Below are positions 1 to 64,000 of a DNA stretch of 64,000 nt, one piece after another. The DNA is from Escherichia coli (lineage in GTDB: Bacteria > Pseudomonadota > Gammaproteobacteria > Enterobacterales > Enterobacteriaceae). The stretch lies in NCBI GenBank assembly GCA_002099625.1, contig GCA_002099625.1_4857.1; one strand, given 5' to 3'. Under the pieces are notes generated by a model. It had not been told where the DNA came from. It made no database searches and saw only the letters and a list, made by a program, of their open reading frames with translations. Numbering within the stretch: position 1 is the stretch's first letter; every line of letters begins with the position of its first letter. Both the position numbers and the translations under genes were made by a program.

Positions 1-83
1 AGCGCTAGGATTACTTGGTCTGTACATGATGCTTACCTTTTATAGTCGAGTTGGGGGAATTCAGATGAGGCTTTCTCATCTCA

Positions 84-104
84 CTTAGATAATATCTATC
101 TGCG
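84..104. promoter_or_regulatory. Copy 1 of recurring near-palindromic motif TAGATAATATCTATCT(G/C)AG
   Basis: tagataatatctatctg at 86-102; same core recurs at 22046, 53698 and 61262, always intergenic and 25-60 bp upstream of a gene start. Confidence 0.45.
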
Positions 105-118
105 AATATTTGGAATAC

Positions 119-160
119 AAAAAAAAAATAAAAGAGTTGTCCTCACTCCGAAGAGTGAGG
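119..160 (-). terminator. Rho-independent terminator
   Basis: Hairpin cctcactc-cgaa-gagtgagg (141-160) followed on the minus strand by a U-run (A-run 119-133 on plus); lies just downstream of CDS 253..1068. Confidence 0.5.
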
Positions 161-252
161 ACTTCCCTGGTGTTGGCATGTAAATCTACAAGGTCTTACA
201 AGGTCAGACGAGGGCTAATCGTCAGGAACATAGCTACTGGGCGTTAGCTAAT

Positions 253-1068
253 TCAGCGAAGGACGTCGGTAGTCTTACCGTGGGAGTTAACCACGTAAAC
301 TTCGTCGCCCTTATAAAACAATTCGTAAAGAGCACCGCTACTGATCTGGTTATCAGGATCGTGCCCAGATTCTTCTTCGATGCACATTGCGCCAATCAGT
401 TCATCGACTGAGCGGTCGCCTGGTCGCGCACCCTTCAAGACAGTAACGACAGATTCGCCATTTACCCATTGGGATTGTTCTTGTACATCGCAGAACTCCA
501 TGGTCGGCCCAGGTTCTAACTCGACCTGTTGCAGCTCAGCACGGGTATAAATGACTATATGTAAATCGCTATCTGGCGAAGGTTTTAAGTTAATGAGTTT
601 TTCAAGTGGTGTATAACCTCGTAGCTGCCGATTTACGGTAGCGATGTCTACAGTTACCGGTAACACCAAGATGGCAAACTCCGACAGGTCTCCGGCGATA
701 GCTCGGACGAAACTGTCTATATCTTTGTAAAAAACATAAACCCGGCCTGTGACGGAGTCAGGTAAAACAATATTTGGAAATATCGCCCGAAGGTATTCAT
801 ACCCGGCAGGTGCAGATGCTGCGAATCGAGTTTCAAAACTCAAGATGTCTGACGGCATACGCGTGTTCGGGTCGATTACATCAGGGGCAACGCGTTTTAA
901 CCCTGGATTAAGGGCTAACTTTTCATCGTCGAGAACTATATCGAAGCGCTCGTTCTCGAGCATTTTTAATGCCTCGCGGAATACACGAGACTTACGGTCA
1001 CCGATACGAACTTTTTCATGTTCGGTAATAATGCGGTCACCATCAATTACACGTTTAACTGTAAACAT
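253..1068 (-). CDS. Hypothetical protein (271 aa from MFTVKRVIDGD)
   Basis: ORF 253..1176 in track; AAGGAAAG ribosome-binding site sits 4 nt before the internal ATG at 1068, so the shorter start is preferred. Confidence 0.6.
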   Translation of the reverse strand: MFTVKRVIDGDRIITEHEKVRIGDRKSRVFREALKMLENERFDIVLDDEKLALNPGLKRVAPDVIDPNTRMPSDILSFETRFAASAPAGYEYLRAIFPNIVLPDSVTGRVYVFYKDIDSFVRAIAGDLSEFAILVLPVTVDIATVNRQLRGYTPLEKLINLKPSPDSDLHIVIYTRAELQQVELEPGPTMEFCDVQEQSQWVNGESVVTVLKGARPGDRSVDELIGAMCIEEESGHDPDNQISSGALYELFYKGDEVYVVNSHGKTTDVLR

Positions 1069-1229
1069 GTTGCTTTCCTTCTTACTACTATTGCTGCTTC
1101 TATTGGTAGTCCACGACATATCCCTCGTGGGTGGGTTCGGCGTGTAACCGAATAAGTTTTTCTGTTCCCAGGGCAACGCACCAGGCTTAAGTGATTTAGT
1201 TGGCTAACTAGGAACAGAAAAGGGAGAAC

Positions 1230-1440
1230 AAACCAGGGCGCGAGGTGGCTCTGGACGGATGCGTAAGAAAAACCCAAACGGCCCTGGTCTGTAATTTGGC
1301 CCGAAGTCACCGTGTCGGAGGACAGCCCATGCAGGTAGGCGGCAATGGACACGGTGACCGCGGAAGTGGTTCGTGTTATCCTTGACCCGTGTGTGGATAC
1401 GCGTCTTATTTCGAATGCCTTCGGGATAAGGATAACACAA
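1230..1440 (-). ncRNA. Candidate structured stable RNA downstream of the tRNA cluster
   Basis: No credible ORF; 11-bp inverted repeats gtcaccgtgtc/gacacggtgac (1306-1316/1348-1358) and gtgttatcctt/aaggataacac (1373-1383/1428-1438), plus ccagggc/gccctgg. Confidence 0.3.
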
Positions 1441-1442
1441 AT

Positions 1443-1518
1443 TGGCGACTCTGGCAGGATTTGAACCTGCGACATATGGATTAACAGTCCACCGTTCTAC
1501 CAGCTGAACTACAGAGTC
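1443..1518 (-). tRNA. tRNA-Asn (anticodon GTT)
   Basis: Reverse complement folds as a canonical cloverleaf: acceptor gactctg/cagagtc, D-arm gttc-agctggta-gaac, anticodon loop ctGTTaa, T-arm gcagg-ttcaaat-cctgc, encoded CCA. Confidence 0.85.
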
Positions 1519-1526
1519 TTAAAGAG

Positions 1527-1602
1527 CGAGCATGTGACGGGATTCGAACCCGCGAAATATCCGATTATGAGTCGGGTGTTAATTCCTCTAACTTCACTGC
1601 TC
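1527..1602 (-). tRNA. Atypical tRNA-like gene, anticodon CAT (Met or Ile2), possible pseudo-tRNA
   Basis: Good T-arm gcggg-ttcgaat-cccgt and anticodon loop ctCATaa, but acceptor stem pairs only with a bulged A, position 8 is A not U, C27-A43 mismatch, no encoded CCA. Confidence 0.4.
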
Positions 1603-1604
1603 TT

Positions 1605-1674
1605 GCTTTGACCGGTCTCGAACCGGCGACTTTCCTCGAAGAGGCTGCTCTACCTACCTGAGCTACAAAGCCAT
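1605..1674 (-). tRNA. tRNA-like element with truncated anticodon arm
   Basis: Canonical 5' acceptor and D-arm (ggctttg-ta-gctc-aggtaggta-gagc) and T-arm (gccgg-ttcgaga-ccggt), but only about 19 nt between D- and T-arms; anticodon arm reduced to cctc-ttc-gagg hairpin. Confidence 0.3.
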
Positions 1675-1679
1675 TGTTC

Positions 1680-2710
1680 ATGGCATCATGATAGTTACAC
1701 TCAACGTACCACACCCCTACTGGTTTCCGTTTCGGAGGACTTAACCAGACACCATACGTCCAAGGTCGACGCTTAGGTGTGTTATCAGTTGCCTGACTGG
1801 AAATCTCTTACGAGACGTCTACGTTGAACCGGCAAGCCGGCCATGATGTGAAGATGGGGGAACGCCCAGGCTTCCGCCCAGTCGAGTGAGGTACGAATCC
1901 TTCACTCCTGTCATCACTGATGGTGACAGCGCTCCCATTGTAAGGTGCCGGTGCATCCCGGCGTGTGTTAGTGCATTCAGCTCCCTCGGGCTTATCTGCG
2001 GCAACACGTTGCCCGGCGCACCGACATATACCACAGTAACCTCGTAAAGTCACTCTGGTATTGTTCGTTGCATACTACTAAGTTATCACGTAAACGATTT
2101 CACCACTTCCAATAATTAACCTAAATTCATTTCTGAATGCGGGTGATGGACTTCTTCTTCTGAGCCTGGCCGTAAGGTCAGGTCTTAGCGTCTCCAAGCA
2201 CCACCCGCTATCACGTACATTCGTGGCGTACCGGCCGTATGAGGTACCGCGCCTACGGTGACACACAGTCACCCTAACACTGGGAACTCAATCCCATTCG
2301 GTTATCAGATTGTGGATTTACAGGCGTAGCGTGGCGGCTTAATGGGCCGGTGCTTGCCTGTCCCCTAGGGACGGTTGTCGTGGAGACGCCAGTCTGTAAG
2401 TGGGGCCCTTGCGGGAAAACCCATCGCCTGTAAACCAAACATGATTGAATACCCAGAACCGGACGTTGGAAATCAACATCCTGATGTACTGGAGTATTTC
2501 ATGCATAAACGTGTCTCGTATCGAATGAGGTTATGACCGGTCAGATACCCAGCATCCTGTACAAGCGACCTGGTGCTTTGTGTACCTGGCTGCTACGGAT
2601 TTATCGGCTTACCGTAGGTCTAAGCTACTACCGGCTCATGCGGGACATCAACCCGCACAATCTGAGTAAGTATCACGGCTCGAATAGGGTTAGTGGGCCG
2701 AAGCCCACTG
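1680..2710 (-). other. About 1 kb of GC-rich non-coding DNA, candidate structured RNA
   Basis: Only short ORFs (60-81 aa) without ribosome-binding sites; flanked by tRNA-like genes and a small CDS in the same orientation; hairpin gggccgaagcccac near 2695. Confidence 0.25.
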
Positions 2711-2711
2711 T

Positions 2712-2954
2712 TTAGCCAGCGTTGAACGATTCATGAACGACGGTCCCAGCAGGATAGTGCGTAGTACCGATAAGAGTAACGGTCAGGGTAAGCCCTTCAT
2801 CCCAGCGCTCTTTCGGTAACCAGCGGCAGTCCATCCAATGACCACAGTCGGGAGGAATTGCACACGCGGCTTGCTCCGTAGGAGCCGCCACGATTATGGA
2901 ATCAAATTCATCATACCCGATATCGTCAGTTCGTTCTAGCAAGTACAAATTCAT
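2712..2954 (-). CDS. Small hypothetical protein (80 aa, Cys/His-containing)
   Basis: ORF 2712..2966; GGAGAA ribosome-binding site precedes ATG at 2954 (MNLYLLERTDD); track start is a TTG. Confidence 0.4.
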   Translation of the reverse strand: MNLYLLERTDDIGYDEFDSIIVAAPTEQAACAIPPDCGHWMDCRWLPKERWDEGLTLTVTLIGTTHYPAGTVVHESFNAG

Positions 2955-3018
2955 GTTGTTCTCCAACAGTTGACAAATCTGTGTCTTCTGTGTTAAACCT
3001 GAATTCGTTGGCTAAAAG

Positions 3019-3094
3019 TGGCGGGGGCACGAGGTTTCGAACCTCGAACCTTCGGTTTTGGAGACCGGTGCGCTACCAATTGCGCCATACCCCC
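3019..3094 (-). tRNA. tRNA-Trp (anticodon CCA)
   Basis: Reverse complement gggggta-tg-gcgc-aattggta-gcgc-a-ccggt-ctCCAaa-accga-aggtt-cgagg-ttcgaaa-cctcg-tgccccc-g-cca; closely resembles E. coli tRNA-Trp; C27-A43 mismatch. Confidence 0.85.
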
Positions 3095-3188
3095 CAGAAT
3101 TCTTTAAACGTGTTTATACGGATGCGCTACCCCGTTATCGCAGGCGATTGATGGGGTCAAGCTTGCGTGCTTCTGACTCCCGCATGAT

Positions 3189-3680
3189 TCACCTCCGTAG
3201 TTCGTAAGTGCTAATCTCACCACCGGTATAGATATCGCATTCGGACGCAATCTCAACAGCACGAACCGCATTCGCGCCCATCTTCATCGCACCCAACGCG
3301 TACTCGTAACCGCTTCCGGTTGCCAGAGGTGGTGTGGCTTCACTCCACCACAACGACACGTCGTCTTCACGCTTCCCACCGACTATCGCTTTCCCTGAGG
3401 CCAGAAGCATCAGGAAAGTAAAATCCATCTTCGCAGGTAACTGCGAGCTTTGTGTTAACCCCTTGTAGCCGGGTCTCAAGCGGACCGTTTCCAGCAGGGC
3501 CAATTGTCCTGTGATGTCGCCGCTTACCCCGAACACCACAATTCGTTCACCGGTAATCCACCACTCCTCGTCGGGAGGACAGACGAATAACTTCTGGGTA
3601 TTCAGGTTGCAGATATTCGACCCACGGGTTAACTGGCCGTCAGCAGCTAAGACTTTTCCATCGAACGCTATCGTGGTCAT
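3189..3680 (-). CDS. HslV/proteasome beta-like N-terminal-nucleophile hydrolase
   Basis: N-terminus MTTIAFDGKVLAADGQLTRG matches the HslV/proteasome beta start (Thr1 nucleophile exposed after Met removal; TTI...VLAADGQ); GGAGAA ribosome-binding site before ATG at 3680. Confidence 0.6.
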   Translation of the reverse strand: MTTIAFDGKVLAADGQLTRGSNICNLNTQKLFVCPPDEEWWITGERIVVFGVSGDITGQLALLETVRLRPGYKGLTQSSQLPAKMDFTFLMLLASGKAIVGGKREDDVSLWWSEATPPLATGSGYEYALGAMKMGANAVRAVEIASECDIYTGGEISTYELRR

Positions 3681-4626
3681 GATTTAATTCTCCGTTTGGT
3701 TTATCATACCTCACGCAGAATCTGTAAATTTTAATCAGCCAGGTACCGTCGTTTCTCAACGGGAGTACCCACCCCTCTCGTCTGTTCCGAGCCGGCAAGA
3801 TATGGACCAACCTCCTCATCGGAGTTATCCCCCAAGTCTGCGGTTCTACACGCAGACCCCTTTTCGACGCAACGCCGAATTCGAATCAGTTTTGGCCCGA
3901 CGCCAGAGCGGAATCAGCGATAACTATCGGAGGTAAGTTCAACGACGTCTCTCCGCTGCCCAGTCCTCTGGCGCTGCCACGGTCAACTCGGATTTTGTCA
4001 TGGGTGCGCAGTCGACTTTCTCGACACTCTCGCAAACCGAACTACGCCCGACGTAGCACCGTCGGCAGGTCGGTTATTTACCGAGTACCTGAATGGGTGG
4101 TGATTGTCGGAATCCCCGCCGACGCTCACCGGTTCTGTTCCACGGCGAAAGTTTTCCAGAACATAATAAATCACGCAGTGTTAGATTGCGCTTTGTCGAA
4201 GACACCACGGTAGGTATTTTCGAAAAAGCGTCCTGGGTAACAATCCCAGGACTTGGAGCCCTAGCGTGCAGGGTTTAAAAGTGATTGGACCATTGGCGCG
4301 GTCAATCGCTATTCGCATATAACAACAAACTCACGTAATCAAAAAATTACCGGCTCGAGGCGTAGGCGTCCAGGAGCCGGTGAGTCACACAGCAGTGAGT
4401 CCCTCTGCGGGGATTTTCGTGGAGCTTGTCGTTGGAATAAAAATCCGTCCCCGGACGGGTTGGTGGTGTGGGTCGACTTGTCAGAGTCTGCCGTCCAGGG
4501 AGGCGGCCACCGAAGCTATGGGTTTTGGACATCGAGTGGTGGTCTGAACACACGATAGGGAAACCACGTAAAAAATACACAGGGTACCCAAACCAGGACG
4601 TCTGTCCGATCACGATCTCTTAATAA

Positions 4627-4797
4627 GGATCACGCGCGCGCCCGCACGCGTTTTAAGATCTTAATATATTAATATATTTATTTATATAAATAATTATAAT
4701 AATTAAATATAATACCTAAAGGTATTATTATATTTAATATTATTATATATTTTAAAAGATCCTGGAGGATACGGGTGTGCGCACGCGCACGCGTATA
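4627..4797. repeat. AT-rich imperfect palindrome (about 100 bp, >95% A+T) flanked by alternating CG/CA GC-rich blocks
   Basis: Left clamp cacgcgcgcgcccgcacgcg (4631-4650), AT tract 4651-4760 centred on aatacc-taaa-ggtatt (4711-4726), right clamp gtgtgcgcacgcgcacgcgt (4776-4795); GATC at both inner borders. Confidence 0.7.
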
Positions 4798-4888
4798 AGG
4801 AAAGGGTCTTCGACCCGATCCACAGGATCGATCTAAAAAACAATCTAAGTGATTGTTTTAAAAAGAAATTTTGAGAATTAGATTAAAT

Positions 4889-4911
4889 TATCCCCTAAGG
4901 GGGATTTTTAG
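4889..4911 (+). terminator. Terminator-like hairpin in non-coding region
   Basis: atcccc-taag-ggggat followed by ttttt; no annotated upstream plus-strand gene, so it may end a small RNA. Confidence 0.3.
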
Positions 4912-5394
4912 AGTGAGTTAACAACCCAAAGAACTCGTAAGTAACCGACAGTGTGTGTCGGTTACAGAACGATCCAGTTTTCACCCAGACATGGCACGAA
5001 GTGCTACCCAACGTGTGATCGTCGTCGCGGCCGGCGACCGTCGTCCCGGAACCGAAACGGGAATGGCTCTCTCGCGCTCTCAGCGGCCCGCTGGCGAGAT
5101 TTTCCGGTAGGGGGAACCCAAGTGTACTGGGTTGGGTATAAATCTCTTTCTAGCGCCTTCTAGAGCGTTTTTAATAACTGGTTAAAAAACATACAATCCT
5201 GAATCCCCATTCCCCGTATTTCCTCGCCCCGACAAAAATAAATTCTCTGTCTCGATACATAACCCCCTCTAAAACGCACGTAACCGACCCTAGAAAACGA
5301 TAAACTGCCAAAAACGAGCTACCCTACATCCAGACCACTTAATCGTTTTCTGACGTCTCCTAGACCCCCTTTAACCGGCCGGTTAAAAAAATAA

Positions 5395-5447
5395 TCAAAA
5401 AAAAAATAAAAAAAATAAGATTGGCGTACTCCCCGAAGAGAGTACGC
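5395..5447 (-). terminator. Rho-independent terminator
   Basis: Hairpin gcgtactc-cccgaaga-gagtacgc (5424-5447) followed on the minus strand by a long U-run (A-run 5390-5420); immediately downstream of CDS 5456..5965. Confidence 0.55.
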
Positions 5448-5455
5448 CTAGTGAC

Positions 5456-5965
5456 TTAACACTTGATGGTATAGCCATCAAGGCCAAGGTGTACTGGTTT
5501 TATCCATAACCCTGGCTCCCCGAAAATATTCAGGTCGTAAGTTTGGTAATGCATGATCTTTGCAGGAACATGCACACCCATGCGTTGCAGAAATTCCCAG
5601 ACGGCGACGTAACGTTCACGAGTGATGAACATTAATCCGGAGTCGAACCCGGAACCGATGTCTAGGAAATTACCAAGAGAACTGTCAAAACTTGACACAC
5701 CATCTTGAGTAAGTGCGACCAACCCTTTAGTTAAATCTCTGTGGTTGTCAATGAAGTTACAGAGATCTACGATGGTTATTTGACCGTAAATACGACGGAG
5801 GACGGCAGCAACAGCCAAAATCTCGCTGGTATTTCCGTAGTCACCTAAAGGGTTATGGTCCATCATCGCAGTAATTATGCTTGTGTCGCAGAGGTCGATT
5901 AACCGCTGGTCGTGTACCACCAGGTTAAGACCTTGCCCCACCTGCACGGTTGGCGCAGTAAACAT
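5456..5965 (-). CDS. Hypothetical protein (169 aa)
   Basis: ORF 5456..6010; AAGGAG ribosome-binding site precedes ATG at 5965 (MFTAPTVQ), removing the overlap with the upstream gene. Confidence 0.6.
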   Translation of the reverse strand: MFTAPTVQVGQGLNLVVHDQRLIDLCDTSIITAMMDHNPLGDYGNTSEILAVAAVLRRIYGQITIVDLCNFIDNHRDLTKGLVALTQDGVSSFDSSLGNFLDIGSGFDSGLMFITRERYVAVWEFLQRMGVHVPAKIMHYQTYDLNIFGEPGLWIKPVHLGLDGYTIKC

Positions 5966-5975
5966 AGGAGGCTCC

Positions 5976-7109
5976 TTACGTTTTGACTGACTGTGAAGGT
6001 ACTCTGGCATCGTACATTAAAAAGATTTCCAGCAGACTCATACCCGTCGCGTAAAAGATTTGGTCTGTAATGACACTCACCAACGCTTCTGGGTCAATCG
6101 CGTCTACTGCAAAATCACTGTCGAACTGCCAGAACTCGACGTCATCCCCCTTTTCAAATGTCGCGGCATACAATCCAGGTTTCACACCACGCCGGAACGA
6201 AAAGAGTTTTGCGTCAGACTCAGTGTCCTTACCATAGATTTCCCCGTCGGTCCGTGTGATCGCTGCGCGTTTACACCGAGTTACCGTAAGGAGCGCACGG
6301 TTTGCAGATGCTTGCGATTTAAACGGATAGGGGCCATCGTATGTCGGGACATTCTGGTCGCCTAAGGCATCAAGTGCCTTACTCCGATAGACTACCGGAG
6401 ACTTAAAATTACACAGTCGATTCCCTTCGGTAAACATTGTGTATTCGACCTTAACGTCGGTACCGACGAGGTCAGCAGGGGACACTTTGTAGTGTGCTAA
6501 CTGTCCCTGCACGCGGCGAGAAAGCATCGATGCCAGGAAGGTATGGTTGCCCTGTGTACGCAAGACATAACCGAACTCTGTGCAGTCGACGATACGAGCG
6601 TCCATACGTCGTACAGGCTCCAGCCGGTAAGTCACATCATTCGCTTCGATAAGAAACTGACTGATGCTAACATCGCGAGATCGATGTTTGATTGCTTCAA
6701 ACACTTCACCCGCTTCCAGAATAGCTGGTTCAATTACATTGACCTGGAATGGGAGGGGTTTCGTCGGCCGTTGACCCATTGTTGTCACTGTCATCGAACG
6801 TAGCCACGGATCGTCCTCGCTAGGGTCATTGGAAAGCCAATGTGTTAACCAGCGAGAAAGGTTCTGAGGAATCGTTGCGGTTGAATATAAAATCACGGTA
6901 CCCATTATGCCTGCATCGGCCAGCAAGCGCGCGAGTACCGTGTTCATCGAATCGTATTTGCCATTTCGAAGAATAGGTAATCCTCCGACCTGGACCATTT
7001 CGCAGATGACGCCGTGTGGCAACACCCACATCTTCACTTGTTGGGCAGAATGTATCTGCCCAGTGCGCAGCTTTTCTTGCCACGCGTGCTTACGTTCAAA
7101 GTTCATCAT
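5976..7109 (-). CDS. Hypothetical protein (377 aa)
   Basis: Long ORF, tandem ATG start, co-directional with neighbours. Confidence 0.65.
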   Translation of the reverse strand: MMNFERKHAWQEKLRTGQIHSAQQVKMWVLPHGVICEMVQVGGLPILRNGKYDSMNTVLARLLADAGIMGTVILYSTATIPQNLSRWLTHWLSNDPSEDDPWLRSMTVTTMGQRPTKPLPFQVNVIEPAILEAGEVFEAIKHRSRDVSISQFLIEANDVTYRLEPVRRMDARIVDCTEFGYVLRTQGNHTFLASMLSRRVQGQLAHYKVSPADLVGTDVKVEYTMFTEGNRLCNFKSPVVYRSKALDALGDQNVPTYDGPYPFKSQASANRALLTVTRCKRAAITRTDGEIYGKDTESDAKLFSFRRGVKPGLYAATFEKGDDVEFWQFDSDFAVDAIDPEALVSVITDQIFYATGMSLLEIFLMYDARVPSQSVKT

Positions 7110-7181
7110 TGGGTAAAATCTCCTTCAGGTATACTCTCAGTATGATAACATATATCCGTAAATTTTTAGAGGTTTAGTGCC

Positions 7182-8558
7182 ATGTCTGAACTGGTTTATG
7201 ATTTCAGTACCGGTTGTTATCGCGATACCGGAGTGAAGGTTGCCGTCGAATCATTCGGACGTGACCCATTCTTCGACGATGACACGTATTCTACGGGCTT
7301 GTACTACGACTATGGTTTTGGCGGCTACGTCCCGATGGGTTTGGTGGTTGCTGCAGAAGCCATGAAGAATGACCGATTACGTAAAGTGTTTGACGAATGC
7401 TTTAAACACGTCGTAATCGATCGTCGTTTTGCAAAGCAAATTCAACTTCACGTGGATAACATTCTTAAACGTGAAGGCAATGTGGAGTGGCTAGGGTCTA
7501 ACCTGCTAGGTGTCCACACTATCCGTTTTTACGATTCTGACCGTAACCGCTTTTTTGAAGATGTCTTGAAAGTGGATGAAGATTATCTGTTCGAGATGAT
7601 TAAAGAATCGGGTACGATTAACACCGACTGGGCAGTGGCTGGTGATCCGTATAACCTCTCTACGGTGTATACTCTACATCGAATGATGTCGAAATTCGCC
7701 GATCGTGAAATCCACGCCGCGGCTGTATCGTTAGTAACGCTTCTGCAATTCAAATTCTACTCCAGTATATATTACCACTTCTTCCCCAAGCCGGTCGACA
7801 TGGCCGCTGCCGACGCTGCGTATTCAATGCTGTCGTTAAAGTTCGATATTCGACGTTTAGGTAACTGGGGCTTGCACATGCAGGAGCGTTCAGAATACTT
7901 CTGTTCCCCAGAGTACCCAAACTACGATGCGGTTAAACGCTTCGATACGCCGGATTTGGTGCTGCGCTTCATCACCGACTTGAACACCCGTACCAAACAA
8001 ACCGTGAAGGACTATTACGCGGTACTGGACAAAGTACGTCGCGATAATAGCCGTGTGATTACGCAGTCAACTCGTATAGAGTTAGACGGCGAATCGATTA
8101 TTCGCGACAAAGTGGGTGCGCTGGATATCGCTAAGCAGAATCTGTTCGATGCGTCTTACGATATCAACAATCTTTACAAAGAGCAATTAGCAAAAGTGGT
8201 GTTGGAGCTAGTACCCAAAGCATCTCCCGCGGCACTGAAAACTTTGCTGGCGTATATTGCAAGTCTACCGCTTGGCAAAAAGCGTGATGAAATTAACGCT
8301 ATCATGGAGGACACGCTATCGCACGCGTTCGACGAAGTTGTTACCTCTCGTCTGAACTTTAACGACGCGAGTACGGTTCTGCTGCGTATGCGTTCGTTGT
8401 ATCAGGCCTCGAAGTCCCCCAACCCGTACGTGTTATCGTTACGTGAACGGATTGAGAAACTGGCTGCACGAGAAACACATATCCGTCATGAAGCCGCCTT
8501 GGCCGCTTTGCGTAATGCGTTGTTGTTGTACTTCTTGATCCGCTCTTTGCAGAAGTAA
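7182..8558 (+). CDS. Hypothetical protein (458 aa)
   Basis: Long ORF on the plus strand ending at a strong terminator. Confidence 0.7.
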   Translation: MSELVYDFSTGCYRDTGVKVAVESFGRDPFFDDDTYSTGLYYDYGFGGYVPMGLVVAAEAMKNDRLRKVFDECFKHVVIDRRFAKQIQLHVDNILKREGNVEWLGSNLLGVHTIRFYDSDRNRFFEDVLKVDEDYLFEMIKESGTINTDWAVAGDPYNLSTVYTLHRMMSKFADREIHAAAVSLVTLLQFKFYSSIYYHFFPKPVDMAAADAAYSMLSLKFDIRRLGNWGLHMQERSEYFCSPEYPNYDAVKRFDTPDLVLRFITDLNTRTKQTVKDYYAVLDKVRRDNSRVITQSTRIELDGESIIRDKVGALDIAKQNLFDASYDINNLYKEQLAKVVLELVPKASPAALKTLLAYIASLPLGKKRDEINAIMEDTLSHAFDEVVTSRLNFNDASTVLLRMRSLYQASKSPNPYVLSLRERIEKLAARETHIRHEAALAALRNALLLYFLIRSLQK

Positions 8559-8567
8559 AATAAAATG

Positions 8568-8609
8568 CCACCTCTCCAGTTTCGGAGAGGTGGCTACGTC
8601 GTATTTTTT
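8568..8609. terminator. Bidirectional rho-independent terminator
   Basis: Hairpin gccacctctcc-agtttc-ggagaggtggc (8568-8595) with T-run 8603-8609 on plus and A-run upstream; sits between convergent genes. Confidence 0.6.
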
Positions 8610-8624
8610 CGAGTTAAAGTTGAT

Positions 8625-8867
8625 TCAGGCGAGTGCTCCCGATACGGCAACTTGATGTAGGGTATACACAACGTGTAGCCCCGCGGTCGATAGTCCACCG
8701 ATAAGCAATACGCCAAAGCTACAGATAATCTGTCCGAGCCGCATTGTGCGTGTGCAGACATCGTGACTTTGTGCGTGTATGCGTATTACTTCGATGGTGT
8801 GGCGTAAGCCAAAGTATAGGCAAATCCACATTACCAGCACGATTGCGTAGTAGAGTTGAGTCATCAC
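8625..8867 (-). CDS. Small membrane protein (80 aa, two predicted TM helices)
   Basis: ORF overlaps terminase stop by 4 nt; hydrophobic stretches YYAIVLVMWICLYFGL and ICSFGVLLIGGLSTAGL. Confidence 0.45.
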   Translation of the reverse strand: MMTQLYYAIVLVMWICLYFGLRHTIEVIRIHAQSHDVCTRTMRLGQIICSFGVLLIGGLSTAGLHVVYTLHQVAVSGALA

Positions 8868-10975
8868 TTCATCCTCTGTCGTTGGATTAGCTCTTTCAAG
8901 CTTTCCATCGATGCGACGTTACGAACGTCAGTGTTGAGTTGAGAGACGAGCGCTTGAATACGATTCTTGTACATGAGCTGTTGTACCGGGTCGGCCACAA
9001 CTTGACTCTGTCTAATCATCGTTTCAATTTGCCCCATCAGTTGTTGTTGCTTTTCTTCTTCCTCGACTGCAGCCTCTTCATCGAATTCACCTGCCATGCC
9101 CCCGAGCATATTGCGGTTGCGCATCATCAGTCGGCTGTTACTTATACCGTAGTGGCCTAAGTTGTTGCCGAACAGAAGTAACCACATTGCCAGAAGCCAG
9201 GATATTACCAGGTCATCGTGACCGGATGCACGGTGGTCTATGCGCCCGTTTCGTTCGACGAGACCGAGGATTTGGTCGATCAATTCGCCTGACCGCAGTA
9301 AGTCCGCAGAAAGACGCAACGCCGTGGTAAATACTTCACCATACAACTTACGGCGTTTATCCTGGTCGGTTGAGAAACCGATGTATTTACGGAATTTGTC
9401 CCAGAAGCGCTCTGGACTGCCCACAGGGCCACGATGGAACTCTTTGTAAAGTTCATCGTTCCTTGAGTAATCCTGGGTCACTTTCACGTACAAACGACGA
9501 TGCAAATCGCGAACCTTAGATTGCAGCTGCAGTATGATGGCATCTGCTACCGAGGAGCCGGTAGACCGTCGTTCCAGAATGAGTACCGTGTTCGGATATT
9601 CGATCATGAAGTCTGCTAAGTGAATCGCAAACCCGATGACGTTTGTTTCGTTCACGGTGAGCTTGCCGGCATATTCGGCAGTGACAGAGTTGACGATTGA
9701 CATGGCAATGGCGTCCCGCCCCACGGCTTCGGAAGTATCCAAACCGATGATGTGGCGGTCTTGCATTTTAACCAGCATCTGTTCTTCAGTGTAATACCAA
9801 TCCGTTACGTAGTTGGAAGCAGAGATAATTTTCTGTGCTGCCCGAATACGCGAGGCGTTCATACGTCTTGCATCATCGCCTGAGAACGGTTTGTTGTAAC
9901 CACCGGTTGTCCATTCACCACCGAAGTCACGGCGGATTTGGTCTGGTGTACCTGGGGCGTTCGCAATCATATCTGCGAGTTCTTCGTCCGTAGTACCGAG
10001 CTGGCGGTGGTTGTATTTCACGTAGAACATGATACGTGGAATCTTCGCAGTAGAGCCTTTGCGAATCATGTCAATCAGTTGTGCACGAGTCGGAATGTCG
10101 ATATACCGTTCATCCCACGAAATCCCCGACGTCATCAGGCTGTACATGTACTCGCCTTCTTCTGTCGCCAAATCCCCAGGCGTTGTTGCGAAGACGTTGC
10201 CGTATGGAACACCTTCGGCTTCGTTAATACGACGCGCCGCGGTACCCGATGCTAGTGCAGCGGGGAGAATATGGTGGATGTTGTTGGTAAACGGTCCTTC
10301 ATCCGAGAACAGGCGTCCGGCTGTGAGTCCACGACCTACCCCGTTCGCAGCTTCCTTATCGTTTTGACCGATGCCGGTGATAAGTTTGTTGCCCTGCGCT
10401 AGACATGCAAATGTCTCACGGTTATCAGGATCGTCCGGGTGATGAGGCCAGAGGTAATCCGGTAACGCGTTACGCAGTTGCTTCATCTTGTTGATAGTTT
10501 CTTCACGCAGGGCAGGACCCTTCGTGATAAGAATCGTGCGTGAGTTCTCCAGGAAGCGCATCAGCCACAATAGCAATGCGGACATCCCGACAGTTTTACC
10601 ATGCTGACGGAGAAACTCGATAGCGGCGTCGATGTTGTTGAAGAAAATCCAGTACATCGAAAAGTTACCGCGGTCTAGACGAAACGGCATCCCGTTCTTT
10701 ACACCATCCGCAGGGACACGGACACATTCACGGAAGAAGTACCATGGGTTTTCCGCACACTCCGTAACAATCATCGCTTTTTGTTCGAGTGTTAAATCCG
10801 GACTGAACGGATCAACACCACGGAGTTCGGGATTGTGTAATGCCAGGTGGACGTACCAATGCTGGACACCTAATCCTTGTAGTGTTGTGGCGAATTGAAG
10901 GAAGTGCACGTTTGGTGTGACGTCGTCAACAATCGCCCCCGGATAGTGTCGCCAATCGTTTTTTCGCAGTATCAT
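8864..10975 (-). CDS. Terminase large subunit
   Basis: 703 aa; Walker A-like LRQHGKTVG, a pattern like T4 gp17 SRQLGKT; C-terminal nuclease-like IGLDTSEAVGRD and GHDDLVISW; GGAG ribosome-binding site before ATG at 10975. Confidence 0.8.
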   Translation of the reverse strand: MILRKNDWRHYPGAIVDDVTPNVHFLQFATTLQGLGVQHWYVHLALHNPELRGVDPFSPDLTLEQKAMIVTECAENPWYFFRECVRVPADGVKNGMPFRLDRGNFSMYWIFFNNIDAAIEFLRQHGKTVGMSALLLWLMRFLENSRTILITKGPALREETINKMKQLRNALPDYLWPHHPDDPDNRETFACLAQGNKLITGIGQNDKEAANGVGRGLTAGRLFSDEGPFTNNIHHILPAALASGTAARRINEAEGVPYGNVFATTPGDLATEEGEYMYSLMTSGISWDERYIDIPTRAQLIDMIRKGSTAKIPRIMFYVKYNHRQLGTTDEELADMIANAPGTPDQIRRDFGGEWTTGGYNKPFSGDDARRMNASRIRAAQKIISASNYVTDWYYTEEQMLVKMQDRHIIGLDTSEAVGRDAIAMSIVNSVTAEYAGKLTVNETNVIGFAIHLADFMIEYPNTVLILERRSTGSSVADAIILQLQSKVRDLHRRLYVKVTQDYSRNDELYKEFHRGPVGSPERFWDKFRKYIGFSTDQDKRRKLYGEVFTTALRLSADLLRSGELIDQILGLVERNGRIDHRASGHDDLVISWLLAMWLLLFGNNLGHYGISNSRLMMRNRNMLGGMAGEFDEEAAVEEEEKQQQLMGQIETMIRQSQVVADPVQQLMYKNRIQALVSQLNTDVRNVASMESLKELIQRQRMK

Positions 10976-10987
10976 ACAATCTCCATA

Positions 10988-11011
10988 CCTCCACCCCCGA
11001 AGGGGTGGAGG
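10988..11011 (-). other. Intergenic GC hairpin with UUCG tetraloop (RNA), no U-tract
   Basis: cctccacccc-cgaa-ggggtggagg between the 547-aa gene stop and the terminase ribosome-binding site. Confidence 0.4.
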
Positions 11012-11019
11012 AAGGTTTG

Positions 11020-12663
11020 TTACTCGATGTGGTGCGCCAGCATTGGCGTAGCCGCGAGGTTAAGCGTATCCGTAGGAGTGCGACGAATCCAGCGAATAAC
11101 TAACGAATCGTCCAGAGCGATACGATAATCTACCGTTTGCTCATTTAACCACTCATCGATGCTGTGGGTGTAAACCTTACCACCGACATGCACCTCAAAG
11201 TGTGTAGGCTCGGGAGCCTCAGATTCATTACGACGATCGTAGAGTGGATAAATCGGCTCGTACAGCGCTTTAAGCCACTCGGCTTTAGAGGCACAACCAC
11301 AACGAAGGTTCAGCGTGGAGTAGTTGACGTTAGAGTATTTGAACTCCGCCCAAATTTCATTACCGTAGACCAGCCCATCAGGCAGGTACTCGATAAGGAA
11401 GTTGGTATTCAACTCGTTACCTGGGTTCACTAACGTGATGGCGAAAGACTGCGCCTGGATGAATGCGCGGAATTGTGGATTTACTTTGCTGATATCCACC
11501 TGCACATTCAGACGCTGTTTCACACCCATCAACAGTGGGTCGAATGTAGTCCCTGTGGTGTACTGGATGTTTGCGGTCGCGTCGTAGACTTGGCCGCGTG
11601 TCAGGTTGTACAGCAGGAACGACAGACGATAACCACGGTTCGCATCCAACCAACGCGGAACCACAAACAGCTTCATGGAATAAGCACCATCGACTGTTTC
11701 GGTTACAGCGGTGTAGTCTTTGACAATTGTGTCTTTAACAATGTCAGTACCACCGTAGGTTTCACCACGGGCCAACTGATAGCTTAACTGGCAAGGTAGC
11801 TCATTACCGGCGTTTGACGCAATGTAGAACGTGTCGTGAGCACCAGAGTTACGCAGACCGTTAAATTTCACACGCGAACCATCGATAGGCAGGCGTTTGG
11901 TTCCGTCGCTGTACTGGATGTCGCACCACAACGGAATAGATTCCAGTGGGATGTTAATCGGCAGTGTCAGCGTAGTACCATTGTCGTCTACCAGGAACGG
12001 CGAAACCAGTTTAATGCCCAGCACAGTACGAGACGGTGTCTCTTGCGCCATCACCAGGTTGGTCTTGATGATGTGGCCGTGGGCGATCTGAACAACGTTA
12101 CCGACGTCAGAGTAAACCAGGAAAGTACACTCTTCACCGTTACTGACTTCGGCCAGACAGCTGCCAGGAATCGCTTGTTTCACCACAGTTTCTGCGTCAG
12201 CTGCACTGATGGTCTGCACCGGCAGATAGTTCTTTTTCAGAACCCCGTCTTTGTAATACCCAGACAGGATTTCTGCAGCATCGTTTACAGATGAGCCACG
12301 CAGGATACGCACACCATCGATATCAGGACCGTTGAAAGTGACGGCATCATCGATAACCATCGTCGGTGGAAGTTTGGTGCTGTCCACGTAGACGCGATAT
12401 TTGTCAGAGCGTAATGGGTAGTGGCCATTAAGACGCCCGTCTTGGTTTGCCACACCAACGCCGCCGAACGGTTCTGTTTCCCACGACGGTACCGAATAGT
12501 TCACGCTAACCACACGGTCAAAGCCGGAGGTCATGTCGTTCACGATGAGGTCGCGTGGGTTAGGTACGTAACCTGTTGGTTTGTTTGGTTCGTACAATTC
12601 ACTCGGGTCCCAGACTTCGAACCCGCGATCCTTGTCGATTAATTTGGACGCAATCTTCGCCAT
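11020..12663 (-). CDS. Hypothetical protein, possibly virion structural (547 aa)
   Basis: Long ORF tightly coupled to the upstream gene (stop 12666, start 12663). Confidence 0.6.
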   Translation of the reverse strand: MAKIASKLIDKDRGFEVWDPSELYEPNKPTGYVPNPRDLIVNDMTSGFDRVVSVNYSVPSWETEPFGGVGVANQDGRLNGHYPLRSDKYRVYVDSTKLPPTMVIDDAVTFNGPDIDGVRILRGSSVNDAAEILSGYYKDGVLKKNYLPVQTISAADAETVVKQAIPGSCLAEVSNGEECTFLVYSDVGNVVQIAHGHIIKTNLVMAQETPSRTVLGIKLVSPFLVDDNGTTLTLPINIPLESIPLWCDIQYSDGTKRLPIDGSRVKFNGLRNSGAHDTFYIASNAGNELPCQLSYQLARGETYGGTDIVKDTIVKDYTAVTETVDGAYSMKLFVVPRWLDANRGYRLSFLLYNLTRGQVYDATANIQYTTGTTFDPLLMGVKQRLNVQVDISKVNPQFRAFIQAQSFAITLVNPGNELNTNFLIEYLPDGLVYGNEIWAEFKYSNVNYSTLNLRCGCASKAEWLKALYEPIYPLYDRRNESEAPEPTHFEVHVGGKVYTHSIDEWLNEQTVDYRIALDDSLVIRWIRRTPTDTLNLAATPMLAHHIE

Positions 12664-12665
12664 GA

Positions 12666-15179
12666 TTAACCCTTGATTATCAGATACTGATTAAGCTGCA
12701 CTTCGCCATTCAGATAACGTTCATTGACGCGGTCTAAGAAGGCAAAGCCAAGTTCGTTGATTTCTACCGTTTCGTACTTCACATGCGGATGCAGTTTCAC
12801 AAACGCTTTATCGTAACCGATATAAGCCGGGTCAAACGGCAGGAGGTCTTTATAACGCTCCATGATGTTATCCAGCTGCGACGTCGAAATACGATACTCT
12901 GGATCGTCTTCCCGTAGAATCAGAATACCTTGTAAGTAGTCCCACAAGATTTTGTTCAGGGTTGGCGAGTAGAGATGATACAGATACGGCAACGGTACCG
13001 GGTTAACCGGCGGTGGTGTTGGGAACCAGTTAGACAAATAAGCCTCAACGCGTGTGTCCAAATCGCGGGCAGTGTCGCGCAACTTGTAAGTATCGCCGCT
13101 TACCAACGTCCGTAACGGAATAGTCGGATCGTCGACTGAGTACGGGAACCCGTCTTGTACGATATCGACACCTACAGTGTTGTCTTCACGGAACACGACT
13201 TCGTCACGCAGTAACAGTGAACCACCACCCACAACGCGAATTACTTTGTCATCACGACAATCAAACTGATTGTTGTTAGACAGCAGTCCGCTTGACACGA
13301 AACCGTGTTTAGGAATACGGAGTTCACCGGTCACACCACGACAACGCACTGAGATTTTGTTGGTATCCCCGTCCGCCATCCAAGCTTTGCACACCACCAC
13401 GATTTCCGGCCAGCGGGTATGATAGTCAATCCCATGAACCAGCGGGTGGTTGTTCAACCACACTTCGACCGTTTCCATTGGTAACCACAGCGTGCGCTGC
13501 TGCCCGTCTTGGTTGCGTGCTACAATCGGAATACGTATCTGACCTTCCGATACTTTAACCTCCACTTCGAAGAACAAATGGAGGTCGTCGTAAATCACGG
13601 TCGGGTGACGTCGTGTCCGATCTACGGTCCAGGTGATTTTGTTTCCGTCGCGTGTGTAATCCGTTCCTTCCTCGGCTTTGTAGTAATCGTTGGTCGGAAC
13701 TTCCCCGATGACCATTCGAATCCACAGTCCAACGTTCGAACCTGGCTCAATTTCAAAGTCGGGAGCGTTGTCAACAATCTTCACCGCATCTGAGACTTCA
13801 CCTGCAATTGCCTCAATGATTCGTGCTTCCGGATTGCGAGGGATGTAAACATCGTAGCCTGCATTACGGTGATGCTCTAACAGCAACCCATCGGCATCGT
13901 ATTCGTATACAGTCGACAATGTTGCCAGTAGGTCAGGCAAAATACCACGATAACCGCCAGAGGTAAGTTCCAGACGCTGCGGTGTGTCGGCGCTGTAACG
14001 TGCAGCAGCGTTGTAGCCGTACGCATCAGTGCAAAGATCGCGCGTGATGTTCCGGAGTTTGGCCGCCGCTAACCGATTCGCTGCCGATTCTTCGAGCGCT
14101 GCTGCGGTCCACTCTGGTACGTTGGAGTTTGCCCCCACCATCGCACCGATGATTTGCTCGTCGCTAAGACGATAGAGATCATGCGTGTGGGTGGAATTAT
14201 ACAGCGGCTTCAGGTCAAGGAAATCGTCGCGTATCAATAAACGAATCGTTAGTTCGTCGATATCATTCATCGGGGTGTTGAACGCGGTGCGGTACTTCGA
14301 AATCCGCATCGAAGGAATCGATAGATCGTTCCACGTCAATTGTCGTACGGCCAGATGGCGGTGGCGATGGTAGTAACGTCCCTCGCCTTTCCACAACAAC
14401 TGAATTTCACAATCGCTGTTGAAAATCCAAATGCCATCCCCTTTTGGAATGTGCAGCAGGTATTTTCGTGTTTGGTCAAGCGTTGAGTAGAACGTTTGCA
14501 AATCCCCACAACGGTATTCAATCACACGACGAATACGCCCATCGACACGGATTTCAACATCGTCCCACGCTTTGATATCCGCGGGCTTAGGATCAGCAAT
14601 CATCTTTCCGTTTACCCAGAAATCGACATAGCCGATTTTCTGGCCTTTCAACAGATTATAACGGTCTAAGACGATCTGGATCTGTTGTGGGTTCGGCGGA
14701 TTATACGGTTCGATGAACGTCGGTTTAACAACAGGAGCGTTTTCGCCGCCATCATTACCAGCATAAATGCGCAGATAACACGGCGTGTCGTCTAACCACT
14801 TGTAGCGTTCCGTTTGCGGAATCGCCATGTAAATCTGACCAGAGAGTGTCCGCCAGAAATACACAGAGTTCGACGGGATAATTGTCCCATCTTCGTTGTA
14901 CACCTGCATCCACGCATGGAAGTTATTTACACACGTAGTAAGTTTCTTCCAGCGCTCAGGAGGGATACTCAAGTTGCCGTAGTTGAGGTGGAGCTTGTCA
15001 ATTACAAACGCGTGCCACCACCCCTCGCCCGGTAAAGGAATCGGATTACGCCCGTGCTTGAAAAACCCGATCGCTCCGGTCTTTTCAGTTAATCGAAAAG
15101 GCGCAATGTTCAACACCCCATCGAGGTACGGACGCTGCCACGCATTTTTAACGGCGTGAGCGACCAGCCAGTTCTCCAT
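12666..15179 (-). CDS. Hypothetical large protein, possibly virion structural (837 aa)
   Basis: Long ORF; AAGAGG ribosome-binding site before ATG at 15179. Confidence 0.65.
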   Translation of the reverse strand: MENWLVAHAVKNAWQRPYLDGVLNIAPFRLTEKTGAIGFFKHGRNPIPLPGEGWWHAFVIDKLHLNYGNLSIPPERWKKLTTCVNNFHAWMQVYNEDGTIIPSNSVYFWRTLSGQIYMAIPQTERYKWLDDTPCYLRIYAGNDGGENAPVVKPTFIEPYNPPNPQQIQIVLDRYNLLKGQKIGYVDFWVNGKMIADPKPADIKAWDDVEIRVDGRIRRVIEYRCGDLQTFYSTLDQTRKYLLHIPKGDGIWIFNSDCEIQLLWKGEGRYYHRHRHLAVRQLTWNDLSIPSMRISKYRTAFNTPMNDIDELTIRLLIRDDFLDLKPLYNSTHTHDLYRLSDEQIIGAMVGANSNVPEWTAAALEESAANRLAAAKLRNITRDLCTDAYGYNAAARYSADTPQRLELTSGGYRGILPDLLATLSTVYEYDADGLLLEHHRNAGYDVYIPRNPEARIIEAIAGEVSDAVKIVDNAPDFEIEPGSNVGLWIRMVIGEVPTNDYYKAEEGTDYTRDGNKITWTVDRTRRHPTVIYDDLHLFFEVEVKVSEGQIRIPIVARNQDGQQRTLWLPMETVEVWLNNHPLVHGIDYHTRWPEIVVVCKAWMADGDTNKISVRCRGVTGELRIPKHGFVSSGLLSNNNQFDCRDDKVIRVVGGGSLLLRDEVVFREDNTVGVDIVQDGFPYSVDDPTIPLRTLVSGDTYKLRDTARDLDTRVEAYLSNWFPTPPPVNPVPLPYLYHLYSPTLNKILWDYLQGILILREDDPEYRISTSQLDNIMERYKDLLPFDPAYIGYDKAFVKLHPHVKYETVEINELGFAFLDRVNERYLNGEVQLNQYLIIKG

Positions 15180-15189
15180 AGTGGGCCTC

Positions 15190-16095
15190 TTACTTGATGT
15201 TCAGTGGTTTGGTGTTTTGATTCAACAGAAGGTTGTAAGTGAATTCAAACTTATCGCGTTTCTTAGCGGTGTCTGACTTCTTCACAATCCCACCTAACCG
15301 ACTGCGGTTAAACATGTTATTATCCAGACAAGCCTTAATCATAACGAAGAGACTAGGCGGATATTCGATGGCGCTGGTAGCGAGTTGTTTTTCATAACTC
15401 ACCCCGAAGAAGCTGGTATTCAACATCTGCTGCAGAGACAGAATGCTCAGGTCACGCACCCGCGGAGTGATATCTGCAGCCTGCACCATTTCGACGAATT
15501 CTGCGATATTACGCGGGAAAAGATATTCTGTGTGGCCTGTCACTGATTCAAACAGTTCCGCAGGTAAGCCTAATTGTTGCTCCAGCATCTGCTGCAAACG
15601 TAAAGCTTTCACATCATCTTCGACGTGATTATAGAACTGTCCCACAGAGAACAATGCAGCCAACGCTTTGATTTGCCCACTTTGATATGGAGCAAGTGCA
15701 AACGTGTGGGTAATCGCATCCGACACCCATTTGCTGAAAATCTCATGGTGGTAGGGCATCTGTGCCATCAGTGCAGCAAGCTTACCATTACTCCGTTTCC
15801 ACACCAATTCCCAGCGAGCCTGGTCGAGACGCAATGCGTGTTCGACTGGGTTTCGTATTTTTAGCTCGTTGGTCTTATCCAGCGTGGTAAACGTGGCTGC
15901 GTATACATAAACGTCGTCGCCGATAACAATCGGCAAAGGAAACGGTTTTACATCAGCGGTCTCAACAACGTAATGAACTTCATCGGACTGTGAGACAGTT
16001 TGGTTAAGTTTACGGGCTAATTCCAGGTCTGCCTTGGTGCGAGTAAGGTCAAGTGCATTAAAGGGATTACCGCTGTAAGCGTTTTCGAGTGCCAT
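15190..16095 (-). CDS. Hypothetical protein (301 aa from MALENAYSG)
   Basis: ORF 15190..16257; AAGGA ribosome-binding site precedes ATG at 16095; the longer form would overlap the divergent gene start at 16153. Confidence 0.55.
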   Translation of the reverse strand: MALENAYSGNPFNALDLTRTKADLELARKLNQTVSQSDEVHYVVETADVKPFPLPIVIGDDVYVYAATFTTLDKTNELKIRNPVEHALRLDQARWELVWKRSNGKLAALMAQMPYHHEIFSKWVSDAITHTFALAPYQSGQIKALAALFSVGQFYNHVEDDVKALRLQQMLEQQLGLPAELFESVTGHTEYLFPRNIAEFVEMVQAADITPRVRDLSILSLQQMLNTSFFGVSYEKQLATSAIEYPPSLFVMIKACLDNNMFNRSRLGGIVKKSDTAKKRDKFEFTYNLLLNQNTKPLNIK

Positions 16096-16152
16096 GAGTA
16101 TGATCCTTAGTATGACCATCAGGTCTTTAAGACGAATATATGGAGACGTTCC

Positions 16153-18198
16153 ATGACTTTTATTCCACGAAACGGCGCGCCGTTGAATAACAAGCAAGGT
16201 TGGCAGGATAACTCTGTCCCCGAGCTTGTGCGTACCCCTACGGGTGACGCAATTCATAAGCCGCTGATCTTCACCTTTGCCGCGCGCGGGGTAGACAACG
16301 AGGCGTTCCCGTTAACCGGGGATAATGCACTGTCTCTGCTTGGTCGCAATGTCTTTGACTTGCGAGGCCCCTACGCGACGTTCAACACGCCCTATCAGGC
16401 GATGTTCAACGCTAACGCAAACGAGTGTATGTATCAGCGCTTGATCCCTGAAGATGCGAAAACCGCAAGTGTTCGCGTATTCGCCGACGTACTCGAAACG
16501 AAAGTTCCGTCCTACGAACGCGACAGCAACGGGATCGTTCAGTACGACAACTCGGGCAAGCCCAAGATCAAAGAACAAGTTGACGGTTTGGTAATCGTCT
16601 TCCGTTCTGTCGTAATCGACGAAACTACCCCGGCCATCGGCGCAGGTGTGGTTATCGAGGGGACGATGACTGGCGAAGGCGGCACGAAATCGAAGCTGTA
16701 TCCGTTGTTCGATATCGCAGGCCCGTATGCGGGTGCTGACGTCAACGGTTTCGGTTTCAAACTGATCCCACTCAGCGAGAAATCCAGCCCGGCTCTGACC
16801 TCCTCCTATCAAAATGAAGTCGGTGGTCGTGTTTACACCCTGCAATGGTTCGAAACCCTGGCAGGCGTGACTTCTCCGGTAGTGTGGAAAACTCTCACTG
16901 GCATGAGTAGCATCAATTTTAGCTTTAAGCCCGATGCATACTATCAGCCGATGAGAACGCAACTCGACTTCGAAGTTGTTGTTGCGGATGCATATCGTCA
17001 GACGATGCCTGACATTGGCGAGCTGCCAGATTATGGTCCTTTCGAGCAGTTCTATCTGTATCGCGAGAACCTGGAAACTGTACTGGGCTTGGCTCAGGCC
17101 GCTATCACAACTGATGCGCCTGCTGACCCGTATATGGTTGACATCTTTGGCGGCTATGATTTACTGGGCCAGCCTTACGATGGTCTTCAGGTAAACCCGG
17201 CTACTGAAACCGGTAAAGTTGTGTTCTCCGCATCCAACATCCACTACCTGCAAGGTGGTAGCGATGGTACCATGAACAACGACGTTTACGACGAACTCGT
17301 TCGCCGTGAAATGCTGCTGTTCCCGGATGGCGGTAAAGTCCGTTACGACAACGAGCTGAAATACTCGCTGGGTTGTTTCTGGGACTCTGGCTTTAGCTTC
17401 GATACTAAAGCTGCGCTCGTGAACTTCATCGGTCGTTCACGTAACACCTTCTTGACGCTGGCGACTCACGTTCACAACCAAGGTCGTAACGATGAGCAGA
17501 CAGAAGAAAGTGCAAAAATCGCCCTGATCGAATTGATCACTGCGGTACCGGAATCTGCCTATTACGGTACTCCGGCTGCACGTGGTATGGTCACTGGCCA
17601 ATCGGCGTTCATCAAGAACTCTTCCTACAAGAAGCCTGTTCCGATGAACTATTCCCTGGCGAACTTCTTCTCGAAGTACCTGGGTGCTGCTGAAGGTCGT
17701 GCAAAACCGGCTTATCGTTTCAGCCGTGGCGAACTGACGATTATCGAAGATCTGACTGACCTGAGTATGCCGTGGAAAGGCAACGAAGTGTATGCATCTG
17801 ACTGGGATGTGTCGCTGATCACTGCCCGTTCCTACGACTACTATCGCTTGTTCATTCCGGCGATTCAGTCAATCTACAGCGAAGATCGTTCTGTACTGAA
17901 CAACGCCCTGTTCAACTTCATGATGACCTACGTCTATCGTGTTTCCGACCGTGTATGGGCGGACATGTCTGGCGAAGCGGCCATGACGGATGATGAACGT
18001 GCGAAGATGATTGAGAACAAAATTATCGAACGTCTGGAAGGCCGTCTCGATAACGTTGCTGTTGTCACTCCGAAGGCGTACTTCACTGCAGACGATAAAT
18101 CCAATGGTTACTCTGTGACGCTGGACCTGATCGCTGAAGGCGGTGTGCTGCTCACCCAGTTCAACACCACTATCAAAGTTTACCGTCGGGAGAGCTAA
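16153..18198 (+). CDS. Putative tail sheath protein (681 aa)
   Basis: Codon usage typical of highly expressed genes; size and gene order (followed after 3 nt by a 291-aa gene, then a strong terminator) fit a sheath-tube pair; functional call is inference only. Confidence 0.4.
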   Translation: MTFIPRNGAPLNNKQGWQDNSVPELVRTPTGDAIHKPLIFTFAARGVDNEAFPLTGDNALSLLGRNVFDLRGPYATFNTPYQAMFNANANECMYQRLIPEDAKTASVRVFADVLETKVPSYERDSNGIVQYDNSGKPKIKEQVDGLVIVFRSVVIDETTPAIGAGVVIEGTMTGEGGTKSKLYPLFDIAGPYAGADVNGFGFKLIPLSEKSSPALTSSYQNEVGGRVYTLQWFETLAGVTSPVVWKTLTGMSSINFSFKPDAYYQPMRTQLDFEVVVADAYRQTMPDIGELPDYGPFEQFYLYRENLETVLGLAQAAITTDAPADPYMVDIFGGYDLLGQPYDGLQVNPATETGKVVFSASNIHYLQGGSDGTMNNDVYDELVRREMLLFPDGGKVRYDNELKYSLGCFWDSGFSFDTKAALVNFIGRSRNTFLTLATHVHNQGRNDEQTEESAKIALIELITAVPESAYYGTPAARGMVTGQSAFIKNSSYKKPVPMNYSLANFFSKYLGAAEGRAKPAYRFSRGELTIIEDLTDLSMPWKGNEVYASDWDVSLITARSYDYYRLFIPAIQSIYSEDRSVLNNALFNFMMTYVYRVSDRVWADMSGEAAMTDDERAKMIENKIIERLEGRLDNVAVVTPKAYFTADDKSNGYSVTLDLIAEGGVLLTQFNTTIKVYRRES

Positions 18199-18201
18199 TA
18201 G

Positions 18202-19077
18202 ATGGCAATCAAAGATCGTCTCATTTTGCCTGATCAGGGTCTGCACGTCGACGGCGGCCAGTACGATATGGTCAACGCGTTCTCCTCGGGCCAAAACGGC
18301 CCGGTTGGACAGGTTGGCAAGTTCGTTACTAACGCCTCTCGTCTGCGTCGTAACGTCATTGCGCGTGTCATGGAATTCCCTCGTTGGGTGGATTACATGC
18401 CGAACCCGCAAATGTGGCGTCAGGCTATCAAGTCCTTTATCGAGGTTCACTCCGAGATTACTGGTCTGGATAAAACCCTGAGCCATGCGGCAGTTGAAAC
18501 TCAACAGGGCCGTAACAACCGCACCCAGTATGAAGCTGGTCTGGTAACGGAAGCACTGTCCTCTGTTACCTTCACCACCCCGGATAAACTCGGGAAGGTG
18601 TACCAGAACATGCTGTGGGCGTGGCTGGTTTACGGTGTTTGCGATCCCCAGACTGGTCACCCAGGCCTGGCCGCAATCAACCCGAACGTTCCTGACCACC
18701 TGCCGGATATGTACAGCATGACCGTGCTGTTCATCGAACCGGATGCATATCAGCGTAAACCGCAGAATGCGTGGTGGTTAACGAACATGATTCCGGAAAC
18801 CGCCGGCCAGGATATCGGTGAGCGTGAAACCAACACCGGTCCGCAGATTAACGAACTGTCAATCGCCTTTACCTCCCAGCAATGGACAGGTTGGGGTCCG
18901 ATGCAGGCTGCTGCGAAAGAGCTGGAGCGTATGAAGCTGTACGGTCTGCGTCCTTACGAGCGCAAACTGTGGCTTACTCCGTCTCAGCAGACCGATGGTA
19001 TCAACCCGGACGTCAACGCAACCCCAGGTGGCTACAACTCTGTCTCCGACGAGCAGATGGCCAACCAGATGCGCTAA
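18202..19077 (+). CDS. Putative tail tube protein (291 aa)
   Basis: Immediately follows the putative sheath gene; highly expressed codon usage; GGGAGAG ribosome-binding site. Confidence 0.35.
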   Translation: MAIKDRLILPDQGLHVDGGQYDMVNAFSSGQNGPVGQVGKFVTNASRLRRNVIARVMEFPRWVDYMPNPQMWRQAIKSFIEVHSEITGLDKTLSHAAVETQQGRNNRTQYEAGLVTEALSSVTFTTPDKLGKVYQNMLWAWLVYGVCDPQTGHPGLAAINPNVPDHLPDMYSMTVLFIEPDAYQRKPQNAWWLTNMIPETAGQDIGERETNTGPQINELSIAFTSQQWTGWGPMQAAAKELERMKLYGLRPYERKLWLTPSQQTDGINPDVNATPGGYNSVSDEQMANQMR

Positions 19078-19094
19078 GACAAAAAAACAAGCGT

Positions 19095-19133
19095 TACCTC
19101 TCTCCATTTGGAGAGAGGTACGTTTTATTTTTT
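19095..19133. terminator. Bidirectional rho-independent terminator
   Basis: Hairpin tacctctctcca-ttt-ggagagaggta followed by T-run 19123-19133 on plus; A-run 19081-19087 serves the convergent minus-strand gene. Confidence 0.6.
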
Positions 19134-19667
19134 CGGTTGGCCAGCATCAATTTCACGCTGCGCATTGGCACGAATCAGCAAGTTCTTGATTTGCAGCAAT
19201 AACAGATAGGTTACGAGCACATCGAATTCAGACGGTGGTTGAACATCACCCAAGTCAGGGTGGGCAATCTTCCAGAGAGACATCCCGTCTTTATAACCTT
19301 GCCCTGATTCTGCCGCGAGAATGTCGTTGGCGGACATGCTAATGAGTTCGTGTTCCAGCCGACGGAGTACATCGTCACCCAATTCTACCTGCAACAGACA
19401 TTTAAAGCGAATGATAAAACCCGCGATAATACGACCGCTACTACCTTTGGTGATCGTGTCGAGAAAACGTTGGTAGCCGTTGATGGTGTGCGGGATGATT
19501 TCAACCGGATATTCGGCAATGGTTTCGAAAGCATCTTCCAGTATAGCTTTCATGGACAACGTAAACACGTCACCGATCTGATTGATGTGGCGAATAATGT
19601 CTTCACGTTTCATATCAGATGGAATCGGTTTGATATCATCCTGACCGAGAGTATTAAGTTGCTTCAT
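19125..19667 (-). CDS. Hypothetical protein (180 aa from MKQLNTLGQ)
   Basis: ORF 19125..19748; GGAG ribosome-binding site before ATG at 19667. Confidence 0.55.
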   Translation of the reverse strand: MKQLNTLGQDDIKPIPSDMKREDIIRHINQIGDVFTLSMKAILEDAFETIAEYPVEIIPHTINGYQRFLDTITKGSSGRIIAGFIIRFKCLLQVELGDDVLRRLEHELISMSANDILAAESGQGYKDGMSLWKIAHPDLGDVQPPSEFDVLVTYLLLLQIKNLLIRANAQREIDAGQPKK

Positions 19668-19722
19668 TGTAGCTCCAAAATCAAAAAAAAATAGGGCAGT
19701 CATAAGACCACCCCATTGTTTA

Positions 19723-19926
19723 CTACTTCCGACCGTATAGCGAAGCAAGCCCTTCTAACTGCAGCGGCTTCGGCATAGGTTTAGGGAAGGTGACGGTGAG
19801 ACCGATTTCCTCGTGTGACGCAATGGTGCCATCCCAACGTAACCCAGTAGCAGGATTCACATTAGGATGACATTCCACTTTAGCCCCGAGTAGCTCAGCG
19901 AGTTCCTTTGGGCTGGACGGAATCAT
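19723..19926 (-). CDS. Small hypothetical protein (67 aa)
   Basis: ORF in co-directional block; start unverified. Confidence 0.35.
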   Translation of the reverse strand: MIPSSPKELAELLGAKVECHPNVNPATGLRWDGTIASHEEIGLTVTFPKPMPKPLQLEGLASLYGRK

Positions 19927-20414
19927 TATTCGTCGTCTTCGTCTTCTTCATCGGTTGCCATCATGGACTTGGCAAACTCTTTACGCAGCTTGCCTTCCAA
20001 CGCTTTAGACTTTGGAGAACCGAAACCGTAAGAGATGGACGCTGCCCATTCTTTCTGAGTTGGGTTTTCAGTAACCGGGCGAGAGAACACGGTAGAGAAT
20101 GCTGCGTTACCGATATCCAGCGTTAAGTCCAGTGCACCGATATCGCTATCCGCTTTCGCACGGTCAGCAATCAGACCACCGGCAACGCCACCGAACAGTT
20201 CAGTGAAGTTTGCGTCGTGCTGTCGCAGAGCGTCCGCGTCTTCCAGTGTGAAGCGATAGTCCACATCCCCAACTTTCGTTACGGGGAGTGTTTCTTCGTA
20301 AATCTTAACCAGCGGGTCGGCGTTCAGCGCCAGGTCTTCGGACAGGGTTGCTGCCGGCGTGTCCAGTTCAGCGATCAGTTTGTGCAGTGCTTTCATTGAA
20401 GTTACTTCAGCCAT
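19926..20414 (-). CDS. Hypothetical acidic protein (162 aa, C-terminal DEEDEDDE)
   Basis: AAGGAA ribosome-binding site before ATG at 20414; strongly acidic tail. Confidence 0.6.
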   Translation of the reverse strand: MAEVTSMKALHKLIAELDTPAATLSEDLALNADPLVKIYEETLPVTKVGDVDYRFTLEDADALRQHDANFTELFGGVAGGLIADRAKADSDIGALDLTLDIGNAAFSTVFSRPVTENPTQKEWAASISYGFGSPKSKALEGKLRKEFAKSMMATDEEDEDDE

Positions 20415-20440
20415 CTTAATATTCCTTAAGGTCAGTGTGA

Positions 20441-21112
20441 TTAATCGTGTGAAAGACGAGCTTCGAGGTCGTCGATAATGGTATCTGTGAAATAGCTAAT
20501 ATCTAGCTGCTCCACGAAATCCCTGCGTTCCAGAATGCGCTCTGCGAAGAGCGTACCGTACCAACTAGGGACATTACTAACACCGTTGCGTCCGAACTTC
20601 TGTTGGACGTGACCAACGGCATGGAATTTTGCATCGCCTTTACTTTTACCCTGTTCACGGGCAAACAGATAAGAACGGTGCATGTAATTGCTCACGTCAT
20701 CTACAGACGGTATACCACGGTCAGCTGCGGCAACTATCTCAGAGACAATCCCGTTGTAGTTCCCTTTGTGAGAACTGCGGTGTTCTAAGACTGCATGGGC
20801 AATCGTCAAACATTCATCATCGGTAAGTTTATACTTACGTTTGAGCACTGGCTTGTTATCCAGTATCCAGCTATACCCTTTGATGTGGTGCGACGCACGG
20901 TCTTCTTTGGTAGAGAAGATATCGTGAGCTGCCACCGCAATCAGTATCAGCTTCAGGTGTTCGGTTTGCCCAAGCATATACGCGATACGAATCGCATTTG
21001 ATTTAACTGAGTTGATGTGATCCATGCGATGCGCACTATCGGTATAACGATAGAAGTCGCGGAATTGACGAACCAGTTTTTCCCAAAGTTTGTTGAGTTC
21101 AGTGCCCTGCAT
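20441..21112 (-). CDS. HD-domain phosphohydrolase
   Basis: Motifs RMDHINSV ... LILIAVAAHDI ... HH match the H...HD metal-binding signature of HD phosphohydrolases. Confidence 0.6.
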   Translation of the reverse strand: MQGTELNKLWEKLVRQFRDFYRYTDSAHRMDHINSVKSNAIRIAYMLGQTEHLKLILIAVAAHDIFSTKEDRASHHIKGYSWILDNKPVLKRKYKLTDDECLTIAHAVLEHRSSHKGNYNGIVSEIVAAADRGIPSVDDVSNYMHRSYLFAREQGKSKGDAKFHAVGHVQQKFGRNGVSNVPSWYGTLFAERILERRDFVEQLDISYFTDTIIDDLEARLSHD

Positions 21113-21129
21113 GTAAATATTCCTTACGA

Positions 21130-21143
21130 TAATGGTCGATTAA
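21130..21143 (-). promoter_or_regulatory. Leader motif TTAATCGACCATTA, copy 1 (18 nt upstream of the HD gene start)
   Basis: Minus-strand leader ttaatcgaccattatcgtaaggaatatttac-ATG nearly identical to the leader at 22009-22022. Confidence 0.4.
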
Positions 21144-21146
21144 CTA

Positions 21147-21536
21147 CTACGAGAATGTGTGATAACAACGTGTCAGTGTAACCTTCACGTTATCAGAATG
21201 GTCTTCGTTGGTATACACCACCGGCCAGATAATGTTATCAGACGAAAGCGCCTTTGATAACCCTTCAATCAATTCCTTCATTGAGGTTCCCTTCAGCCGA
21301 TGGGTCGTACGCCACCTGTGTGACGTCATACGGCTATAAACCACCATATCTGGTGTAAGGGTACTACTTTCCTCTTTAATCTCCTCTAAACGCTTCTCCT
21401 CGCTTTCTACGAAGCTTAGTAAAGCATCCGGATTTCGAACAAACTCACCGAAACGATCGTCTCGGCGCAAGCCACAAAGAACCCATAGCGTGAATGGGTC
21501 TCTGCACGCATCTACTAACCCCTCTGCGATTTTCAT
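21147..21536 (-). CDS. Hypothetical protein (129 aa)
   Basis: ORF in co-directional block. Confidence 0.55.
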   Translation of the reverse strand: MKIAEGLVDACRDPFTLWVLCGLRRDDRFGEFVRNPDALLSFVESEEKRLEEIKEESSTLTPDMVVYSRMTSHRWRTTHRLKGTSMKELIEGLSKALSSDNIIWPVVYTNEDHSDNVKVTLTRCYHTFS

Positions 21537-21590
21537 TTTATTCCTTCCTACACAGTCAAAGGATTTGTACGATTCGTGATTTTTGAGAGA

Positions 21591-21989
21591 TCAGATTAGC
21601 TGCTCAGCGCGCAAACGTCTCAAAGTGTTCGTTGCTGTAACAAGAACATCTTGCAGTTCTTGCATTGCTTTACCAACAAAGAACGGTTTAAGATGCAGGT
21701 CGCTAGTGATGAGTCCGCCGTATTTGTACGGTAGGTCTGTAATATCACAGACGATGGGATTTTTTGCTCGCCACTCTTCATCAGCAACGAGAATAAGAAA
21801 CTTCCAGGCGTCTTGATTGCCGAGCGATTCACCGGTTTCTGGCTTGTAGAGTTCTTTTAAACGTTTATCGCGCTCGGAGATAAGGTATTCGTCATCAGTC
21901 AACAGACGAATTAAATCGGCTTCGTTGCTCTCGGCTTTAGCACAAAGCATCATGGCAACAAACGGGTCTTGGCGTAGTTGGTTAGTCAT
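21591..21989 (-). CDS. Hypothetical protein (132 aa)
   Basis: ORF; GAAGGAG ribosome-binding site before ATG at 21989. Confidence 0.55.
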   Translation of the reverse strand: MTNQLRQDPFVAMMLCAKAESNEADLIRLLTDDEYLISERDKRLKELYKPETGESLGNQDAWKFLILVADEEWRAKNPIVCDITDLPYKYGGLITSDLHLKPFFVGKAMQELQDVLVTATNTLRRLRAEQLI

Positions 21990-22008
21990 TGTAAATACTC
22001 CTTCTGGG

Positions 22009-22022
22009 TAATGGTCGATTAA
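22009..22022 (-). promoter_or_regulatory. Leader motif TTAATCGACCATTA, copy 2
   Basis: Minus-strand leader ttaatcgaccattacccagaaggagtatttaca-ATG, 20 nt upstream of the ATG at 21989. Confidence 0.4.
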
Positions 22023-22045
22023 AGCGTTAACGTGTAACGCTCACC

Positions 22046-22064
22046 TAAGTAATATATATCTCAG
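22046..22064. promoter_or_regulatory. Copy 2 of recurring near-palindromic motif (taagtaatatatatctcag)
   Basis: Intergenic, about 55 bp upstream of the minus-strand gene start at 21989. Confidence 0.45.
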
Positions 22065-22135
22065 TTCTTTTTGAATGCAATTAATAAAATAAAAAGACTC
22101 ACCCGTATCCGAAGATAGGATGAGCCTAGTGGAGC

Positions 22136-22684
22136 TTAGACTTGCAGTAGTGTCCCCGAGTGACTAATCGGGTCATTGTAGAACGCTTCACACTGGAGGC
22201 AAATGCCATCAATGTTCGGTTCTTCAGTTCGCGACCATATCGCCGCACCACCTTGCAAAATCCATTCTCGACAGTTACGACCATAATCGTCGACAAGCAA
22301 ATTACCTCGCGAGGCGTAAGCTTTCTTCTGCCCTGAACTTTCGGTGACGATGACTTTGTCAGCTGGTACCCCAAAGTGCTTCATGAACCACCGTTGTTTT
22401 GAATCCACAACCAATTGGTGGTCGTAGTGATCTTCTGACCCAGAGGTGAGTATTGCCCAACTGTCGCAAAGTCTATCTACCGTTTCCAGGATTCGCTCTA
22501 CACCCTCAATTGGTTCGAGTTTGTAAAACAAGTCAGGATCGTTCTGATACATCGAACGAACCAAACTACGACGACGGAGTTCAGGTAATGCGTTAAACTC
22601 TTTAATCGTCATTCCGGGAAAATGTGTGGATAAAACGTATTTACGCCAGCGTGCAAAAACGCCATCGCTATCCAGATAAAACAT
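22136..22684 (-). CDS. HAD-superfamily 5'-nucleotidase-like protein (182 aa)
   Basis: ORF 22136..22729; AAGGA ribosome-binding site before ATG at 22684; N-terminal MFYLDSDGVF is HAD motif I (DxDG). Confidence 0.55.
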   Translation of the reverse strand: MFYLDSDGVFARWRKYVLSTHFPGMTIKEFNALPELRRRSLVRSMYQNDPDLFYKLEPIEGVERILETVDRLCDSWAILTSGSEDHYDHQLVVDSKQRWFMKHFGVPADKVIVTESSGQKKAYASRGNLLVDDYGRNCREWILQGGAAIWSRTEEPNIDGICLQCEAFYNDPISHSGTLLQV

Positions 22685-22737
22685 TTTCTTGTCCTTATTT
22701 TGTTCCCCAACACATGAAACCAACGTCATGTAAAAAA

Positions 22738-23037
22738 TTACATCTGCTTTATTGCCATATTCGAACGATACGGCTCAGTGAGTAGAAAGTAAGTACGGCG
22801 ATAGTCGATTGTCACTCCGGCCTCTTTAATGTCGCAATAGAGCGCCATGATATCTAGCGACGCGATTCCGGAGATAATGTTATTAACCTTGCGTTTTGTA
22901 TCAAAACGTTCCGATAAGATTTCGGCAAGCACTTCCTTACCAGCCTTTCCTTGGATGGCGTAGATCGCTAACGCTTTCAGTTCTTCCGGCGTCAAACAAC
23001 GAAGGGTCGGAGGTATTGCGATGTTAACGACCTTCAT
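22738..23037 (-). CDS. Hypothetical protein (about 100 aa)
   Basis: ORF 22738..23082; ATG at 23037 or GTG at 23082, not resolved. Confidence 0.45.
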   Translation of the reverse strand: MKVVNIAIPPTLRCLTPEELKALAIYAIQGKAGKEVLAEILSERFDTKRKVNNIISGIASLDIMALYCDIKEAGVTIDYRRTYFLLTEPYRSNMAIKQM

Positions 23038-23092
23038 GCGTCCCCCTACTGTAGTGGTTTTTAGTTGTGATTTGCAGACCACGAACTAGGCA

Positions 23093-23722
23093 CTACGGTG
23101 AAACGACGTATTCGTTCAGTGCGTTATCAAAAGCAGTACGCGCAGTGGCGACCGCCTCCGAGACCTTAACTTCACCGCGCTCCCAGTTGACGCTGATAAC
23201 CAGTCGATAAAATTCGCCGGCTTTCAACAGTTGACTGGTAGACAGGCGCACATCTTGTCCGAAACTTAAGTGATAGACAAAAACATGGCCACCGTTGCGA
23301 AGTTCTGACAACCGCATCTCGCCCAGGTAAATCGGTTTGATATCCCAGTTCGACATGCGGTGTGGTACAATCCATACTTCACCCGCCCGATTCGGTTCCT
23401 GTGTCAGGTTGACCGAAGGCTGCGCTACATCACGTTCATCAAAACCGTAAAGATACAATCGTGTGGGTATTTCGATTGCAGAGAAGTTGTGACGTGCACC
23501 CTTAATCGCTCGCTCTAAATCTACCGAGCAGCAAATCCTGGGCACGGTCTTGTCTTCATCTGGCGCGCACGAAAGTGGGATACGCGGCGAAAACGTCGGT
23601 ATCTTACACTTGCTTAAATGCAGCGGCTGTTCAGTCAGTTTACGCAACGTCAACTTTTTGGCGACGTGCGGCATCTGGCGTTCACACCACCGCTCTAATG
23701 ACGGGTCGATATGTTCTGCCAT
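23093..23722 (-). CDS. Hypothetical protein (209 aa)
   Basis: ORF in operon-like minus-strand block downstream of the RNA-polymerase-like genes. Confidence 0.55.
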   Translation of the reverse strand: MAEHIDPSLERWCERQMPHVAKKLTLRKLTEQPLHLSKCKIPTFSPRIPLSCAPDEDKTVPRICCSVDLERAIKGARHNFSAIEIPTRLYLYGFDERDVAQPSVNLTQEPNRAGEVWIVPHRMSNWDIKPIYLGEMRLSELRNGGHVFVYHLSFGQDVRLSTSQLLKAGEFYRLVISVNWERGEVKVSEAVATARTAFDNALNEYVVSP

Positions 23723-23726
23723 TTTT

Positions 23727-24530
23727 TTACCAGCTCCTTACACCCATGCCCATTACCCGCAGATTGGACACTTTCGGAGCCAGCTGCAGGTATTCCTGCG
23801 CGAGTTGCTGGAGAGCACCACGACGGGACTCAGTGGCAACAGCGCTGGTCGTTGTCGGATTGTACAGAATGTCTTCCAACACTTGACGACTGATAGGGCG
23901 GTCGACGTAAGTGCGAGTAGATTCCTGTGCCACTTTACTACCGCGTTGAATCGCAGAGTATTTGTTACAGATTTGCAGGCCATCTTCAATAACCCAGTCA
24001 AAGGTGACCAGTTTATCGATGCGGCGTACGATTGTCGTACCCAGACGACCTTCACGAACGATAGCACGCAGTGAGAAACACACGTTCTGATGTGGGTTCT
24101 CTAGTGCTTCCGCCAGAAGCGGACCACGTTCACGGTTAGGTTTAATCCAACCCCAGATTTCCATCACCGGCAGACCGTTACACATCTGGTCGGTCGGCTT
24201 CACTTCTACTTCGCGAATGTGCATACACACGTTACGCGTTTCGATCCATTCGTTACGTTCGATCCACTGGGCTTCGCTCATGCCTTGTTCGTATTGCGGA
24301 TGGTCTTCTTCACCGAAGAGATTCCCCGCTAAAACTTTACGCATGAAAACGTTAGAGCGCTCGAAGACATGTTTTGACTCGTTATAGGCGTAGTAAATAT
24401 TCTCAGAGTTGAAAATATTCAGTGCACCTAACAGGACGTAATAATACCCGTCCGCATCTTTCTTTAGCGTTGCCCCTTTATTGACCCCAGCGAGTGCCAC
24501 GCAGTTATAACGTAGTGACAAGTTTTCCAT
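23727..24530 (-). CDS. Hypothetical protein (267 aa)
   Basis: ORF in same block. Confidence 0.6.
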   Translation of the reverse strand: MENLSLRYNCVALAGVNKGATLKKDADGYYYVLLGALNIFNSENIYYAYNESKHVFERSNVFMRKVLAGNLFGEEDHPQYEQGMSEAQWIERNEWIETRNVCMHIREVEVKPTDQMCNGLPVMEIWGWIKPNRERGPLLAEALENPHQNVCFSLRAIVREGRLGTTIVRRIDKLVTFDWVIEDGLQICNKYSAIQRGSKVAQESTRTYVDRPISRQVLEDILYNPTTTSAVATESRRGALQQLAQEYLQLAPKVSNLRVMGMGVRSW

Positions 24531-24592
24531 TGGTTTCCCCAGTTGTTATTACCGAAGCGGGTTATTGGGGACGTACAATAACCCTACCTCAG

Positions 24593-25321
24593 TTACCTCA
24601 TATACAAATCCTCGAGTGGCTCTGCACGTACCGGATCGACCTGGAGTGCAGAACGGATACCCTGTTTCAGTTCCACATCTGCAATCTTGGCCAACCGGGA
24701 AGTTTTGTTCAATGAACCTGAACGCAGCGGAATAAACTGCACCCGATTCATCAAATCGCTGTCTTTTTTCAGGGTGTAGCGGAAATACGTCCGCGGGTCG
24801 CCAACCTTACGCTGTGTGTGGGCAGCATAACAGTCAGCGGTGATCTGGTCGTTAAAGACCGTAAAGCCGTTCCACGTCTTAGTGTCAGACAATAGCTCAG
24901 CGTCATCTACTGCGGTGTACCAGAAAGGCCGGTTTCCGAAGTCGTAGATGTACGAAGCGATGTTGTAGACTGGCGAGGAGAGCACTTGCAGCATTCGGTT
25001 GGGGAACACCACCGTGCCGGGGTCAAAACGGAACTCGTAATACGGCACACCCTGAACATCAATTTCCTCAAACGCCGACGGGGTAATTTCAATGAACGTC
25101 GTGACGTTCGATACCCCGTAGGTTTTGCGGTCAGTGGAGATAGCGAAAATGCCGACGATTTCGACTTGCGAAGAAATTACCGCCAGCTCTTTAGCCACGA
25201 AGCCAACAGGGATGTAAATGTAACATCCCCCTTTGGTGATGGTGGCCGTGCCTTGGTCCACTAAATCTGCATGAATTTTCGTCGCGTCACGACGTGCTGT
25301 TTCAATGGCGCTCACGACCAC
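24593..25321 (-). CDS. Hypothetical protein (242 aa)
   Basis: ORF in same block. Confidence 0.6.
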   Translation of the reverse strand: MVVSAIETARRDATKIHADLVDQGTATITKGGCYIYIPVGFVAKELAVISSQVEIVGIFAISTDRKTYGVSNVTTFIEITPSAFEEIDVQGVPYYEFRFDPGTVVFPNRMLQVLSSPVYNIASYIYDFGNRPFWYTAVDDAELLSDTKTWNGFTVFNDQITADCYAAHTQRKVGDPRTYFRYTLKKDSDLMNRVQFIPLRSGSLNKTSRLAKIADVELKQGIRSALQVDPVRAEPLEDLYMR

Positions 25322-25330
25322 CTCTCTTTA

Positions 25331-26806
25331 TTAAACTTTGCTCGGTACAGAAATAACCACACCGCCACAAATCCAATCCAGGACGTAGTTAATCATCCAG
25401 TCGGTCGCCACCTCGTCAGGCTGACGGTTAGCAATCATACCACGATGAATATCCAGCATCAGCTTGGACAGTTCGTATTCACCGAAGACCTCAGTCGCGG
25501 AGACCTTGATAACGAACTCAGTGATGTCTGTGGTGTCGGTTGTGAAGAACGAATCGATGAAGCTTGCCGTTGATTTCTTAACGAACTCCGGCGTTGCTAC
25601 CTGACCGTCCTGTCCACGCCAGAACAGTTCAGGATCGGTCGCATCGATAGCCACGTTAAACGCTTGTTTCAGTGACTGGCGATTGCGTGTTACCCAACTG
25701 CTGTCGAGCTTAGCACGCTGAATCGCAGAACGGTGGCCCCAGGCAGCGATGTAGTCTTTCTGTTTTTCCAACAGTGAAGCTACACGCGTGGAGACATTGG
25801 TGTCACCTTCGTCCAGCTGGTAGATAGCGCCCAGTAACGCTTCAACGCTACCACCTTTTTCCAGATAGTCGTCCATCACTTCCTGACAGATATACACTTT
25901 CTTCTCAACGTTGTCGTATCCGAAGACAATGTTACCGGTCTTGATGCGGGTAACGATGTTCTGGGTGTAGGCGTAAACCCAACCGATATAGCTGTAATGC
26001 AATGGCAGCATCTGTGCTTTCCACTGCCCGCTATTCAGACCAGAGTCTTTCCACGGCATTTCCAGGTAGTAGCCAGAAAGCAGCATAAACAGAATGTTGC
26101 GTTTCAGGTTGTGTGGTGCCTGGTCGCTTACCGGAGAGAGCATGTTCCCTTCGAGCATGTTGCGAACGGCTTCGTTGATATTCCAACCCAGCGCATTCAA
26201 CAGTTCTTTAACCAGATCGTCGTAAGCTTTGCTGCCGGTTTCTGGCAGTTCGATATCGGCAGGGACGTTGGCTTTAACTGCAGGGTGCGTAGTACCATTG
26301 CCCAGCGGGTTTTCTACCGAATCAATTAATGCCTGTACCACCGGGGAGTTCAACGCCGGGTCCATACCTGCAGGCACAAGTGCCCATTCTTCGCTAACTG
26401 CCTGGTTTTCAATACCCTGGTTGTTTTGGATAACCAGTTGAACAAACGGCTGAATAACGTTACGGGCAAAGTCAAGCATACCCTGACAACGTTGGATAGC
26501 CATACGTTTCAGTTCGAACAGTGTCGGTTCGTGGTCTTCGACGTTCAGCGTTTCTGGACCCGCTGCAGTATCTGCGATTACAGACGCTTCGCCTGTACCG
26601 GCCTGCGGCGTTTTCAGTGCAGTGATATCCGGCAGAGACTGGAAGAACTCCTCGTCAGTTATCTGTGTATCGAAAACGCTCTGCTGCGTAGTCGCTTTTG
26701 TCAGTAGACCAACAGGACTGTCAACGTCAGCTTCCAAACGAACCCGGTGTTGTTTCGCCAGTTTCATTGCGTTGGTGACAGCATTAAGTGAATATAAGTT
26801 GATCAT
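25331..26806 (-). CDS. Hypothetical protein (491 aa)
   Basis: Long ORF; 4-nt overlap with the upstream 97-aa gene. Confidence 0.65.
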   Translation of the reverse strand: MINLYSLNAVTNAMKLAKQHRVRLEADVDSPVGLLTKATTQQSVFDTQITDEEFFQSLPDITALKTPQAGTGEASVIADTAAGPETLNVEDHEPTLFELKRMAIQRCQGMLDFARNVIQPFVQLVIQNNQGIENQAVSEEWALVPAGMDPALNSPVVQALIDSVENPLGNGTTHPAVKANVPADIELPETGSKAYDDLVKELLNALGWNINEAVRNMLEGNMLSPVSDQAPHNLKRNILFMLLSGYYLEMPWKDSGLNSGQWKAQMLPLHYSYIGWVYAYTQNIVTRIKTGNIVFGYDNVEKKVYICQEVMDDYLEKGGSVEALLGAIYQLDEGDTNVSTRVASLLEKQKDYIAAWGHRSAIQRAKLDSSWVTRNRQSLKQAFNVAIDATDPELFWRGQDGQVATPEFVKKSTASFIDSFFTTDTTDITEFVIKVSATEVFGEYELSKLMLDIHRGMIANRQPDEVATDWMINYVLDWICGGVVISVPSKV

Positions 26807-27096
26807 GCCTGACCCCCGTTTTTGGTGCTGATAGAATCCTGGATGCGACCAGTAATACGCGCACCCACCATATCAGCGATGTCTCGTTTCAGCAAACGCT
26901 GATCGCCCATGCGGTCAGACAGGCCATTGCTGCCCTTCAGCAGTCCGTGAATAATTTCGGTGGCCAATTCAACCGCATTGCCCAGAACAACAAAGTTCAT
27001 GCGTTGCTGTGGGGAATAACCTTCCGTTTCCGGATTCGTGCTATTACGGCCCACCGGAATCCCATGCTGCTGCTTGAGCGTATCTAAAATTCCCAT
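26803..27096 (-). CDS. Hypothetical protein (97 aa)
   Basis: ORF with GGAG ribosome-binding site; preceded by GC hairpin 27121-27139. Confidence 0.5.
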   Translation of the reverse strand: MGILDTLKQQHGIPVGRNSTNPETEGYSPQQRMNFVVLGNAVELATEIIHGLLKGSNGLSDRMGDQRLLKRDIADMVGARITGRIQDSISTKNGGQA

Positions 27097-27120
27097 TATT
27101 AACTCCGGAGTTTATTTACC

Positions 27121-27139
27121 GGGCGGGAGCGACCCGCCC
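27121..27139 (-). other. Intergenic GC hairpin (RNA), no U-tract
   Basis: gggcggg-agcga-cccgccc between the beta-like gene stop (27144) and the next start (27096). Confidence 0.4.
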
Positions 27140-27143
27140 TACA

Positions 27144-30100
27144 TTAGTTGATTTTAGCCGGCAAGGCTGGGACGTCTTCACCATCTAAGATGCGTCCGAT
27201 ATTCTCCCCACCACGATACCCGACAGCGTTGGTGGTTCCGATGCGCATGATAGAACCTACGATACGTGCGTCGACGGAATCACGACCAAAGATAATGTCG
27301 AGTTCCTGCCCGTCTTCCGTTTTGTTGGTTCCATACATCACTTCCTGAACCGTCGTTTTCAGCTGGTTAGCAATAACCATCTTATCCGCTGCTGCCATCT
27401 CTACCCGGTGTGTGATGTAGAATCGGACACACAGGCTATTGTACGCTAACGGCACCCCCTCAACACGAAAATCACCGTTGACTCGACCATCCTTCGGCTC
27501 GTCACGTTTGAGAGCCAGCGCAGTCTTCCGACGTATACGGTCGTATTTACGAACCATCTCCGCCAAAGACGGGGTCATATCTTCCACCTCGCCGTGGTAA
27601 ACCACTTCGATTTTGTCGATAAACCCACGAACACCAGAGCGTGGTGCAAAGGAGCTTAACTCACGCAGCGTTTCCGCTGCTTCTTTACTGAACCCGCTCA
27701 TATCGCCGGTCAGGTTGTCGGTGAAGGTGCATAGAATTGAATCCACGTCTACGTGGTCCCCTTCTTTTACCATCTCCAACAGGTTCTGGGTAAACGTCAT
27801 TGTGACTTCTTTGAGTTTGGTAACATCGGCTTCAGCCTTAGCAGCGAACCGCTCACTAATGGCGTTGGAGTCCTCAATTACTTCTTCCCCTTCAATCAAA
27901 GCGACAGTTGCCAGTATCCCGTTTTTAAAGCTGACTTGCGTTGGATCGTAGATGTCTGGTTCAAAGTGTTGTTCGTTGTACGTGATAACGGCACCGGCAG
28001 GGAGTTTATCTCCGCGCTTCCATTTCGTTACCAGGGTGTGTGGGTAGTAAGTCCCTTCGTGCGGACCGAACCAACGGCCCAGTGGGAAAGCTTCTTCCTC
28101 TCCGTCGTCGTATTTGATTTTAACGTGGTCGTTAAGAACCTCCACAATCTTGCCAGGTTTATCGATTACGCGTGCGTGCTTCACAGAAGTACGGTGTGCC
28201 ACGAACTTTTCTTGCTCGGTACGATACGGTGTGGTGGTTGCGCCAACACAACTGGTCGCAGAACCGAATTGAATCCCAACGAAGTTCTGACGCTTAGCAT
28301 CGTCCATCAGGGTATCCGGCACCAAGCCATCAATAAACGACAGTGCCTCACCTGGCTTCAGTTTATCGAGGTCCTTTTTAAAGGTCGTGCCGTCCACGGT
28401 GTCGTAACGCGGATTGTTTGTTGCAAAGGCGGTGATACCTACATCGCCGTTATCGACCGTGTTACCGGAGACAATCCCCAGGTCGCTCGGTTGGAATTCA
28501 CGGGTACTGTAGACCATGGTCTTGCGGTTACGACCACCTGTACCGCCCATGGTAACAACATCTTTTTCTTTGATGTTCTGTACCGGGTTTGCGCCAGGAG
28601 CCAGCAGAACAGACGGGTCGGAGTTAATTGCACCCCACACCATGTCCTGCGTCAACTCAAACTTACGATTCGAGTTAGGCGCGTTGTTGTAGTTACGCAT
28701 CGCCCGCACCATCGCGGTGTAGATGTGATACGAAATACGTTGGTTCCCGATGAACATCATTTCGTCACCGTTAATTTCCGGTAACGTGTGGTCCGTCTGC
28801 AGCAGTTCGTTAGAACGCTCCAGTAAGCCGATAAAGGTTTCCGGCTCGCCCATTTTCCTGAGGATACGCGCGTGCATGTCGTCAACAAATGCGGTCCGCA
28901 TCAGTTTCAGCTCTTTGATGTAGCGTGGTGTTAGCCCATCTGCATCGCGTAACAGGTTCAGGTAAATGTCTTCCCGGTCAACTTCCGACTCGGTATACGT
29001 GGTAAAATGTTTAATGTAACGGTCTAAGCCGTTGACAATCATCCTCTGTTGATCGTTCTCGCAGACAATTGCAATTTTCGCATCCTGGAGACGAATAATG
29101 GAGTCGAACTGACTTTTATCGATACGTTGTCCGACAGAGAGAACCTCGTAACTGATACCAAAGTGTTTCAACATCCCGGTTAACCCGAGATAGTACGCAA
29201 ACACAAAGCCCAGCGAGATTGATTTGCCCATCAGTGACAGTTCGGTCATTTCACGTGGAGCCTTAGAGGTGTCCACGCCAAAGACTTCGGCGAGCGTACC
29301 CAGTGGTTCGGTCTTATCCTTATCCACTCGATAGAGCTGGGAGTTTTTATCCATACCGACGATGACATGACTCCGCGGTTTCTTCGCCACAGGTACCAGC
29401 TCGACACGGTCCGCGTCTGCCAGTTGCCCTTCGTTAAAGAATGCCGCTTTCTGTTTAATGTCAAAGTTCCATTGGTACCCAATTGCGTTGAACGCTGCTA
29501 CACGACGTGCCACCTCGGTGTACTGACGCGGCAGTTTAGACAGCGGATCGAACACATTCGCCAGTTTTGCATCAGTAATTTCGGTGTTCTTCGGATCGAC
29601 CGCGCGAGTAATAATCGCATTAGTGAGCCAACGTCCGTAATCATTGACGACTTTATCACTGCGACGGACAAAGTTCTTCCCGTAGGCAGTGGTTAACGCT
29701 ACGGTATCGTGGGACACTTTACGGATAGGAAGATCAACACGCTGACGACGCATTGTATATTCCACACCATTTGCAACCCAAGTACCGTCTTCGGTTAATG
29801 CAGGAATTGAAAAACGTACCGTGGTTGGTTCTCCGCCAATCGGCTGAATACGCAACGTGTGGTGTTCGATATTCCCGGTAACGGAAATCTCTTTCTCAAC
29901 AGTGTGATTGTGAATCGCCAAACCGAGACGCTGAGATGACGCTACTGCCCCCAGAATATCTTTCGGGAAGATTTCTTGGTTGTACTGACGAATGATTTGG
30001 TCGGTGGTATTTTCCGCCCAGGCTTCATCCGTAACTAAGCGTTCAATCTTCTTAGGCTCGGCTTTAACTTCGAGTTTCTTCGGATCGATGGTCAGACCTT

Positions 30101-31349
30101 CGCCGTACGTCTCTTTAGGATTGTACGGGTTGGGTAAGTTTACGAAACGTTTAGAAGATTCGTTCAGAAACTGATACGCTTTGGCGGTGACGCGGCCCGC
30201 TTCTGCCAGGCGCTCAACTTCCTGTTTAATCACAGCATCGTGTGGGATGGTGCGTTCTACGACGATGGTGGTTGGTTTGACATCTTCTTTCGGCGCTTCG
30301 ATGACCAGATCTTCTTTCTCATCGAACTCATGATCGTTCAATGTATCGTCAACGTTGTCGCTTTGTGTTGCTTCATCGTCGACGATATCGAGGCTTTCTT
30401 CCGGTTTACTGGCAACGGTTTCAACAGCATCGTCGTCCTCTCCCAGATGTACGCGTTCATCCCCTTCCGGTGTAACGAACTCGTCATCTTCGTAGTCGGT
30501 AGACGGCGGTGTGGTCATCACCGTAGTCAGTGTACGGTAGAACATTCTGCCCATCTGCACGTCAGTCAAACGACCACCGGCAGACTTACGCATTCTTTCA
30601 ATTACACCCATGTTCATGGATGTAAAACCACCGTTGTGTGTGAAGATAAAGTTCACACGAGACAGCTGGTTCATGTCCATACCGTCGAACAGGGTTGCTT
30701 GCTGATCGCCGTAAGCCCAACCGAACAGTTCCAGTAACCACAGCAGGTTAAAGTCTTTAAAGTGTTCCAGTTTGGTTTTAACACGATCGTTATACGTCAT
30801 TTTAAAACGATCAAAAGAAGGCAGTACGTTACCCAGTTCGATGATGTAGTAGTTCTGACGCATGTACTCACGTGAGTCAGTTTTCATCTGGTTAGTTATC
30901 AGCAGCTGAATGTTGTGCAGACGTTCGTACCAGGACATTAAAGTATCTGGGTAGAAATAATGCGGCAGCATCGGAGTGTAGTTTTCGATGAGCAGCACTT
31001 TCGGATCGGAACGTACCACGCCGTCTTCAATCATGCGACGAATACGACGGTTGTTACGATGGTACTGGAAGATTTGGCGCTCTTGACCAACAACCGGTTT
31101 CTTACGCGGGTGGCCAATAATGCCGTCTTCAGGCAGCTGGAAGTGGTGACGAATCATCGCCGGTTTTTCCAGCTGACCAAAACATGGTGTGGTTAACGGT
31201 GGTGCTAAAACCACCTGGTCTAAATCGATGGTGTGGTAGATAGAACCACGTGGGAGCTGGAGCTTCTCCAGCGGGATAATACGCGGACGACCGAACTCAT
31301 CGGTCTTGCGCACGGTAAAGCGCTGGTTAAACTGTTTCAGAAAAATCAT
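27144..31349 (-). CDS. Multisubunit RNA polymerase beta-like subunit (1401 aa)
   Basis: C-terminal region IEGEEVIEDSNAISERF resembles the bacterial beta-subunit active-site segment (NFEDAIxxSE); lies directly downstream of the beta-prime-like gene; assignment from eye-matched motifs only. Confidence 0.5.
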   Translation of the reverse strand: MIFLKQFNQRFTVRKTDEFGRPRIIPLEKLQLPRGSIYHTIDLDQVVLAPPLTTPCFGQLEKPAMIRHHFQLPEDGIIGHPRKKPVVGQERQIFQYHRNNRRIRRMIEDGVVRSDPKVLLIENYTPMLPHYFYPDTLMSWYERLHNIQLLITNQMKTDSREYMRQNYYIIELGNVLPSFDRFKMTYNDRVKTKLEHFKDFNLLWLLELFGWAYGDQQATLFDGMDMNQLSRVNFIFTHNGGFTSMNMGVIERMRKSAGGRLTDVQMGRMFYRTLTTVMTTPPSTDYEDDEFVTPEGDERVHLGEDDDAVETVASKPEESLDIVDDEATQSDNVDDTLNDHEFDEKEDLVIEAPKEDVKPTTIVVERTIPHDAVIKQEVERLAEAGRVTAKAYQFLNESSKRFVNLPNPYNPKETYGEGLTIDPKKLEVKAEPKKIERLVTDEAWAENTTDQIIRQYNQEIFPKDILGAVASSQRLGLAIHNHTVEKEISVTGNIEHHTLRIQPIGGEPTTVRFSIPALTEDGTWVANGVEYTMRRQRVDLPIRKVSHDTVALTTAYGKNFVRRSDKVVNDYGRWLTNAIITRAVDPKNTEITDAKLANVFDPLSKLPRQYTEVARRVAAFNAIGYQWNFDIKQKAAFFNEGQLADADRVELVPVAKKPRSHVIVGMDKNSQLYRVDKDKTEPLGTLAEVFGVDTSKAPREMTELSLMGKSISLGFVFAYYLGLTGMLKHFGISYEVLSVGQRIDKSQFDSIIRLQDAKIAIVCENDQQRMIVNGLDRYIKHFTTYTESEVDREDIYLNLLRDADGLTPRYIKELKLMRTAFVDDMHARILRKMGEPETFIGLLERSNELLQTDHTLPEINGDEMMFIGNQRISYHIYTAMVRAMRNYNNAPNSNRKFELTQDMVWGAINSDPSVLLAPGANPVQNIKEKDVVTMGGTGGRNRKTMVYSTREFQPSDLGIVSGNTVDNGDVGITAFATNNPRYDTVDGTTFKKDLDKLKPGEALSFIDGLVPDTLMDDAKRQNFVGIQFGSATSCVGATTTPYRTEQEKFVAHRTSVKHARVIDKPGKIVEVLNDHVKIKYDDGEEEAFPLGRWFGPHEGTYYPHTLVTKWKRGDKLPAGAVITYNEQHFEPDIYDPTQVSFKNGILATVALIEGEEVIEDSNAISERFAAKAEADVTKLKEVTMTFTQNLLEMVKEGDHVDVDSILCTFTDNLTGDMSGFSKEAAETLRELSSFAPRSGVRGFIDKIEVVYHGEVEDMTPSLAEMVRKYDRIRRKTALALKRDEPKDGRVNGDFRVEGVPLAYNSLCVRFYITHRVEMAAADKMVIANQLKTTVQEVMYGTNKTEDGQELDIIFGRDSVDARIVGSIMRIGTTNAVGYRGGENIGRILDGEDVPALPAKIN

Positions 31350-31367
31350 ACATGTGCCTTATGGGTA

Positions 31368-32981
31368 TCATTTCAACAGCGCAGCAGTCGTTCTTTTAAT
31401 CACGTTGTTAACCGGATTGATTTTGAAACTGCCGTCTGTTGCAAACCAGTAGTTTTTCGAACTGACCCACTTCCGATTTTCCTCGAGCGCTTCGGTTGAC
31501 ATCGGGCAGTTTGCTGAGCCGGTGTCACCATCGTAGTCACCACCCAAGCCCCCTAATCGGGATGGGTGTGGTGCCATGGATTCCACAAAGGTTTTCACGG
31601 TACGGTCAGGGAAACTAATTGCACCCTTCTCTTTTAACGTGACCCAATCGTCTTCCAGTTCATGCAAATAGAGGGAAGAAGTGGTGGTCTCCAATCTTAT
31701 GGTCGAGGAGTAAGTCGAACCGCGTCCCGTAACCGGATAACGCGTGATGAACGAGAAGTAGTCATTCCAAATATCGTAACCTGACAAATAGAGGAGTTCC
31801 GCTAAGCTCAGTCCGCGGACAAGCTTACGGTCACGTCCTTCCGGCAGGTCTTCAATATCGTAAAAGATTTTGAAGCTGCGTTTGTCCTGGTAGATTAATG
31901 CCACGTAATGGTCCGGATCAATCATCAGCGGTTTATGTCGAAGCTCGCGCGCTTCCATTCTGTTGATGAGTGTTTCGATGCCATCGTCGGTAGTGAAAAG
32001 GTCATACACCCGCCCGGAGACTTCCAGGAACTCACGCTTGAGTGTTTTGGTGTTAACGCCGTATAAGTTGCCGTCCCCTGCCCGGATGTTACTGAGGTAA
32101 CGTTCACGGATGTGGTATTGAGCCACAGGCAGTAATGCCTTCAGGGTTTGGTACAAACCGATACGGGTATCCGTTGGACGAATCGCATCTTCGCGACCCA
32201 TGACCTTGGAACCGGTTGAGAATGAAGACAGTACGTTACGCGTACCGTTCATTAACTTACGTGACGTCACTTTACGACGTGCAAAACCACCTTTACCGTC
32301 TTGGATGTTGAAGAAGTACATCCAGATATCATTAAAGGTTTGTTGGAGCTTCCAGCGAACCGGGTCAGTCAGTTCCGTTCGCGTACTGCGGTCGGGGATT
32401 GCACGTGCCAGAGAAATCAGACGGCGGTAGAGTCCGCCAATCTCTTCTTCTTGGTCGCGGCCATCCTGACGAATGACCAAATCACGTAATCCCGCAGGCA
32501 GAACCAGCACATAGCGGCTGAGACTGACCGGACGGAACTTATTGAAGAAATCGACTGTCTCGTCGCGACGCATCGATTCGTTGCGTCCCGGTGTCAGTTG
32601 TTCGTAGTAGCGTAGGAAGAAGTTGAAGCCGGTGTCTGCACCTTTATCACTGGGCAGAGCCGGCTCGAAGTCTTTTTCTTTCTCATTCCAGATAGCGAAT
32701 CGCTTCCCGGAACAGATTTCTTCGTACAGCTGTTTCAGCTGGAACAATGCCAAACAAACGGTCGGCGAAATGATATCCAGTTTGATATCAATGTACGAGA
32801 ACGTTGAGTCTCGTGCTTCGCTCCCTGTGAGGCCAAAAATTTCGGTTGAATACAGTCCTTCAGGGTGAAAGTTTTTCGTCAGTCCCTGAAAGGTGTCTGT
32901 TGTTGTAACTGGTTTTAAATGCGACACCAGGGACTTGTTGACGTTTAACAAGTAAAAGTCAACCCAGTTTAGCTTTCTCAC
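31368..32981 (-). CDS. Multisubunit RNA polymerase beta-prime N-terminal-like subunit (537 aa)
   Basis: GGDYDGDTG about 465 residues in, matching the position of the beta-prime catalytic NADFDGD motif; N-terminal PEGLYSTEIFG resembles beta-prime RDGLFCARIFGP; GTG start with AGGAG ribosome-binding site. Confidence 0.6.
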   Translation of the reverse strand: MRKLNWVDFYLLNVNKSLVSHLKPVTTTDTFQGLTKNFHPEGLYSTEIFGLTGSEARDSTFSYIDIKLDIISPTVCLALFQLKQLYEEICSGKRFAIWNEKEKDFEPALPSDKGADTGFNFFLRYYEQLTPGRNESMRRDETVDFFNKFRPVSLSRYVLVLPAGLRDLVIRQDGRDQEEEIGGLYRRLISLARAIPDRSTRTELTDPVRWKLQQTFNDIWMYFFNIQDGKGGFARRKVTSRKLMNGTRNVLSSFSTGSKVMGREDAIRPTDTRIGLYQTLKALLPVAQYHIRERYLSNIRAGDGNLYGVNTKTLKREFLEVSGRVYDLFTTDDGIETLINRMEARELRHKPLMIDPDHYVALIYQDKRSFKIFYDIEDLPEGRDRKLVRGLSLAELLYLSGYDIWNDYFSFITRYPVTGRGSTYSSTIRLETTTSSLYLHELEDDWVTLKEKGAISFPDRTVKTFVESMAPHPSRLGGLGGDYDGDTGSANCPMSTEALEENRKWVSSKNYWFATDGSFKINPVNNVIKRTTAALLK

Positions 32982-33010
32982 TTTTAAGCTCCTGAATTGG
33001 AAGAAACATT

Positions 33011-36000
33011 ATGGCAAAAAGAGGCAAAGACGGTTTCGATGATATCGATTTAGATAGACTCGACGACTGGGATGATTTCGGTGAACCACCCCGTCCCAAA
33101 GACGAGAAAAAACGAAGCCCGATACTCAGTACCCTGAATGTTGCCAGGAAGTCGGCGTTGTCAACTATCTGGCCAGAAGGGAAACGCGACCAAGTTATCC
33201 TCAAGGGGATGCCTAAGCCGGCAGCTGATGCATACGAGGGCTATCAGTCAGCGGCAGCTGCAGCAAAGGACATTTACGCCCATACGAAAGGGGAGCTTGA
33301 GAAGACCGAGCGCACGCTGAAGATGCAAGCGCGTCAACTCGGTCCGACAATGAAGAAATACTTGCCGGATGCAGTTACTAAACGCTTCGACAAGTGGTCA
33401 AAATCTGACCAGTTAGATTACCAGAACTACGATCCGAATCAGGCATTGATGGATCGTGAACTGGGCGACGTATTCTCAGGTGTGCCAAAGGACGCCGATG
33501 AGCAACGTCAGCTGCAGGATCGCATGGTAGAGGACAAGCTCCGTGACAGCATCAAAGAGATGCGCGCGGATGCAATGCACCAAACCATGATTGGGATGGC
33601 GAAAGATATTAACCTGTTAACCGGGTTAAGCCGTGGGGTATTCTTAAACATCGAGCGTAAGAAGCTCGAATTGCAATACCGCACCCTGTTCGCCATTCAA
33701 GACATCGTGAAGATGAAGCAGTCGGAGTTCGATCGTAACACGCCTGCTTTAGAAGCCATCGTGAAGAACACGGCACTGCCGGATTACGCGAAGGAAGATT
33801 TCTCAGAAGTCCGTTGGGCGAACGTTAAACGCCAGGCTGCGGAATGGATGAACCCGTTGCGTTATGCTGACGGGTTTATGGACATGATTCGCGAAAATAC
33901 CAAGAAGAAAATTTCTGGTATATTTGGCGAAGGTCGTGGTTTGTTAGAGTCCGTTCTCGGCATGGGTGTTGAAGACGATTTCGGCATGAGCGATAGCTCT
34001 TCGTTGACTGCCGAACGTCGCAAAACAAATGCTCGCGATAAAGCAACTGCATGGGGTAGCGGATTCCTTGCGAAGAAACTACTCGGCCCACAAATCGAGA
34101 AACTCCAGAAATGGACTCGTGAGGAGATGGAGAAAAATCCAGAGGTCATGAAACGCCTGCAGAAGGGCGCGTTCACCTTTGGTAATCTTTCCTCTATCTC
34201 GAACTCAGCTATCGCAGGCGAAACGCAAGGACCGTTGGCGGATTTGTTCCGGGTATTGAATGAACTCGGTATTGTCCAACCGTTAAACCGCGAGAAAGCT
34301 TTTCTTGATGAGCGTAATGGCGAAACGTTAAGCCGTTCGGCGAAGTTTGACCGCAAAGCGTATCTTAGCATAGTTGAAGTTATTCCTGCCTGGCTGGCAG
34401 AGATTAACAAATCTGTTCGTCGTGGCTATGGCGAACATGCCGACCTGGAATATGACATCACCAGCCGTGGTTTCGTAGACCGCAAAGTGGTCGGTAATCG
34501 TGTACGAAAAGCGGTTGCAAATGATGAGCAGCGTCTGCGTCTTCAGAATTCCATTAATAGCACTGTGGATTTTGTTGACCGCGGCAAAACACTCTCGCAG
34601 AAGGATCGTCAGCATCTTGCCGACTATATTGAGTCGCGTGCCTCGCAGGGCCGTGCATTCGACGTAGAAGCAATTTTGAAAGACCCGATGCATCTTCATC
34701 GGTATATGCCAGGAAACTCTGCAGAACGCATTAAGGAAGCGTTACAGGGGCATTCTGATAGCCTGGTCGGTGGTAGCAACGAATTAAGTAACGAACTGGC
34801 TCGCAAAATCTCCACAGTGCAGTCATCTATCACCCAACGTCAGGCAATTATCGACGAGGCGGTGAATATTTACGGCGAGCGAGCGTTGCGTGATGCGGGT
34901 ATCTTTAACTACGACGCGAAGAGTGACACCTTCGGCGTGGATAAAGACCTGTCCGATCCCTATACCTTGTTTAATGACTTGGCGATGGGTAAGACACGCA
35001 GCGGGCGTGCATTGACTCGTGACCAGGAGATTCAACGTAAGCTGCAAAATGGTTCGGCGTTAGGCGACTATCTGCGCCGAATGAACCAAGGGGCAAGTGG
35101 TGGTGCCGATGACACGTCGTTACCGCCGGCTTTACGTGGCGGTGGTAAAGGCCGCGGAATGTCGCCTCGGCAGCTAGCCGCGGTTCTCTACGGTGAAACC
35201 TCGACTAACTTTGTTGAATTGTTGAGTCAACGTAACCGTGGCGAAGAAGCGCCACGGAATAACTTTGACGGTATCATCGAAGCGATTCGGGGTAACAACA
35301 ACAGTGACACCCTCCAGAAAATTCTGGAACACGTCAGAAGCATGGACGAAGAAGGGGTTCTCCTGGCTTCGTTAGCAGGGGGTGCTGGTTCTGGCGATGA
35401 AGAAATGGGCCCGCCTCGCCCTGGCGGTGGTAGCGGTGGCGGTAAACGCCGTCGTATTATCATCGGTGAGGATGGGCTTATTCGTCGTTGGGGTGGTGTG
35501 TTGTTCGACACCGCAACAGGAATCGGCGGCTTTGCAAAACGTGGTGTTAAGGGTGCCTGGAATAAACTGAACCAGTTCGGTGGCTGGGCACGCGGTAAAG
35601 TCGCAGGAATGGGTGGCGGAGAAGGTCCTGGTTTCTTAACCCGGATGCGTGGCCTTATTAGTGGTAGTGTCCGTGGGGGCTTTGAAGCAGTAAGCTCTTT
35701 CGGTAAAGGACTACTGGGTATCCGCGACATTTACGATGACCACGGTAATGTTGTTCTGCAGGGCGCACGCCTGGAAGCTGGGGAATACTACCAGGTTATT
35801 GATGGTAAGATGGTTCAGTTGAAAACACTGGACGACATCAAGCTGGGGAGCGACATTGTTGACTCCGCAGGTAATCTGGTATTAGCGGCCGCTGACTTAG
35901 CCGCTGCGGGTAAACTCCGCTACTATAAAGGCGGGAAAATCCAAGCACTGACCCAAGGTCTGGCCAGTAAGATTGGTTTAGGCTTTAATAAGGTGGCTAA

Positions 36001-39000
36001 GCTACCGAAAAGGTTCCTGGATTTCCTGTCACCAAAAGCGGGCAGCATCGTTGGTAAGATTAAGGACTGGCTGAACGAGATTCCGGAAGGCGAAGAAAAG
36101 ACACGTCTCCAGAAAGCGTTCAACCGTGTAACGAGCTTACCGGGTAAAGTGCTCGGTTTTGCGAAACGTGGTGTCGATCGTCTGAAAGACATGATTACCG
36201 ACAACCCACTGACGCGTTGGTGGAAAGGCCGTAAAGATGGTGGGGGTGGTGGTTTCAGTCTCTTCTCATCAACCGGCAAGAAAACCAACCACATCCTTAT
36301 CCGTATCTATAAACTGTTGAACCAACGTTTACCGGGAGATCCGGAAGACGAAAGTTGGACAGAGGAAATGGAGAAGGGCGTCGGGGGTGGCGGTAGTACG
36401 ATCGGTCGTGCAGTACGCGGGGCGTATGATCGTGCGAAAGCGTCATTGTCTGAACGTTTTGGTGGACGTTGGTCAAGAACAAAAGCGTTCTTTGGTCGTG
36501 GACGTGACCGCCTGCGTGGTTGGTTCAGTGGTTTCCGAGGCCGGGCTGGGGATATGCTCGATGGATATCGTGGAGCACGACACGACATTGCTACACGTTA
36601 CGAAGTTGAACGTCGGTTGGCTGGACGCGATGACGATGTTGCTGAGTTTTATCGCAGCCATTTGAACGCGAAAGGTGGCCTTTCTGGCCGTAAAGTCTAC
36701 GGCGATGCGAAGGAAGACCTTGAGACCGCACGTGATGCAGCAGGGAGGGTTATTAACAAAGGGAAGAATGCTGCCAAGTCTGCAGGTGCAAGGTTATTCG
36801 AACGCTTGGACCGAATGATTGGCTTGCAAGAGATGTCGTGGTTTAACACCATGCGCGAATCAGTATCCCGTGCAGGTGGTGACGATGGCATTATTCGCAC
36901 CATGTTTGCGAAGTTCGGTAAACGTAACAAGCCGCCTGAAGGTGATGAAAAACGCGACTACTTTAACTTCTTCAAACGTTGGCGTGAGAAACGTAAGGAG
37001 AAGAAAGAGAAAGCGCAGGGCTCCAAAGGGAAATCTGGCGGTCTGTGGGATATGGTGAAAGGCTTACCTATCATCGGCCCCATCGTCAGTATCTTGGGAA
37101 CTGTGGGTAATATACTCGGTTCTATCACGAAATGGGGGGTGTTAAAACCCGTAGGTCTTTTAGGTAAGGCTGCGTGGAACGTTGGTAAGTTCGCAGTAAC
37201 CCGTTTGGCGGCACCCGCGGTGTCCGCTGTGGCAACTGCGGCATCTGCCGTCGTGACAGCAGTGGGCTGGCCGGCAATTCTTATCGGTGGCGCGATCGCT
37301 GCGGCAGGTTACGCCGCGTACAAGATCGCAACGACTACCTATACCCAGTACCTGGATAAGATGCGTTTAGCTCAGTACGGTTTCCGTGATTACGATAAGT
37401 GGTCGTCGGACGACGGGGCGAAGGCGCGTTACTTAGAAGACGCATTGCGTGAGTATGTGTCTTACGCGGAAGATGGCCAAGCCAGTCTCCGCGGACTAAG
37501 TGGAAAAGACGTTCAGAAGTTAGCTGAAGGGTTCGGTATCAACGTTGAGGAAAAAGGCGAGATGTTGGCCTTCCAAGCGTTTATGCTTCAGCGCTTCATT
37601 CCGATTTATCTCCGCTGGATTACGGCACTGAAATCGATGCCGAACAGTATCCAGTTGGCTGACGTCGGCGATGCGAAGAAAGTATCGAAAGAGGACATGC
37701 AGACACTCTTCAACAAAATGAAGATGACTAAGGATGCAAAAGCGTTCTCTTCGTTAACTGACCCACGCAAAGTCAACCAAGGTTTCTTCTCGAAAGCTTG
37801 GGACGTTGTAACCTTTACACCGAAGGAGTTTTTGAGCGGTGAAGAGGTTATGGAAGTGCAGAATGAAGTTGAGCGTGCAATCAAGTTCAGAATGGACGAT
37901 AAGAAAGCACGTAAGTACGGAATGGCACCGGCTGTAGAGGGGATTAAGTCCGCGGGCGTTGATGAAGCTATCAACAAACTTGGACAGTTGGATAACGAAC
38001 GTAATAAAAATCTGGCGAAGGTAGAGGGTTGGGAAGACGGAACAGAGCAGGTTCAGATTCAGGTAGACTGGAATGCGGTGCTCGACCAGAAAGACATGAA
38101 TGCGATGGAGTCGGTACGTTGGAAGACTTATGGTTTTACCACCATCGACAACGCCACACGCACGTTGATTACGGTATTCGAGAAAAACGTCATCAAAGAC
38201 ATTGACGTGAAAACCGCAAGCTACAAAGGTGATTGGAAGAAAGCAATCGCCTCAATGGTTCCAGACGCTATCGGCACACCGAAAGAAGATCGTTTGAAGC
38301 GGTGGTTCTTTGACCGTTTCTTACCGGTATTCATGACGTACTTGGTTGGGGTGAAACGCTACCTGCCAACAGCTGATCCGCTGAACTTGAAACTGACCGG
38401 CGGTTACCTGTACGAAATCAGTTTGATGATGTCAACAGCTTATAGCTTGAAGGGCGGTATAAGACAGTCGGTGTGGGAAGTGAATATCAACCCATTAGGG
38501 GGCGATGCTAACACTAATCCGTCGTCTATCAAAGCCGAGCTGGAAACGCTGAAGCTGTTATCAAAAGAAGCTGACCTTGCCGTGCGTAACATGATTAAAG
38601 CCATTAAAAATAATGGCAAGCGTGCACGCTGGAAGGATCGTAACAAGAACCGCAGTTCTCTGGAAGTCACCGGTGAAGATGAAGAAGACTCGAACATCAG
38701 TTCGGGAGATTCTTTGTCATCTGACGGTGCTCGCGCCTCAGGCTACATTCCATCGGGCACGAGTGGCGGTGTGCCGGGTAACTTAGGTCAAGTCGTCGAT
38801 GCGGTTGGTGGTGTGCGGAACTACGCTGCAATGACCACTGGTTCGTCGTCGATTAACCTGAGTGATGTGAAAGACGGTGATTATAAGTCACTGGCTGAAA
38901 AATACCCGATAGAAATGTTGGGTAGAAAGGGTGCGTTGAACGTTCCGAATATCAAAGCATTGATTACCGATGCAGCGAACATGATGGGCGTGCCACCTGC

Positions 39001-40132
39001 AGTGGCGTTAGCAATGGCTAAGGCGGAGTCCGGATTTAACTACACCGCTAAAAACCCGTATGCTTCGGCGTCTGGGTTGTTCCAGTTTGTTAACGGCACG
39101 TGGGACGGGATGATGAAGGGGTATTCGCGGAAGTTTGGTATTCCGCGTGTTAACCAAATGGACCCGTGGGCGAATGCTATACTGGGTGTACAGTTCATTC
39201 GTGACAACATCCAACAAGCACAACGTGACCTGGGTGGTAAAGCACCACCTCCAGCCGTGGCTTATCTGTACCACTTCCTAGGTGCAGGCGGCGGTAAGAA
39301 ATTCCTGGAAGCGTGGAAGCGTAATCCGAATATGGCGGCATCGAGTGCTCCTGGGATTACATCCGCAATATTGAGAGGGAATGCCAACGTCTTCTACAGC
39401 AACGGTCGTATACGTAGCGTAGATGGGGTTATTCAGGAACTGAACCGCCGCATGGGTGCAATTTCCGCCAACGAAGTCGCTGCCGATCCGAGCAAGACGA
39501 AGGATATGGTTGCAGGATTGTCGCCTAATTCACCAACCAACCCGGCAGCGGCAATGGGTGCACCGGCCGCTAATGACCCGAGTCTGTCGCCAGCAGATAA
39601 CCTGCCAGCAGATAATGCTAATCGTCGTGATGACGCATTGACGCAGAAAGGGGCCATGGCGGCACAAGATGCAATGGCTACCGCCGCAGGTAATGTAGGA
39701 CCAGCAGCACCTACACCAACCACAGGCGGTACCGGAACATCCGATGCCTCAACAACGGCCGAAACCGTAGCGTCGCAAGCTGCAGCAGAAGGATTGTCTG
39801 CGACGGATGTTGCTAAAGTGAAAGCAGGCGCGGAAGCGCAGGTTAACGCAGCAGCTCGTCCAGTTGCCGCTCCAACTTCTGATGCTACAGCATCGACGCC
39901 AACGCTGAATGGTGACCCGATAGATGTTCAGCAGCTCAAGGTACTGATTCAGTCTCGCGATTACTTGAAAGAGATTCGTGATATTTTGAAATCAAATCCA
40001 AGAGCGGCAAACGACACACGGGGTGGTAGTATCCAGCAAGCGGCAAATGTGCCTCCTCCTGGCTCAGCTGCACGTAGGCAGGAAATAACCCAACCGACAC
40101 CGTCGTTAAACGTAAGTCGGAAAGCAAGCTAA
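33011..40132 (+). CDS. Giant virion protein (2373 aa) with TM segments and a lytic transglycosylase domain
   Basis: Lytic transglycosylase motif AKAESGFNYTAKNPYASASGLFQFVNGTW (about nt 39000-39130); hydrophobic cluster around nt 37060-37340; Gly/Arg-rich repeats; Ala/Pro/Thr-rich C-terminus; architecture like phiKZ gp181 or T7 gp16. Confidence 0.8.
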   Translation: MAKRGKDGFDDIDLDRLDDWDDFGEPPRPKDEKKRSPILSTLNVARKSALSTIWPEGKRDQVILKGMPKPAADAYEGYQSAAAAAKDIYAHTKGELEKTERTLKMQARQLGPTMKKYLPDAVTKRFDKWSKSDQLDYQNYDPNQALMDRELGDVFSGVPKDADEQRQLQDRMVEDKLRDSIKEMRADAMHQTMIGMAKDINLLTGLSRGVFLNIERKKLELQYRTLFAIQDIVKMKQSEFDRNTPALEAIVKNTALPDYAKEDFSEVRWANVKRQAAEWMNPLRYADGFMDMIRENTKKKISGIFGEGRGLLESVLGMGVEDDFGMSDSSSLTAERRKTNARDKATAWGSGFLAKKLLGPQIEKLQKWTREEMEKNPEVMKRLQKGAFTFGNLSSISNSAIAGETQGPLADLFRVLNELGIVQPLNREKAFLDERNGETLSRSAKFDRKAYLSIVEVIPAWLAEINKSVRRGYGEHADLEYDITSRGFVDRKVVGNRVRKAVANDEQRLRLQNSINSTVDFVDRGKTLSQKDRQHLADYIESRASQGRAFDVEAILKDPMHLHRYMPGNSAERIKEALQGHSDSLVGGSNELSNELARKISTVQSSITQRQAIIDEAVNIYGERALRDAGIFNYDAKSDTFGVDKDLSDPYTLFNDLAMGKTRSGRALTRDQEIQRKLQNGSALGDYLRRMNQGASGGADDTSLPPALRGGGKGRGMSPRQLAAVLYGETSTNFVELLSQRNRGEEAPRNNFDGIIEAIRGNNNSDTLQKILEHVRSMDEEGVLLASLAGGAGSGDEEMGPPRPGGGSGGGKRRRIIIGEDGLIRRWGGVLFDTATGIGGFAKRGVKGAWNKLNQFGGWARGKVAGMGGGEGPGFLTRMRGLISGSVRGGFEAVSSFGKGLLGIRDIYDDHGNVVLQGARLEAGEYYQVIDGKMVQLKTLDDIKLGSDIVDSAGNLVLAAADLAAAGKLRYYKGGKIQALTQGLASKIGLGFNKVAKLPKRFLDFLSPKAGSIVGKIKDWLNEIPEGEEKTRLQKAFNRVTSLPGKVLGFAKRGVDRLKDMITDNPLTRWWKGRKDGGGGGFSLFSSTGKKTNHILIRIYKLLNQRLPGDPEDESWTEEMEKGVGGGGSTIGRAVRGAYDRAKASLSERFGGRWSRTKAFFGRGRDRLRGWFSGFRGRAGDMLDGYRGARHDIATRYEVERRLAGRDDDVAEFYRSHLNAKGGLSGRKVYGDAKEDLETARDAAGRVINKGKNAAKSAGARLFERLDRMIGLQEMSWFNTMRESVSRAGGDDGIIRTMFAKFGKRNKPPEGDEKRDYFNFFKRWREKRKEKKEKAQGSKGKSGGLWDMVKGLPIIGPIVSILGTVGNILGSITKWGVLKPVGLLGKAAWNVGKFAVTRLAAPAVSAVATAASAVVTAVGWPAILIGGAIAAAGYAAYKIATTTYTQYLDKMRLAQYGFRDYDKWSSDDGAKARYLEDALREYVSYAEDGQASLRGLSGKDVQKLAEGFGINVEEKGEMLAFQAFMLQRFIPIYLRWITALKSMPNSIQLADVGDAKKVSKEDMQTLFNKMKMTKDAKAFSSLTDPRKVNQGFFSKAWDVVTFTPKEFLSGEEVMEVQNEVERAIKFRMDDKKARKYGMAPAVEGIKSAGVDEAINKLGQLDNERNKNLAKVEGWEDGTEQVQIQVDWNAVLDQKDMNAMESVRWKTYGFTTIDNATRTLITVFEKNVIKDIDVKTASYKGDWKKAIASMVPDAIGTPKEDRLKRWFFDRFLPVFMTYLVGVKRYLPTADPLNLKLTGGYLYEISLMMSTAYSLKGGIRQSVWEVNINPLGGDANTNPSSIKAELETLKLLSKEADLAVRNMIKAIKNNGKRARWKDRNKNRSSLEVTGEDEEDSNISSGDSLSSDGARASGYIPSGTSGGVPGNLGQVVDAVGGVRNYAAMTTGSSSINLSDVKDGDYKSLAEKYPIEMLGRKGALNVPNIKALITDAANMMGVPPAVALAMAKAESGFNYTAKNPYASASGLFQFVNGTWDGMMKGYSRKFGIPRVNQMDPWANAILGVQFIRDNIQQAQRDLGGKAPPPAVAYLYHFLGAGGGKKFLEAWKRNPNMAASSAPGITSAILRGNANVFYSNGRIRSVDGVIQELNRRMGAISANEVAADPSKTKDMVAGLSPNSPTNPAAAMGAPAANDPSLSPADNLPADNANRRDDALTQKGAMAAQDAMATAAGNVGPAAPTPTTGGTGTSDASTTAETVASQAAAEGLSATDVAKVKAGAEAQVNAAARPVAAPTSDATASTPTLNGDPIDVQQLKVLIQSRDYLKEIRDILKSNPRAANDTRGGSIQQAANVPPPGSAARRQEITQPTPSLNVSRKAS

Positions 40133-40135
40133 TCG

Positions 40136-40157
40136 TAGGGGGTGGCAACACCCCCTA
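40136..40157 (+). other. GC hairpin with GCAA tetraloop right after the giant gene stop, no U-tract
   Basis: tagggggtg-gcaa-cacccccta, 9-bp stem. Confidence 0.4.
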
Positions 40158-40180
40158 ATCATCTTACAGAGAGGTTTTAC

Positions 40181-42403
40181 GTGGAAGCAAGACAACTAAA
40201 AGATTCAGGATGGGTAACCGGCCTGTTTGGCGGTACAACCGCACAGCGCGATGAGCGCTTCCTGGGTTTGCGTCGTTACTCTAACGCGATGCTCTCGTTT
40301 GAAGATACCACGATGGGTGGTTCGCAAGCGTTAAATGCGCCGCCGCAGTTTACGATGTTTGCTGATCCGAGTTCAACAGGTGCCTTTGCACAACCTGATG
40401 CGGGTCGTGGCTCGTACTCAAAGTACGTTAAAGGTCAAGACCAACGTGGTTCCTATCGTCTAGGGACTTTCTATTACGAAGCTATTAACCAAAACAGTTT
40501 TTATCTTCATTGTCGTTTCGGTAAACCCCGATATATCGGGGTCGCTGCATTCTTCGCGAATATGTACGATTCCAACCTAGCGTATCTGGCGCGCACAGGT
40601 GACTACCCAGGTATGTTACGTGCGATGGGGACGTATGTTGCCGCCGCAGCAATATGGGCTGCAGTAGGTACGGTTGCCTTTGCGGTTATTCTGATTACGC
40701 CACGTATGTTGAAGATGGTGCTGAACAAGCAGACTTCTCGCTACTACTACGTGAAACCGACAATGCATTTGTATCTGCGCGCTGTGCAGAATATGGTCAA
40801 TACCCAGTTAGTTTATCGCCGATTGGTACCAACGGGTGTGTTAGGGACTTTCCAGCTTGCTAATGCTGTAGATGGGTCTGAGAAAGGCGGTACTGCTAAT
40901 AAGTACAACGGCGACCGTAAAGAGTGGTATTCCATGCTGCCAGAAATCTGGACAGCTGATGGTGAGTTCGATATCTATCGAATGATTAACCGCTACCAAA
41001 CATTAGCCAACTACCAGGCGAAAACCATCGATAAAATTCGTAAAGAGTCGAGTAACGAAGAGGACATGGCTCGTCGTTTGCGAAACTTCTATCTGGAAGC
41101 GACGTACTCAACAACCCATTTGGAGAAAGCTGCGCAGTACGAGGTTTCTTTACGTAACCTTGAATACGTAGCCAAAGCCGGTAAAGGGTACGATGCTGGT
41201 TTTGAAAACGTCGATAACAAAGAAGACGAACTGGTAGCAGGGATGAACGGAAGCATTCAGGATGCTCAGTCACAAGGAGGTAAAGCTGAAAACTTCGAAA
41301 ACGAAGGTGATGCGCAACGTAAAGAGCTTGCCGAGCGTATGGCACAGGTTGAAAAGAACCAGGCTCAGGTTGCTAAAAGTCAGACCGAAGCAAACTCAAT
41401 GGATGAGAATAATCTCGACATTGGGAAGATTGAAAACTGGATGGACCAAGGCCAGAAAGAATCTGTCGGTAGCGTCTTCAAAGACTATATCGATATTTTA
41501 GAAGGCGCTATGGATGGGTTAACTTCGAACATCGCTTCGGAGATACGCAATGGTTCGCAGTGGATTACTTGGCGTGTTGATGGACGTGATACCGTAGGGC
41601 GTTCGTTCTCCAACACCACCAAAGAACCTGAAATCTCTGGCACGGTTAACTCCGCCACACAGAAAGCACGTTCTTTGGAAGTAAACCTCTCTGGTGGTAA
41701 GACTGGTTTCGACGCAGTCGATGGTCTCATTACTGGGTTGAAGTCCGCCTTTACAGGCGCACTCGATTTCTTGCATTTATCAGGGATTATGTCGCTGTAC
41801 AACTCGTCAGTGATTGACTTCCCGGAAGTGTGGGACTCCTCAGACACCTCAGGTGACGATATCTCGCTAAGCATTCCCCTTCGCTGTTGGTCGGGTAACG
41901 ACTTAGATGTGTTCCAGGATCTGATTGTCCCGTTGTCGTTCTGGTTAGCGGCAGTTTGCCCGTTAGCAACCGGTAAACAATCGTTTACGCACCCGTTCTA
42001 TCTGGAGTGTTATTCTCGTGGTCGTTATTCCATGCGTAATGCCATGGTAACTAACTTGAGTCTCCAGTTTGGTACAGGTGGGTTAGGGTGGCGTGCTGAC
42101 GGTCTGCCGTTGTCGTGTGATATACAGGTAACTATTCGTGACCTGTCACGCGTTATGTACATGCCGATTGTAACCGATATTGGTGTGTTTGATGATGATA
42201 ACAAGTTCAGTGAATTTATGTCTGTGTTGGGTGCTGCCACGCTTTACGAGCGTACCAACGGTATCGCGCAGGCTAAAATCAACGCGTCTATCTGGGCGCA
42301 GAACTGGGCAAGTGCCTGGTCACAGGGCAGCATCGTCAACGCCGCGTTAGATATCATACCGGCACGACAAATCGCGAACATTTTCCTACCACAAGCGCGA
42401 TAG
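40181..42403 (+). CDS. Hypothetical protein, likely virion-associated (about 740 aa)
   Basis: ORF 40142..42403; GTG at 40181 has GAGAGG ribosome-binding site (40142 GTG is the alternative); internal hydrophobic segment GTYVAAAAIWAAVGTVAFAVILI. Confidence 0.6.
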   Translation: MEARQLKDSGWVTGLFGGTTAQRDERFLGLRRYSNAMLSFEDTTMGGSQALNAPPQFTMFADPSSTGAFAQPDAGRGSYSKYVKGQDQRGSYRLGTFYYEAINQNSFYLHCRFGKPRYIGVAAFFANMYDSNLAYLARTGDYPGMLRAMGTYVAAAAIWAAVGTVAFAVILITPRMLKMVLNKQTSRYYYVKPTMHLYLRAVQNMVNTQLVYRRLVPTGVLGTFQLANAVDGSEKGGTANKYNGDRKEWYSMLPEIWTADGEFDIYRMINRYQTLANYQAKTIDKIRKESSNEEDMARRLRNFYLEATYSTTHLEKAAQYEVSLRNLEYVAKAGKGYDAGFENVDNKEDELVAGMNGSIQDAQSQGGKAENFENEGDAQRKELAERMAQVEKNQAQVAKSQTEANSMDENNLDIGKIENWMDQGQKESVGSVFKDYIDILEGAMDGLTSNIASEIRNGSQWITWRVDGRDTVGRSFSNTTKEPEISGTVNSATQKARSLEVNLSGGKTGFDAVDGLITGLKSAFTGALDFLHLSGIMSLYNSSVIDFPEVWDSSDTSGDDISLSIPLRCWSGNDLDVFQDLIVPLSFWLAAVCPLATGKQSFTHPFYLECYSRGRYSMRNAMVTNLSLQFGTGGLGWRADGLPLSCDIQVTIRDLSRVMYMPIVTDIGVFDDDNKFSEFMSVLGAATLYERTNGIAQAKINASIWAQNWASAWSQGSIVNAALDIIPARQIANIFLPQAR

Positions 42404-42425
42404 TACACCACAGAGGTAGCGCATT

Positions 42426-42977
42426 ATGAGTTTATTTGGAAAGACCGCAAAAGAGTTGGTTTACGATCTTATCGTGTCCCAGAATCCCGGACTGACTGGC
42501 AAGGGCGTGACCATCGATAAATTGTCGTTCGGTAACCCGTCGCACATCACCGCATCCGATCCTGACCCAGAACAGTACACCAGACTGAACACCAGTCTCG
42601 ATGTTTCTGGTATCGTTGAGAAAGGTACGTTTGGTAAGATGGGTCTTACTTACCGTCGACTGGACGTAGCTCACCTGTTTGAAAACGTGGTGCTGTCTGT
42701 GGACGGTAGTAGCGCCAATACAGCCGCCGACCTCGTTCCGTTGTTACAGGCCAAGTACAATTGGTTGATTGATGCGAGCGAGATTTATGCGACGGAGTCA
42801 ATGACGTCTTCCACGAAACACAATTTGCGTTTCAATGGAAAGTCACTGGCGTGGACGGGTACGGTTGAAGTTTATTTGACCGAAGTTCCGAGCGATGGTG
42901 TCGATATCAGTAAACTGATCACCGTTACCGAGTTGAACGGTCTGGTTTATGACATCTCTGACATGACTCAAGCGTAA
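42426..42977 (+). CDS. Hypothetical protein (183 aa)
   Basis: GAGGTAG ribosome-binding site; last gene of the plus-strand block before a terminator. Confidence 0.6.
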   Translation: MSLFGKTAKELVYDLIVSQNPGLTGKGVTIDKLSFGNPSHITASDPDPEQYTRLNTSLDVSGIVEKGTFGKMGLTYRRLDVAHLFENVVLSVDGSSANTAADLVPLLQAKYNWLIDASEIYATESMTSSTKHNLRFNGKSLAWTGTVEVYLTEVPSDGVDISKLITVTELNGLVYDISDMTQA

Positions 42978-42994
42978 CAAAAAAATAAGTAATG

Positions 42995-43032
42995 CGAGTA
43001 CCCCTAACGGGGTACTCGTTTGCTTTATTTTT
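42995..43032. terminator. Bidirectional rho-independent terminator
   Basis: Hairpin cgagtacccc-taac-ggggtactcg with T-run 43019-43032 and upstream A-run; between convergent genes. Confidence 0.6.
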
Positions 43033-43454
43033 TAGCGTTCAATAATCACTTTTACGATATCTTCTACCGGAGGGTAATACCACAGAACCACGCTGTTTCG
43101 TCCCAAGTCTTTTGGAAACGTTTGACAGTACGCAATGTCGGTGCCGAAGCGTTCAGAGAGCTTTAAAACGTTCTCTGGGAATTGACAGCCTCCTCGCCAA
43201 TCATGCGTATAGAGTACCTGCTGTAGTAACTTCACATTAGCATCGAAGAAGTACAGATTTTCTACCGGTGCAATGTGAGGTACCGGAATCGGTGTGTCGG
43301 TAAGTACGAACTCCAAACCACCGCATTGTTCTGAACGCTCCGCTAGGAATTTCAGATGCCATGGCATTAGACCGTGGTCTTCCCAGACGATGTTGTTGAC
43401 CAGTAAACGATCAACGTATTCATCGTAATCAACCGTGAACAGTTTCTTCGCCAT
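43032..43454 (-). CDS. Hypothetical protein (140 aa)
   Basis: GAAGGTGA ribosome-binding site before ATG at 43454; overlaps the 3' end of the upstream gene by 26 nt. Confidence 0.55.
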   Translation of the reverse strand: MAKKLFTVDYDEYVDRLLVNNIVWEDHGLMPWHLKFLAERSEQCGGLEFVLTDTPIPVPHIAPVENLYFFDANVKLLQQVLYTHDWRGGCQFPENVLKLSERFGTDIAYCQTFPKDLGRNSVVLWYYPPVEDIVKVIIER

Positions 43455-44343
43455 CTTTCACCTTCTGCTCAAGTTCAGCGGCAGTCATGTCTGCTTCTTT
43501 AACGAAGATACCGTCCGCGTTCAGGAAACCCTTACGGTCTTTGATTTCGTCCCACGCCAGAGAGAAGCACTGTTCCAGAGTCATATCGTACGCATTAGCC
43601 AGCGCATTGGCGTATTCGACCATCTGAGCGAAGTGACATTCGATCATTACCGCGTCGCTGTTCTCGAAGTGTTTATATTCGAGTTGCTTAGCTGAGTCGA
43701 TGCCGGCTTGATCCCAGATGTAATCAACAGCTGCTGTGAGATGGAAACGCATTTTGTGGAACAGGTAATGACTGTTCCCGGCAAGTGGGTTCTTTGAACG
43801 CGCTTCGTTGACATATGTGCTGATATCGGTCGAGTCAAACTTAATGAGTTCCATCAAGTTAACCAACACGACCAGAGCATCACCGATACCGTCCATGATG
43901 TAACGGCGTTTGTTTTTACTGATACCGGTTGCCGCTTCACCGTCTTCTTCGTAGAGTTTGGTGGCTTGGCTATACCAGACGCCGTTATCCAGAATACCAC
44001 GCGCTTTAGACCAACCCATAACGTTAGTAATACATTGTGGGATGGTGTACAAAGGTACGTAACGCGGACGATCAACCGTACCACGATACTCGACACCTTC
44101 CAACGTCCACGGCATTTCGAAATCATTTATTTCCAAACTCTGGTCGCCTGTGAATACTTTACCTTCGACGTAAGTGTGACCGGTTTCACTGTTCACGCAC
44201 AGGGTGTACAGTTTCTCAAAGGACCACGGTTCAACAAACTGACGTTGGCAGAATCCAGCCAGAAGCTCATTAATCTGTGCCAGGTACTGGTTAGGTTCAA
44301 CAATAACGTTATACGGAATCTGGATAATGAAACGGTCGCCCAT
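43429..44343 (-). CDS. Hypothetical protein (304 aa)
   Basis: Long ORF in minus-strand block. Confidence 0.6.
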   Translation of the reverse strand: MGDRFIIQIPYNVIVEPNQYLAQINELLAGFCQRQFVEPWSFEKLYTLCVNSETGHTYVEGKVFTGDQSLEINDFEMPWTLEGVEYRGTVDRPRYVPLYTIPQCITNVMGWSKARGILDNGVWYSQATKLYEEDGEAATGISKNKRRYIMDGIGDALVVLVNLMELIKFDSTDISTYVNEARSKNPLAGNSHYLFHKMRFHLTAAVDYIWDQAGIDSAKQLEYKHFENSDAVMIECHFAQMVEYANALANAYDMTLEQCFSLAWDEIKDRKGFLNADGIFVKEADMTAAELEQKVKDGEETVHG

Positions 44344-44407
44344 TTTGATAGCTCCTTAAACAAAAAAAAATAAGTAGGGTGTCCATATGGACACCCTAAT
44401 ACGTATT

Positions 44408-44596
44408 TTAAATCTTGCACGCACCACCAGTGCAGTTGTCGTCGTCTTTCGACGGGTCAACGCCACCTTCCACACCTGCGTCAGGGTCAAGTCCAGGGAT
44501 AACCATCTCGTCATCCGGAGACATGTTTACATCCGCACCTAACCCATCACGATACATGAACGTTGTGGCTTGCCCACGACCGAGTTCTCCAGCCAT
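44408..44596 (-). CDS. Small hypothetical acidic protein (62 aa)
   Basis: Short ORF filling an intergenic gap; weak support. Confidence 0.3.
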   Translation of the reverse strand: MAGELGRGQATTFMYRDGLGADVNMSPDDEMVIPGLDPDAGVEGGVDPSKDDDNCTGGACKI

Positions 44597-44608
44597 ATTT
44601 TCCTCTAC

Positions 44609-45088
44609 TTAATTAATCAGGTGTATCACAACGTCTGGCGTTACTACGTCGACCAGACTGCGATAGATTTTATCGTAACTGAACTTGTTGAAGAAGAAAC
44701 CCGCTTCATCGACAATAACCAAGCCGAATTTCTCGTAGCCGGATATACCAGCACCCGTCGCGCGTTTCCAACCCTCGGGCAAGTAGTTACAGTGCACGGT
44801 CAGCCAACCGTTCCCAGCGGCTTTTTCATGGAATTTCTCCACCACTTCGCTCCGTAACGCTTCGTTGTGAACCAGATACAGAACGCTGCCGTGGAACTTT
44901 GCTGACATATCAACAGCGTGTGTTGTAACGCCTTTCTGACGACCAGCGCCATAGCGGATAGTGCGGAACTCGCTCAGTGCAATATGTGGTAAAAAGCCAC
45001 AGCTGCGGGCTTCATTGGAGTCCAGTTCGATAAGACCTTTGGACAGTTCTTTTACTACGGCGCGATAATCGATCCGAGTTATAGACAT
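44609..45088 (-). CDS. Hypothetical protein with Walker B-like motif (159 aa)
   Basis: LVIVDEAGFF resembles Walker B; only a degenerate P-loop (GAGRQKGVTT) upstream. Confidence 0.5.
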   Translation of the reverse strand: MSITRIDYRAVVKELSKGLIELDSNEARSCGFLPHIALSEFRTIRYGAGRQKGVTTHAVDMSAKFHGSVLYLVHNEALRSEVVEKFHEKAAGNGWLTVHCNYLPEGWKRATGAGISGYEKFGLVIVDEAGFFFNKFSYDKIYRSLVDVVTPDVVIHLIN

Positions 45089-45099
45089 CTGTTTTCACC

Positions 45100-45867
45100 T
45101 TATTTGTAGTTAACCGTATACGGCGCGCCCTGCTTAGTAAAGCCAACCGTCAGCTTGCTCGCCTCTTTCTTTACCCATGCGGGTAATTCTTCACGGAATG
45201 CCGGGTTCAAGAACCAAATCTGCTCATAGCGCCCGTCAATCTTTTCAACAACACGTTCCCAACCTTCGACGTACGTCAACGAGAACCATTTAAAACGCGC
45301 ATGGCGTGCCCAGTAGTGGTATTCGATGGTTCGACCGACGTGAGTCAAGACATCAATCAGAACTTGGTAGAAGCTCGGCTTTCCGATGACATGGGTATAC
45401 TCGAAGATAACAGATTCTTCGCCAGGGACGAAGTTATCTTCAAAATTCTTCTCCCCTGCTAAAGGTACCATTATCGTGTCGTTGTTGATACACAGCAACC
45501 AGTGCTTATTCGAAAATATCGGCGTGTCGCCCGAGAAACGAGCCCAGCGATAATTTTCAATCGCGACGCCAATCTGTGGCCGTAGTGTATCGACCACCTT
45601 CGCTATCGCTGCAGGATCTATCGGCTCATAGACCAGACAAATCGCTTGCACTTGCTCTCTTTCCTGCTCAGGTTCCGCAGGTCGTGGTCGCCGCCCCAGC
45701 ATCAAAATCCCACTAAGATTAGTTTCCCCAATCTCAATGATTTCTATTTCGCTAGTAGGAAGCTGCCGTTTAGCGTCCTCCATGTCGACGGCCCCTAATA
45801 ACCCGTATTCGTAGTCGTCGAATTCCACTGTGTAGAATTCATCGGAGAACGCAAAGAGTTTCATCAT
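45100..45867 (-). CDS. Hypothetical protein (255 aa)
   Basis: ORF in block. Confidence 0.6.
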   Translation of the reverse strand: MMKLFAFSDEFYTVEFDDYEYGLLGAVDMEDAKRQLPTSEIEIIEIGETNLSGILMLGRRPRPAEPEQEREQVQAICLVYEPIDPAAIAKVVDTLRPQIGVAIENYRWARFSGDTPIFSNKHWLLCINNDTIMVPLAGEKNFEDNFVPGEESVIFEYTHVIGKPSFYQVLIDVLTHVGRTIEYHYWARHARFKWFSLTYVEGWERVVEKIDGRYEQIWFLNPAFREELPAWVKKEASKLTVGFTKQGAPYTVNYK

Positions 45868-45868
45868 C

Positions 45869-46132
45869 TTATTTCTCCATTGTTTTAAAGAGAACGTCTA
45901 CGCTGTTACGGAGCATATTCAATTCTTCTTCTTTCTTACGCAGCAGCATTTCAGGAGCGTTCTTTGCAAACTCTTTCAATGCCATTTGGACGACATGCGA
46001 ATCGGTTTCGTCCGGGAACAGGGCCTTTAATGCAACCCATTCTTCCGCCGTGAAAACATCGCCTTTGCGAACATTACGCTGTTGTGGTAGTCGAATTGTT
46101 TTACTGAGTCGGTCAGTCATAGCTCCACCCAA
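45869..46132 (-). CDS. Hypothetical protein (87 aa)
   Basis: ORF in block. Confidence 0.45.
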   Translation of the reverse strand: MGGAMTDRLSKTIRLPQQRNVRKGDVFTAEEWVALKALFPDETDSHVVQMALKEFAKNAPEMLLRKKEEELNMLRNSVDVLFKTMEK

Positions 46133-46653
46133 ATCAGTTTAAAGGTATTACCTTCTAAGCCGGTCGGATGGATAATCATCGCTTCGGTATAGATAGGCTC
46201 TTCTTCTGCAATACGGTGCTCAGCTGCTAAGCCTGAAAGGTGCATGTAGAGGTCTTCATCCATATCCCCGTTAAAAGATGAGGTCAGGATGAAAGGTGTG
46301 GATTCTGCGATTTGCAAAAGCGTTTCTTTGCTAATCTGCATCTCCATTGTCCGACGTCGTTCCATCCAACTGCCTTGTTCGTGGATATACGGGTCGGTAT
46401 TAATGCGAACGACAGGTTCCGTAGACATACCCAGACCACGCGACATCATCTGGATAGCCAGAAGCGTCCACCATTCTTGTTCAGCTATCGGGAAACCGAT
46501 GGCTTTCATTGTACCGTCTGGTTGTGGAACGTGCAATTGTCCACGATGTTCGTCTGGAAACTCGATGATCTTCTGTCCGTTGATAGGAATAAACGGCGGT
46601 TCGTCCGTAGCAACCACCGCTTTAGGCTTGAAGGGAACGACGTTGTCAGCCAT
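46117..46653 (-). CDS. Hypothetical protein (178 aa)
   Basis: ORF in block. Confidence 0.55.
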   Translation of the reverse strand: MADNVVPFKPKAVVATDEPPFIPINGQKIIEFPDEHRGQLHVPQPDGTMKAIGFPIAEQEWWTLLAIQMMSRGLGMSTEPVVRINTDPYIHEQGSWMERRRTMEMQISKETLLQIAESTPFILTSSFNGDMDEDLYMHLSGLAAEHRIAEEEPIYTEAMIIHPTGLEGNTFKLIWVEL

Positions 46654-46665
46654 AAACGCTCCTAA

Positions 46666-47703
46666 TTAGATAGCGACAGGTGCTTTAATTGGGTCGTGTG
46701 ATACGTAATCCTGGATCTCAAAATCATCGAACTTATAATCGAAGATAGATTCCGGTTTACGTTTGATGACCAGTTTCGCCAAAGGTAAAGGTTCGCGCGT
46801 CAGCTGCAGCTTGGCCTGCTCCAGATGGTTGGAGTACAGATGCACGTCACCGCCGCTCCAAACGAAATCGCCTGGCACCATGTTAACTTGCTGAGCTACC
46901 ATGTGTACGAGTAATGCGTAAGACGCGATATTGAACGGTACGCCAAGGAAAAAATCTGCACTACGTTGATAGAGCTGGCATGAAAGAATGCGGCGAGGTA
47001 TTTCAAGTGCGTCCATCTCAACGTGGAACACTGCGTCATCTGCTACAGCTTCATTACTAAAGCGGGAATCGTTAAATTGATCTGGAAGGTTCTTTTCAAA
47101 CCAATCAAGGCGCTCGTCGATAGACAGCTCACGAGTGTAGAACTGAAAGAACGCATGACACGGAGCTAACGCCATTTGATCCAACTCGCCCACGTTCCAT
47201 GCGCTGACAATAATACGACGACTGTCCGGGTCGTTACGCAGCTGGCCCATAACCGTCTGGATTTGGTCGTGCTCTTTCAGAAGTACACGCGCATCGAACA
47301 TTTGTGAACCATCGTCCGCGTCGCCATAATCTGCGTATCCAGCATCCTGCAGTTTCTCGAGTAAAGCTGCATTTTTCTTAGGCACCAGTTTCACATCTTT
47401 CCAACGTCTCCATTGTGCACCATAGATTTCACCTAGGTCACCGTTCTCATCTTGCCACTCACGCCAGATTGTGACCCCGTTGTCTTCCAGATATTTGGTG
47501 TTGGTGTCACCGTTAAGGAACCAGAGAAGTTCGTGAATAATAGAACGCAGGTGGAGTTTTTTAGTCGTGACTAACGGGAAGCCTTTGCGCAAATCAAAAC
47601 GCATTTGGCGACCAAAGACGGAGAGCGTCCCTGTCCCAGTACGATCGCCCTTAACATGCCCTTCATCCAGAATATTCTGCATCATTTCAAGATACTGTTT
47701 CAC
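46666..47703 (-). CDS. thyA: Thymidylate synthase (ThyA-type) with two insertions
   Basis: GTG start with AAGGAAA ribosome-binding site gives [15 protein letters not shown]...; near-identical blocks to E. coli ThyA ([50 protein letters not shown] with catalytic Cys, [19 protein letters not shown]); two extra segments of about 36 and 45 aa. Confidence 0.85.
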
Positions 47704-47705
47704 AA

Positions 47706-48575
47706 TTATTTTCCTTTCAATAAATTCAAAATGTCTCTTAAATCGTCGTTCGCACAAATGTTTACGGCGTTACCGTCGAACTTAACATCAACGCGAGGGT
47801 TACGATTGAACAACATTTGTTTTCTTACTATCCACGGTTCAAAGTGCGCCTTGAGAAGCTCTTGCAGCTTTTCGTTCATAATGTCCTCCATCCGCAGCAA
47901 TAGCTGCGGCATGGCGACTTCACCGTTATGTTCGGTTTGTAAATCATTCGATGTGGCCAAAAGGCAATTTACAATAATGTCGTGAACTGACTCGTTGGTT
48001 TTGTACACCGTCTGATAGGTTTGTTTCGCCAAATCGTCGTCGGATAACGGCAACGATGCTTTGAGCAGTTCGCCGAGCGTGCTTGTCGTTTCAGGCGTCT
48101 TAACGAGCTTACGATGGCCATTAAAAACAACACGGTCAAACTCCAGCCCGCAACGACACGCCAACAATTGATACTGTCTCATCAACTTACGAAGCAGCGC
48201 GCTATAACTCTTAGCGTCAGGTTCTGGTTCACGCAAAACAACACTAACGGTCTCGACTGCAATTAACATGAGCTGCTGCAGTTGTCCTTCTTTCGTGCCA
48301 GTTGTAGTACGAACAGACACCGCATCACTCAACGGAACGACAATATCACCGAGGTTAGAATGTGGACCGAGGTGTAGCAGCGCGGCAAATGTCCAAATCG
48401 ATTCACCGATACCGGCAGCCACCTTTAAGTTATCCAGTTCATCGACACCTGCTGAGATCCTGCCGAGTGTGACGTAATACTTCACCAACTGACGTTCAGT
48501 CGCTTTCTGTTGGTAAATATCTGTCTTGCGAAACCACTCTTCGACTGCCTGAACTTGCTGAATGATGCTAGGCAC
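47706..48575 (-). CDS. Hypothetical protein (about 289 aa)
   Basis: ORF 47706..48668; GGGAGGAAG ribosome-binding site precedes GTG at 48575, overlapping the upstream stop (GTGccTAG), suggesting translational coupling. Confidence 0.5.
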
Positions 48576-48990
48576 AGACTTCTTCCTCCCGATACGCGTA
48601 GCAGATTGCAAAGTTAAGCTGGCCGGTTGCGCGAGAAACGACAACGGCGATAGTCTGGTCTTCCACACCCGACATCGGTGTGCCCTGGTTAACCATTTGA
48701 CCTGCGGCCTTGCTTACCGGACCCAGCAAACGCCAGCTGTACAGACGGCTACGTAACGCTGCGTTTTGTAAGAAAGCGGAGCCGCAATCATAGTCGACAT
48801 TAAACGCTGCAAACATTGGACCACAGTCTGCCATCGTGCCGTTTAACGGCAGCTCGCTCGTTACCACAATCTTCACAGGCTTGTCTTTGAGACGCTGTGC
48901 TAACGCTTCCCAGTTAGCGTTATTAGTGCCAGCGATGATGGTGTTGTTCAGAAGTAAGCCAACGCCTTTTTCAAACGCGATATTGTTCAT
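48568..48990 (-). CDS. Hypothetical protein (140 aa)
   Basis: AAGGAGAA ribosome-binding site 5 nt before ATG at 48990. Confidence 0.6.
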   Translation of the reverse strand: MNNIAFEKGVGLLLNNTIIAGTNNANWEALAQRLKDKPVKIVVTSELPLNGTMADCGPMFAAFNVDYDCGSAFLQNAALRSRLYSWRLLGPVSKAAGQMVNQGTPMSGVEDQTIAVVVSRATGQLNFAICYAYREEEVCA

Positions 48991-49038
48991 TATAGTTCTC
49001 CTTGAGGTCTTTTACATACGTACAGCCGTGGCCGTAAA

Positions 49039-49401
49039 TTATCGAAGAATAAGAATTTGACTACAGTCGTGCACATTGTACGTATTCATCCTGGGCTTGC
49101 TAGGCGGGTTGAATCCCATCAATAATTCGCACAATACACGACCAGGCTGCCCACTGAAGATAACCAGATGCGTGGTGTCTTCGCCGTCTCCAAGTCGGGA
49201 GAAAGCAACGCGTGGCGACGCAGCTTGCGTGTAGAGTTGCAATAGTTGAAACTTACCTTCTGCGAAGGGAGCAAGTTTCTCTTTCCACTCGACCATAGAT
49301 GTTTCGTCGAGTTCTAACGTGCGTACACGTCTCCCGTCACTATCCGGAACACCACAAACAAACACGATTCCGTGACGATTAAAGAAGAAGCCGATTTGCA
49401 T
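49039..49401 (-). CDS. Hypothetical protein (120 aa)
   Basis: AAGGAG ribosome-binding site before ATG at 49401. Confidence 0.55.
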   Translation of the reverse strand: MQIGFFFNRHGIVFVCGVPDSDGRRVRTLELDETSMVEWKEKLAPFAEGKFQLLQLYTQAASPRVAFSRLGDGEDTTHLVIFSGQPGRVLCELLMGFNPPSKPRMNTYNVHDCSQILILR

Positions 49402-49418
49402 TTACATACTCCTTAAGA

Positions 49419-49453
49419 TAAAAAATAAAGATACCCTCTCCCGAAGGAGAGGG
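49419..49453 (-). terminator. Rho-independent terminator
   Basis: Hairpin ccctctcc-cgaa-ggagaggg (49434-49453) followed on the minus strand by a U-run; downstream of CDS 49460..50122. Confidence 0.55.
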
Positions 49454-49459
49454 CACGAC

Positions 49460-50122
49460 TTAGATGCGGGTTTCATTATCCCAGTAGTTCCGAATGACTT
49501 CCTGGGCTTCAGCATCCGACGGGTTGCCTGGAATAGCGTCTTCTACTGCAAACGGCAATACGTCCTTGATAGACGTCAGCTCAAATCGCTCAACTTCCAG
49601 TTCGACTTTTACCCACTCGCCGAATGTAGTGGAGTCGCGCAGTTCGTTGACAAGGTCTTCGAAACCTGCCTGCGATTCGATAACTGGGTGACCTGCCAGT
49701 TTAAAGAACAAGTCGATATCCCAATGCTTCGCACCTTGCTCTGCCAGTTCACCTGGTTCGAGTTTGATACGACGCACGAGATGTGCAAGATTGCCATCTT
49801 CGTAGAAGGTCAGACCCGAGGCAAACCCGATATCCGAGTTCTCTTCGATACGACCATCAGATGCTTGTCGTTTTAACGTTAAGACTGCGGTTTTATCGGT
49901 GGACAACCGCACACGACGTTTGCCGTTAACGACCGGCATGATGACATCCAGGAACGTTTCACCTGTCTGACCAAACAGCCATTGCCAACCTTCTTCAGTG
50001 GGTTTAACCCACATGCAATACTCACGTTCCTTCTCCGTAGAGATGGACTCACGCGCAACAGTAATGACTTCTTTTTCCTGCTGCTCGTCTAAGTTTTTGA
50101 GAATATCAAATAGTCCCATCAT
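49460..50122 (-). CDS. Hypothetical protein (220 aa)
   Basis: ORF in block. Confidence 0.6.
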   Translation of the reverse strand: MMGLFDILKNLDEQQEKEVITVARESISTEKEREYCMWVKPTEEGWQWLFGQTGETFLDVIMPVVNGKRRVRLSTDKTAVLTLKRQASDGRIEENSDIGFASGLTFYEDGNLAHLVRRIKLEPGELAEQGAKHWDIDLFFKLAGHPVIESQAGFEDLVNELRDSTTFGEWVKVELEVERFELTSIKDVLPFAVEDAIPGNPSDAEAQEVIRNYWDNETRI

Positions 50123-50957
50123 CGATTCCTAGTTTCTTCAAAAGTTCGGTTCGATCAAACGTACTGTCCTCAGGATCGATATGTTCAGCTATCATCTCAA
50201 TCAGATTTGGTAGCCAGTCCCAGTGTGCTGGGAATATCTTACGCCCTTGCATCATGTAATAATGCTTAAGCGGGATACGTGCTCGCAGAATCTCTGCAAA
50301 TACATTACCTAACGATGTCCCGTCGACCGACAGTATAAAGAGTTTATTTACCAGCGCATGGATAAAGCGGCTTTCTGTAACCGGGGTAAATGAACCGGGC
50401 TTATAACTGGTTCCTCCGTAGATTTCCGCTTTCAGATTACGACCTAGCCGGATACAGTCGCTGCCATCTAGTGCACGCAACTTCTCAATATCAGGCCAGG
50501 TGTTCACTGCCTGTCGCATGATATCAAATTCCATCACCGAAGTGCGGTTATCAATTTCACGCATTAAGTAATCCAGAATACGCAGGTAATGATAATAACC
50601 TTCGAGCGTCCGGAAAGGTCCGTGGGGGGTAACAAAATACTCACCAGGGCGAGCATAGAAGTTACTCGCCATCCGACCTATCTCAGTTCGCCCCTGCGAA
50701 TAGATGTTGAAGTGATTCAGACCGTCTGTAGACGGCGTGATATCCACCAAGGTACTCTGGTAACCCATACGCAGTAAATAGCGTACAAAGGCTTCCTTTT
50801 CTTCTGGTGGTAGGATGGGACGTAAAACAGGATATGTGGCTTCTACCGAGGCGGGCAACGTAAACCCAAAAGCAGCCGCCAAAGCATCCACCGATGCACC
50901 ATCGACACGTAGACGTTCCAACGCACTACGCAAAAACTTACCTTCATCTTTCGACAT
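50106..50957 (-). CDS. Hypothetical protein (283 aa)
   Basis: ORF in block. Confidence 0.6.
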   Translation of the reverse strand: MSKDEGKFLRSALERLRVDGASVDALAAAFGFTLPASVEATYPVLRPILPPEEKEAFVRYLLRMGYQSTLVDITPSTDGLNHFNIYSQGRTEIGRMASNFYARPGEYFVTPHGPFRTLEGYYHYLRILDYLMREIDNRTSVMEFDIMRQAVNTWPDIEKLRALDGSDCIRLGRNLKAEIYGGTSYKPGSFTPVTESRFIHALVNKLFILSVDGTSLGNVFAEILRARIPLKHYYMMQGRKIFPAHWDWLPNLIEMIAEHIDPEDSTFDRTELLKKLGIDDGTI

Positions 50958-50966
50958 AGAGGTACC

Positions 50967-52241
50967 TTACAAGGCGAAATAGCTCTGCACCAGCGTACTG
51001 GCAGACTGATATTGGACACTACCACCGGCGATAACGTACGGACGTTTCTCGGTGGTCAGGAGTGCTTGAATCGCATTACTGTTGGCGTACGTGTAAAGCT
51101 TAAGCTCAACCATTCCAGGATTCGTTTTAGAGATATCCCAGTTTGGATTAAGCGCATTAAACAACGTCAACAGTCGCTGACCGTAGGTGCTGTAACCCAC
51201 CCCCGGCTCAACGTTAAGGTTCATCAGAAGATTCTGAATAACAGTATCTGCAATCTCAGCACCTTGACCTGGCTGTAGTTTAGGCAAGTAATACTCAACA
51301 GAATTGAGATTGCCAGCAGCCGCAGCCTGTATCATCAGTTCGCCGTACAACGCTTGTTGTGCAATAGGATCGGTGATAGCCTGAATCATCGGATCGATGC
51401 GATTCGGCAGACCGTATTGATTGAGCTTTGTGGACATACCGTATATCAACGCAGACGAGGTGTTGATATCCAGCGAGGAGAAATTCCCACTCCCGCCCGT
51501 AAAGCTATCAATGATCCCGTCGATAGACAAGAAGTCGTCCAGGTCCTTAAAGCTATCAAACGTGTGCGTAACATCGTCAATCAGTGCGGTGACTTGCCAC
51601 TTGGCGCTATTGGCCATATCGACGTAGTTACCGATTTCACGCTGTACCTCACCAGGCAGTTTGGCAAGCTGTCCCGCGATGTTCATCGTGGACTCCAGGC
51701 GAGCTTTCACTGACGCATAATCTGTCCCGACCGCGCTTAAAGCGCTATCGCGAAGATCAGTCAGTGTATCCCATCCCTTACTTAACAGACTACCTGCACC
51801 GCCCGGTGAGAGATAGCTCAGTGCAGTTTTCCCTTCCTGGTTTACCTTCTGAAAGGGTTCGGACACATCGCGCTTCTGTGGATCGATAACTGGCAGCGCT
51901 TCTTTCGTGTTGGAAGCAAAAGTAGGCACACGTTGAGGCGGCGATACTCCGGAAGCCGCTGAACCTGCTGCCTTTTTACCACCTACCGTGACTTGGTCGC
52001 CACCCCCGAACACGTTACCAAATTTTTCACTTATCGTGTTGCCAATGTTGGAGATCTTGTCGAAAGTTTCCCCTGCTTTGGCGGTTACGTTATTGTACAA
52101 ATTTTGAGCACTTTCAATACCGCGCTCGGCATTACCAATTGTTGACTGGACACGGTTTTGAACATCGTTAACTTTGTTCTCTATTGCGCCCGTTGTGCTG
52201 CTTATCTGGTTGGTAATCCCATCAAGGTTGTTCAGTTTCAT
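50967..52241 (-). CDS. Hypothetical protein, possible virion or fibre-like protein (424 aa)
   Basis: N-terminal heptad-like, Asn/Gln/Ser-rich segment (AIENKVNDVQNRVQSTIGNAERGIESAQNLYNN) and Gly/Ser-rich regions. Confidence 0.55.
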   Translation of the reverse strand: MKLNNLDGITNQISSTTGAIENKVNDVQNRVQSTIGNAERGIESAQNLYNNVTAKAGETFDKISNIGNTISEKFGNVFGGGDQVTVGGKKAAGSAASGVSPPQRVPTFASNTKEALPVIDPQKRDVSEPFQKVNQEGKTALSYLSPGGAGSLLSKGWDTLTDLRDSALSAVGTDYASVKARLESTMNIAGQLAKLPGEVQREIGNYVDMANSAKWQVTALIDDVTHTFDSFKDLDDFLSIDGIIDSFTGGSGNFSSLDINTSSALIYGMSTKLNQYGLPNRIDPMIQAITDPIAQQALYGELMIQAAAAGNLNSVEYYLPKLQPGQGAEIADTVIQNLLMNLNVEPGVGYSTYGQRLLTLFNALNPNWDISKTNPGMVELKLYTYANSNAIQALLTTEKRPYVIAGGSVQYQSASTLVQSYFAL

Positions 52242-53100
52242 TGGAACTCCAGAATCTATACGTCGCTAACGGAACGTCGTCGCTGACCTCATATTCTCTA
52301 CCGCTACGATGACGAACTTTGAAAGTGATTTCGAACTCACGTACGTCCAGCGCTTGTAAGATTATTAGAAACCAACGCCAGGTGATTGCCTCGGTGTGAC
52401 GCATCGCCTGTTTCATGTTGTTTCGTCTGTCCCCACGTTTGGATGATGTGCCTGGGCACAACTTAGGGTTGTTGACGTAGTTCGTCGTCCACCGTTCCAG
52501 TTTATCACCATCGATTTTATACCCACGAATAACTTTGTAGATTAAACGCAGGAGAATGTGCTTCATCACATGTTCGATAGTGTGGTCGATGTTCGCGACA
52601 TACTCGTTAACGTCGTAAGATGCGGGATGCTCGAAACGCTCTTTACGTTTCTTCCTGTTCTCATTACGTAAGTTCTTAATGAAGTCCTCACGCACAAACG
52701 TACTGTCGAATACAAAACACTTCGTGTCAAAGCTTCCCCGCTTAGTCAGCAGGGTGACTGTTAGCGTTTGCATCTCCAGGATAACTAATCCCTCGATGAA
52801 ACGTTTCCACGTAAAATCGACTGTCAGGTTACGTACCGAACCACCCGTAAGTGAGGTGTTCAGCCGGTTAACGCGGTCGGTCATCGTGGTCAGTTTGCTG
52901 TCACGAAACTGTTTCAGATACTCCGGGTCGTTGACATGTTGACGGATAAGGTCTTTCCATATCCCGTCGCTAATACCCATCAACTTAACCAGATTCCAAT
53001 AAGCTTTCCTTAACGGGTAGCTGGAATCTGACGCCGGTGGCGTACCGTGCCAAATTTGCTCGCGTGTGCTATTCAGCGGCGGCTTTTTCTCATCATCCAT
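52222..53100 (-). CDS. Hypothetical protein (292 aa)
   Basis: ORF in block. Confidence 0.55.
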   Translation of the reverse strand: MDDEKKPPLNSTREQIWHGTPPASDSSYPLRKAYWNLVKLMGISDGIWKDLIRQHVNDPEYLKQFRDSKLTTMTDRVNRLNTSLTGGSVRNLTVDFTWKRFIEGLVILEMQTLTVTLLTKRGSFDTKCFVFDSTFVREDFIKNLRNENRKKRKERFEHPASYDVNEYVANIDHTIEHVMKHILLRLIYKVIRGYKIDGDKLERWTTNYVNNPKLCPGTSSKRGDRRNNMKQAMRHTEAITWRWFLIILQALDVREFEITFKVRHRSGREYEVSDDVPLATYRFWSSNETEQP

Positions 53101-53133
53101 ACATCACCTTGTTACAAGGGAATAGATTAAAAG

Positions 53134-53664
53134 TTAGAGATAGTGTTCCACTATCACTTCTAACTCGCGGAAGATATGTGCGGTTTGATTAAACAGCGTA
53201 TCCTGTTCGGGTGTTTGTTTATCAAATGCACGCTGATACAGTTCTAACATAGCGAAGACTGTGCGCAGTTTATCGCGCGCGACTTCAGGATCGGATGCAC
53301 CGAAATAATGATCAAGCCATCGTGGTTCTGAACTCTCTCCTTTTCTATCGATTGCCTCAGGCAACTCTAACCAACGTTGATTGGGAATGTTGCTACTGGA
53401 TACACGGTTATACTCAGAAATGAAGAATTCCAATCGCTCCACCAACGTGTCAAAATCTCGAATACGTAATTCGAGTTGTCCACGCAATGAAAAAGGAAGG
53501 TATTCTTTCCCATTATATTCCAGAGGCTCTGTAATGAGTTCTAAGCCCACCATCACTCTGTGCAGGGTGTTATGGGTATTCTTATGAAACTCAGCCTCCA
53601 AAGAGCGTCTGCGAGCTTCTATAGCCTTACGACGCAGGAGTGTTGAAAGCCATTTAAAAAGCAT
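53134..53664 (-). CDS. Hypothetical protein (176 aa)
   Basis: ORF; recurring motif lies about 33 bp upstream of its start. Confidence 0.55.
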   Translation of the reverse strand: MLFKWLSTLLRRKAIEARRRSLEAEFHKNTHNTLHRVMVGLELITEPLEYNGKEYLPFSLRGQLELRIRDFDTLVERLEFFISEYNRVSSSNIPNQRWLELPEAIDRKGESSEPRWLDHYFGASDPEVARDKLRTVFAMLELYQRAFDKQTPEQDTLFNQTAHIFRELEVIVEHYL

Positions 53665-53697
53665 AGGTGTTATCCTATTATGAGATGTTGTCTCGGA

Positions 53698-53716
53698 TAG
53701 ATAATATCTGTCTGAG
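53698..53716. promoter_or_regulatory. Copy 3 of recurring near-palindromic motif (tagataatatctgtctgag)
   Basis: In a 76-bp divergent intergenic region between the minus gene start at 53664 and the plus gene start at 53741. Confidence 0.5.
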
Positions 53717-53740
53717 TTCTTTTTGAGATGAGGTTATCCC

Positions 53741-54211
53741 ATGAGCGAAGAAGTGAAATACCAAGCGTTCGACGGAGATGTGGACAACGAAGATTCGCTT
53801 CTCCGCCAAACACAACAGCTACGCGTTAAGCTCGTCACGGATATGGTGAACGACGGTGAAGTACACAAAGACTTAAAAGCCGTCGACCGAATCGAACGCC
53901 TAATCAACGGCATCGACAAACAGGTCATGACGAAGCGGAAAATTAAAGCTGCTGAGAAAGGCGCTGAGGCGACTCAAGATTTGGCCAACAGTTTAAACGG
54001 CTTCTTAATGACCCGTGCAGGCGTTGGTATCAAACGTCACGACGATGAAGAAGATTTAAATAACGGATACCAACCCACCGTCCCACAGATTGCCGCAGTA
54101 CGGCCTCCGAAAGAAGGTGAGTTGGCACCAGTAGGCGAAAAGATTGACGTTGACCAGATCATGGCGTCTGCGTTTGCGAGTCGTCGTCCTGCTGATGACG
54201 ACGAAGACTAA
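53741..54211 (+). CDS. Hypothetical acidic protein (156 aa, C-terminal DDDED)
   Basis: GAGG ribosome-binding site; the only plus-strand gene in this region; 3' end overlaps the convergent gene by about 50 nt. Confidence 0.55.
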   Translation: MSEEVKYQAFDGDVDNEDSLLRQTQQLRVKLVTDMVNDGEVHKDLKAVDRIERLINGIDKQVMTKRKIKAAEKGAEATQDLANSLNGFLMTRAGVGIKRHDDEEDLNNGYQPTVPQIAAVRPPKEGELAPVGEKIDVDQIMASAFASRRPADDDED

Positions 54212-54887
54212 ACAGAGCAGTGTCCTTTACGTCAGTACCGACGTATTGAGCAAGAAAACGGGTGGACTCCTTAAAGGGGTTCACCTTATCTCTTTTTATT
54301 TGCGCGATTGCTTCTTCCGTCAATTCGCTGGTCAGCATACTCGGTCGGGTAATGGTGAAATCCGGAATCGGTTTCTGGAAATGGCCCGCGTGTTGTTCTA
54401 TCCACGGGTACCAGTCGTACATTATCCAACCGTCCCACGCCGAAGCAAGTCGTCCTGGTGTAAGATCGCTGTGAGGAATAACAACGACGTCTACTTGCAC
54501 TTCGTTGTAGTAGTAGCGAAGTTCTTCCAAAAACGCATGACGTTCTTCATCATCGAGATCGGCGTATGGCCACAGGTTAAACGTTAAGACAGGTCGCTCG
54601 ATAGGAGCGTGCATCTGTATCGTCATTAACATTGCCTGTACTTCGTTCTTTAGCGTAAGCAACATTTCTGTTGGCTGCGCGTTCTGCAACGCGCGTTTAT
54701 CACGCTCCGCGAACTTTTTATTCCAGTCCTGAATTCCTACCACTTCGGCCCACGCATCCGTGAACCGCATCCGATACACTTCTAAATCAAGCTTCTCTAA
54801 TACATCAGGCTGCAGCACTTTCGCCCAACCAATTCGTGTATCGAAGATTGTGTCGATATCGACTAAGAAACGGCGTCCTAATCTCAT
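54159..54887 (-). CDS. Hypothetical protein (242 aa)
   Basis: ORF in block. Confidence 0.55.
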   Translation of the reverse strand: MRLGRRFLVDIDTIFDTRIGWAKVLQPDVLEKLDLEVYRMRFTDAWAEVVGIQDWNKKFAERDKRALQNAQPTEMLLTLKNEVQAMLMTIQMHAPIERPVLTFNLWPYADLDDEERHAFLEELRYYYNEVQVDVVVIPHSDLTPGRLASAWDGWIMYDWYPWIEQHAGHFQKPIPDFTITRPSMLTSELTEEAIAQIKRDKVNPFKESTRFLAQYVGTDVKDTALFSLRRHQQDDDSQTQTP

Positions 54888-55552
54888 TCCGGGCGTCCTA
54901 AGTTGTTACCGATGTGCATTGCTTTAAAGTACGAAGACCATGTACGCGGCGCTTTTGAACTGGTACGCTCAGCCCCTTCCAGGTTGATGCGACCTTTACC
55001 GGTTTGCCGTAGCGATTGATAGAACGCACGTTGTAACGTATCGTTACCACCACGCGCCCACAGGAACTCCTGGAGCGTTGAGTCGTGTCCATCCGAGTAC
55101 ATGATGTACGCTTCTGGAAACGAAACACCCGAGGCTTTGGAAGGCCCTACTACCTGACCTGAGAGTTTATCGCGGACTTTATCGTTCTTCGCCACCGCCA
55201 TTTTCTTCTCTTGCATCTGCGTCTGGCGACGTGCAGGTAGCCGGAAGACTAAATGGGGGTAACGGGTACGCTGTAGGATACCGGTTTTCGGTTCCGTGAG
55301 CCACAGGCGCTGACACAAGTTCAGTCCCATCGCTTCGCAAATTTTAATATTGCGCATATGGTCAATTTTGACCTTGCCGCCAGTTGGGTTGTAAACAGGC
55401 AACCCTTCGCGCAGACGATTGAACTCTTCGTCAGACATTCGTGAGAAAGCGCGCTTGGCAGCTTCCGCGTTAATCCCGGTCGGGTCAACTAAGTTCAGTA
55501 ACTGTAAAGCATAAGCTTCTGCTTTTTTTCGCCGTGCCGGGTCTAATCTCAT
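54884..55552 (-). CDS. Hypothetical basic protein (222 aa)
   Basis: ORF in block; 4-nt overlaps on both sides. Confidence 0.55.
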   Translation of the reverse strand: MRLDPARRKKAEAYALQLLNLVDPTGINAEAAKRAFSRMSDEEFNRLREGLPVYNPTGGKVKIDHMRNIKICEAMGLNLCQRLWLTEPKTGILQRTRYPHLVFRLPARRQTQMQEKKMAVAKNDKVRDKLSGQVVGPSKASGVSFPEAYIMYSDGHDSTLQEFLWARGGNDTLQRAFYQSLRQTGKGRINLEGAERTSSKAPRTWSSYFKAMHIGNNLGRPE

Positions 55553-55824
55553 TTTTTCATCCTCTCGCGGAGCACTGGAAGAACCACACGTTCCAGGTCT
55601 TCAATCCAGTACGGGATATCTTCATTGTGTTCAGGCACACCGACCGCATCAACCTTCGGTTTATCATTAATCAGGTTGCCGTAATGGGCATTTACCTGAT
55701 GACTAAATTCAGACAGTGCATGTCGCGGTGCTGAGAACTCGTTATGGAACGCGGTGCTAAGTTCCTGGCTAATACCAGCGAGACCCAGACACAGACGCTC
55801 TACAATATCTTTCTGATAACGCAT
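55549..55824 (-). CDS. Hypothetical protein (91 aa)
   Basis: ORF in block. Confidence 0.5.
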   Translation of the reverse strand: MRYQKDIVERLCLGLAGISQELSTAFHNEFSAPRHALSEFSHQVNAHYGNLINDKPKVDAVGVPEHNEDIPYWIEDLERVVLPVLRERMKK

Positions 55825-55837
55825 CGCTAATCCTCAG

Positions 55838-55864
55838 GGGAAAAAACAGGCGGGTTGCCCCGCC
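55838..55864 (-). terminator. Rho-independent terminator
   Basis: Hairpin ggcggg-ttgc-cccgcc followed on the minus strand by a U-run (A-run 55840-55846); downstream of CDS 55870..57363. Confidence 0.5.
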
Positions 55865-55869
55865 CATGC

Positions 55870-57363
55870 TTATTTCTTCTTAGTCAAGAACTTAGGTTCC
55901 AGACCATCCACGGCCATCGCCAGTAATGACATTGCTGTTAAGCAACGCTTACCACCTTTGACTTCCTGATCCTTGAACATCCAGTATTCCACTGTATTGT
56001 CCAGAATTTCATTCCAGTCCCACTTTTCGTCGATAACTTTATAAAGCTCCGCCGGTGAGAGATGGTACTTCATTTCCAGTCGGTGGTAGTTATTCTGCAT
56101 GTACGCTAGTGCGGCGGTGATTTCCAACGCACGGCGCAAACGCGGGTTGCTGTCACACATGTCGCGAATCGTGGTACGCATGAAAGATGTACCAGGTAGC
56201 AAATCGAGGGTATAGTTAGCACCACTACGTTTGTAGCCCCATTCATCTTTCAGTGTGTCGCTCAGGTAATGCCACAGAGAGAGGTGATAAAGCAGACCCA
56301 TCTCCTGCGAGAAGACCATTTTGAACTTAACGCCTGTGTGACCACCCTTCGCACGGTACTGCGTGAAAACAATTTCTTTCAGGTCGTTCACCGAAGCATT
56401 CATTGCTTTCGAACGCGCAGTCGGGTATTTCTCTTCGTTTACACCGGTCTTCGCGTTGTAAGTCTGATCCTGCTTCAACTCACCAGACTTGGTTGCAACC
56501 AGCAGGGAGTTAGTTAAGAACGACAACTGACGGCGCGGGATACCCGCAAACTTCAGATCATCGCCTGCATCGTCCAACAGTTTACCGTTCGCCTTCGGTC
56601 CACCACGGCCACCTGCCGCCATTGCTTTACCCGCATCGTCGGCCAACTGAGCAACGAAGCCCATATAGAAACCACCACGCGCAAACGCAGACGGCCAACG
56701 GCTCATCATGTTCGATTTCTGCAGCGCATCGTGGGCGTTCAGGATGTTCTGTTCAGAATCACCGACCTCTGATTTGGCGTGTTTCTCTTCCAGGGAAGAG
56801 GTGTGCCATTCGGACAGGGAGTCAATCGAGTACAACCACGGGTCGAGAATCTTTTTCGCAGAGCGACGGATTGGGTCCGGGAACGGTGTTTCACGTGCCT
56901 TACCAGCCATATACTCTTTGAAACGTTTTTCGACTTCGTCACGGATATAAGCAGAGTAATACTCCTCACCCGCCATGATATCCGAGCCAACCATGTTGTA
57001 ACGACCTTCGTGGATCAGGTCCAGCACGCCGCCTGTTGGCGATACTTCTAATCCGTTTGCTTTCGCTGCGGAAATGTACCCCGTTTCCAGACGACTTAAT
57101 GCTGCCGTAACTTCGGTATCGTATTTCGATCCCCAGGCTGCATTATAACGTTGCAGAATCATGAAAATACAGAAGTCCAATAAGGTAGACTTAAAGGTAT
57201 TACCACGACCTGCGAAGCCCATGATGTGGGCAAAACCACCGTTGAGGTAGTACAAACCATCTTCCCCGCGCTCGTAGTTACCGAGAGCGTGGTCCATGAT
57301 GGTATATACGTTAAAACGAGGGCGAATCACTTCACCCATGACTTGTTTAGCTGGACCTGCCAT
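55870..57363 (-). CDS. Hypothetical protein (497 aa), degenerate P-loop-like segment
   Basis: Codon usage suggests high expression; GFAGRGNTFKST is one residue off a canonical Walker A, so no function is assigned. Confidence 0.6.
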   Translation of the reverse strand: MAGPAKQVMGEVIRPRFNVYTIMDHALGNYERGEDGLYYLNGGFAHIMGFAGRGNTFKSTLLDFCIFMILQRYNAAWGSKYDTEVTAALSRLETGYISAAKANGLEVSPTGGVLDLIHEGRYNMVGSDIMAGEEYYSAYIRDEVEKRFKEYMAGKARETPFPDPIRRSAKKILDPWLYSIDSLSEWHTSSLEEKHAKSEVGDSEQNILNAHDALQKSNMMSRWPSAFARGGFYMGFVAQLADDAGKAMAAGGRGGPKANGKLLDDAGDDLKFAGIPRRQLSFLTNSLLVATKSGELKQDQTYNAKTGVNEEKYPTARSKAMNASVNDLKEIVFTQYRAKGGHTGVKFKMVFSQEMGLLYHLSLWHYLSDTLKDEWGYKRSGANYTLDLLPGTSFMRTTIRDMCDSNPRLRRALEITAALAYMQNNYHRLEMKYHLSPAELYKVIDEKWDWNEILDNTVEYWMFKDQEVKGGKRCLTAMSLLAMAVDGLEPKFLTKKK

Positions 57364-57378
57364 TTAGCGCTCCGTCAA

Positions 57379-57678
57379 TTAGCGTTTTTTCAGTGGGAGT
57401 AACAGACGACGTTTATGCCAAACTTCGAAATGCACTTCTGCCCACTCGGTGACTTGGTTGTCATCCTTAGGATTGATGTTAGAAATGCTTTTGAAGCGGT
57501 TACGGTTACGTTCGTCGATTTCGATTTCCAGAACGCGTTGACCATCAGCACGTGTGGTCACGTTCAGGATTTTACCAACCACGATCGGACTACCATCGGT
57601 ATTCTTCTTCGTCGGGGTGGTGTAAATCTCAGGTTCGATACGAGAGGTTAAAGCGCGAGTCAGTAATTTGATTCTCAT
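57379..57678 (-). CDS. Hypothetical protein (99 aa)
   Basis: ORF in block. Confidence 0.5.
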   Translation of the reverse strand: MRIKLLTRALTSRIEPEIYTTPTKKNTDGSPIVVGKILNVTTRADGQRVLEIEIDERNRNRFKSISNINPKDDNQVTEWAEVHFEVWHKRRLLLPLKKR

Positions 57679-57776
57679 CAGATGTTACCTTTTTGCAGTT
57701 CTCGTACATAAGGTTTGGGTGATACGTAAAAGACTTACTATGTAGCCCAATCCCTTATATATTCGAGGTTGATAGA

Positions 57777-58532
57777 ATGAATGTTAATCCACTTGCAGCG
57801 TTGTCGGGCTTTGTTGCCAAAGCATCCACGATTCTGCCTAAAGCCTTTAGCGGCTCTCAACAGGAACTCGCGCTGACCACCTATGACGACATGTCTGATG
57901 TGTCCAAGTGGATGCAGCAAGAGAAGTTTTTAAACTTTACCGGAATGCTTGTACCCGTACCACCGGGCTTCAACACGTATGTGATGGACCACATAGAACG
58001 GTTGGAATCTGTATGGGCTGTGCTCCAGAAGATTCAGGAAGGGGTTTTAAGTCCCATCGACAAACGTTTCGGCGCGATGACACACGACCTGGGCATGTTA
58101 ACTCTGCCGATTGGGTTTAAGTTCAAAGACCTGAACTATCCACTGAAAAACATCAATCCGAAAGACCTGGTTGAAAAACTGGCGAAGTCGTACACCAACA
58201 ATGTGATCGACCAGCGTGCGATTGAAAAGACCTACCACAGTGCAGGTGAGATTGACGTTGCGTTTAATCGTGCCAAAGCGCTGAACCTGGAAGTGACTAA
58301 GAAACTCCAGAAAGGTATTGACCGTACAGTTGAAAGCATCAACGTCTCTGTAGACATTATCTCTAATTCACAAGTCCATCCTAATGTGGCGGCAGAGTTA
58401 GTGAAAATGGCTGACATGGGTGCTGACTGGGTTGAGCTGTTCGGACTGTTTATGAAACAGATTAATGAACTGACAGAATGCCTGAACGTAACCGGTGATC
58501 GCCTCAAGACCCTGAAAGCAAACAAAAAATAA
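57777..58532 (+). CDS. Hypothetical protein (251 aa)
   Basis: GAGG ribosome-binding site; ends at a strong terminator. Confidence 0.6.
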   Translation: MNVNPLAALSGFVAKASTILPKAFSGSQQELALTTYDDMSDVSKWMQQEKFLNFTGMLVPVPPGFNTYVMDHIERLESVWAVLQKIQEGVLSPIDKRFGAMTHDLGMLTLPIGFKFKDLNYPLKNINPKDLVEKLAKSYTNNVIDQRAIEKTYHSAGEIDVAFNRAKALNLEVTKKLQKGIDRTVESINVSVDIISNSQVHPNVAAELVKMADMGADWVELFGLFMKQINELTECLNVTGDRLKTLKANKK

Positions 58533-58543
58533 AAAGTAAGCAG

Positions 58544-58584
58544 TACCCACTCCCCTTACGGGAGTGGGTAGGCTTTATTTTATT
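58544..58584. terminator. Rho-independent terminator (plus strand, partly bidirectional)
   Basis: Hairpin acccactccc-cttac-gggagtgggt followed by T-rich run 58573-58584. Confidence 0.6.
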
Positions 58585-58594
58585 TCGGACCGAT

Positions 58595-59137
58595 TTAGAA
58601 TTTACTGATAGCAAGAGGCTGCATTGGCTCGACCACAATCAGTATTTCTTTCAGACGTGAAACGATATGCTCCCAGACCTGTGCTTCGAGGTGACGTAGC
58701 ATGGTGGTGAACTCACCCATGTACATCTCTTTATACTCGTCGCGGTTGAGATGTTCCCACGCTTCTTTCAATGGGCCTGCTTCCGGTCCAGACATCTTAA
58801 TCATCATTTCGATGTCCTTCATTTCATCAAACGCTTTACCGACCTTATCAATAACCTCATCGGTCTTGAGTTCGAGTGAGAAGCGACCCATCTTAGACTG
58901 CAGGAAGCCGTCTTCAATGTCTTCGTCGTTGTATTCGAAACACGCAATACGTTGCGCGAGTTGATGAACTTCATTTACCGCGATATTGACGTACGCCGCA
59001 GAGATAAGTCCAGCGAGGTGTTGACGATCGATATTCTTCGGTATCAGATAGTCTTCACACTTACGCTTAAACTCGAACAACGCCGCTGGAAATATTTCAC
59101 GAAATTCGTCATCGAGTAAATCAATGAATATTTTCAT
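58595..59137 (-). CDS. Hypothetical protein (180 aa)
   Basis: ATGA start/stop overlap with the upstream gene. Confidence 0.55.
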   Translation of the reverse strand: MKIFIDLLDDEFREIFPAALFEFKRKCEDYLIPKNIDRQHLAGLISAAYVNIAVNEVHQLAQRIACFEYNDEDIEDGFLQSKMGRFSLELKTDEVIDKVGKAFDEMKDIEMMIKMSGPEAGPLKEAWEHLNRDEYKEMYMGEFTTMLRHLEAQVWEHIVSRLKEILIVVEPMQPLAISKF

Positions 59138-59673
59138 TCAACAGGTTTCCCATATTTCTCGCCGAGATACAGCAGTTCGCGACGACAGATAGCCAGCACC
59201 TTCATCTCCGCCTCACGATACAGCTTGGTGATTTTGTCAATGATTGGCTGGTCAACGATATCGGACCATGTTACCGTATCCGTAACGTTCGACGTTTGCC
59301 CGTTAATGACCACAGCAACATATGTCTCGCCCAGGTTCTCTTGATGTAACCCCGCCAGAGATTCACCAACCTTATCAAAGGCTTCACTCAATAAGTCGGT
59401 GATTTGGTCCGTCCCTTCTACCAGTTCAAAACGATGGGGATAGTTCAGAATGTTACGCAGCCGCGTGAACATACGTTCAATAAGCTGATTTACCATATCC
59501 CCAGTGTCACAGATAGCCACATCTACACCCGAACCTATTTCGTCAGACAAACGATTTTCGTGGACGGCCAACGCATCGTGAAGTTCAAATTCCACGTCTC
59601 GTTTTAATCCTAACAGAATTTCATCTAGCTGACGTCTCGACTCCGACAGAGCGAAGTCAATTACGATTTGCAT
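59134..59673 (-). CDS. Hypothetical protein (179 aa)
   Basis: AAGGAG ribosome-binding site before ATG at 59673. Confidence 0.6.
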   Translation of the reverse strand: MQIVIDFALSESRRQLDEILLGLKRDVEFELHDALAVHENRLSDEIGSGVDVAICDTGDMVNQLIERMFTRLRNILNYPHRFELVEGTDQITDLLSEAFDKVGESLAGLHQENLGETYVAVVINGQTSNVTDTVTWSDIVDQPIIDKITKLYREAEMKVLAICRRELLYLGEKYGKPVE

Positions 59674-59683
59674 CTAATGCTCC

Positions 59684-60091
59684 TTAAAAGTTACTTACCT
59701 CGGGCTGCGTATACCAGTATCTGCACGCTACGAGATCCACAACGTTATATTTCAGTTGTCCACCGTGCTGTGACGTGTCTGCCAATTCATGCGCAAGCTT
59801 GTACGCCAAGTCTTCACGGTTGTCGAGGATAAGCAACACAACACGCTGCACCTCATTAAAGATATCCGGTTCACGTAAACAACTGTAGCGCTCGCTAAGA
59901 TGCTTAATAACGCCTTTATAAACATCTCCTGGTACAGCAGTGCCATTTTCTGCTACGTGGAATGAAACAAGCACGATTTTAATTAAAATCTCGACAACCA
60001 TGGAGTATATCATTCCACGGTTGCCGTTAATTTCCACATGCTTTAGATACTCTTGCAAGTCCATCAATGACTCGCTATACACCTTTAACAT
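59684..60091 (-). CDS. Hypothetical protein (135 aa from MLKVYSESL)
   Basis: ORF 59684..60157; GAGGTGG ribosome-binding site precedes ATG at 60091, removing the overlap with the upstream gene. Confidence 0.55.
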   Translation of the reverse strand: MLKVYSESLMDLQEYLKHVEINGNRGMIYSMVVEILIKIVLVSFHVAENGTAVPGDVYKGVIKHLSERYSCLREPDIFNEVQRVVLLILDNREDLAYKLAHELADTSQHGGQLKYNVVDLVACRYWYTQPEVSNF

Positions 60092-60102
60092 AGCGACCAC
60101 CT

Positions 60103-60480
60103 CTAGTTGGTTGCCGGCCACACCCCTGGCGATGGGATTGCATCGTATCCACGCCATTTCTTAATCACGACAAGGTTCGAGCCTGGAAGACCATCTAAAT
60201 CAAAACCAACAGTAGCAACGACATCAACTTCAGCATCCAGCGATACCTGATCGCGACCCTGTGTTCTGAAATGTGCAAGAGACACCAGTTTACCGCCAGT
60301 AATCGCAGTATCGCGAATAAGACGTGCCATATTGCGCATCTCTACTGTCACTTCTCCACGAATAGCGACACTCAGCGTTGCTTTATTTAACCAGGCTTCT
60401 TGTCCCGGTTCGACAATATAGAGAATCACACCTTCTTTGTAATACTGTTTTACCATCGTTTCAAATTCGTCTTGCGTCAT
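60103..60480 (-). CDS. Hypothetical protein (125 aa)
   Basis: ORF in block. Confidence 0.55.
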   Translation of the reverse strand: MTQDEFETMVKQYYKEGVILYIVEPGQEAWLNKATLSVAIRGEVTVEMRNMARLIRDTAITGGKLVSLAHFRTQGRDQVSLDAEVDVVATVGFDLDGLPGSNLVVIKKWRGYDAIPSPGVWPATN

Positions 60481-60493
60481 TTTAAATACTCCT

Positions 60494-61228
60494 TCAGTAG
60501 TTTAGTTTCTCAGCGACTTCTTTACGGATGCGACACATCACCACCATCGCACCATTCGGAATTTGGCTCACGCAGTTATCCGTGTAAAACTTACCTCCAC
60601 ACAGATAAAAGTCCAGACACATGGCATCGGTCAGCTCGTGCCACAGGGTGCCGAAACCATACTGCCAAGGACCGGAATGAATGACATCGTAATCGCCTTC
60701 AGTTATGCCAAATGCGGCAGTAGCGGAAGACCACAATGTTGAGGAGGTGGTATAAGTGTCATACCAGTAACCGAGCAGACGATGGTTACGACGTATCTCA
60801 GCTAACCGCTCGTACATTGGGATGAATACATCTTCCACCTGCGTGACAAAATCAGCCAGCATCAACTTTTCCGTGAACCACTCGATCCACGCAAAGATTT
60901 GTTCTTCAACGTCTTGTTGGCTTAACCCCGTGGCAGTAATGCCTTCTTCGTAGGTGTAACCTTCGTAGACGTCAACAACATTAATCTCTACATGTTCTAG
61001 CGTGAACAACCGTTCGGTGTTGATGCAGTCGTACATCTCTTGTAACCACGCAGTGAAGACTTCTATACAGACGTTGATGGCTGTGTACTTGAATTCATCG
61101 CGCAGTGGATACCACTGTGGGTTATCCTTTAGTTCGTTCTTCGCGAACGCGGGCCAATGCTTTTCGAACAACGCTTCAAAGAACTGGGGCGTGAGGTTTA
61201 AAAGCACTGGCACTTCGACTTTAAGCAT
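60494..61228 (-). CDS. Hypothetical protein (244 aa)
   Basis: AAGGAG upstream of ATG at 61228; recurring motif about 35 bp upstream. Confidence 0.6.
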   Translation of the reverse strand: MLKVEVPVLLNLTPQFFEALFEKHWPAFAKNELKDNPQWYPLRDEFKYTAINVCIEVFTAWLQEMYDCINTERLFTLEHVEINVVDVYEGYTYEEGITATGLSQQDVEEQIFAWIEWFTEKLMLADFVTQVEDVFIPMYERLAEIRRNHRLLGYWYDTYTTSSTLWSSATAAFGITEGDYDVIHSGPWQYGFGTLWHELTDAMCLDFYLCGGKFYTDNCVSQIPNGAMVVMCRIRKEVAEKLNY

Positions 61229-61261
61229 CGTGAATAAATTCTCCTTAAGGTTACGTCCCTG

Positions 61262-61280
61262 TAGATAATATCTATCTCAG
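61262..61280. promoter_or_regulatory. Copy 4 of recurring near-palindromic motif (tagataatatctatctcag)
   Basis: Intergenic between minus-strand genes, upstream of the start at 61228. Confidence 0.5.
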
Positions 61281-61281
61281 A

Positions 61282-62022
61282 TTACTTTAAGAGATGCAAG
61301 AAGCGTGCTGCCTGTTCTGTAAAGTGAAAATACTCGATGGTATCAGGTTCGTCCGAGTGAATGTCATCCGGGTCCAGCAGGTAGCCCGAGATATCATCCG
61401 TTAAAACCCAAGCGTCTCCCTGCAGGAAAATACCCATCGGTTTTTCTACCACGGACATCACCAAGTCGGAATAAGAGTTACCTTCTGCTACCTTTACAAT
61501 GTCTTCACACGGGTCAACAATATACAGGTTGCAGAGACTACGATCTTTAAGACTGCGATGAAACATCGCTCGATCGTACCAAATAACCTGAGAACAATTA
61601 TCTTCGTCACCCGCCACATCGACCAACTCTGTCCAGAAACGATGTAAGAACCAGTTCAACGCACCGGTTATTAGCTCGTTCGGTTTCAGCATTCTAACGT
61701 GTTCGTCGTACAACTCTTCCATTGTCCAGATTCGACAATGCTCACGATCGATTGTCGGTAGCGGAGGTATTTGCGGCGGGACTTGTTTAGGCATCGGTTC
61801 ATCACATCTTGCGTTGTAACGCGCAATTGTTTCGGTAACCAGCTCTGCCACAACATCACAAGCCGCTTCAAATCCCCACTTGTACAACACGTCGTAATCT
61901 TCCATGGGCGCAGCACCAAACTCACGGTTCGTTGCCATCCACGACATCCATCCGTATTGCTCCACACAGTTAATCAGACTTTGTGTGTGGAGCGTGAGCG
62001 ATTCACTCACGACTCGCAACAT
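61282..62022 (-). CDS. Hypothetical protein (246 aa from MLRVVSESL)
   Basis: ORF 61282..62082; GAAGAGGTG ribosome-binding site precedes ATG at 62022, one nt after the upstream TAA stop. Confidence 0.55.
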   Translation of the reverse strand: MLRVVSESLTLHTQSLINCVEQYGWMSWMATNREFGAAPMEDYDVLYKWGFEAACDVVAELVTETIARYNARCDEPMPKQVPPQIPPLPTIDREHCRIWTMEELYDEHVRMLKPNELITGALNWFLHRFWTELVDVAGDEDNCSQVIWYDRAMFHRSLKDRSLCNLYIVDPCEDIVKVAEGNSYSDLVMSVVEKPMGIFLQGDAWVLTDDISGYLLDPDDIHSDEPDTIEYFHFTEQAARFLHLLK

Positions 62023-62023
62023 G

Positions 62024-63538
62024 TTACACCTCTTCTTCTCGCAGTATGCGACGGTTTGCGTAATACGCACACCACAACCCATGATACTCTTTACCGATAT
62101 AGATTAAGAAGTAACGGATGTAGTATTTTTCAGGACGACACACCGCGATGTAATAACGGCCTTCGGGTTCTTTAATACGGTTGATTTCCGTACGCGATGG
62201 AATATCGATACCGCGAGTCAAAATAACCGAGACAGGTCGTTTACCCATCGGAAAGTCAATCTTTAACGTTATTGACTTATCGACGCTACGGTAGTATTCC
62301 TTAACAGGCTTACCTTTGTCATCGAACAACAAGTCAGTAATATCATTTAAGACATAACCCTTTTCCTGATGCAGAACATCTCTCAACGTTGTAGCGAGTT
62401 CGTCACGAATATCCAGCGCACGGTACGACAATAAGGGCGGGCGAAGCATTCTGGAGATGGCCAGGTCTTCAAAGAACCAGACATTGGAATCTTCTCCACT
62501 GAAATGCATCTTGTCTGCCGGTAATCCATCACCTGCCACGTCAACGAACTTCTTACGTTTAACGAACTCATTGTTAACAACACCGATTGGATCATACTGC
62601 CGCATCTTCGGTGTATCTTTCCATGCCAGGGCGGCGTGGTTGTTTACAATCGTGTAGATGTTATCCCACGGTTGTTTAGTGAACATTACGGAAAAGTGTG
62701 CATCAGGAATCATTTTCCCAATAAACACCAAGTCGTCCTTGTTCTTTGCATGGTTGCCACCAAACATGTAATAGAAAGTTTCATCTTTCACTTTTACAGT
62801 AGGATGGTCCTCGTTCACCAACGGATAGCAATATTTAACCGTACAAATCGGCGGATATGCCGCAAGGTTCATCCCAGCGGCGATGGGCTCGGGTTCCGCG
62901 GATGCAGGCAACTCATCCTTCGACCAGTACGGCTGATATGGAACGCCGTCGTTGGTCGCTGTGATGGCTGAACCTTTTCTAGCCAATTCGTCCGCCCGGT
63001 CGTTACCGTAGTGGCCGGAGTGTCCTTTGATTTTGATAACCTTAACACCCCGTCCTTCTTTTTTCATCTGCTGTTTGATTTCCCAGATACGAACAATAAG
63101 TTCTTTGTTCGCCAGCGGAGTACCGTCAGCACGAACCCAACCACGTTTATGCCAGCCGTCTATCCACTCGTTAAAAGTGTTTACAACGTAACTGGCATCC
63201 ACGTAGATGATATAGTTCTTCGCGCGGAAGGGCGCGTTCTCAAACAACGTGATGAAGGCGATTAACTCGCCCACATCTGAGTAGAACTCTTTCGGAACGG
63301 GAATAACGGCGTCGACAAATTGAACGGTGTCCGGCAACTCCGGACACTTCACATCCTGCGGCACTTTTTTGTATCCAACAGTGGTAATCCGTTCTGAAAC
63401 ACCCGGATGGCTATAAGCCTGACTGTCTTCCAAATCTCCGTTGTTGAATAAATAACCATGAATACCAGCCCCCGAACCTTTCGGGGACTCAGTATGACTA
63501 CCATCGGTATAAATAACCGCTACGTCGACGTCTTTCAT
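62024..63538 (-). CDS. RNase HI domain protein with about 290-aa C-terminal extension (504 aa)
   Basis: N-terminal VAVIYTDGS...GAGIHGY and YIIYVDASYVVNTFNEWIDGWHKRGWVRADG...KGHSGHYGNDRADELARKG parallel E. coli RNase HI (TDGS; STDSQYV..WKKRGWKTAD; KGHAGHPENERCDELAR); C-terminal half has no recognised motif. Confidence 0.7.
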   Translation of the reverse strand: MKDVDVAVIYTDGSHTESPKGSGAGIHGYLFNNGDLEDSQAYSHPGVSERITTVGYKKVPQDVKCPELPDTVQFVDAVIPVPKEFYSDVGELIAFITLFENAPFRAKNYIIYVDASYVVNTFNEWIDGWHKRGWVRADGTPLANKELIVRIWEIKQQMKKEGRGVKVIKIKGHSGHYGNDRADELARKGSAITATNDGVPYQPYWSKDELPASAEPEPIAAGMNLAAYPPICTVKYCYPLVNEDHPTVKVKDETFYYMFGGNHAKNKDDLVFIGKMIPDAHFSVMFTKQPWDNIYTIVNNHAALAWKDTPKMRQYDPIGVVNNEFVKRKKFVDVAGDGLPADKMHFSGEDSNVWFFEDLAISRMLRPPLLSYRALDIRDELATTLRDVLHQEKGYVLNDITDLLFDDKGKPVKEYYRSVDKSITLKIDFPMGKRPVSVILTRGIDIPSRTEINRIKEPEGRYYIAVCRPEKYYIRYFLIYIGKEYHGLWCAYYANRRILREEEV

Positions 63539-64000
63539 TATTCTCCTCGCAACTGCGGTGGAACGTATTCACCTGTGCACATTTCGCGGTGGGCTTCTAA
63601 CATGCGTTCGAAGCCGTACGTACGCGCGACCAGGGCCAAATGATAGATGCGTGCCGTAGAATACGCTTCCTTCGCAGCATCAAAGCTAGCGTTATGCTCG
63701 TACGCTTCTTTGCCACGGGTCCAATGGTGCGCTTCTGCGTGCCAGTTCGGTTCCAGGCCAAACGCATATGCAATACGTTCTGCAGTCCGGTCAGAGTCCA
63801 ATATAGAAAACTTGCGGTACTTGCCCGGCGGGATATCGCACTGCGCGAATGCGTTCATCAGAATTGGAGCATCGAAATCGGGACCGCGCATGGTGATAAC
63901 CATTTTCACGTTGCCCAGATCATCCAACCATTTTTTGGCCGCCCACAGTGCTTCTGGCAGTGGAGTGGTCCCAGAAAACGCTTCAATACGTGCTTTCTCG
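63538..64000 (-). CDS. DEDDh-type 3'-5' exonuclease-like protein, C-terminal part (start lies beyond window edge)
   Basis: Reading frame stays open to nt 64000 (track start at 63927 is a TTG); motif EHNASFDAAKEAY resembles exonuclease motif III (H-x4-D). Confidence 0.4.
   Translation of the reverse strand, partial: EKARIEAFSGTTPLPEALWAAKKWLDDLGNVKMVITMRGPDFDAPILMNAFAQCDIPPGKYRKFSILDSDRTAERIAYAFGLEPNWHAEAHHWTRGKEAYEHNASFDAAKEAYSTARIYHLALVARTYGFERMLEAHREMCTGEYVPPQLRGE

Follow-up and report, generated by a model that had tools for sequence, protein, structure and literature searches.

The window, i.e. the whole stretch of 64,000 nucleotides analyzed here, comes from an SPN3US-like jumbo phage (Seoulvirus). 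It contains a region of 1.77 kb without a protein gene, flanked by two genes that run in the same direction:

3189-3680, minus strand: HslV-family peptidase gene, bordering the protein-gene-free region
3681-5455, no strand assigned: region without a protein gene, between the HslV-family peptidase gene and the PHROG 9731 gene
5456-6010, minus strand: PHROG 9731 gene, bordering the protein-gene-free region

No feature is annotated at 3681-5455 in 13 full-length Seoulvirus records, and 'hypothetical protein' calls appear only in a few fragmented SPFM assemblies. The region is syntenic in SPAsTU, pEa_SNUABM_29 and phiEaH2, at 62-70% nucleotide identity. A protein-coding reading was rejected: between nine lineages, stop-to-stop ORFs are similar whichever frame or strand is taken, which places the conservation at the nucleotide level, with no frame kept. 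Thus, the original prediction of a gene-free region holds, given the 13 full-length records and the lack of frame-specific conservation. Genomes and metagenome contigs that share this architecture number at least 14, all independent, which rules out an assembly artefact; comparison with related phages, suggested at the outset as a check, reveals no gene at this site and conserved palindromes and layout.

The neighbouring proteins, namely the HslV-family peptidase and members of PHROG families of unknown function, have no Pfam domains; no initiator-like gene adjoins the locus, and the divergent gene arrangement found at many bidirectional origins is absent. The phage genome encodes a D12/Dam-class methyltransferase, a DnaB-like helicase and DNA polymerases, with no initiator annotated; an SbcD-like palindrome-specific endonuclease subunit and an SMC-domain protein are annotated as well. 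The large terminase gene occupies 8864-10975, 4 kb from the element described below.

A conserved A+T-rich element with clamps and GATC sites

The gene-free region contains the following features, none of which is assigned to a strand:

4608-4833: GATC cluster of 8 sites, with 4608, 4614, 4628 and 4657 to the left of the A+T island or at its edge, and 4758, 4817, 4826 and 4830 to the right
4614-4633: left conserved box GATCTCTTAATAAGGATCAC, with the palindrome CTTA-A-TAAG and two GATC sites
4631-4650: left CG clamp CACGCGCGCGCCCGCACGCG, self-complementary, mostly alternating purine-pyrimidine
about 4651-4757 (107 bp): A+T island, the proposed DNA-unwinding element, ~93% A+T
4708-4729: central hairpin or palindrome TATAATACC-TAAA-GGTATTATT (best arms), with the inner aatACC-taaa-GGTatt at 4711-4726
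4750-4772: right conserved box TTTTAAAAGATCCTGGAGGATAC, with the invariant core AAAGATCCTGnAGGA and the inverted repeat TCCT/AGGA
4775-4794: right clamp GTGTGCGCACGCGCACGCGT, a perfect 20-nt purine-pyrimidine alternation that contains a GC palindrome

This layout recurs in Seoulvirus, Erskinevirus, Machinavirus and Wellingtonvirus, i.e. in giant Salmonella and Erwinia phages, with a shared order of GATC box, CG clamp, A+T stretch (about 66-109 bp, with the central hairpin inside), the invariant core of the right box, GC palindrome and further GATC sites. The position is kept across the four genera although the neighbouring protein is only 48-80% identical. Derbicusvirus phages, which are more distantly related, lack both the island and the RNA described below at the syntenic site. 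A search of IMG/VR with a 15-base pattern of the right box yielded mostly chance matches, and longer patterns led back to the same clade only.

When islands were defined as 50-nt windows with at least 86% A+T, neither the 64-kb window nor the complete SPN3US genome (240 kb) contained any island besides the one at this locus. Homologous islands in 14 lineages span 66-109 bp and contain 83-96% A+T; position, length and composition are kept across lineages while the A+T sequence itself drifts. At the same place, the central hairpin of relatives reads TATCCC-TAC-GGGATA, ATATCT-AA-AGATAT or the A+T-only AATTATAT-AA-ATATAATT, and its arms comprise, across lineages, 144 Watson-Crick pairs, no G.T and one A.C. 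When the central hairpin and the GC palindrome are pooled (244 Watson-Crick pairs vs. 5 G.T and 2 A.C), the pairing is seen to be kept by compensatory change.

As single-stranded DNA, 4631-4795 folds at -29.9 kcal/mol compared to -18.95 +/- 2.76 for shuffled sequences (z = -3.97, 0 of 200 shuffles as good), whereas the fold of the A+T block alone is not clearly above chance (z = -1.5, 13 of 200 shuffles) and, in several lineages, is no better than chance (z from -0.7 to -1.5). Thus, the folding signal comes from the central hairpin together with the GC clamps. The imperfect palindrome of about 100 bp initially described at 4631-4795 has to be revised accordingly: the A+T block and its central aatacc-taaa-ggtatt are present, but the block as a whole is not a 100-bp palindrome. 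A single giant, geminivirus-like stem-loop in which the left clamp pairs with the right one was considered and rejected, given that the left clamp is only 6 nt in several lineages and a long stem is not conserved.

The palindromes might instead serve as a programmed cruciform or hairpin, i.e. a recombination or break hotspot at which an SbcCD/Mre11-Rad50-like nuclease would seed recombination-dependent replication or concatemer resolution. Strand-symmetric palindromes kept by compensatory change, a fold above chance, the annotated SbcD-like subunit and SMC-domain protein, and repeated assembly breaks at the site are all compatible with such a role. However, at 6-17 bp the arms are short, in several lineages the fold of the A+T block by itself does not exceed chance, and the comparison of lineages gives no evidence of rearrangement or raised divergence at the site beyond the A+T drift. 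We consider this explanation very improbable.

The alternating purine-pyrimidine GC blocks of the original prediction correspond to the two clamps, at 4631-4650 and 4775-4794. The length of the left clamp varies among lineages from 6 to 20 nt; the GC palindrome of the right clamp is found in every lineage, with arms of 4-9 bp and differing sequences (CGCGTGCACGCG, GCGCGTACGCGC, CGTGCGCGCACG, ACGCGTGACGCGT). The left box is near-invariant in Seoulvirus, Erskinevirus, most Machinavirus and Wellingtonvirus; of 13 lineages aligned, 12 share an identical right box and Wellingtonvirus has one extra C in it. The right box matches a single place in the window even with 2 mismatches allowed.

GATC sites bracketing the A+T stretch were likewise confirmed. 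Their density is 24 per kb in 4608-4833 vs. 2.2 per kb elsewhere in the window, and the cluster is the densest of any 250 bp in a genome that has 489 GATC sites compared to about 1197 expected. In 12 of 14 lineages, the element contains 15-24 sites per kb vs. 1-2 per kb outside; ChrisDB, Caitlin and SNUABM_4 keep just 2-3 sites in the element. The contexts of the eight sites are cGATCa, cGATCt, gGATCa, aGATCt, aGATCc, cGATCc, gGATCg and cGATCt. Taken together, the comparative data strongly support a cis-acting DNA element at 4608-4833.

Dam-site clusters, record ends and packaging

In bacteriophage P1, the pac site consists of Dam-site clusters around a region of ~100 bp. The element described here could be a site of the same type, with two Dam-site clusters flanking ~100 bp of bendable A+T, where the terminase would make the first headful cut and methylation would time cleavage. 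The arrangement fits, in that four and four GATC sites (4608-4660 and 4758-4833) bracket ~100 bp, a cluster that 12 of 14 lineages keep, and the genome encodes a Dam-class methylase as well as a large terminase, the latter 4 kb away. Headful packaging is reported for the family (PMC6256631), and many records and contigs begin in or beside the island. These ends, however, are scattered (about 4641, 4650, 4666, 4690, 4728 and 4865), with no single cut site, and the BYU Erwinia phage records take their base 1 from an alignment rather than from mapping (PMC6256631). Related giant phages analyzed with PhageTerm showed no defined termini (PMC12390700). Furthermore, the GATC sites stand in differing contexts and do not form a repeated TGATCA/G hexamer, three phages (ChrisDB, Caitlin and SNUABM_4) manage with 2-3 sites only, and the element lies neither in nor next to a gene for a terminase small subunit, none being known. 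A packaging site of the P1 type is, therefore, unlikely.

Because the record starts are either scattered over 4641-4865 or chosen by alignment, they were rejected as physical genome ends. Assemblies often break inside the island, at differing bases, which suggests a coverage dropout rather than a genome end; the island accounts for the breaks and for the SPN3US reference record being short of 57 bp.

Structured RNAs and terminators on the minus strand

On both sides of the island, comparative analysis points to elements that would function as RNA, all on the minus strand:

3725-4335, minus strand: large structured non-coding RNA, with a 3' domain at 3725-3977, a second domain at about 4040-4335 and the invariant core UCUUGGCGGCUCGGAAAGACGAGAGGGG
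4341-4458, minus strand: two intrinsic-terminator-like units, one with a hairpin at 4445-4458 and a U-tract at 4436-4444, the other with a hairpin at 4350-4380 and a U-tract at 4341-4349
4804-4909, minus strand: three hairpins, GGGTCTTCGACCC at 4804-4816, CAATCTAAGTGATTG at 4841-4855 with A- and T-runs on both sides, and ATCCCCTAAGGGGGAT (to 4905) followed by T5, at 4890-4909
4930-5210, minus strand: right-hand conserved non-coding block, with the hairpins ACCCAG-UACA-CUUGGGU, GCAC-UUCG-GUGC and GUAACCGACA...UGUCGGUUAC
5423-5448, minus strand: intrinsic terminator of the upstream gene, with an 11-bp stem, a UUCG loop and a long U-tract at 5385-5422

In alignment A1 (16 lineages), 87.1% of cells were paired vs. 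74.9% in shuffled alignments, both sides had changed in 21 of the 36 tested pairs, and covariation was 0.417 compared to 0.213 after shuffling (0 of 500 shuffles as high) and 0.08-0.14 after sliding. The helices of the left-hand RNA contain 93 G.U vs. 17 A.C, and its covariance model matches with 234 bits (E = 8e-70), with one copy per genome. The right-hand block (alignment A2, 15 lineages) likewise has G.U pairs on the minus strand, e.g. pair 98:104, which is G.U in 13 sequences, and includes an invariant CGATC at 5016-5020; if transcribed, it heads toward the island. Among strand-neutral predicted pairs in 4666-4938, mismatches that give G.U on the minus strand outnumber those that give G.U on the plus strand by 14 to 4. 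Compared to these G.U-rich flanking helices, the strand-symmetric palindromes of the island, with few G.T and A.C mismatches, are indicative of a constraint on double-stranded DNA.

The terminator-like units at 4341-4458 keep hairpin and T-run with altered stems in SPAsTU, pEa_SNUABM_29 and phiEaH2, and the hairpins at 4804-4909 keep their positions in relatives with changed stems. The latter are the small hairpins with T-runs originally noticed at 4800-4910 (here at 4804-4816, 4841-4855 and 4890-4905), and they are part of the minus-strand RNA context. Overall, 3100-6100 contains 12 terminator-like sites, 9 of them on the minus strand, compared to 3.3 +/- 1.8 expected.

Searches against Rfam 15 identified only tRNA in 3000-6500 of the window at E values up to 1, no match in 3650-4650 at E values up to 10, and just tRNAs and sub-threshold chance matches in five relatives. 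Mimicry of a host RNA was rejected: in 100,044 bacterial and archaeal species, each represented by one genome, the invariant RNA motif does not occur. By these comparative criteria, the flanks of the island encode structured RNA on the minus strand, a point that the original prediction missed; these previously undescribed RNAs represent a new phage-specific family, left blank by annotation pipelines.

Promoter motifs and a possible transcriptional spacer

The matrix for the early promoters, which are read by the virion RNA polymerase, consists of an A+T-rich -10 motif AGATAGATATTATCT with the upstream ACTCnAAnAAATTT and has 23-25 sites genome-wide at 15 bits or more. Between 3601 and 5500, there is no match of at least 6 bits on either strand. 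The island was, accordingly, rejected as an early promoter and cannot simply be counted among the 23-25 A+T-rich sites of this class. Another candidate promoter motif, (C/T)GTAA / TTACGTG, was discarded as well, TTACGTG occurring 27 vs. 26 times per strand genome-wide, unlinked to gene starts. Within the locus, most occurrences coincide with the U-tracts of terminators on the minus strand.

Given structured RNA on either side, on the same strand, the island could conceivably be a transcriptional spacer between two non-coding RNA genes. The right hairpins and the GC palindrome would terminate the right-hand RNA, and the A+T block would be an upstream element or promoter for the left-hand RNAs, either of the middle or late type or of the host type with an UP element; alternatively, it would be the promoter of a small plus-strand RNA starting after the TATAAG/TATAAT box at 4794-4799. 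Apart from the surplus of terminator-like hairpins, 9 of the 12 being on the minus strand, the island has sigma-70-like hexamers with 10 of 12 matches, and a TATAAT-like box is conserved at the right clamp. The middle promoters of phiKZ have only a weak A+T-rich motif and its late promoters only TATG, and sequence does not suffice to exclude promoters of these two types (PMC7598289). Against a spacer, the number of promoter-like matches is close to that in shuffled sequences (4 vs. 3.1 +/- 1.9), the consensus of the phage early promoters is absent from the locus, no other intergenic region of the genome has such an island, and an RNA or promoter role leaves the eight GATC sites, the strand-symmetric GC palindromes and the constant length of ~100 bp unexplained. 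This alternative, too, appears rather improbable.

A candidate replication origin

The reading that we prefer, albeit tentatively, is that the A+T island with its clamps, boxes and GATC sites is the DNA-unwinding element of a phage replication origin. We counted in its favour the sole A+T island, the conserved layout, the invariant boxes, the compensatory palindromes, the GATC cluster, the Dam-class methylase and the fold (z = -3.97), along with structured RNA on the minus strand on both sides, the absence of an early promoter, and a helicase and polymerases encoded with no annotated initiator. The original prediction of an unwinding element or cruciform that could act as an origin, a packaging site or a regulatory hub stands insofar as there is a unique cis element with a conserved layout, constrained at the DNA level; no result separates the three roles.

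DnaA boxes (TTWTNCACA) have 2 matches in 64 kb, none of them in the locus, with 5.6 expected by chance. A repeat search yielded weak families of two or three copies only, the best being a 23-nt pair, i.e. the two clamps; three or more direct repeats of 15-22 bp beside the A+T block, as in iteron origins, were not found. Mapping by GC skew was discarded: the cumulative skew merely follows gene orientation, with no inflection beyond it, and so this check, proposed in the original prediction, gave no origin signal. Homology to oriC was not supported either (alignment score of the left box 25 vs. 20.5 +/- 2.6 for shuffled sequences, with 21 of 300 shuffles reaching 25, p of about 0.07; no DnaA boxes).

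If the element is an unwinding element, the ~100 bp of A+T would melt under negative supercoiling, with the GC clamps confining the bubble, and the left box and the core of the right box would be putative binding sites of a phage protein. Methylation of GATC by host Dam or by the phage D12-class enzyme might modulate melting or timing, as at oriC and P1 oriR. Since these phages have neither a recognisable initiator nor DnaA boxes or iterons, priming may come from minus-strand transcription, which would cross the right-hand RNA region, enter first the GC clamp and then the A+T block, form an R-loop and prime replication. No promoter from which such a primer transcript would start was identified. 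This logic of R-loop priming is that of ColE1 RNA II, the T7 primary origin, T4 oriF/oriG and herpesvirus oriLyt. By analogy with these systems, one might envisage an origin of SPN3US-related jumbo phages without a protein initiator of a known type, where a structured RNA of ~400 nt provides the R-loop primer at the clamp and A+T block, and the downstream RNA family of ~600 nt, with its 28-nt invariant core, is perhaps part of the same control module; we regard this fuller scheme as doubtful, if conceivable.

We found no description of a replication origin or packaging signal for phiKZ- or SPN3US-related jumbo phages in the searchable literature, and a review of giant Aeromonas phages states that origin prediction failed for such genomes. 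A single, sharply bounded, conserved cis element is a concrete experimental target in the genetically tractable SPN3US.

Comparison with known origins and packaging sites

The unwinding element of E. coli oriC consists of A+T-rich 13-mers that begin with GATC and is under Dam/SeqA control. Like oriC, the phage locus has an A+T-rich block, here a putative unwinding element, and densely clustered GATC sites, both in enterobacterial surroundings, and GATCTCTTAATAAGGATC in the left box of the phage resembles GATCTCTTATTAGGATC in the 13-mer region, a similarity that is not significant. The phage locus differs from oriC in having no DnaA boxes, an island three times longer and flanking GC palindromes.

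Bacteriophage P1 pac shares with the phage locus two groups of Dam sites around a centre of ~100 bp and a Dam-class methylase encoded by the phage itself. Unlike P1 pac, the phage element has no repeated TGATCA/G hexamer, lies outside any terminase gene and has record and contig ends that are scattered rather than fixed.

The T7 primary origin consists of promoters followed by a 61-bp A+T region, and T4 oriF/oriG of a promoter and a downstream unwinding element. The likeness to these origins and to ColE1 RNA II lies in the order of parts on the minus strand: a long, conserved, structured non-coding region leads straight into an A+T-rich block, and the GC-rich segment just before the block could anchor an RNA-DNA hybrid. 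The phage RNA is, however, unrelated to ColE1 RNA II and has no Rfam match.

Finally, herpesvirus origins (oriS/oriL of HSV, oriLyt of gammaherpesviruses) are not homologous to the phage locus, for which no UL9-like origin-binding protein was identified, and are relevant by analogy only. Both have an A+T-rich palindromic centre with inverted GC-rich boxes (AGGATC...GATCCT in the phage) and lie in a long non-coding region, which yields a non-coding RNA in herpesviruses and is predicted to do so in the phage. Like the phage locus, herpesvirus lytic origins are notoriously hard to clone or assemble.

Source phage and gene neighbourhood

The region at 3681-5455 (1775 bases) matches Salmonella jumbo phages of the genus Seoulvirus (SPN3US, SaP7 and the SPLA and SPFM series) at 93-100% identity, and none of 13 full-length Seoulvirus records carries an annotation under the match. 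In the SPN3US GenBank record, the strand corresponding to the plus strand of the window is the minus one; overall identity between the two sequences is 97.3%, so the window comes from a close relative, a different isolate. In a stop-to-stop comparison of open reading frames across nine lineages, matches appeared in every frame and on both strands simultaneously and, thus, there is no conserved protein in this region.

Features of the non-coding region and its surroundings
3189-3680, minus strand: HslV-family peptidase gene, neighbour of the region, with tRNA-Trp and tRNA-Asn further left
3725-4335, minus strand: large structured non-coding RNA; its helices covary strongly by compensatory change, and its invariant core spans 28 nt (UCUUGGCGGCUCGGAAAGACGAGAGGGG)
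4350-4380 and 4445-4458 (zone 4341-4458), minus strand: two hairpin and U-tract units between the large RNA and the A+T island
4631-4650: left CG clamp, CACGCGCGCGCCCGCACGCG, bracketing the island
4775-4794: right clamp, GTGTGCGCACGCGCACGCGT, a perfect 20-nt purine-pyrimidine alternation, bracketing the island
4804-4816, 4841-4855 and 4890-4909: hairpins with T-runs
5456-6010, minus strand: gene of unknown function, the other neighbour
8864-10975: large terminase gene

Along the minus strand, the order is: the upstream gene, a strong terminator (5423-5448), a structured RNA region, hairpins, the GC palindrome, the A+T island, the CG tract, two short terminated units, the large structured RNA, the peptidase gene and the tRNAs. 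Terminator-like sites in 3100-6100 are ~4 times as frequent as in shuffled sequences, 9 of the 12 being on the minus strand. The SPN3US reference (JN641803 / NC_027402) lacks, between its last and first base, 57 nt (window 4866-4922) that all other full-length relatives contain, and is therefore incomplete at its ends.

Anatomy of the A+T element

The A+T tract, GC blocks, GATC sites and hairpins of the original prediction are present in the sequence as described, including the small T-run hairpins at 4800-4910. The A+T content of 4649-4757 is 93%, and neither the window nor the 240-kb SPN3US genome as a whole has another such island (at least 86% A+T over 50 nt). Eight GATC sites fall in 4608-4833 (hereafter, the element), the densest cluster of the genome; genome-wide, GATC is strongly depleted (489 observed vs. 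~1197 expected, ~41%; whole SPN3US genome, sequences L152-L156). Folded as single-stranded DNA, 4631-4795 reached −29.9 kcal/mol vs. −18.95 ± 2.76 for shuffles (z = −3.97), whereas the A+T block folded alone gave only z = −1.5. The central hairpin (4708-4729) thus carries the palindromic signal together with the clamps; the palindrome of about 100 bp that had been proposed does not hold up. The conserved box to the right of the island (4750-4772) occurs once in the window, even allowing two mismatches. An invariant CGATC in the right-hand non-coding block (5013-5027; columns 245-250 of A2, the 15-lineage alignment of that block), adjoined by a covarying UUCG-loop hairpin (GCAC-UUCG-GUGC, minus strand), stretches the GATC-rich zone to ~5020.

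Conservation among relatives

A sensitive nucleotide search found the non-coding region conserved far outside Seoulvirus. It aligned over 1.6-1.75 kb at 62-70% identity in SPAsTU, pEa_SNUABM_29 and phiEaH2, and in two blocks in Machinavirus (Huxley, ChrisDB, Caitlin and several SNUABM phages) and Wellingtonvirus (Kwan, Wellington); the adjacent 377-residue protein reaches no more than 48-80% identity in these phages. The comparison with related phages suggested originally favours a conserved site: the island lies at the equivalent place in every lineage aligned, with no conserved protein.

Common plan of the element in the multi-lineage alignment, in order
At least one GATC site, then the box GATCTC(G/T)TAATAAGGATCAC
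CG tract of 6-20 nt
A+T stretch of 66-109 bp, 83-96% A+T, detail not conserved
Invariant TTTTAAAAGATCCTGnAGGAAA
GC palindrome
TATAAT-like box (TATAAG in the window)
Variable hairpin and more GATC sites

The central hairpin keeps its position and pairing across lineages while its sequence differs: the window has ACC-TAAA-GGT, most Erwinia phages have CCC-TAC-GGG extended by A+T, phiEaH2 has ATATCT-AA-AGATAT, and Wellingtonvirus has a palindrome of 8 bp made up of A+T alone. The right clamp always includes a palindrome, of a different sequence each time. GATC density is 15-24/kb within the element vs. 1-2/kb outside in 12 of 14 lineages, and 6-9/kb within it in ChrisDB and Caitlin. Pattern scans of IMG/VR, a metagenome collection and 100,044 species genomes recovered the SPN3US-related phage clade only.

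In the more distantly related Derbicusvirus phages (Derbicus, CR5), the syntenic intergenic region is 420 nt long and lacks an A+T island. At 4600-4740 in Derbicus (L166) and 4545-4690 in CR5 (L167), a stretch of ~70% A+T with repeated ATGGATAA / TGAATGA follows GGGGGGATCAAGGGGGGATGG; this stretch could represent a cis element of another type occupying the equivalent position. Full-text literature on SPN3US, phiKZ or jumbo phages yielded nothing on the 3681-5455 region. The element is best filed as a putative cis site of the unwinding-element type.

Flanking structured RNAs

In the alignments, the flanks consist of invariant blocks alternating with covarying helices. A minus-strand alignment of 16 lineages served to score a five-helix structure for the left block: paired cells amounted to 87.1% vs. 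74.9% in shuffles, both sides had changed in 21 of 36 pairs (reached by 0 of 500 shuffles), and the covariation score was 0.417 vs. 0.213 (shuffles) and 0.08-0.14 (slid controls). One hairpin was 98.5% paired, with compensation in 8 of 13 pairs. The excess of G.U over A.C cells in these pairs (93 vs. 17) indicates that the structure is read from the minus strand, in the same sense as the flanking genes and tRNAs; the minus strand also came out ahead in consensus folding energy (−98 vs. −75 kcal/mol). A second domain, ~4040-4335, covaries too, and the two combined form a ~600-nt RNA in Seoulvirus and Erskinevirus, shorter in Machinavirus.

A covariance model of the left-block RNA hit the window a single time (3725-3977, 234 bits); the RNA occurs once per whole genome, and the model found no copy in Derbicus and CR5. 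No Rfam 15 family matches the flanking RNA, and the large RNA is absent from the genomes of 100,044 bacterial and archaeal species, its distribution being confined to SPN3US-clade jumbo phages. As predicted from covariation, the flanking RNAs form a new family of structured RNAs that is limited to this clade. The two units in 4341-4458, kept with changed stems in SPAsTU, pEa_SNUABM_29 and phiEaH2, could represent either small RNAs or a cascade of terminators. On the right-hand side of the island, another conserved block (4930-5210) and the three small hairpins likewise show minus-strand G.U pairs.

Within the conserved block 4306-4320 (minus strand, GUUAUAUGCGAAUAG), TATG directly follows the U-tract of the second terminator and could be a candidate late-type start (T-3 A T G+1, cf. 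phiKZ) for the large RNA. In Erwinia phage Kwan (L008), an annotated HNH endonuclease gene (1205-1714) lies inside the structured-RNA gene (1101-1936), as one does in Wellington (L160), with covariance-model matches on either side (102 and 31.7 bits). The insertion, which may be a homing endonuclease or intron in the RNA gene, is missing from L161, L162 and L164, which are related contigs.

DNA-level constraint and possible function

Across 15 lineages, 244 Watson-Crick, 5 G.T and 2 A.C pairs make up the best palindromes at the island centre and right clamp, in contrast to 16% G.U and a strand bias of 5.5-to-1 in the flanking RNA helices; this is a soft argument, given that Watson-Crick pairs are what the palindrome search prefers. 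Among the genes of the phage is one for a D12 (Dam-class) N6-adenine methyltransferase (SPN3US record 96875-97669, PF02086, E = 2.5 × 10−52); this, together with GATC clustering, which is meaningful only in DNA, argues for DNA-level constraint on the island. We conclude that the island and clamps constitute a predicted DNA element embedded in an RNA-coding region.

The island was rejected as an early promoter, there being no match of at least 6 bits to the early consensus within 3601-5500. A sharp promoter-like consensus, ACTCnAAnAAATTTCAGATAGATATTATCT / ACTCnAAnAAATTTCAGATAGATATTATCTnnGnGA, emerged from k-mers enriched in front of genes; it has 23-25 co-oriented sites, each 20-60 nt upstream of an ORF (e.g. 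plus strand of the SPN3US record, 4432, 7395, 23815, 28974, 72491, 72689 and 184049). The ACTCnAAnAAATTTCAGATAGATATTATCT consensus agrees with the literature on jumbo-phage early promoters, which describes conserved A+T-rich motifs of ~10 nt near −10 (PMC7598289), and ACTCnAAnAAATTTCAGATAGATATTATCTnnGnGA probably serves this phage as its early (virion RNA polymerase) promoter. Also enriched is TAGTATG, a second motif, similar to the late TATG element of phiKZ.

A mapped genome end was rejected as well: at least 10 records or contigs end in or beside the island, at different bases (SPN3US, SEGD1, Proteus phage 7, SPFM2, SPFM16, SPFM17, Lh1B, JN03, EC001 and metagenome contigs L170 and L171). 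In Erwinia phage records, base 1 was set by alignment (PMC6256631). The scattered ends form the pattern that coverage dropout would give in an extreme A+T, hairpin-rich stretch.

A packaging site like P1 pac, the main rival, would share with the element two Dam-site groups around a central region and a phage-borne methylase, but the repeated hexamer, terminase context and fixed end of P1 pac are absent here, and we regard this reading as unlikely. We are equally doubtful of a terminator/promoter spacer separating RNA genes; the middle and late promoters that such phages use are unrecognisable by sequence, but a spacer would account neither for the GATC cluster nor for the DNA-symmetric palindromes and the island being unique. 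A cruciform break or recombination hotspot is very improbable.

Of the origin, packaging or regulatory role initially proposed, a DNA element conserved among relatives stands, but signatures of a DnaA-type or iteron-type origin were not found, and GC skew gave no independent signal; the resemblance of the left box (4614-4633) to the oriC 13-mer region is not significant. Tentatively, we favour the island as a DNA-unwinding element of a replication origin. The lack of an initiator signature and the course of the structured RNA, which leads through a GC segment into the A+T block, suggest that transcription of this RNA might bring about transcription-dependent opening or priming. Such opening or priming operates in ColE1, the T7 primary origin, T4 oriF/oriG and herpesvirus lytic origins, to which the island is likened by analogy only, with no claim of membership.

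Follow-up and report, generated by a model that had tools for sequence, protein, structure and literature searches.

Nucleus-forming jumbo phages transcribe their genes with two unusual multisubunit RNA polymerases, and in these phages transcription is physically uncoupled from translation. Intercistronic hairpins that stabilise the mRNA of polycistronic transcripts are known from the Rhodobacter puf operon and the REP of E. coli malE-malF, and ompA, puf, and REP are precedents for stable tetraloop hairpins serving as exonuclease barriers or 5' stabilisers. RNase III substrates, for example the T7 sites, have double-stranded regions of roughly two helical turns, in which internal loops are frequent. 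For phiKZ the terminator motif BCCYCCCCHWWDGGGRRGGBYTTATKYYGT was described (Putzeys et al., 2024, PMC10914365), and in this phage transcription often stops prematurely within 5' UTRs (PMC10914365). Mapping placed a short, prematurely terminated RNA ahead of phiKZ gp182 and of its 201phi2-1 homologue, gp277 (PMC11512511). For 201phi2-1 the canonical intrinsic model fits only 52 of the 132 mapped transcript 3' ends, and in a reporter assay predicted “factor-dependent” terminators were as good as intrinsic ones. Our search of the literature on the SPN3US/Seoulvirus group found no transcript-end or abundance data.

Three intercistronic hairpins and their conservation

The window, i.e., the complete stretch of 64,000 nucleotides analysed here, shares 97–99% identity and the same gene order with SPN3US-like phages; judged by its sequence, it originates from an SPN3US-like giant Salmonella phage (Seoulvirus, a phiKZ-related jumbo phage). 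A preceding sequence-only reading had proposed three stable hairpins with UUCG, GCAA, or short loops between co-directional genes of this window, to be understood as RNase III or RNase E sites, as mRNA stabilisers, or as signals at which the phage RNA polymerase pauses or terminates. All three hairpins and all of these loops were confirmed, with the UUCG of the first one lying on the minus strand.

HP1 (10988..11011, minus strand) is a 10-bp hairpin with a UUCG tetraloop and a folding energy of -21.6 kcal/mol, which reads CCUCCACCCC-UUCG-GGGGUGGAGG on the minus strand. It starts 8 nt past the stop codon of a gene for a 547-aa virion structural protein (11020..12663, minus) and ends 3 nt ahead of the SD of the gene for the terminase large subunit (8864..10975, minus). 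SD and start codon of the latter (10973..10984, minus; GGAG at 10984-10981, ATG at 10975-10973) were placed by sequence and alignment; the gene begins 12 nt past HP1, and an SD this close to the hairpin leaves no space for a separate promoter. HP2 (27121..27139, minus strand; GGGCGGG-UCGCU-CCCGCCC) is a 7-bp hairpin with a UCGCU pentaloop and -14.9 kcal/mol, located between the gene for a 1401-aa virion RNAP beta-like protein (27144..31349, minus) and a 97-aa ORF (26803..27096, minus; ATG at 27096-27094). Between HP2 and this start codon lies an SD box, AACUCCGGAGUU (27101..27112, minus), a palindrome with a possible 4-bp mini-hairpin. HP3 (40136..40157, plus strand; UAGGGGGUG-GCAA-CACCCCCUA) has 9 bp, a GCAA tetraloop, and -17.3 kcal/mol, and separates the gene for a 2373-aa phiKZ-gp181-like protein (33011..40132, plus) from a gp182-like gene. 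Its tail AAUCAUCUUACAG is followed by the SD GAGG (40171-40174) and a GTG start codon at 40181 (tail to start codon 40158..40183, plus).

The spacers housing the hairpins measure 44–48 nt each from stop codon to the next ribosome-binding site, and all three hairpins are in sense orientation relative to their own genes. Their 3' edges lie 3 nt (HP1), 16 nt (HP2), and 13 nt (HP3) from the SD, and the next start codon follows within 12–24 nt. Between the genes flanking HP1–3 and the next canonical terminator no U-tailed hairpin was found: HP1–3 are internal to late operons, and the true operon ends bear canonical terminators. As the short distance to the start codon offers no space for a promoter, the polymerase must read through all three hairpins.

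Strong hairpins were found 6–25 times enriched over shuffled sequence. In the window 24 hairpins of -14.9 kcal/mol or below were counted versus 4 +/- 2.2 in dinucleotide shuffles, 15 versus 1.1 at -17.3 kcal/mol or below, and 4 versus 0.15 at -21 kcal/mol or below. In the local ensemble the pairing probability of the HP1–3 stems is close to 1. For comparison 13 phages of the genera Seoul-, Erskine-, Machina-, Wellington-, and Derbicusvirus were used, and all 13 of them, from all five genera, have each hairpin at the corresponding junction. In the alignments 94–99% of the cells were paired, and double changes were observed in 4–5 pairs per hairpin, namely in 5 of 10 pairs for HP1 (8 distinct sequences, four genera), in 5 of 9 pairs for HP2, where they affected the lower stem, and in 4 of 8 pairs for HP3; the observed covariation was reached by none of 500 shuffles. 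Among the core pairs three were G.U wobbles and A.C pairs were absent, and the extra-stable UUCG and GNRA loops occurred in sense orientation only: 11 of 13 HP1 orthologues carry a sense UUCG or GNRA loop, and all 13 HP3 orthologues a sense GNRA loop. In Derbicusvirus a different, unrelated, but equally stable stem with a GNRA loop occupies the HP1 spot. The intergenic bases beside the hairpins diverge freely, and the flank sequence is poorly conserved. These comparative data support HP1–3 as functional sense-strand RNA structures, selected as structure. Screening the window with the Rfam 15 covariance models, only tRNAs reached the gathering score.

HP2 showed an additional layer of conservation. 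Loop and closing pairs (GGGUCGCUCCC) were unvarying across the 13 phages except for one base in pSal-SNUABM-04, and the same holds without exception for the SD box core AACU(N0-1)CCGGAGU, in which one-base insertions map to the loop of the possible mini-hairpin in the predicted fold. The neighbouring protein, unlike these near-invariant elements, is only 45–60% identical in the five genera. A scan of IMG/VR requiring both the HP2 motif and the SD box yielded one match per contig, and an Rfam search around HP2 with E-values up to 10 gave no meaningful match.

Relation to the terminators of the phage family

The sequence-only reading had contrasted the three hairpins with eight canonical terminators. 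This number was too low, as at least 11 strong hairpins with a U tail were counted in the window. Four of them are likewise found in short co-directional junctions directly before SDs. One of these (44375..44398, minus), directly ahead of the mazG SD, is kept with its T-run in 8 genomes of 3 genera. The operon of HP1 is closed by a canonical terminator at 8567..8594 (minus; 12-bp stem plus AUUUUAUUUU), whose tail is kept in Seoul-, Machina-, and Wellingtonvirus, and the operon of HP3 by a bidirectional one at 42994..43019, whose A-run/hairpin/T-run layout is kept in 13 of 13 phages. Downstream of HP2 on the minus strand, a strong U-tailed hairpin first occurs at 19690..19717 (12 bp plus UUUUUUUGAUUU).

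With stems of 10, 7, and 9 bp and loops of 4, 5, and 4 nt, HP1, HP2, and HP3 fall within the range of canonical terminator stems (G+C-rich, about 5–14 bp, loop of 3–8 nt), but they lack the U-tract. In the 10 nt past the stem 4, 2, and 4 T were counted, respectively, versus 6–8 for the U-tailed hairpins, the longest T run was at most 2, and a terminator scan of the gene strand called none of the three. The proposed absence of a following U-run thus held for T runs; it needs qualification for HP3, whose tail (AAUCAUCUUAC) is a weakened U-rich tract rather than none.

The window terminators have the same stems and loops as HP1–3 plus a YTTTATTTT tail. HP1 (CCTCCACCCC-TTCG-GGGGTGGAGG) fits the hairpin half (CCYCCCC - 4 nt - GGGRRGG) of the phiKZ motif, and HP2 and HP3 show this G/C-tract design in a G-first form. 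The BY-TTAT-KYYGT tail of phiKZ is absent at the three sites, where TATGGAGATTGT, GGTAAATAAACT, and ATCATCTTACAG follow the stems. In the sister genera T-rich tails were observed, for HP2 TTTTCT or TTATCT in Machina- and Derbicusvirus (TTATCT in Derbicusvirus) and for HP3 TTTTCTTT or ATTTCTTT in Erskine- and Wellingtonvirus; at RNA level the HP3 tail position is taken by UUUUCUUU, CUUCUUU, or AUUUCUUU. None of the HP1 orthologues in the 13 related phages has a T-run. Translation is also enhanced by T-rich or A-rich stretches ahead of an SD, so that the tails of the sister genera are ambiguous as terminator remnants.

The phiKZ-type intrinsic terminators resemble HP1–3 in their C/U-rich 5' arm, 4-nt loop, and G/A-rich 3' arm as well as in their placement right after stop codons. 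Moreover, in phiKZ-type phages canonical terminators with tail stand at the gp181/gp182 and structural-protein/terminase junctions, and phiKZ itself shows the motif at its counterparts of the HP1 and HP3 junctions. The three sites of the window differ in that they lack the TTAT/U-rich tail, are operon-internal, and lie directly ahead of an SD. HP3 shares its gp181-like/gp182-like junction with the 5'-UTR terminators responsible for premature termination in phiKZ and 201phi2-1 (PMC11512511, PMC10914365) and, like these, is positioned immediately upstream of a gene that needs to be expressed. The phiKZ-type element at the gp182 junction, however, has a full U-rich tail and HP3 only the weakened one, and a short RNA was mapped in phiKZ and 201phi2-1, while HP3 is known from sequence. 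By this comparison HP1–3 are to be regarded as akin to the intrinsic terminators of the phage family, minus the tail. Since the operon-end terminators and one co-directional terminator retain their T-runs in the same genomes, the absence of the tail appears as a stable state, not as decay. As selected terminator siblings differing mainly by the tail, HP1–3 would provide a natural allelic series for what this tail contributes when the phage polymerases terminate.

Possible roles of the hairpins

The most probable task of HP1–3 is to adjust expression inside operons, not to terminate transcription. As a tentative first choice we consider them leaky terminator-type intercistronic hairpins, acting by transcription attenuation and/or by protection of the upstream 3' end. 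They follow the terminator design, in which the 5' arm is rich in pyrimidines, the 3' arm is rich in purines, and a stable tetraloop joins the two, but they lack the YUUUAUUUU tail of efficient terminators. With start codons 12–24 nt past the hairpins, any transcript for the gp182-like protein, the terminase, or the 97-aa ORF must cross one of them, and the hairpins would be leaky by design. Their most likely action is on the polycistronic mRNA, where they may cause low-level termination or pausing of the phage RNA polymerase; once a 3' end is located at or near a hairpin, this hairpin may also keep 3'-to-5' exonucleases from advancing. In both cases the cistron ahead of the hairpin would become more abundant than the one behind it, with the U content of the tail as a possible evolutionary dial between “stop” and “pass”. 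Attenuation, protection of the 3' end, and the expression ratio that would follow are predictions from the sequence. The stabiliser or weak termination/pause option of the sequence-only reading fits with the kinship to terminators in stems and tetraloops, with the tails in the sister genera, and with the phiKZ terminator. An argument against leaky termination comes from cellular multisubunit polymerases, which terminate poorly at hairpins that lack a U tract; biochemical studies of termination by the phage polymerases were not found in the literature.

The mRNA stabilisers of puf and malE-malF likewise are U-tract-free stable stem-loops between two cistrons, located 3' of the product expected to be higher, as in HP1 with structural proteins before and terminase after it. 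HP1–3 are stable, intercistronic, and, according to covariation and operon position, conserved as structure as well. In contrast to repeated REP-type elements they are single, short, perfect stems, and they are evolutionarily tied to terminators. HP1–3 also help to ask how expression ratios are set in long late operons (structural proteins versus terminase, virion RNAP subunits versus downstream genes). If ordinary attenuation or 3'-end protection applies, they offer a useful annotation and engineering aid for SPN3US-like phages and no new principle.

HP1–3 lie within the ribosome footprint of the upstream stop codon and of the downstream SD alike, which makes a translational role equally compatible with the geometry. 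The hairpins may insulate the downstream ribosome-binding site from upstream coding RNA or terminating ribosomes, or bind a translational repressor or activator; HP2 and the SD box would then form a sequence-specific operator for the 97-aa ORF and the head-assembly genes that follow. The short distances to the SD agree with this role, and for HP1 the gap remains at 3–7 nt in 12 of 13 related phages, with the Goslar HP1 abutting the SD. The near-invariance of the HP2 loop and SD box, the confinement of insertions to the mini-hairpin loop, and the single copy per genome point in the same direction. The stems of HP1 and HP3, however, covary freely and their loops are merely generic stable types, arguing for stability, not recognition, and the same hairpin type, with a U tract, also stands directly before four other SDs, so that nearness to an SD follows generally from the compactness of the genome. 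A candidate binding protein is not known, and Pfam searches of the neighbours gave no match. On balance we regard translational control as doubtful.

The invariant HP2 loop and SD box nevertheless remain unexplained by a purely thermodynamic role, for which invariance is unnecessary, and thus point to something sequence-specific. HP2 may be a sequence-specific regulatory RNA module and, more broadly, U-less hairpins may form a class of their own among graded pause/termination signals, but we judge this unlikely. Such a module would consist of the GGG-UCGCU-CCC top and the AACU(N)CCGGAGU box, in single copy per genome in five genera. A phage protein, the polymerase, or the ribosome would recognise it, and it would thereby control the genes after the virion RNAP genes. 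The non-canonical RNA polymerase of nucleus-forming phages may even respond to hairpins alone.

Processing landmarks are quite unlikely. Here an RNase E-type endonuclease of host or phage would cut A/U-rich RNA beside the hairpin, which then serves as 5' or 3' protective cap; in a variant RNase III would cut inside the stem. Unpaired A/U-rich flanks are present before HP1 (UAACAAACCUU), after HP2 (GGUAAAUAAACU), and after HP3 (the weakened U-rich tract), and tetraloop hairpins of high stability are classical exonuclease barriers or 5' stabilisers, yet the sequence of the flanks is poorly conserved. The RNase III sites considered by the sequence-only reading are improbable, since perfect, uninterrupted stems of 7–12 bp in the 13 phages, with no extended helix in local folds, are too short and much below the length of RNase III substrates. 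The T7 early-region sites similarly are hairpins that separate phage genes of the same direction and do not act as terminators, but they form helices of about 20 bp and more with internal loops, and HP1–3 have perfect stems of 7–10 bp with tetra- or pentaloops. Processing otherwise has much in common with the protection part of the leaky-hairpin explanation; the sole difference is the way in which the end arises.

We consider it very unlikely that HP1–3 are efficient, U-tract-independent terminators specific to the phage multisubunit RNA polymerase, with downstream genes expressed from hidden promoters in the upstream coding sequence or by antitermination. The mostly non-canonical 3' ends of 201phi2-1, its “factor-dependent” terminators equalling intrinsic ones in the reporter, and the frequent 5'-UTR termination in phiKZ would agree with such terminators. 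A promoter upstream of the hairpin, however, still requires read-through, the essential terminase gene begins directly behind HP1, and the U-rich tail is conserved wherever operons truly end, which suggests that the tail matters to the phage polymerase. Neutral relics of old terminators or chance palindromes without current function, already disfavoured, are hardly credible: HP3 and, less so, HP2 resemble terminators with drifted tails, but compensatory substitutions keep the stems in five genera while the flanks diverge, and in Derbicusvirus the HP1 stem was swapped for its unrelated, equally stable counterpart at the same spot.

Three U-less hairpins and their conservation

The window belongs to the genus Seoulvirus, a relative of phiKZ whose members encode virion and non-virion multisubunit RNA polymerases. 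An 8-kb segment (26000-34000) shares 97-99% identity with SPN3US-like jumbo phages of Salmonella and E. coli; for SPAsTU and Erwinia phage pEa_SNUABM_29 the identity is about 80%, and the gene order is common to more distant Erwinia relatives.

Direct reading of the sequence and an exhaustive stem-loop census of the window bore out the three intergenic hairpins without a U-run (HP1-HP3) that the sequence-only reading had reported. Gene names at their junctions were taken from the SPN3US RefSeq annotation. HP1 (10988-11011, minus strand; CCUCCACCCC-UUCG-GGGGUGGAGG, -21.6 kcal/mol) lies between the genes of a virion structural protein and the terminase large subunit, and HP2 (27121-27139, minus strand; GGGCGGG-UCGCU-CCCGCCC, -14.9 kcal/mol) between the gene of a 1401-aa RNAP beta-like protein and a 97-aa ORF. 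HP3 (40136-40157, plus strand; UAGGGGGUG-GCAA-CACCCCCUA, -17.3 kcal/mol) separates the genes of a 2373-aa “tail fiber” and a 740-aa protein, the counterparts of phiKZ gp181 and gp182. Each spacer measures 44-48 nt, with the hairpin starting 3-8 nt past the stop codon and ending 12-24 nt short of the next start codon. Within ten bases 3' of the stem there are 4, 2 and 4 T for HP1, HP2 and HP3, respectively, without a run; the window's U-tailed hairpins have 6-8. Local ensemble folding gave all three stems a pairing probability of about 1. Hairpins of such stability were clearly in excess of dinucleotide shuffles (24 versus 4 with a cut-off of -14.9 kcal/mol, 15 versus 1.1 with -17.3, 4 versus 0.15 with -21). 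The scan flagged HP1 also as a plus-strand terminator with the tail AAGGTTTGTT; this was rejected, as no plus-strand gene ends there and the stable loops are sense-specific.

Syntenic regions of 36-48 kb from twelve relatives, covering five genera (Seoul-, Erskine-, Machina-, Wellington- and Derbicusvirus), were used to align the three junctions. All 39 orthologous junctions carry a hairpin, with energies from -13 to -24.5 kcal/mol. The HP1 stem changes from CCUCCACCCC to CCUCCUCUCC, CUCCUCCCC and GUACCCCCGGCC across the relatives and is an unrelated GGUCUAGGGG in Derbicusvirus; 11 of the 13 phages have a UUCG or GNRA loop at this site. HP3 retains the GNRA loop and a G5/C5 core, with upper pairs interchanging between U-A, A-U, C-G and G-C, and the lower stem of HP2 alternates between GGGC, GGGU, CAGAC, UUGGC, CCCACC and CCUGCC. 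In gap-free hairpin alignments 94-99% of the cells were pairing, and 4-5 pairs per hairpin were altered on both sides. For HP1-3 the observed covariation score was reached by none of 500 column shuffles and by no slid register. The extra-stable loops occur in sense orientation only, and the core pairs are all of the Watson-Crick type except for three G.U wobbles, each of which would read as an A.C mismatch on the opposite strand. Based on the covariation, the sense-only loops and the G.U instead of A.C pairs, HP1-3 are selected sense-strand RNA structures.

A weaker U-less hairpin (24559-24584, minus strand, 9 bp, -10.6 kcal/mol) precedes the head maturation protease gene; it is not conserved in Machina- and Wellingtonvirus, because the junction there comprises only 8-12 nt. 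Hairpins of about -15 kcal/mol were also observed within coding sequence, at 35236-35257 (2373-aa gene), 13557-13586 (837-aa structural gene) and 63467-63489 (near the start of a 504-aa ORF).

Kinship with terminators and position in the operon

The terminators of the window have a pyrimidine-rich 5' arm, a tetraloop (several UUCG, one GCAA), a purine-rich 3' arm and a YTTTATTTT tail, and match the phiKZ terminator motif derived from mapped 3' ends, BCCYCCCCHWWDGGGRRGGBYTTATKYYGT (PMC10914365). HP1-3 are terminator-type hairpins of this kind minus the tail. The eight canonical terminators counted previously were an underestimate, since at least eleven strong U-tailed hairpins are present. Four of them (19690-19717, 44375-44398, 49431-49456 and 55846-55867, all minus strand) sit in equally short co-directional junctions of 45-64 nt, directly before the next Shine-Dalgarno sequence (SD). 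Therefore, read-through or upstream promoters must be common in the phage.

Three controls show that the tail is otherwise conserved. The bidirectional terminator at 42994-43019 (both strands) keeps its A-run and T-run in 13 of 13 phages, the terminator at 8567-8594 (minus strand) keeps TTTATTTT in three genera, and the co-directional one directly before the mazG SD (44375-44398) has its long T-run preserved in eight genomes from three genera. The HP1 tail is T-rich in none of the 13 phages. Machinavirus (TTTTCT) and Derbicusvirus (TTATCT) have a T-rich HP2 tail, Seoul- and Erskinevirus an A-rich one. At HP3, Erskinevirus (TTTTCTTT), Wellingtonvirus and Machinavirus carry T-rich tails, and that of Seoulvirus is weakened (AATCATCTTAC).

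HP1, HP2 and HP3 each lie within an operon that is closed by a canonical terminator. The 12-24 nt from hairpin to start codon are too few to accommodate a separate downstream promoter. Any transcript of the terminase, the 97-aa ORF or the gp182-like gene must hence include the hairpin, which thus is no efficient stop. A phiKZ-type late promoter (TATG at the start site) was considered after HP1 and rejected, as TATG is found in the window but CATG or TGAG in relatives.

The most economical reading, which we hold only tentatively, is that of a graded terminator-type element acting in attenuation and/or 3'-end protection. In such a series a U-rich tail would lead to termination, while in its absence most polymerases would pass. 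A U-less hairpin may nevertheless cause some of them to pause or dissociate, and would protect 3' ends formed at or just beyond it from exonucleases. By either effect the upstream cistron would become more abundant than the downstream one. The analysis shows the structure of HP1-3, the selection on it, its orientation, its place in the operon and the kinship with terminators, whereas attenuation and protection are inferred.

HP2 and the alternative explanations

A translational role of the hairpins, either in RBS insulation or as an operator, fits the geometry and best accounts for the extra constraints on HP2. Its loop and the three base pairs that close it (GGGUCGCUCCC), as well as the SD box of the 97-aa ORF further downstream, AACU(N0-1)CCGGAGU (AACUCCGGAGUU in the window; together 27101-27139, minus strand), are essentially invariant in five genera, despite only 45-60% identity of the adjacent 97-aa protein. 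Both occur in a single copy per genome, and scanning IMG/VR for the two yielded one copy per contig. One-base insertions of the SD box map to the loop of a possible mini-hairpin. This pattern suggests sequence-specific recognition at HP2 beyond hairpin stability. The HP2 loop lacks a partner sequence, its complement AGCGA being absent within about 400 nt, Rfam contained no known RNA family for HP1-3 including the region around HP2, and a Pfam search of the proteins from neighbouring genes gave neither a match nor an informative domain. A repeat or regulon was rejected, as loop motif and SD box each had a single match without mismatches in the window, with near-matches at chance level. Remoter homologues of the 97-aa ORF were sought in IMG/VR, which returned the already known genera only.

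Endonucleolytic processing adjoining the hairpins is a possible alternative. Termination that is efficient yet independent of a U tract is at odds with the expression required of the downstream genes, and also with the conservation of the tail at genuine operon ends. A reading as neutral relics is contradicted by the covariation. RNase III sites, proposed by the sequence-only reading, were rejected as unlikely, the stems of HP1-3 and their relatives being too short in local folds.

Leaky terminators and intercistronic hairpins that lack a U tract are both familiar. For the SPN3US group we found no description of such elements in the literature. The invariant HP2 loop together with the SD box stands out as the one item worth following up.

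The same junctions in distant phages and the tRNA region

The 201phi2-1 transcriptome study (PMC11512511) reports a short RNA from premature termination that is located ahead of phiKZ gp182 and of its homologue, the same gene junction as that of HP3. In a phiKZ-type phage a canonical terminator was read within the 55-nt gp181/gp182 spacer, at which this short RNA probably ends. In 201phi2-1 only 52 of 132 transcript 3' ends fit the intrinsic model, indicating non-canonical 3' ends in phiKZ-type phages, and the predicted terminator types were alike in a reporter assay.

Very distant nucleus-forming phages likewise carry a stable hairpin at the structural-protein/terminase junction. In Goslar (locus 337-363) a 13-bp U-less hairpin abuts the terminase SD, and Ea35-70 (locus 344-377) carries a 15-bp hairpin. 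In a second phiKZ-type phage (6B, locus 263-287) the structural gene preceding the terminase is followed by a canonical terminator with a UUUAU tail, and a spacer of about 100 nt comes next.

The region 1475-5456 of the window has unusually long non-coding gaps and several U-tailed hairpins. ARAGORN identified tRNA-Asn (1443-1518) and tRNA-Trp (3019-3094), and Rfam added two weaker tRNA-like matches (1529-1600 and 1603-1672), all on the minus strand; the cluster thus covers 1443-1672 and 3019-3094. The best sigma-70-like match of the window (4727-4756, minus strand; TTTAAA-18-TATAAT, 10/12) lies in AT-rich non-coding sequence near these tRNAs and may mark an early-promoter region.

Follow-up and report, generated by a model that had tools for sequence, protein, structure and literature searches.

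Two genes of one phage operon were found to carry the same 14-nt box, TTAATCGACCATTA, just upstream of their Shine–Dalgarno (SD) sequences, and comparisons within and between phage genomes support this shared sequence as a selected cis-element rather than a coincidence. The window, the whole 64,000-nt stretch of DNA analysed here, belongs to an SPN3US-like (Seoulvirus) jumbo phage, with 99.8% identity to Salmonella phage 1252 and 98% to SPN3US. The closest complete genome, that of phage 1252 (~240 kb), was used for genome-wide box counts and contained about 14 copies with the Seoulvirus consensus yTAATCGACyATTA, every one in sense with its downstream gene and just 5' of the SD. A (T)CGACY core was kept at orthologous leaders in four genera, with diverged flanks. 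An earlier note on this DNA had proposed a cis-element shared between the two genes; the copy number and the orthologous cores bear out selection on such an element, but it is not private to this pair. The box appears to be undescribed in the literature searched, and it is absent from the inspected passages on jumbo-phage promoters (PMC7598289, PMC8244752, PMC11512511).

Two box copies in one operon

Three minus-strand cistrons make up the region. The first, a 132-aa gene (SPN3US ACQ60_gp017; 21591..21989), has 40% identity to Asesino gp271, and no Pfam domain was found in it. It is followed by a distant paralog of 129 aa (ACQ60_gp016; 21147..21536) and by the 223-aa HD gene (20441..21112), annotated as 'putative HD domain protein' in relatives. 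The exact TTAATCGACCATTA occurs twice in the window, both times on the minus strand, and no third window site with fewer than three mismatches was present.

Copy A (21130..21143) precedes the HD gene in the layout TTAATCGACCATTA-tcgt-AAGGAA-tatttac-ATG. It begins 3 nt past the stop of the 129-aa gene, lies 4 nt from the SD and ends 17 nt from the ATG; the SD, spacer and start codon together occupy 21110..21125 (SD 21120-21125, ATG 21110-21112, minus strand). Neither promoter motif nor hairpin was present ahead of copy A, which is a stand-alone box and SD within the operon. Copy B (22009..22022) precedes the 132-aa gene as TTAATCGACCATTA-cccag-AAGGAG-tatttaca-ATG, with 5 nt to the SD and its end 19 nt from the ATG (SD, spacer and start codon at 21987..22003, minus strand; SD AAGGAG 21998-22003, ATG 21987-21989). 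Copy B was predicted by RNAfold to be unpaired, as was the box in every folded leader.

The near-identity of the HD and 132-aa leaders on which the earlier note rested is real, and the unrelated leader that it described for the intervening 129-aa gene was confirmed, that leader lacking the box and offering just a weak AATCGTAC look-alike at 21567-21574. Of the shared stretch of about 35 nt, about half, the SD and spacer, is generic: the likeness AAGGAgyATTTAc reflects the ribosome-binding site (RBS) style of this phage, seen also at genes without the box, with tAAGGAg as the consensus over all genes, and the AAGGAgTATTTAC portion is likewise generic RBS. The box itself was rejected as a general extension of the RBS, there being no consensus upstream of tAAGGAg across all genes.

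The exact match between the two copies is partly a local matter. Phage 1252 and SPN3US have TTAATCGACTATTA as copy B, so the 14/14 identity is a local SNP state, and the variable position is Y in the family consensus. About 24 other relatives were one base off the window within the 80-nt leader, presumably at this same position, and Escherichia phage EC001 gave the sole full-length 100% leader match among the matches listed. Moreover, the window held 21 same-strand 14-mer pairs, compared with about 11 in second-order Markov shuffles. An exact 14-mer pair by itself is therefore not unusual here, and the non-random feature is position: the repeat is significant because both copies hold the same register ahead of a start codon and because they belong to a family spread over the genome.

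The box family and its conservation

A position weight matrix scan of phage 1252 returned 13 matches of at least 17 bits, 11 of them in sense and 11–19 nt before a start codon, a placement open to about 1% of positions (binomial P ~2e-20). At a threshold of at least 16 bits there were 14 matches, against 1.0 in Markov shuffles, and AATCGAC occurred in 11 upstream regions, an 11-fold enrichment. The genome-wide motif search called for by the earlier note found the box some 14 times, with further copies in relatives, so the note's refuting case of a motif confined to these two leaders does not apply. The genes bearing it were early-region, non-structural, mostly small and of unknown function. 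No box was found before replication, structural or tRNA genes, the tRNA cluster of Erwinia phage Kwan included. A separate motif class in this genome, TAGTATG, was seen for instance 38 nt before the tail-sheath gene.

The gap between box and SD was 3–5 nt in most Seoulvirus copies and 0–5 nt overall, with one copy at 24 nt, whereas the gap from promoter to box was 8, 26–29 or 40 nt, or there was no promoter at all. Stand-alone boxes occurred at internal cistrons, namely HD and the SPAsTU helix-turn-helix (HTH) gene. The mostly narrow SD gap, the variable or missing promoter and the internal boxes tie the element to the RBS and not to the promoter. The box directly abutted the SD at phage 1252 positions 64870 and 67085 and in Kwan (TAATCGTAAGGAG).

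Conservation followed the same core at individual loci. The orthologs of copy B read TAATCGACTATTA in SPAsTU, ACTCGACTATAA in Asesino and TTCGACCATTAA in phiEaH2, and the HD-leader orthologs of copy A read CGACCATTA in SPAsTU, Asesino and phiEaH2 and AATCGACTAATC in Kwan, with differing flanks. The core was also kept in four to five further 1252/Kwan ortholog pairs with 20–64% protein identity, in which the flanks were randomised. At the HD gene of SNUABM_43, which is translationally coupled to its upstream neighbour, the box was absent. The Kwan family was smaller and looser, with 7–14 nt from core to SD. No box was present in the inspected leaders of Cronobacter phage CR5 or in 50 kb of Klebsiella phage Miami, which suggests a phage factor rather than a host factor. 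A pattern scan of IMG/VR gave mostly chance matches, the informative ones being SPN3US itself and one 246-kb relative.

The early-gene cassette before the 132-aa gene

Copy B forms the final module of a whole minus-strand cassette, in which the order is the terminator of the NT5C-like gene, an early-promoter motif (CTGAGATATATATTAC), a 5' stem-loop, box B, the SD and the 132-aa gene. The promoter motif and hairpin upstream of copy B, which the earlier note had missed, form a separate and much better conserved unit. The NT5C-like gene is the upstream neighbour, and its stop codon falls directly before the terminator, read from the sequence as an intrinsic-terminator-like hairpin (CTCATCCTATC-TTCG-GATACGGGTGAG) with a T-tract at 22083..22124. 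The same arrangement was present in SPN3US, phage 1252, SPAsTU, Asesino and phiEaH2; a simple terminator scan missed it because of a bulge in the stem.

The phage-type early-promoter motif, AACTGAGATATATATTAC (22049..22066, minus strand), contains AGATATATATTAC 26 nt upstream of box B and belongs to a genome-wide family with the consensus tttcAG-ATA[T/G]AT[A/G]TTA[C/T]. Phage 1252 has about 22–24 members of this family and Kwan about 23, nearly all of them located between genes and in sense with the next gene. No sigma-70-type promoter matched at the cassette, and a full-text literature search for the promoter core sequence gave no relevant match. Jumbo-phage early promoters are described in a review as AT-rich, highly conserved motifs of about 10 nt centred near -10 before presumed early operons (PMC7598289). 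From the agreement with this description we infer that the motif at 22049-22066 is a vRNAP early promoter. The AGATATATATTAC motif also fits the accounts of phiKZ-like early promoters in PMC7598289, PMC8244752 and PMC11512511 in being about 10 nt long, AT-rich, repeated and phage-specific. The box differs from such promoters in lying downstream, in the transcribed leader, in having a G+C-containing core and in occurring without a promoter.

The 5' stem-loop of the predicted early transcript (AGCGTTA-cacgt-TAACGCT; 22023..22041, minus strand, RNAfold) begins a few nucleotides past the presumed transcript start (GGTGAG). A hairpin was found at this position in all eight such cassettes of phage 1252, with z-scores of -2.0 to -7.9 relative to shuffles, and at the same place in Asesino, phiEaH2, SNUABM_43, SPAsTU and Kwan. 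Stem and loop sequences varied freely between copies while the position stayed constant. Only chance-level matches to Rfam 15 were obtained (E > 4), none of them at the leaders. A third, weaker minus-strand cassette was present at the window edge (25..99), its gene continuing beyond the window; it comprises the motif ATAGATATTAT (89-99), a 5' hairpin (63-81), a weak box CTCGACTATA (41-50) and an ATG (25-27), and the Kwan ortholog of its gene, gp14, has promoter, hairpin and AATCGACTGATC. In phage 1252, hairpin and box stood behind six of six ATATATATTAC-type promoters, compared with 2 of 14 ATAGATATTAT-type promoters (Fisher P = 7e-4).

The box is part of a phage early-gene cassette whose general type is familiar. 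The promoter-early stem-loop (PeSL) cassettes of T4-type phages (Arbiol et al. 2010, PMC2839356; Comeau et al. 2014, PMC4122927), as far as their abstracts describe them, are likewise short composite modules of terminator, promoter and stem-loop, the terminator here lying directly upstream of the promoter motif. They are also, as here, repeated many times before small, non-essential early genes in variable regions of unknown-function genes, and borders of replacements or indels fall at the modules, of which one clear case was seen here, Asesino versus phiEaH2. According to the same descriptions, PeSLs carry a strong sigma-70-like early promoter, in contrast to the phage-polymerase type found here; the hairpin downstream of the promoter is here a 5'-terminal mRNA hairpin and not a terminator; and the SD-tied linear box is an addition that those abstracts do not include.

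Interpretation of the box

The earlier note had suggested a translational operator, an RNA-processing site or a promoter element. Among these, the sequence evidence leans towards an RNA-level, RBS-linked element. From the anatomy and conservation described above we infer, tentatively and as the reading we favour, that the box is an unpaired mRNA signal, read by a factor specific to the phage lineage, through which an early regulon would be jointly controlled after transcription. In the mRNA it would form a linear signal adjoining the RBS; its reader, a sequence-specific factor peculiar to this lineage, might repress or activate translation, or might cleave the mRNA as an endoribonuclease, in the manner of T4 RegA/RegB. 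Early genes with a box, whether first or internal cistrons, would in this way be switched as a group at the post-transcriptional level. The unpaired state of the box in folded leaders and its absence from the coupled SNUABM_43 HD gene and the Kwan tRNAs support the link to the RBS, while the looser Kwan family, with its 7–14 nt between core and SD, counts against an RNA-level reading.

Several more specific mechanisms were considered and rejected. Pairing with 16S rRNA was not better than chance (best E. coli duplex -8.9 kcal/mol, shuffled mean -10.4, with 44 of 60 shuffles at least as good). A candidate phage antisense RNA, with the anti-box UAGUAGUCGAUG before a terminator at the 3' end of 1252 gene 198733, was not conserved in the Kwan ortholog. 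A structure involving the box was rejected, as the box is unpaired and has no conserved partner sequence. As for a phage RNase acting in trans, the annotated 'ribonuclease' carries an RNase H domain, and the RNase-related Pfam matches seen were confined to this domain and a Rv2179c-like exoribonuclease domain.

Known systems offer partial parallels. In T4, RegA and RegB are each a single phage protein that shuts off many early mRNAs post-transcriptionally via a short site at or beside the RBS; RegB cleaves GGAG, and RegA acts at AU-rich sites overlapping the AUG. The roughly 14 box copies similarly constitute a shared short site next to the RBS that may serve such control, but the box is unrelated in sequence and lies upstream of the SD. 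The lambda-type nut site consists of boxA and a boxB hairpin with a conserved loop in early leaders, and the 5' leaders of the present early transcripts resemble it in combining a hairpin with a linear box that is conserved. Here, however, stems and loops are not conserved, the box is unlike boxA, tracks the SD and occurs alone at internal cistrons, and phage polymerases transcribe the genes. The epsilon enhancer of T7 gene 10 is a short conserved sequence directly upstream of the SD, held to act via complementarity to 16S rRNA; the box is placed likewise, but its 16S complementarity does not exceed chance.

Four other explanations were weighed. The most substantial makes the box a second promoter that acts later, used for instance by the non-virion RNA polymerase, with transcription starting just upstream of the SD. 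First cistrons would have it in tandem behind the early promoter, while internal genes, HD among them, would rely on it by itself; an early primary and a middle-type secondary transcription start site in tandem are given for phiKZ gene 054 (PMC8244752). Two leaders conserved in Kwan run promoter, hairpin, terminator-like hairpin, box and gene, with the box as the sole conserved element from terminator to SD; a box directly following a terminator-like hairpin suits a promoter and counts against RNA-level action, as does the resemblance of its 3' half (yATTAy) to the TATTAC core of the promoter motif. The part conserved across genera is nevertheless CGACY and not the AT-rich half, and the box lacks cAGATA, with which the promoter motif begins its upstream half. 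Transcripts starting downstream of a box that abuts the SD would be without the SD; replication, structural and tRNA genes lack the box; and the phiKZ middle (TACT at -22) and late (TATG) motifs, as given in PMC7598289 and PMC8244752, are unlike it. We regard a second promoter as unlikely. Particular promoter classes were also tried and rejected: the box is not a jumbo-phage early promoter, having a CGACY core, lying downstream of the promoter motif and occurring at promoterless internal cistrons, nor a phiKZ-type late promoter, which is given as T(-3)ATG(+1) in PMC7598289, as it has no TATG. For the promoter variant of Klebsiella phage Miami (AAATCGATATTACC), ATATTAC but not the ATCG part recurs in 50 kb, and the AATC-N6-TA fit of Seoulvirus copies to the AR9-type late promoter (AACA-N6-TA) is superficial, the AA not being conserved in Erskinevirus copies.

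The Seoulvirus box is also nearly palindromic (TAATCGACyATTA, five of six pairs symmetric; TAAT-N5-ATTA), a form that suits a DNA-binding dimer and speaks against an RNA signal, and one copy, AATCGACGATT, is a perfect palindrome. It could accordingly be an operator at which an early phage HTH regulator, binding downstream of early promoters and inside operons, blocks transcription once early proteins have accumulated. One box-bearing first cistron does encode a Cro/C1-type HTH protein (Pfam HTH_3, E = 2e-7) whose leader keeps the box in SPAsTU and an IMG/VR relative; the early HTH protein is annotated in SPN3US as a 'putative transcriptional regulator' at record positions 94310-94672. Cronobacter phages, without an HTH homolog among the matches listed, lack the box in their inspected leaders. 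Yet the symmetry is lost in Erskinevirus and Kwan copies, position 9 is Y where symmetry needs G, and conservation is strongest in the asymmetric centre CGACY, just where a dimer site should be under the least constraint. The Kwan HTH ortholog has no box, the HTH homologs of Miami and Aeromonas phage PS1 have none in their own leaders, and there is no reason for an operator to keep step with the SD, all of which leaves this explanation decidedly doubtful. Less probable again is a box devoid of a regulatory role of its own, a conserved junction of a mobile or recombining, PeSL-like cassette kept by recombination or gene conversion. Asesino and phiEaH2 show near-perfect homology across the terminator, promoter and hairpin; it breaks off exactly at box B and returns about 10 nt before box A, the intervening gene being swapped for a distant paralog. 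Depending on the genus, zero, one or two genes lie between the NT5C-like gene and HD. Breakpoints at gene borders are expected in any case, since only intact genes survive, while flanks that are not homogenised within one genome indicate that gene conversion does not maintain the likeness, and stand-alone boxes persisting at orthologous leaders down to about 56% protein identity and below indicate selection on the box. A chance repeat in two AT-rich leaders, for which the abundance of 14-mer pairs in the window might speak, is refuted by the genome-wide family, its positional enrichment and its conservation across genera, and can practically be dismissed.

If the box does act as an RNA-level signal, the coincidence of short conserved boxes flanking genes with cassette-swap borders among related phages would be a side effect. 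A bolder version, speculative and improbable as it stands, takes the box for a lineage-specific 'address label', a linear RNA signal beside the RBS that marks some of the immediate-early mRNAs of nucleus-forming jumbo phages and, through a phage-encoded factor, gives them privileged handling before the nucleus forms. Such mRNAs might be translated selectively by ribosomes that the phage has modified, be silenced at a set time or be sorted out of the compartment of early infection, and, if true, a post-transcriptional regulon would be layered over the two-polymerase transcription programme.

The expression of phiKZ-like jumbo phages is now described almost wholly by the promoter classes of two phage RNA polymerases. 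An RBS-tied, promoter-independent element at about 14 early genes, in four genera, would indicate that expression is controlled at one more level, probably a post-transcriptional one. The box offers a concrete 10–14-nt target for mutation in SPN3US, for which a genetic system exists, and the cassette anatomy of terminator, early promoter, 5' hairpin, box and SD is useful for the annotation of early operons and for phage engineering. The swap borders, in turn, suggest a route by which small early genes are exchanged among these phages.

Paired leaders and their phage setting

The earlier note had reported near-identical leaders before the HD gene (20441-21112, minus strand) and the 132-aa gene (21591-21989, minus strand), with an unrelated leader on the gene between them, and both observations were borne out. 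A sequence search of the window located the box TTAATCGACCATTA exactly at 21130-21143 (copy A) and 22009-22022 (copy B), both on the minus strand, with no further copy at fewer than three mismatches elsewhere in the window; the leader of the intervening 129-aa gene (21147-21536, minus strand) differs. Copy A is followed by tcgt-AAGGAA-tatttac-ATG of the HD gene and copy B by cccag-AAGGAG-tatttaca-ATG of the 132-aa gene. The likeness of Shine-Dalgarno (SD) sequence and spacer is the general ribosome-binding site (RBS) style of the phage, and half of the quoted similarity is of this generic kind. The 14-mer pair alone is unremarkable, as the window holds 21 such same-strand pairs versus about 11 in shuffles. 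Its perfect identity is a SNP state: both phage 1252 and SPN3US have T at position 10 of copy B, about 24 further relatives are one base off the window across the 80-nt leader, and the sole full-length 100% match among the matches listed is Escherichia phage EC001. A weak look-alike, AATCGTAC, was seen in the 129-aa leader at 21567-21574 (minus strand), about 18 nt 5' of its SD, and AATCGTAAGGAG-type variants of it recur in leaders of Erwinia phage Kwan.

Over the 2.6 kb around both leaders, identity was 99.8% with Salmonella phage 1252 and 98% with the type Seoulvirus, SPN3US; the SPN3US/1252 group consists of phiKZ-related jumbo phages of about 240 kb, each carrying a pair of multisubunit RNA polymerases. 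Every gene at the locus is on the minus strand. The SPN3US annotation starts the series with the head protease, followed by three small genes (an NT5C-like nucleotidase among them), then the 132-aa and 129-aa genes, the 'putative HD domain protein' and another three small genes, beyond which lie convergent tail tube and sheath genes. The HD label of the 223-aa gene comes solely from the database annotation of relatives; its protein, which carries an H...HD-like motif (AAHD), had no Pfam match at E <= 0.01. Distant paralogy connects the 129-aa and 132-aa genes by way of Asesino gp271 and phiEaH2 gp169, with an N-terminal DPF motif in common. Among close relatives whose HD protein is 99-100% identical, the 132-aa protein reaches only 90-96% identity, indicating a fast-evolving early gene. 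The window combines the copy-B box of EC001 with the 132-aa protein of phage 1252, and near its left end lacks about 1.1 kb of phage 1252 (record about 193.6-198.7 kb), which points to mosaicism among close relatives.

A box family in related genera

The whole phage 1252 genome was assembled and scanned, which gave about 14 occurrences of the box (record positions 7475, 8286, 15981, 45600, 64870, 66331, 67085, 118069, 118950, 119898, 175640 [copy B], 176519 [copy A], 198707 and 218145). Eleven of the 13 matches of at least 17 bits lie on the sense strand and end 11-19 nt 5' of a start codon; about 1% of positions qualify as such (binomial P ~2e-20). Matches of at least 16 bits numbered 14 versus 1.0 in Markov shuffles, a count that is partly circular because the matrix derives from those very sites; AATCGAC was, independently of the matrix, 11-fold enriched in upstream regions. 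The earlier note's reading, an element co-regulating two genes, is partly supported: the element is real and co-regulatory in design but serves a larger set. Box-bearing genes are non-structural, mostly small and without a Pfam match, with the exception of a Cro/C1-type HTH protein (HTH_3). This candidate early regulator is encoded by a box-bearing first cistron (45632-45997 of L002, a piece of the phage 1252 record; SPN3US record 94310-94672) and has conserved counterparts in many jumbo phages, SPN3US-related ones as well as those of Klebsiella and Aeromonas.

The core is also kept in related genera. In SPAsTU, the HD leader reads CTCGACCATTA-tcgt-AAGGAA and the first cistron of the operon has promoter, hairpin and TAATCGACTATTA. 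The corresponding leaders are ATTCGACCATTA-ccttt-AGGAA and ACTCGACTATAA in Asesino, and ATCCGACCATTA-ccttt-AGGAA and TTCGACCATTAA in phiEaH2. In SNUABM_43, where HD overlaps its upstream neighbour, the HD leader has no box and the first cistron has CAATCGACTATCA; in Kwan, HD is itself the first cistron, behind promoter, hairpin and CTAATCGACTAATC. Non-coding bases around these boxes are unrelated among the five phages, and when phage 1252 is compared with Kwan the core persists at 5-6 of 10 orthologous leaders, with protein identities of 20-64%. No box was found in the leaders inspected of Cronobacter phage CR5 or within 50 kb in Klebsiella phage Miami. Conservation of the core amid unrelated flanks, together with these absences, establishes that the box is under selection and specific to one lineage, which on the genomes compared comprises Seoulvirus, Erskinevirus, Machinavirus and Wellingtonvirus.

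Promoter cassettes and swap borders

The motif AACTGAGATATATATTAC, 26 nt 5' of copy B, is one member of a strongly conserved family, tttcAG-ATA[T/G]AT[A/G]TTA[C/T], of which phage 1252 has about 22 copies and Kwan about 23. The family fits the jumbo-phage early promoters described in PMC7598289 as phage-specific, AT-rich, about 10 nt long and centred near -10. One Kwan copy precedes a gene annotated as RNA polymerase beta subunit, and the motif may be used by the virion polymerase. In the TATTAC-yTAGGTGAG sub-class a hairpin always follows, beginning at the presumed transcript 5' end; its stems vary in sequence at constant position (z -2 to -8 versus shuffles). A box follows 6/6 promoters of this type versus 2/14 of the ATAGATATTAT sub-class (phage 1252; Fisher P = 7e-4). 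As an intrinsic-terminator-like hairpin of the NT5C-like gene lies 5' of the promoter, copy B completes a module that runs from terminator through early promoter and 5' hairpin to box and SD. Terminator, promoter and hairpin are all missing at copy A, which begins 3 nt past the 129-aa stop codon.

Other early-promoter-like copies in the window (ATAGATATTAT / ATATATGTTAT type, minus strand) have short leaders with neither hairpin nor box (61265-61275, 53701-53711, 7145-7155) or a hairpin and weak box (89-99). Three leaders, at phage 1252 record 117996-118090 and 119816-119929 (17996-18090 and 19816-19929 of record piece L004) and Kwan record 168881-169018 (L015:18881-19018), combine promoter, 5' hairpin, strong terminator-like hairpin with U-tract, box and SD. 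This attenuator-like arrangement is conserved between genera, and short 5'-UTR RNAs of the kind reported for 201phi2-1 (PMC11512511) may arise from it. TAGTATG occurs at 16108-16114 (plus strand, 38 nt 5' of the tail-sheath gene start), 16937-16943 (minus) and 2071-2077 (minus). Phage 1252 has 5 copies in upstream regions, a 34-fold enrichment, and most of the genes that follow them are large or structural. Similar to the phiKZ late promoter T(-3)ATG(+1), TAGTATG is likely a late-promoter class of the window phage.

Alignment of Asesino with phiEaH2 (L007:1880-2560 versus L008:1890-2560) gave about 95-100% identity across terminator, promoter and hairpin, lost exactly at box B and regained about 10 nt before box A, after which the two are near-identical; the enclosed gene is swapped for a distant paralog. 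The same place is empty in Kwan and CR5, is filled by a single gene in Erskinevirus and SNUABM_43, and contains two paralogs in Seoulvirus. Regulatory cassettes repeated ahead of phage early genes were known before, as were jumbo-phage early promoter motifs, and the promoter-early stem-loop (PeSL) cassettes of T4-type phages show the same border behaviour (PMC2839356 and PMC4122927). Unlike in PeSL, the jumbo-phage promoter is not of sigma-70 type; the descriptions available of PeSL contain no counterpart to the box.

Role of the box

Promoter-to-box distance is 8, 26-29 or 40 nt, or the promoter is absent. Most Seoulvirus copies have 3-5 nt between box and SD, and two have none; in Kwan the gap from core to SD is a looser 7-14 nt. 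In SNUABM_43, with HD translationally coupled to the gene upstream of it, there is no box, nor is there one at the Kwan tRNA cluster, which has a TATG-type motif. The box was predicted to be unpaired in all leaders folded. Together, these observations favour an RBS-linked role at the RNA level over a promoter-linked one. Complementarity of the box to 16S rRNA was no better than in shuffled controls. No Rfam family, sigma-70 promoter, conserved antisense partner within the phage or upstream consensus common to all genes was found.

The layout of the cassettes, the box family, its tie to the RBS and the selection on it are established. We infer, tentatively, that the box would be a single-stranded mRNA signal adjoining the RBS, read by a sequence-specific factor of this phage lineage, either a translational regulator or an endoribonuclease, and that box genes would thereby be controlled jointly after transcription. 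T4 RegA and RegB control early mRNAs after transcription, and the proposed control would work in the same manner. A secondary promoter is an unlikely reading, though the box directly follows a terminator-like hairpin in two leaders and phiKZ gene 054 has early and middle start sites in tandem (PMC8244752). Less probable again is that the early HTH protein uses the box as its DNA operator: the near-palindrome TAAT-N5-ATTA is confined to Seoulvirus, and a box also precedes the HTH gene. A recombination junction with no regulatory role is the most improbable of these. No description of an SD-linked box was found in the searchable portion of the literature. As a proposed signal for joint post-transcriptional control, the box should interest jumbo-phage specialists to a moderate degree and can readily be tested in SPN3US.
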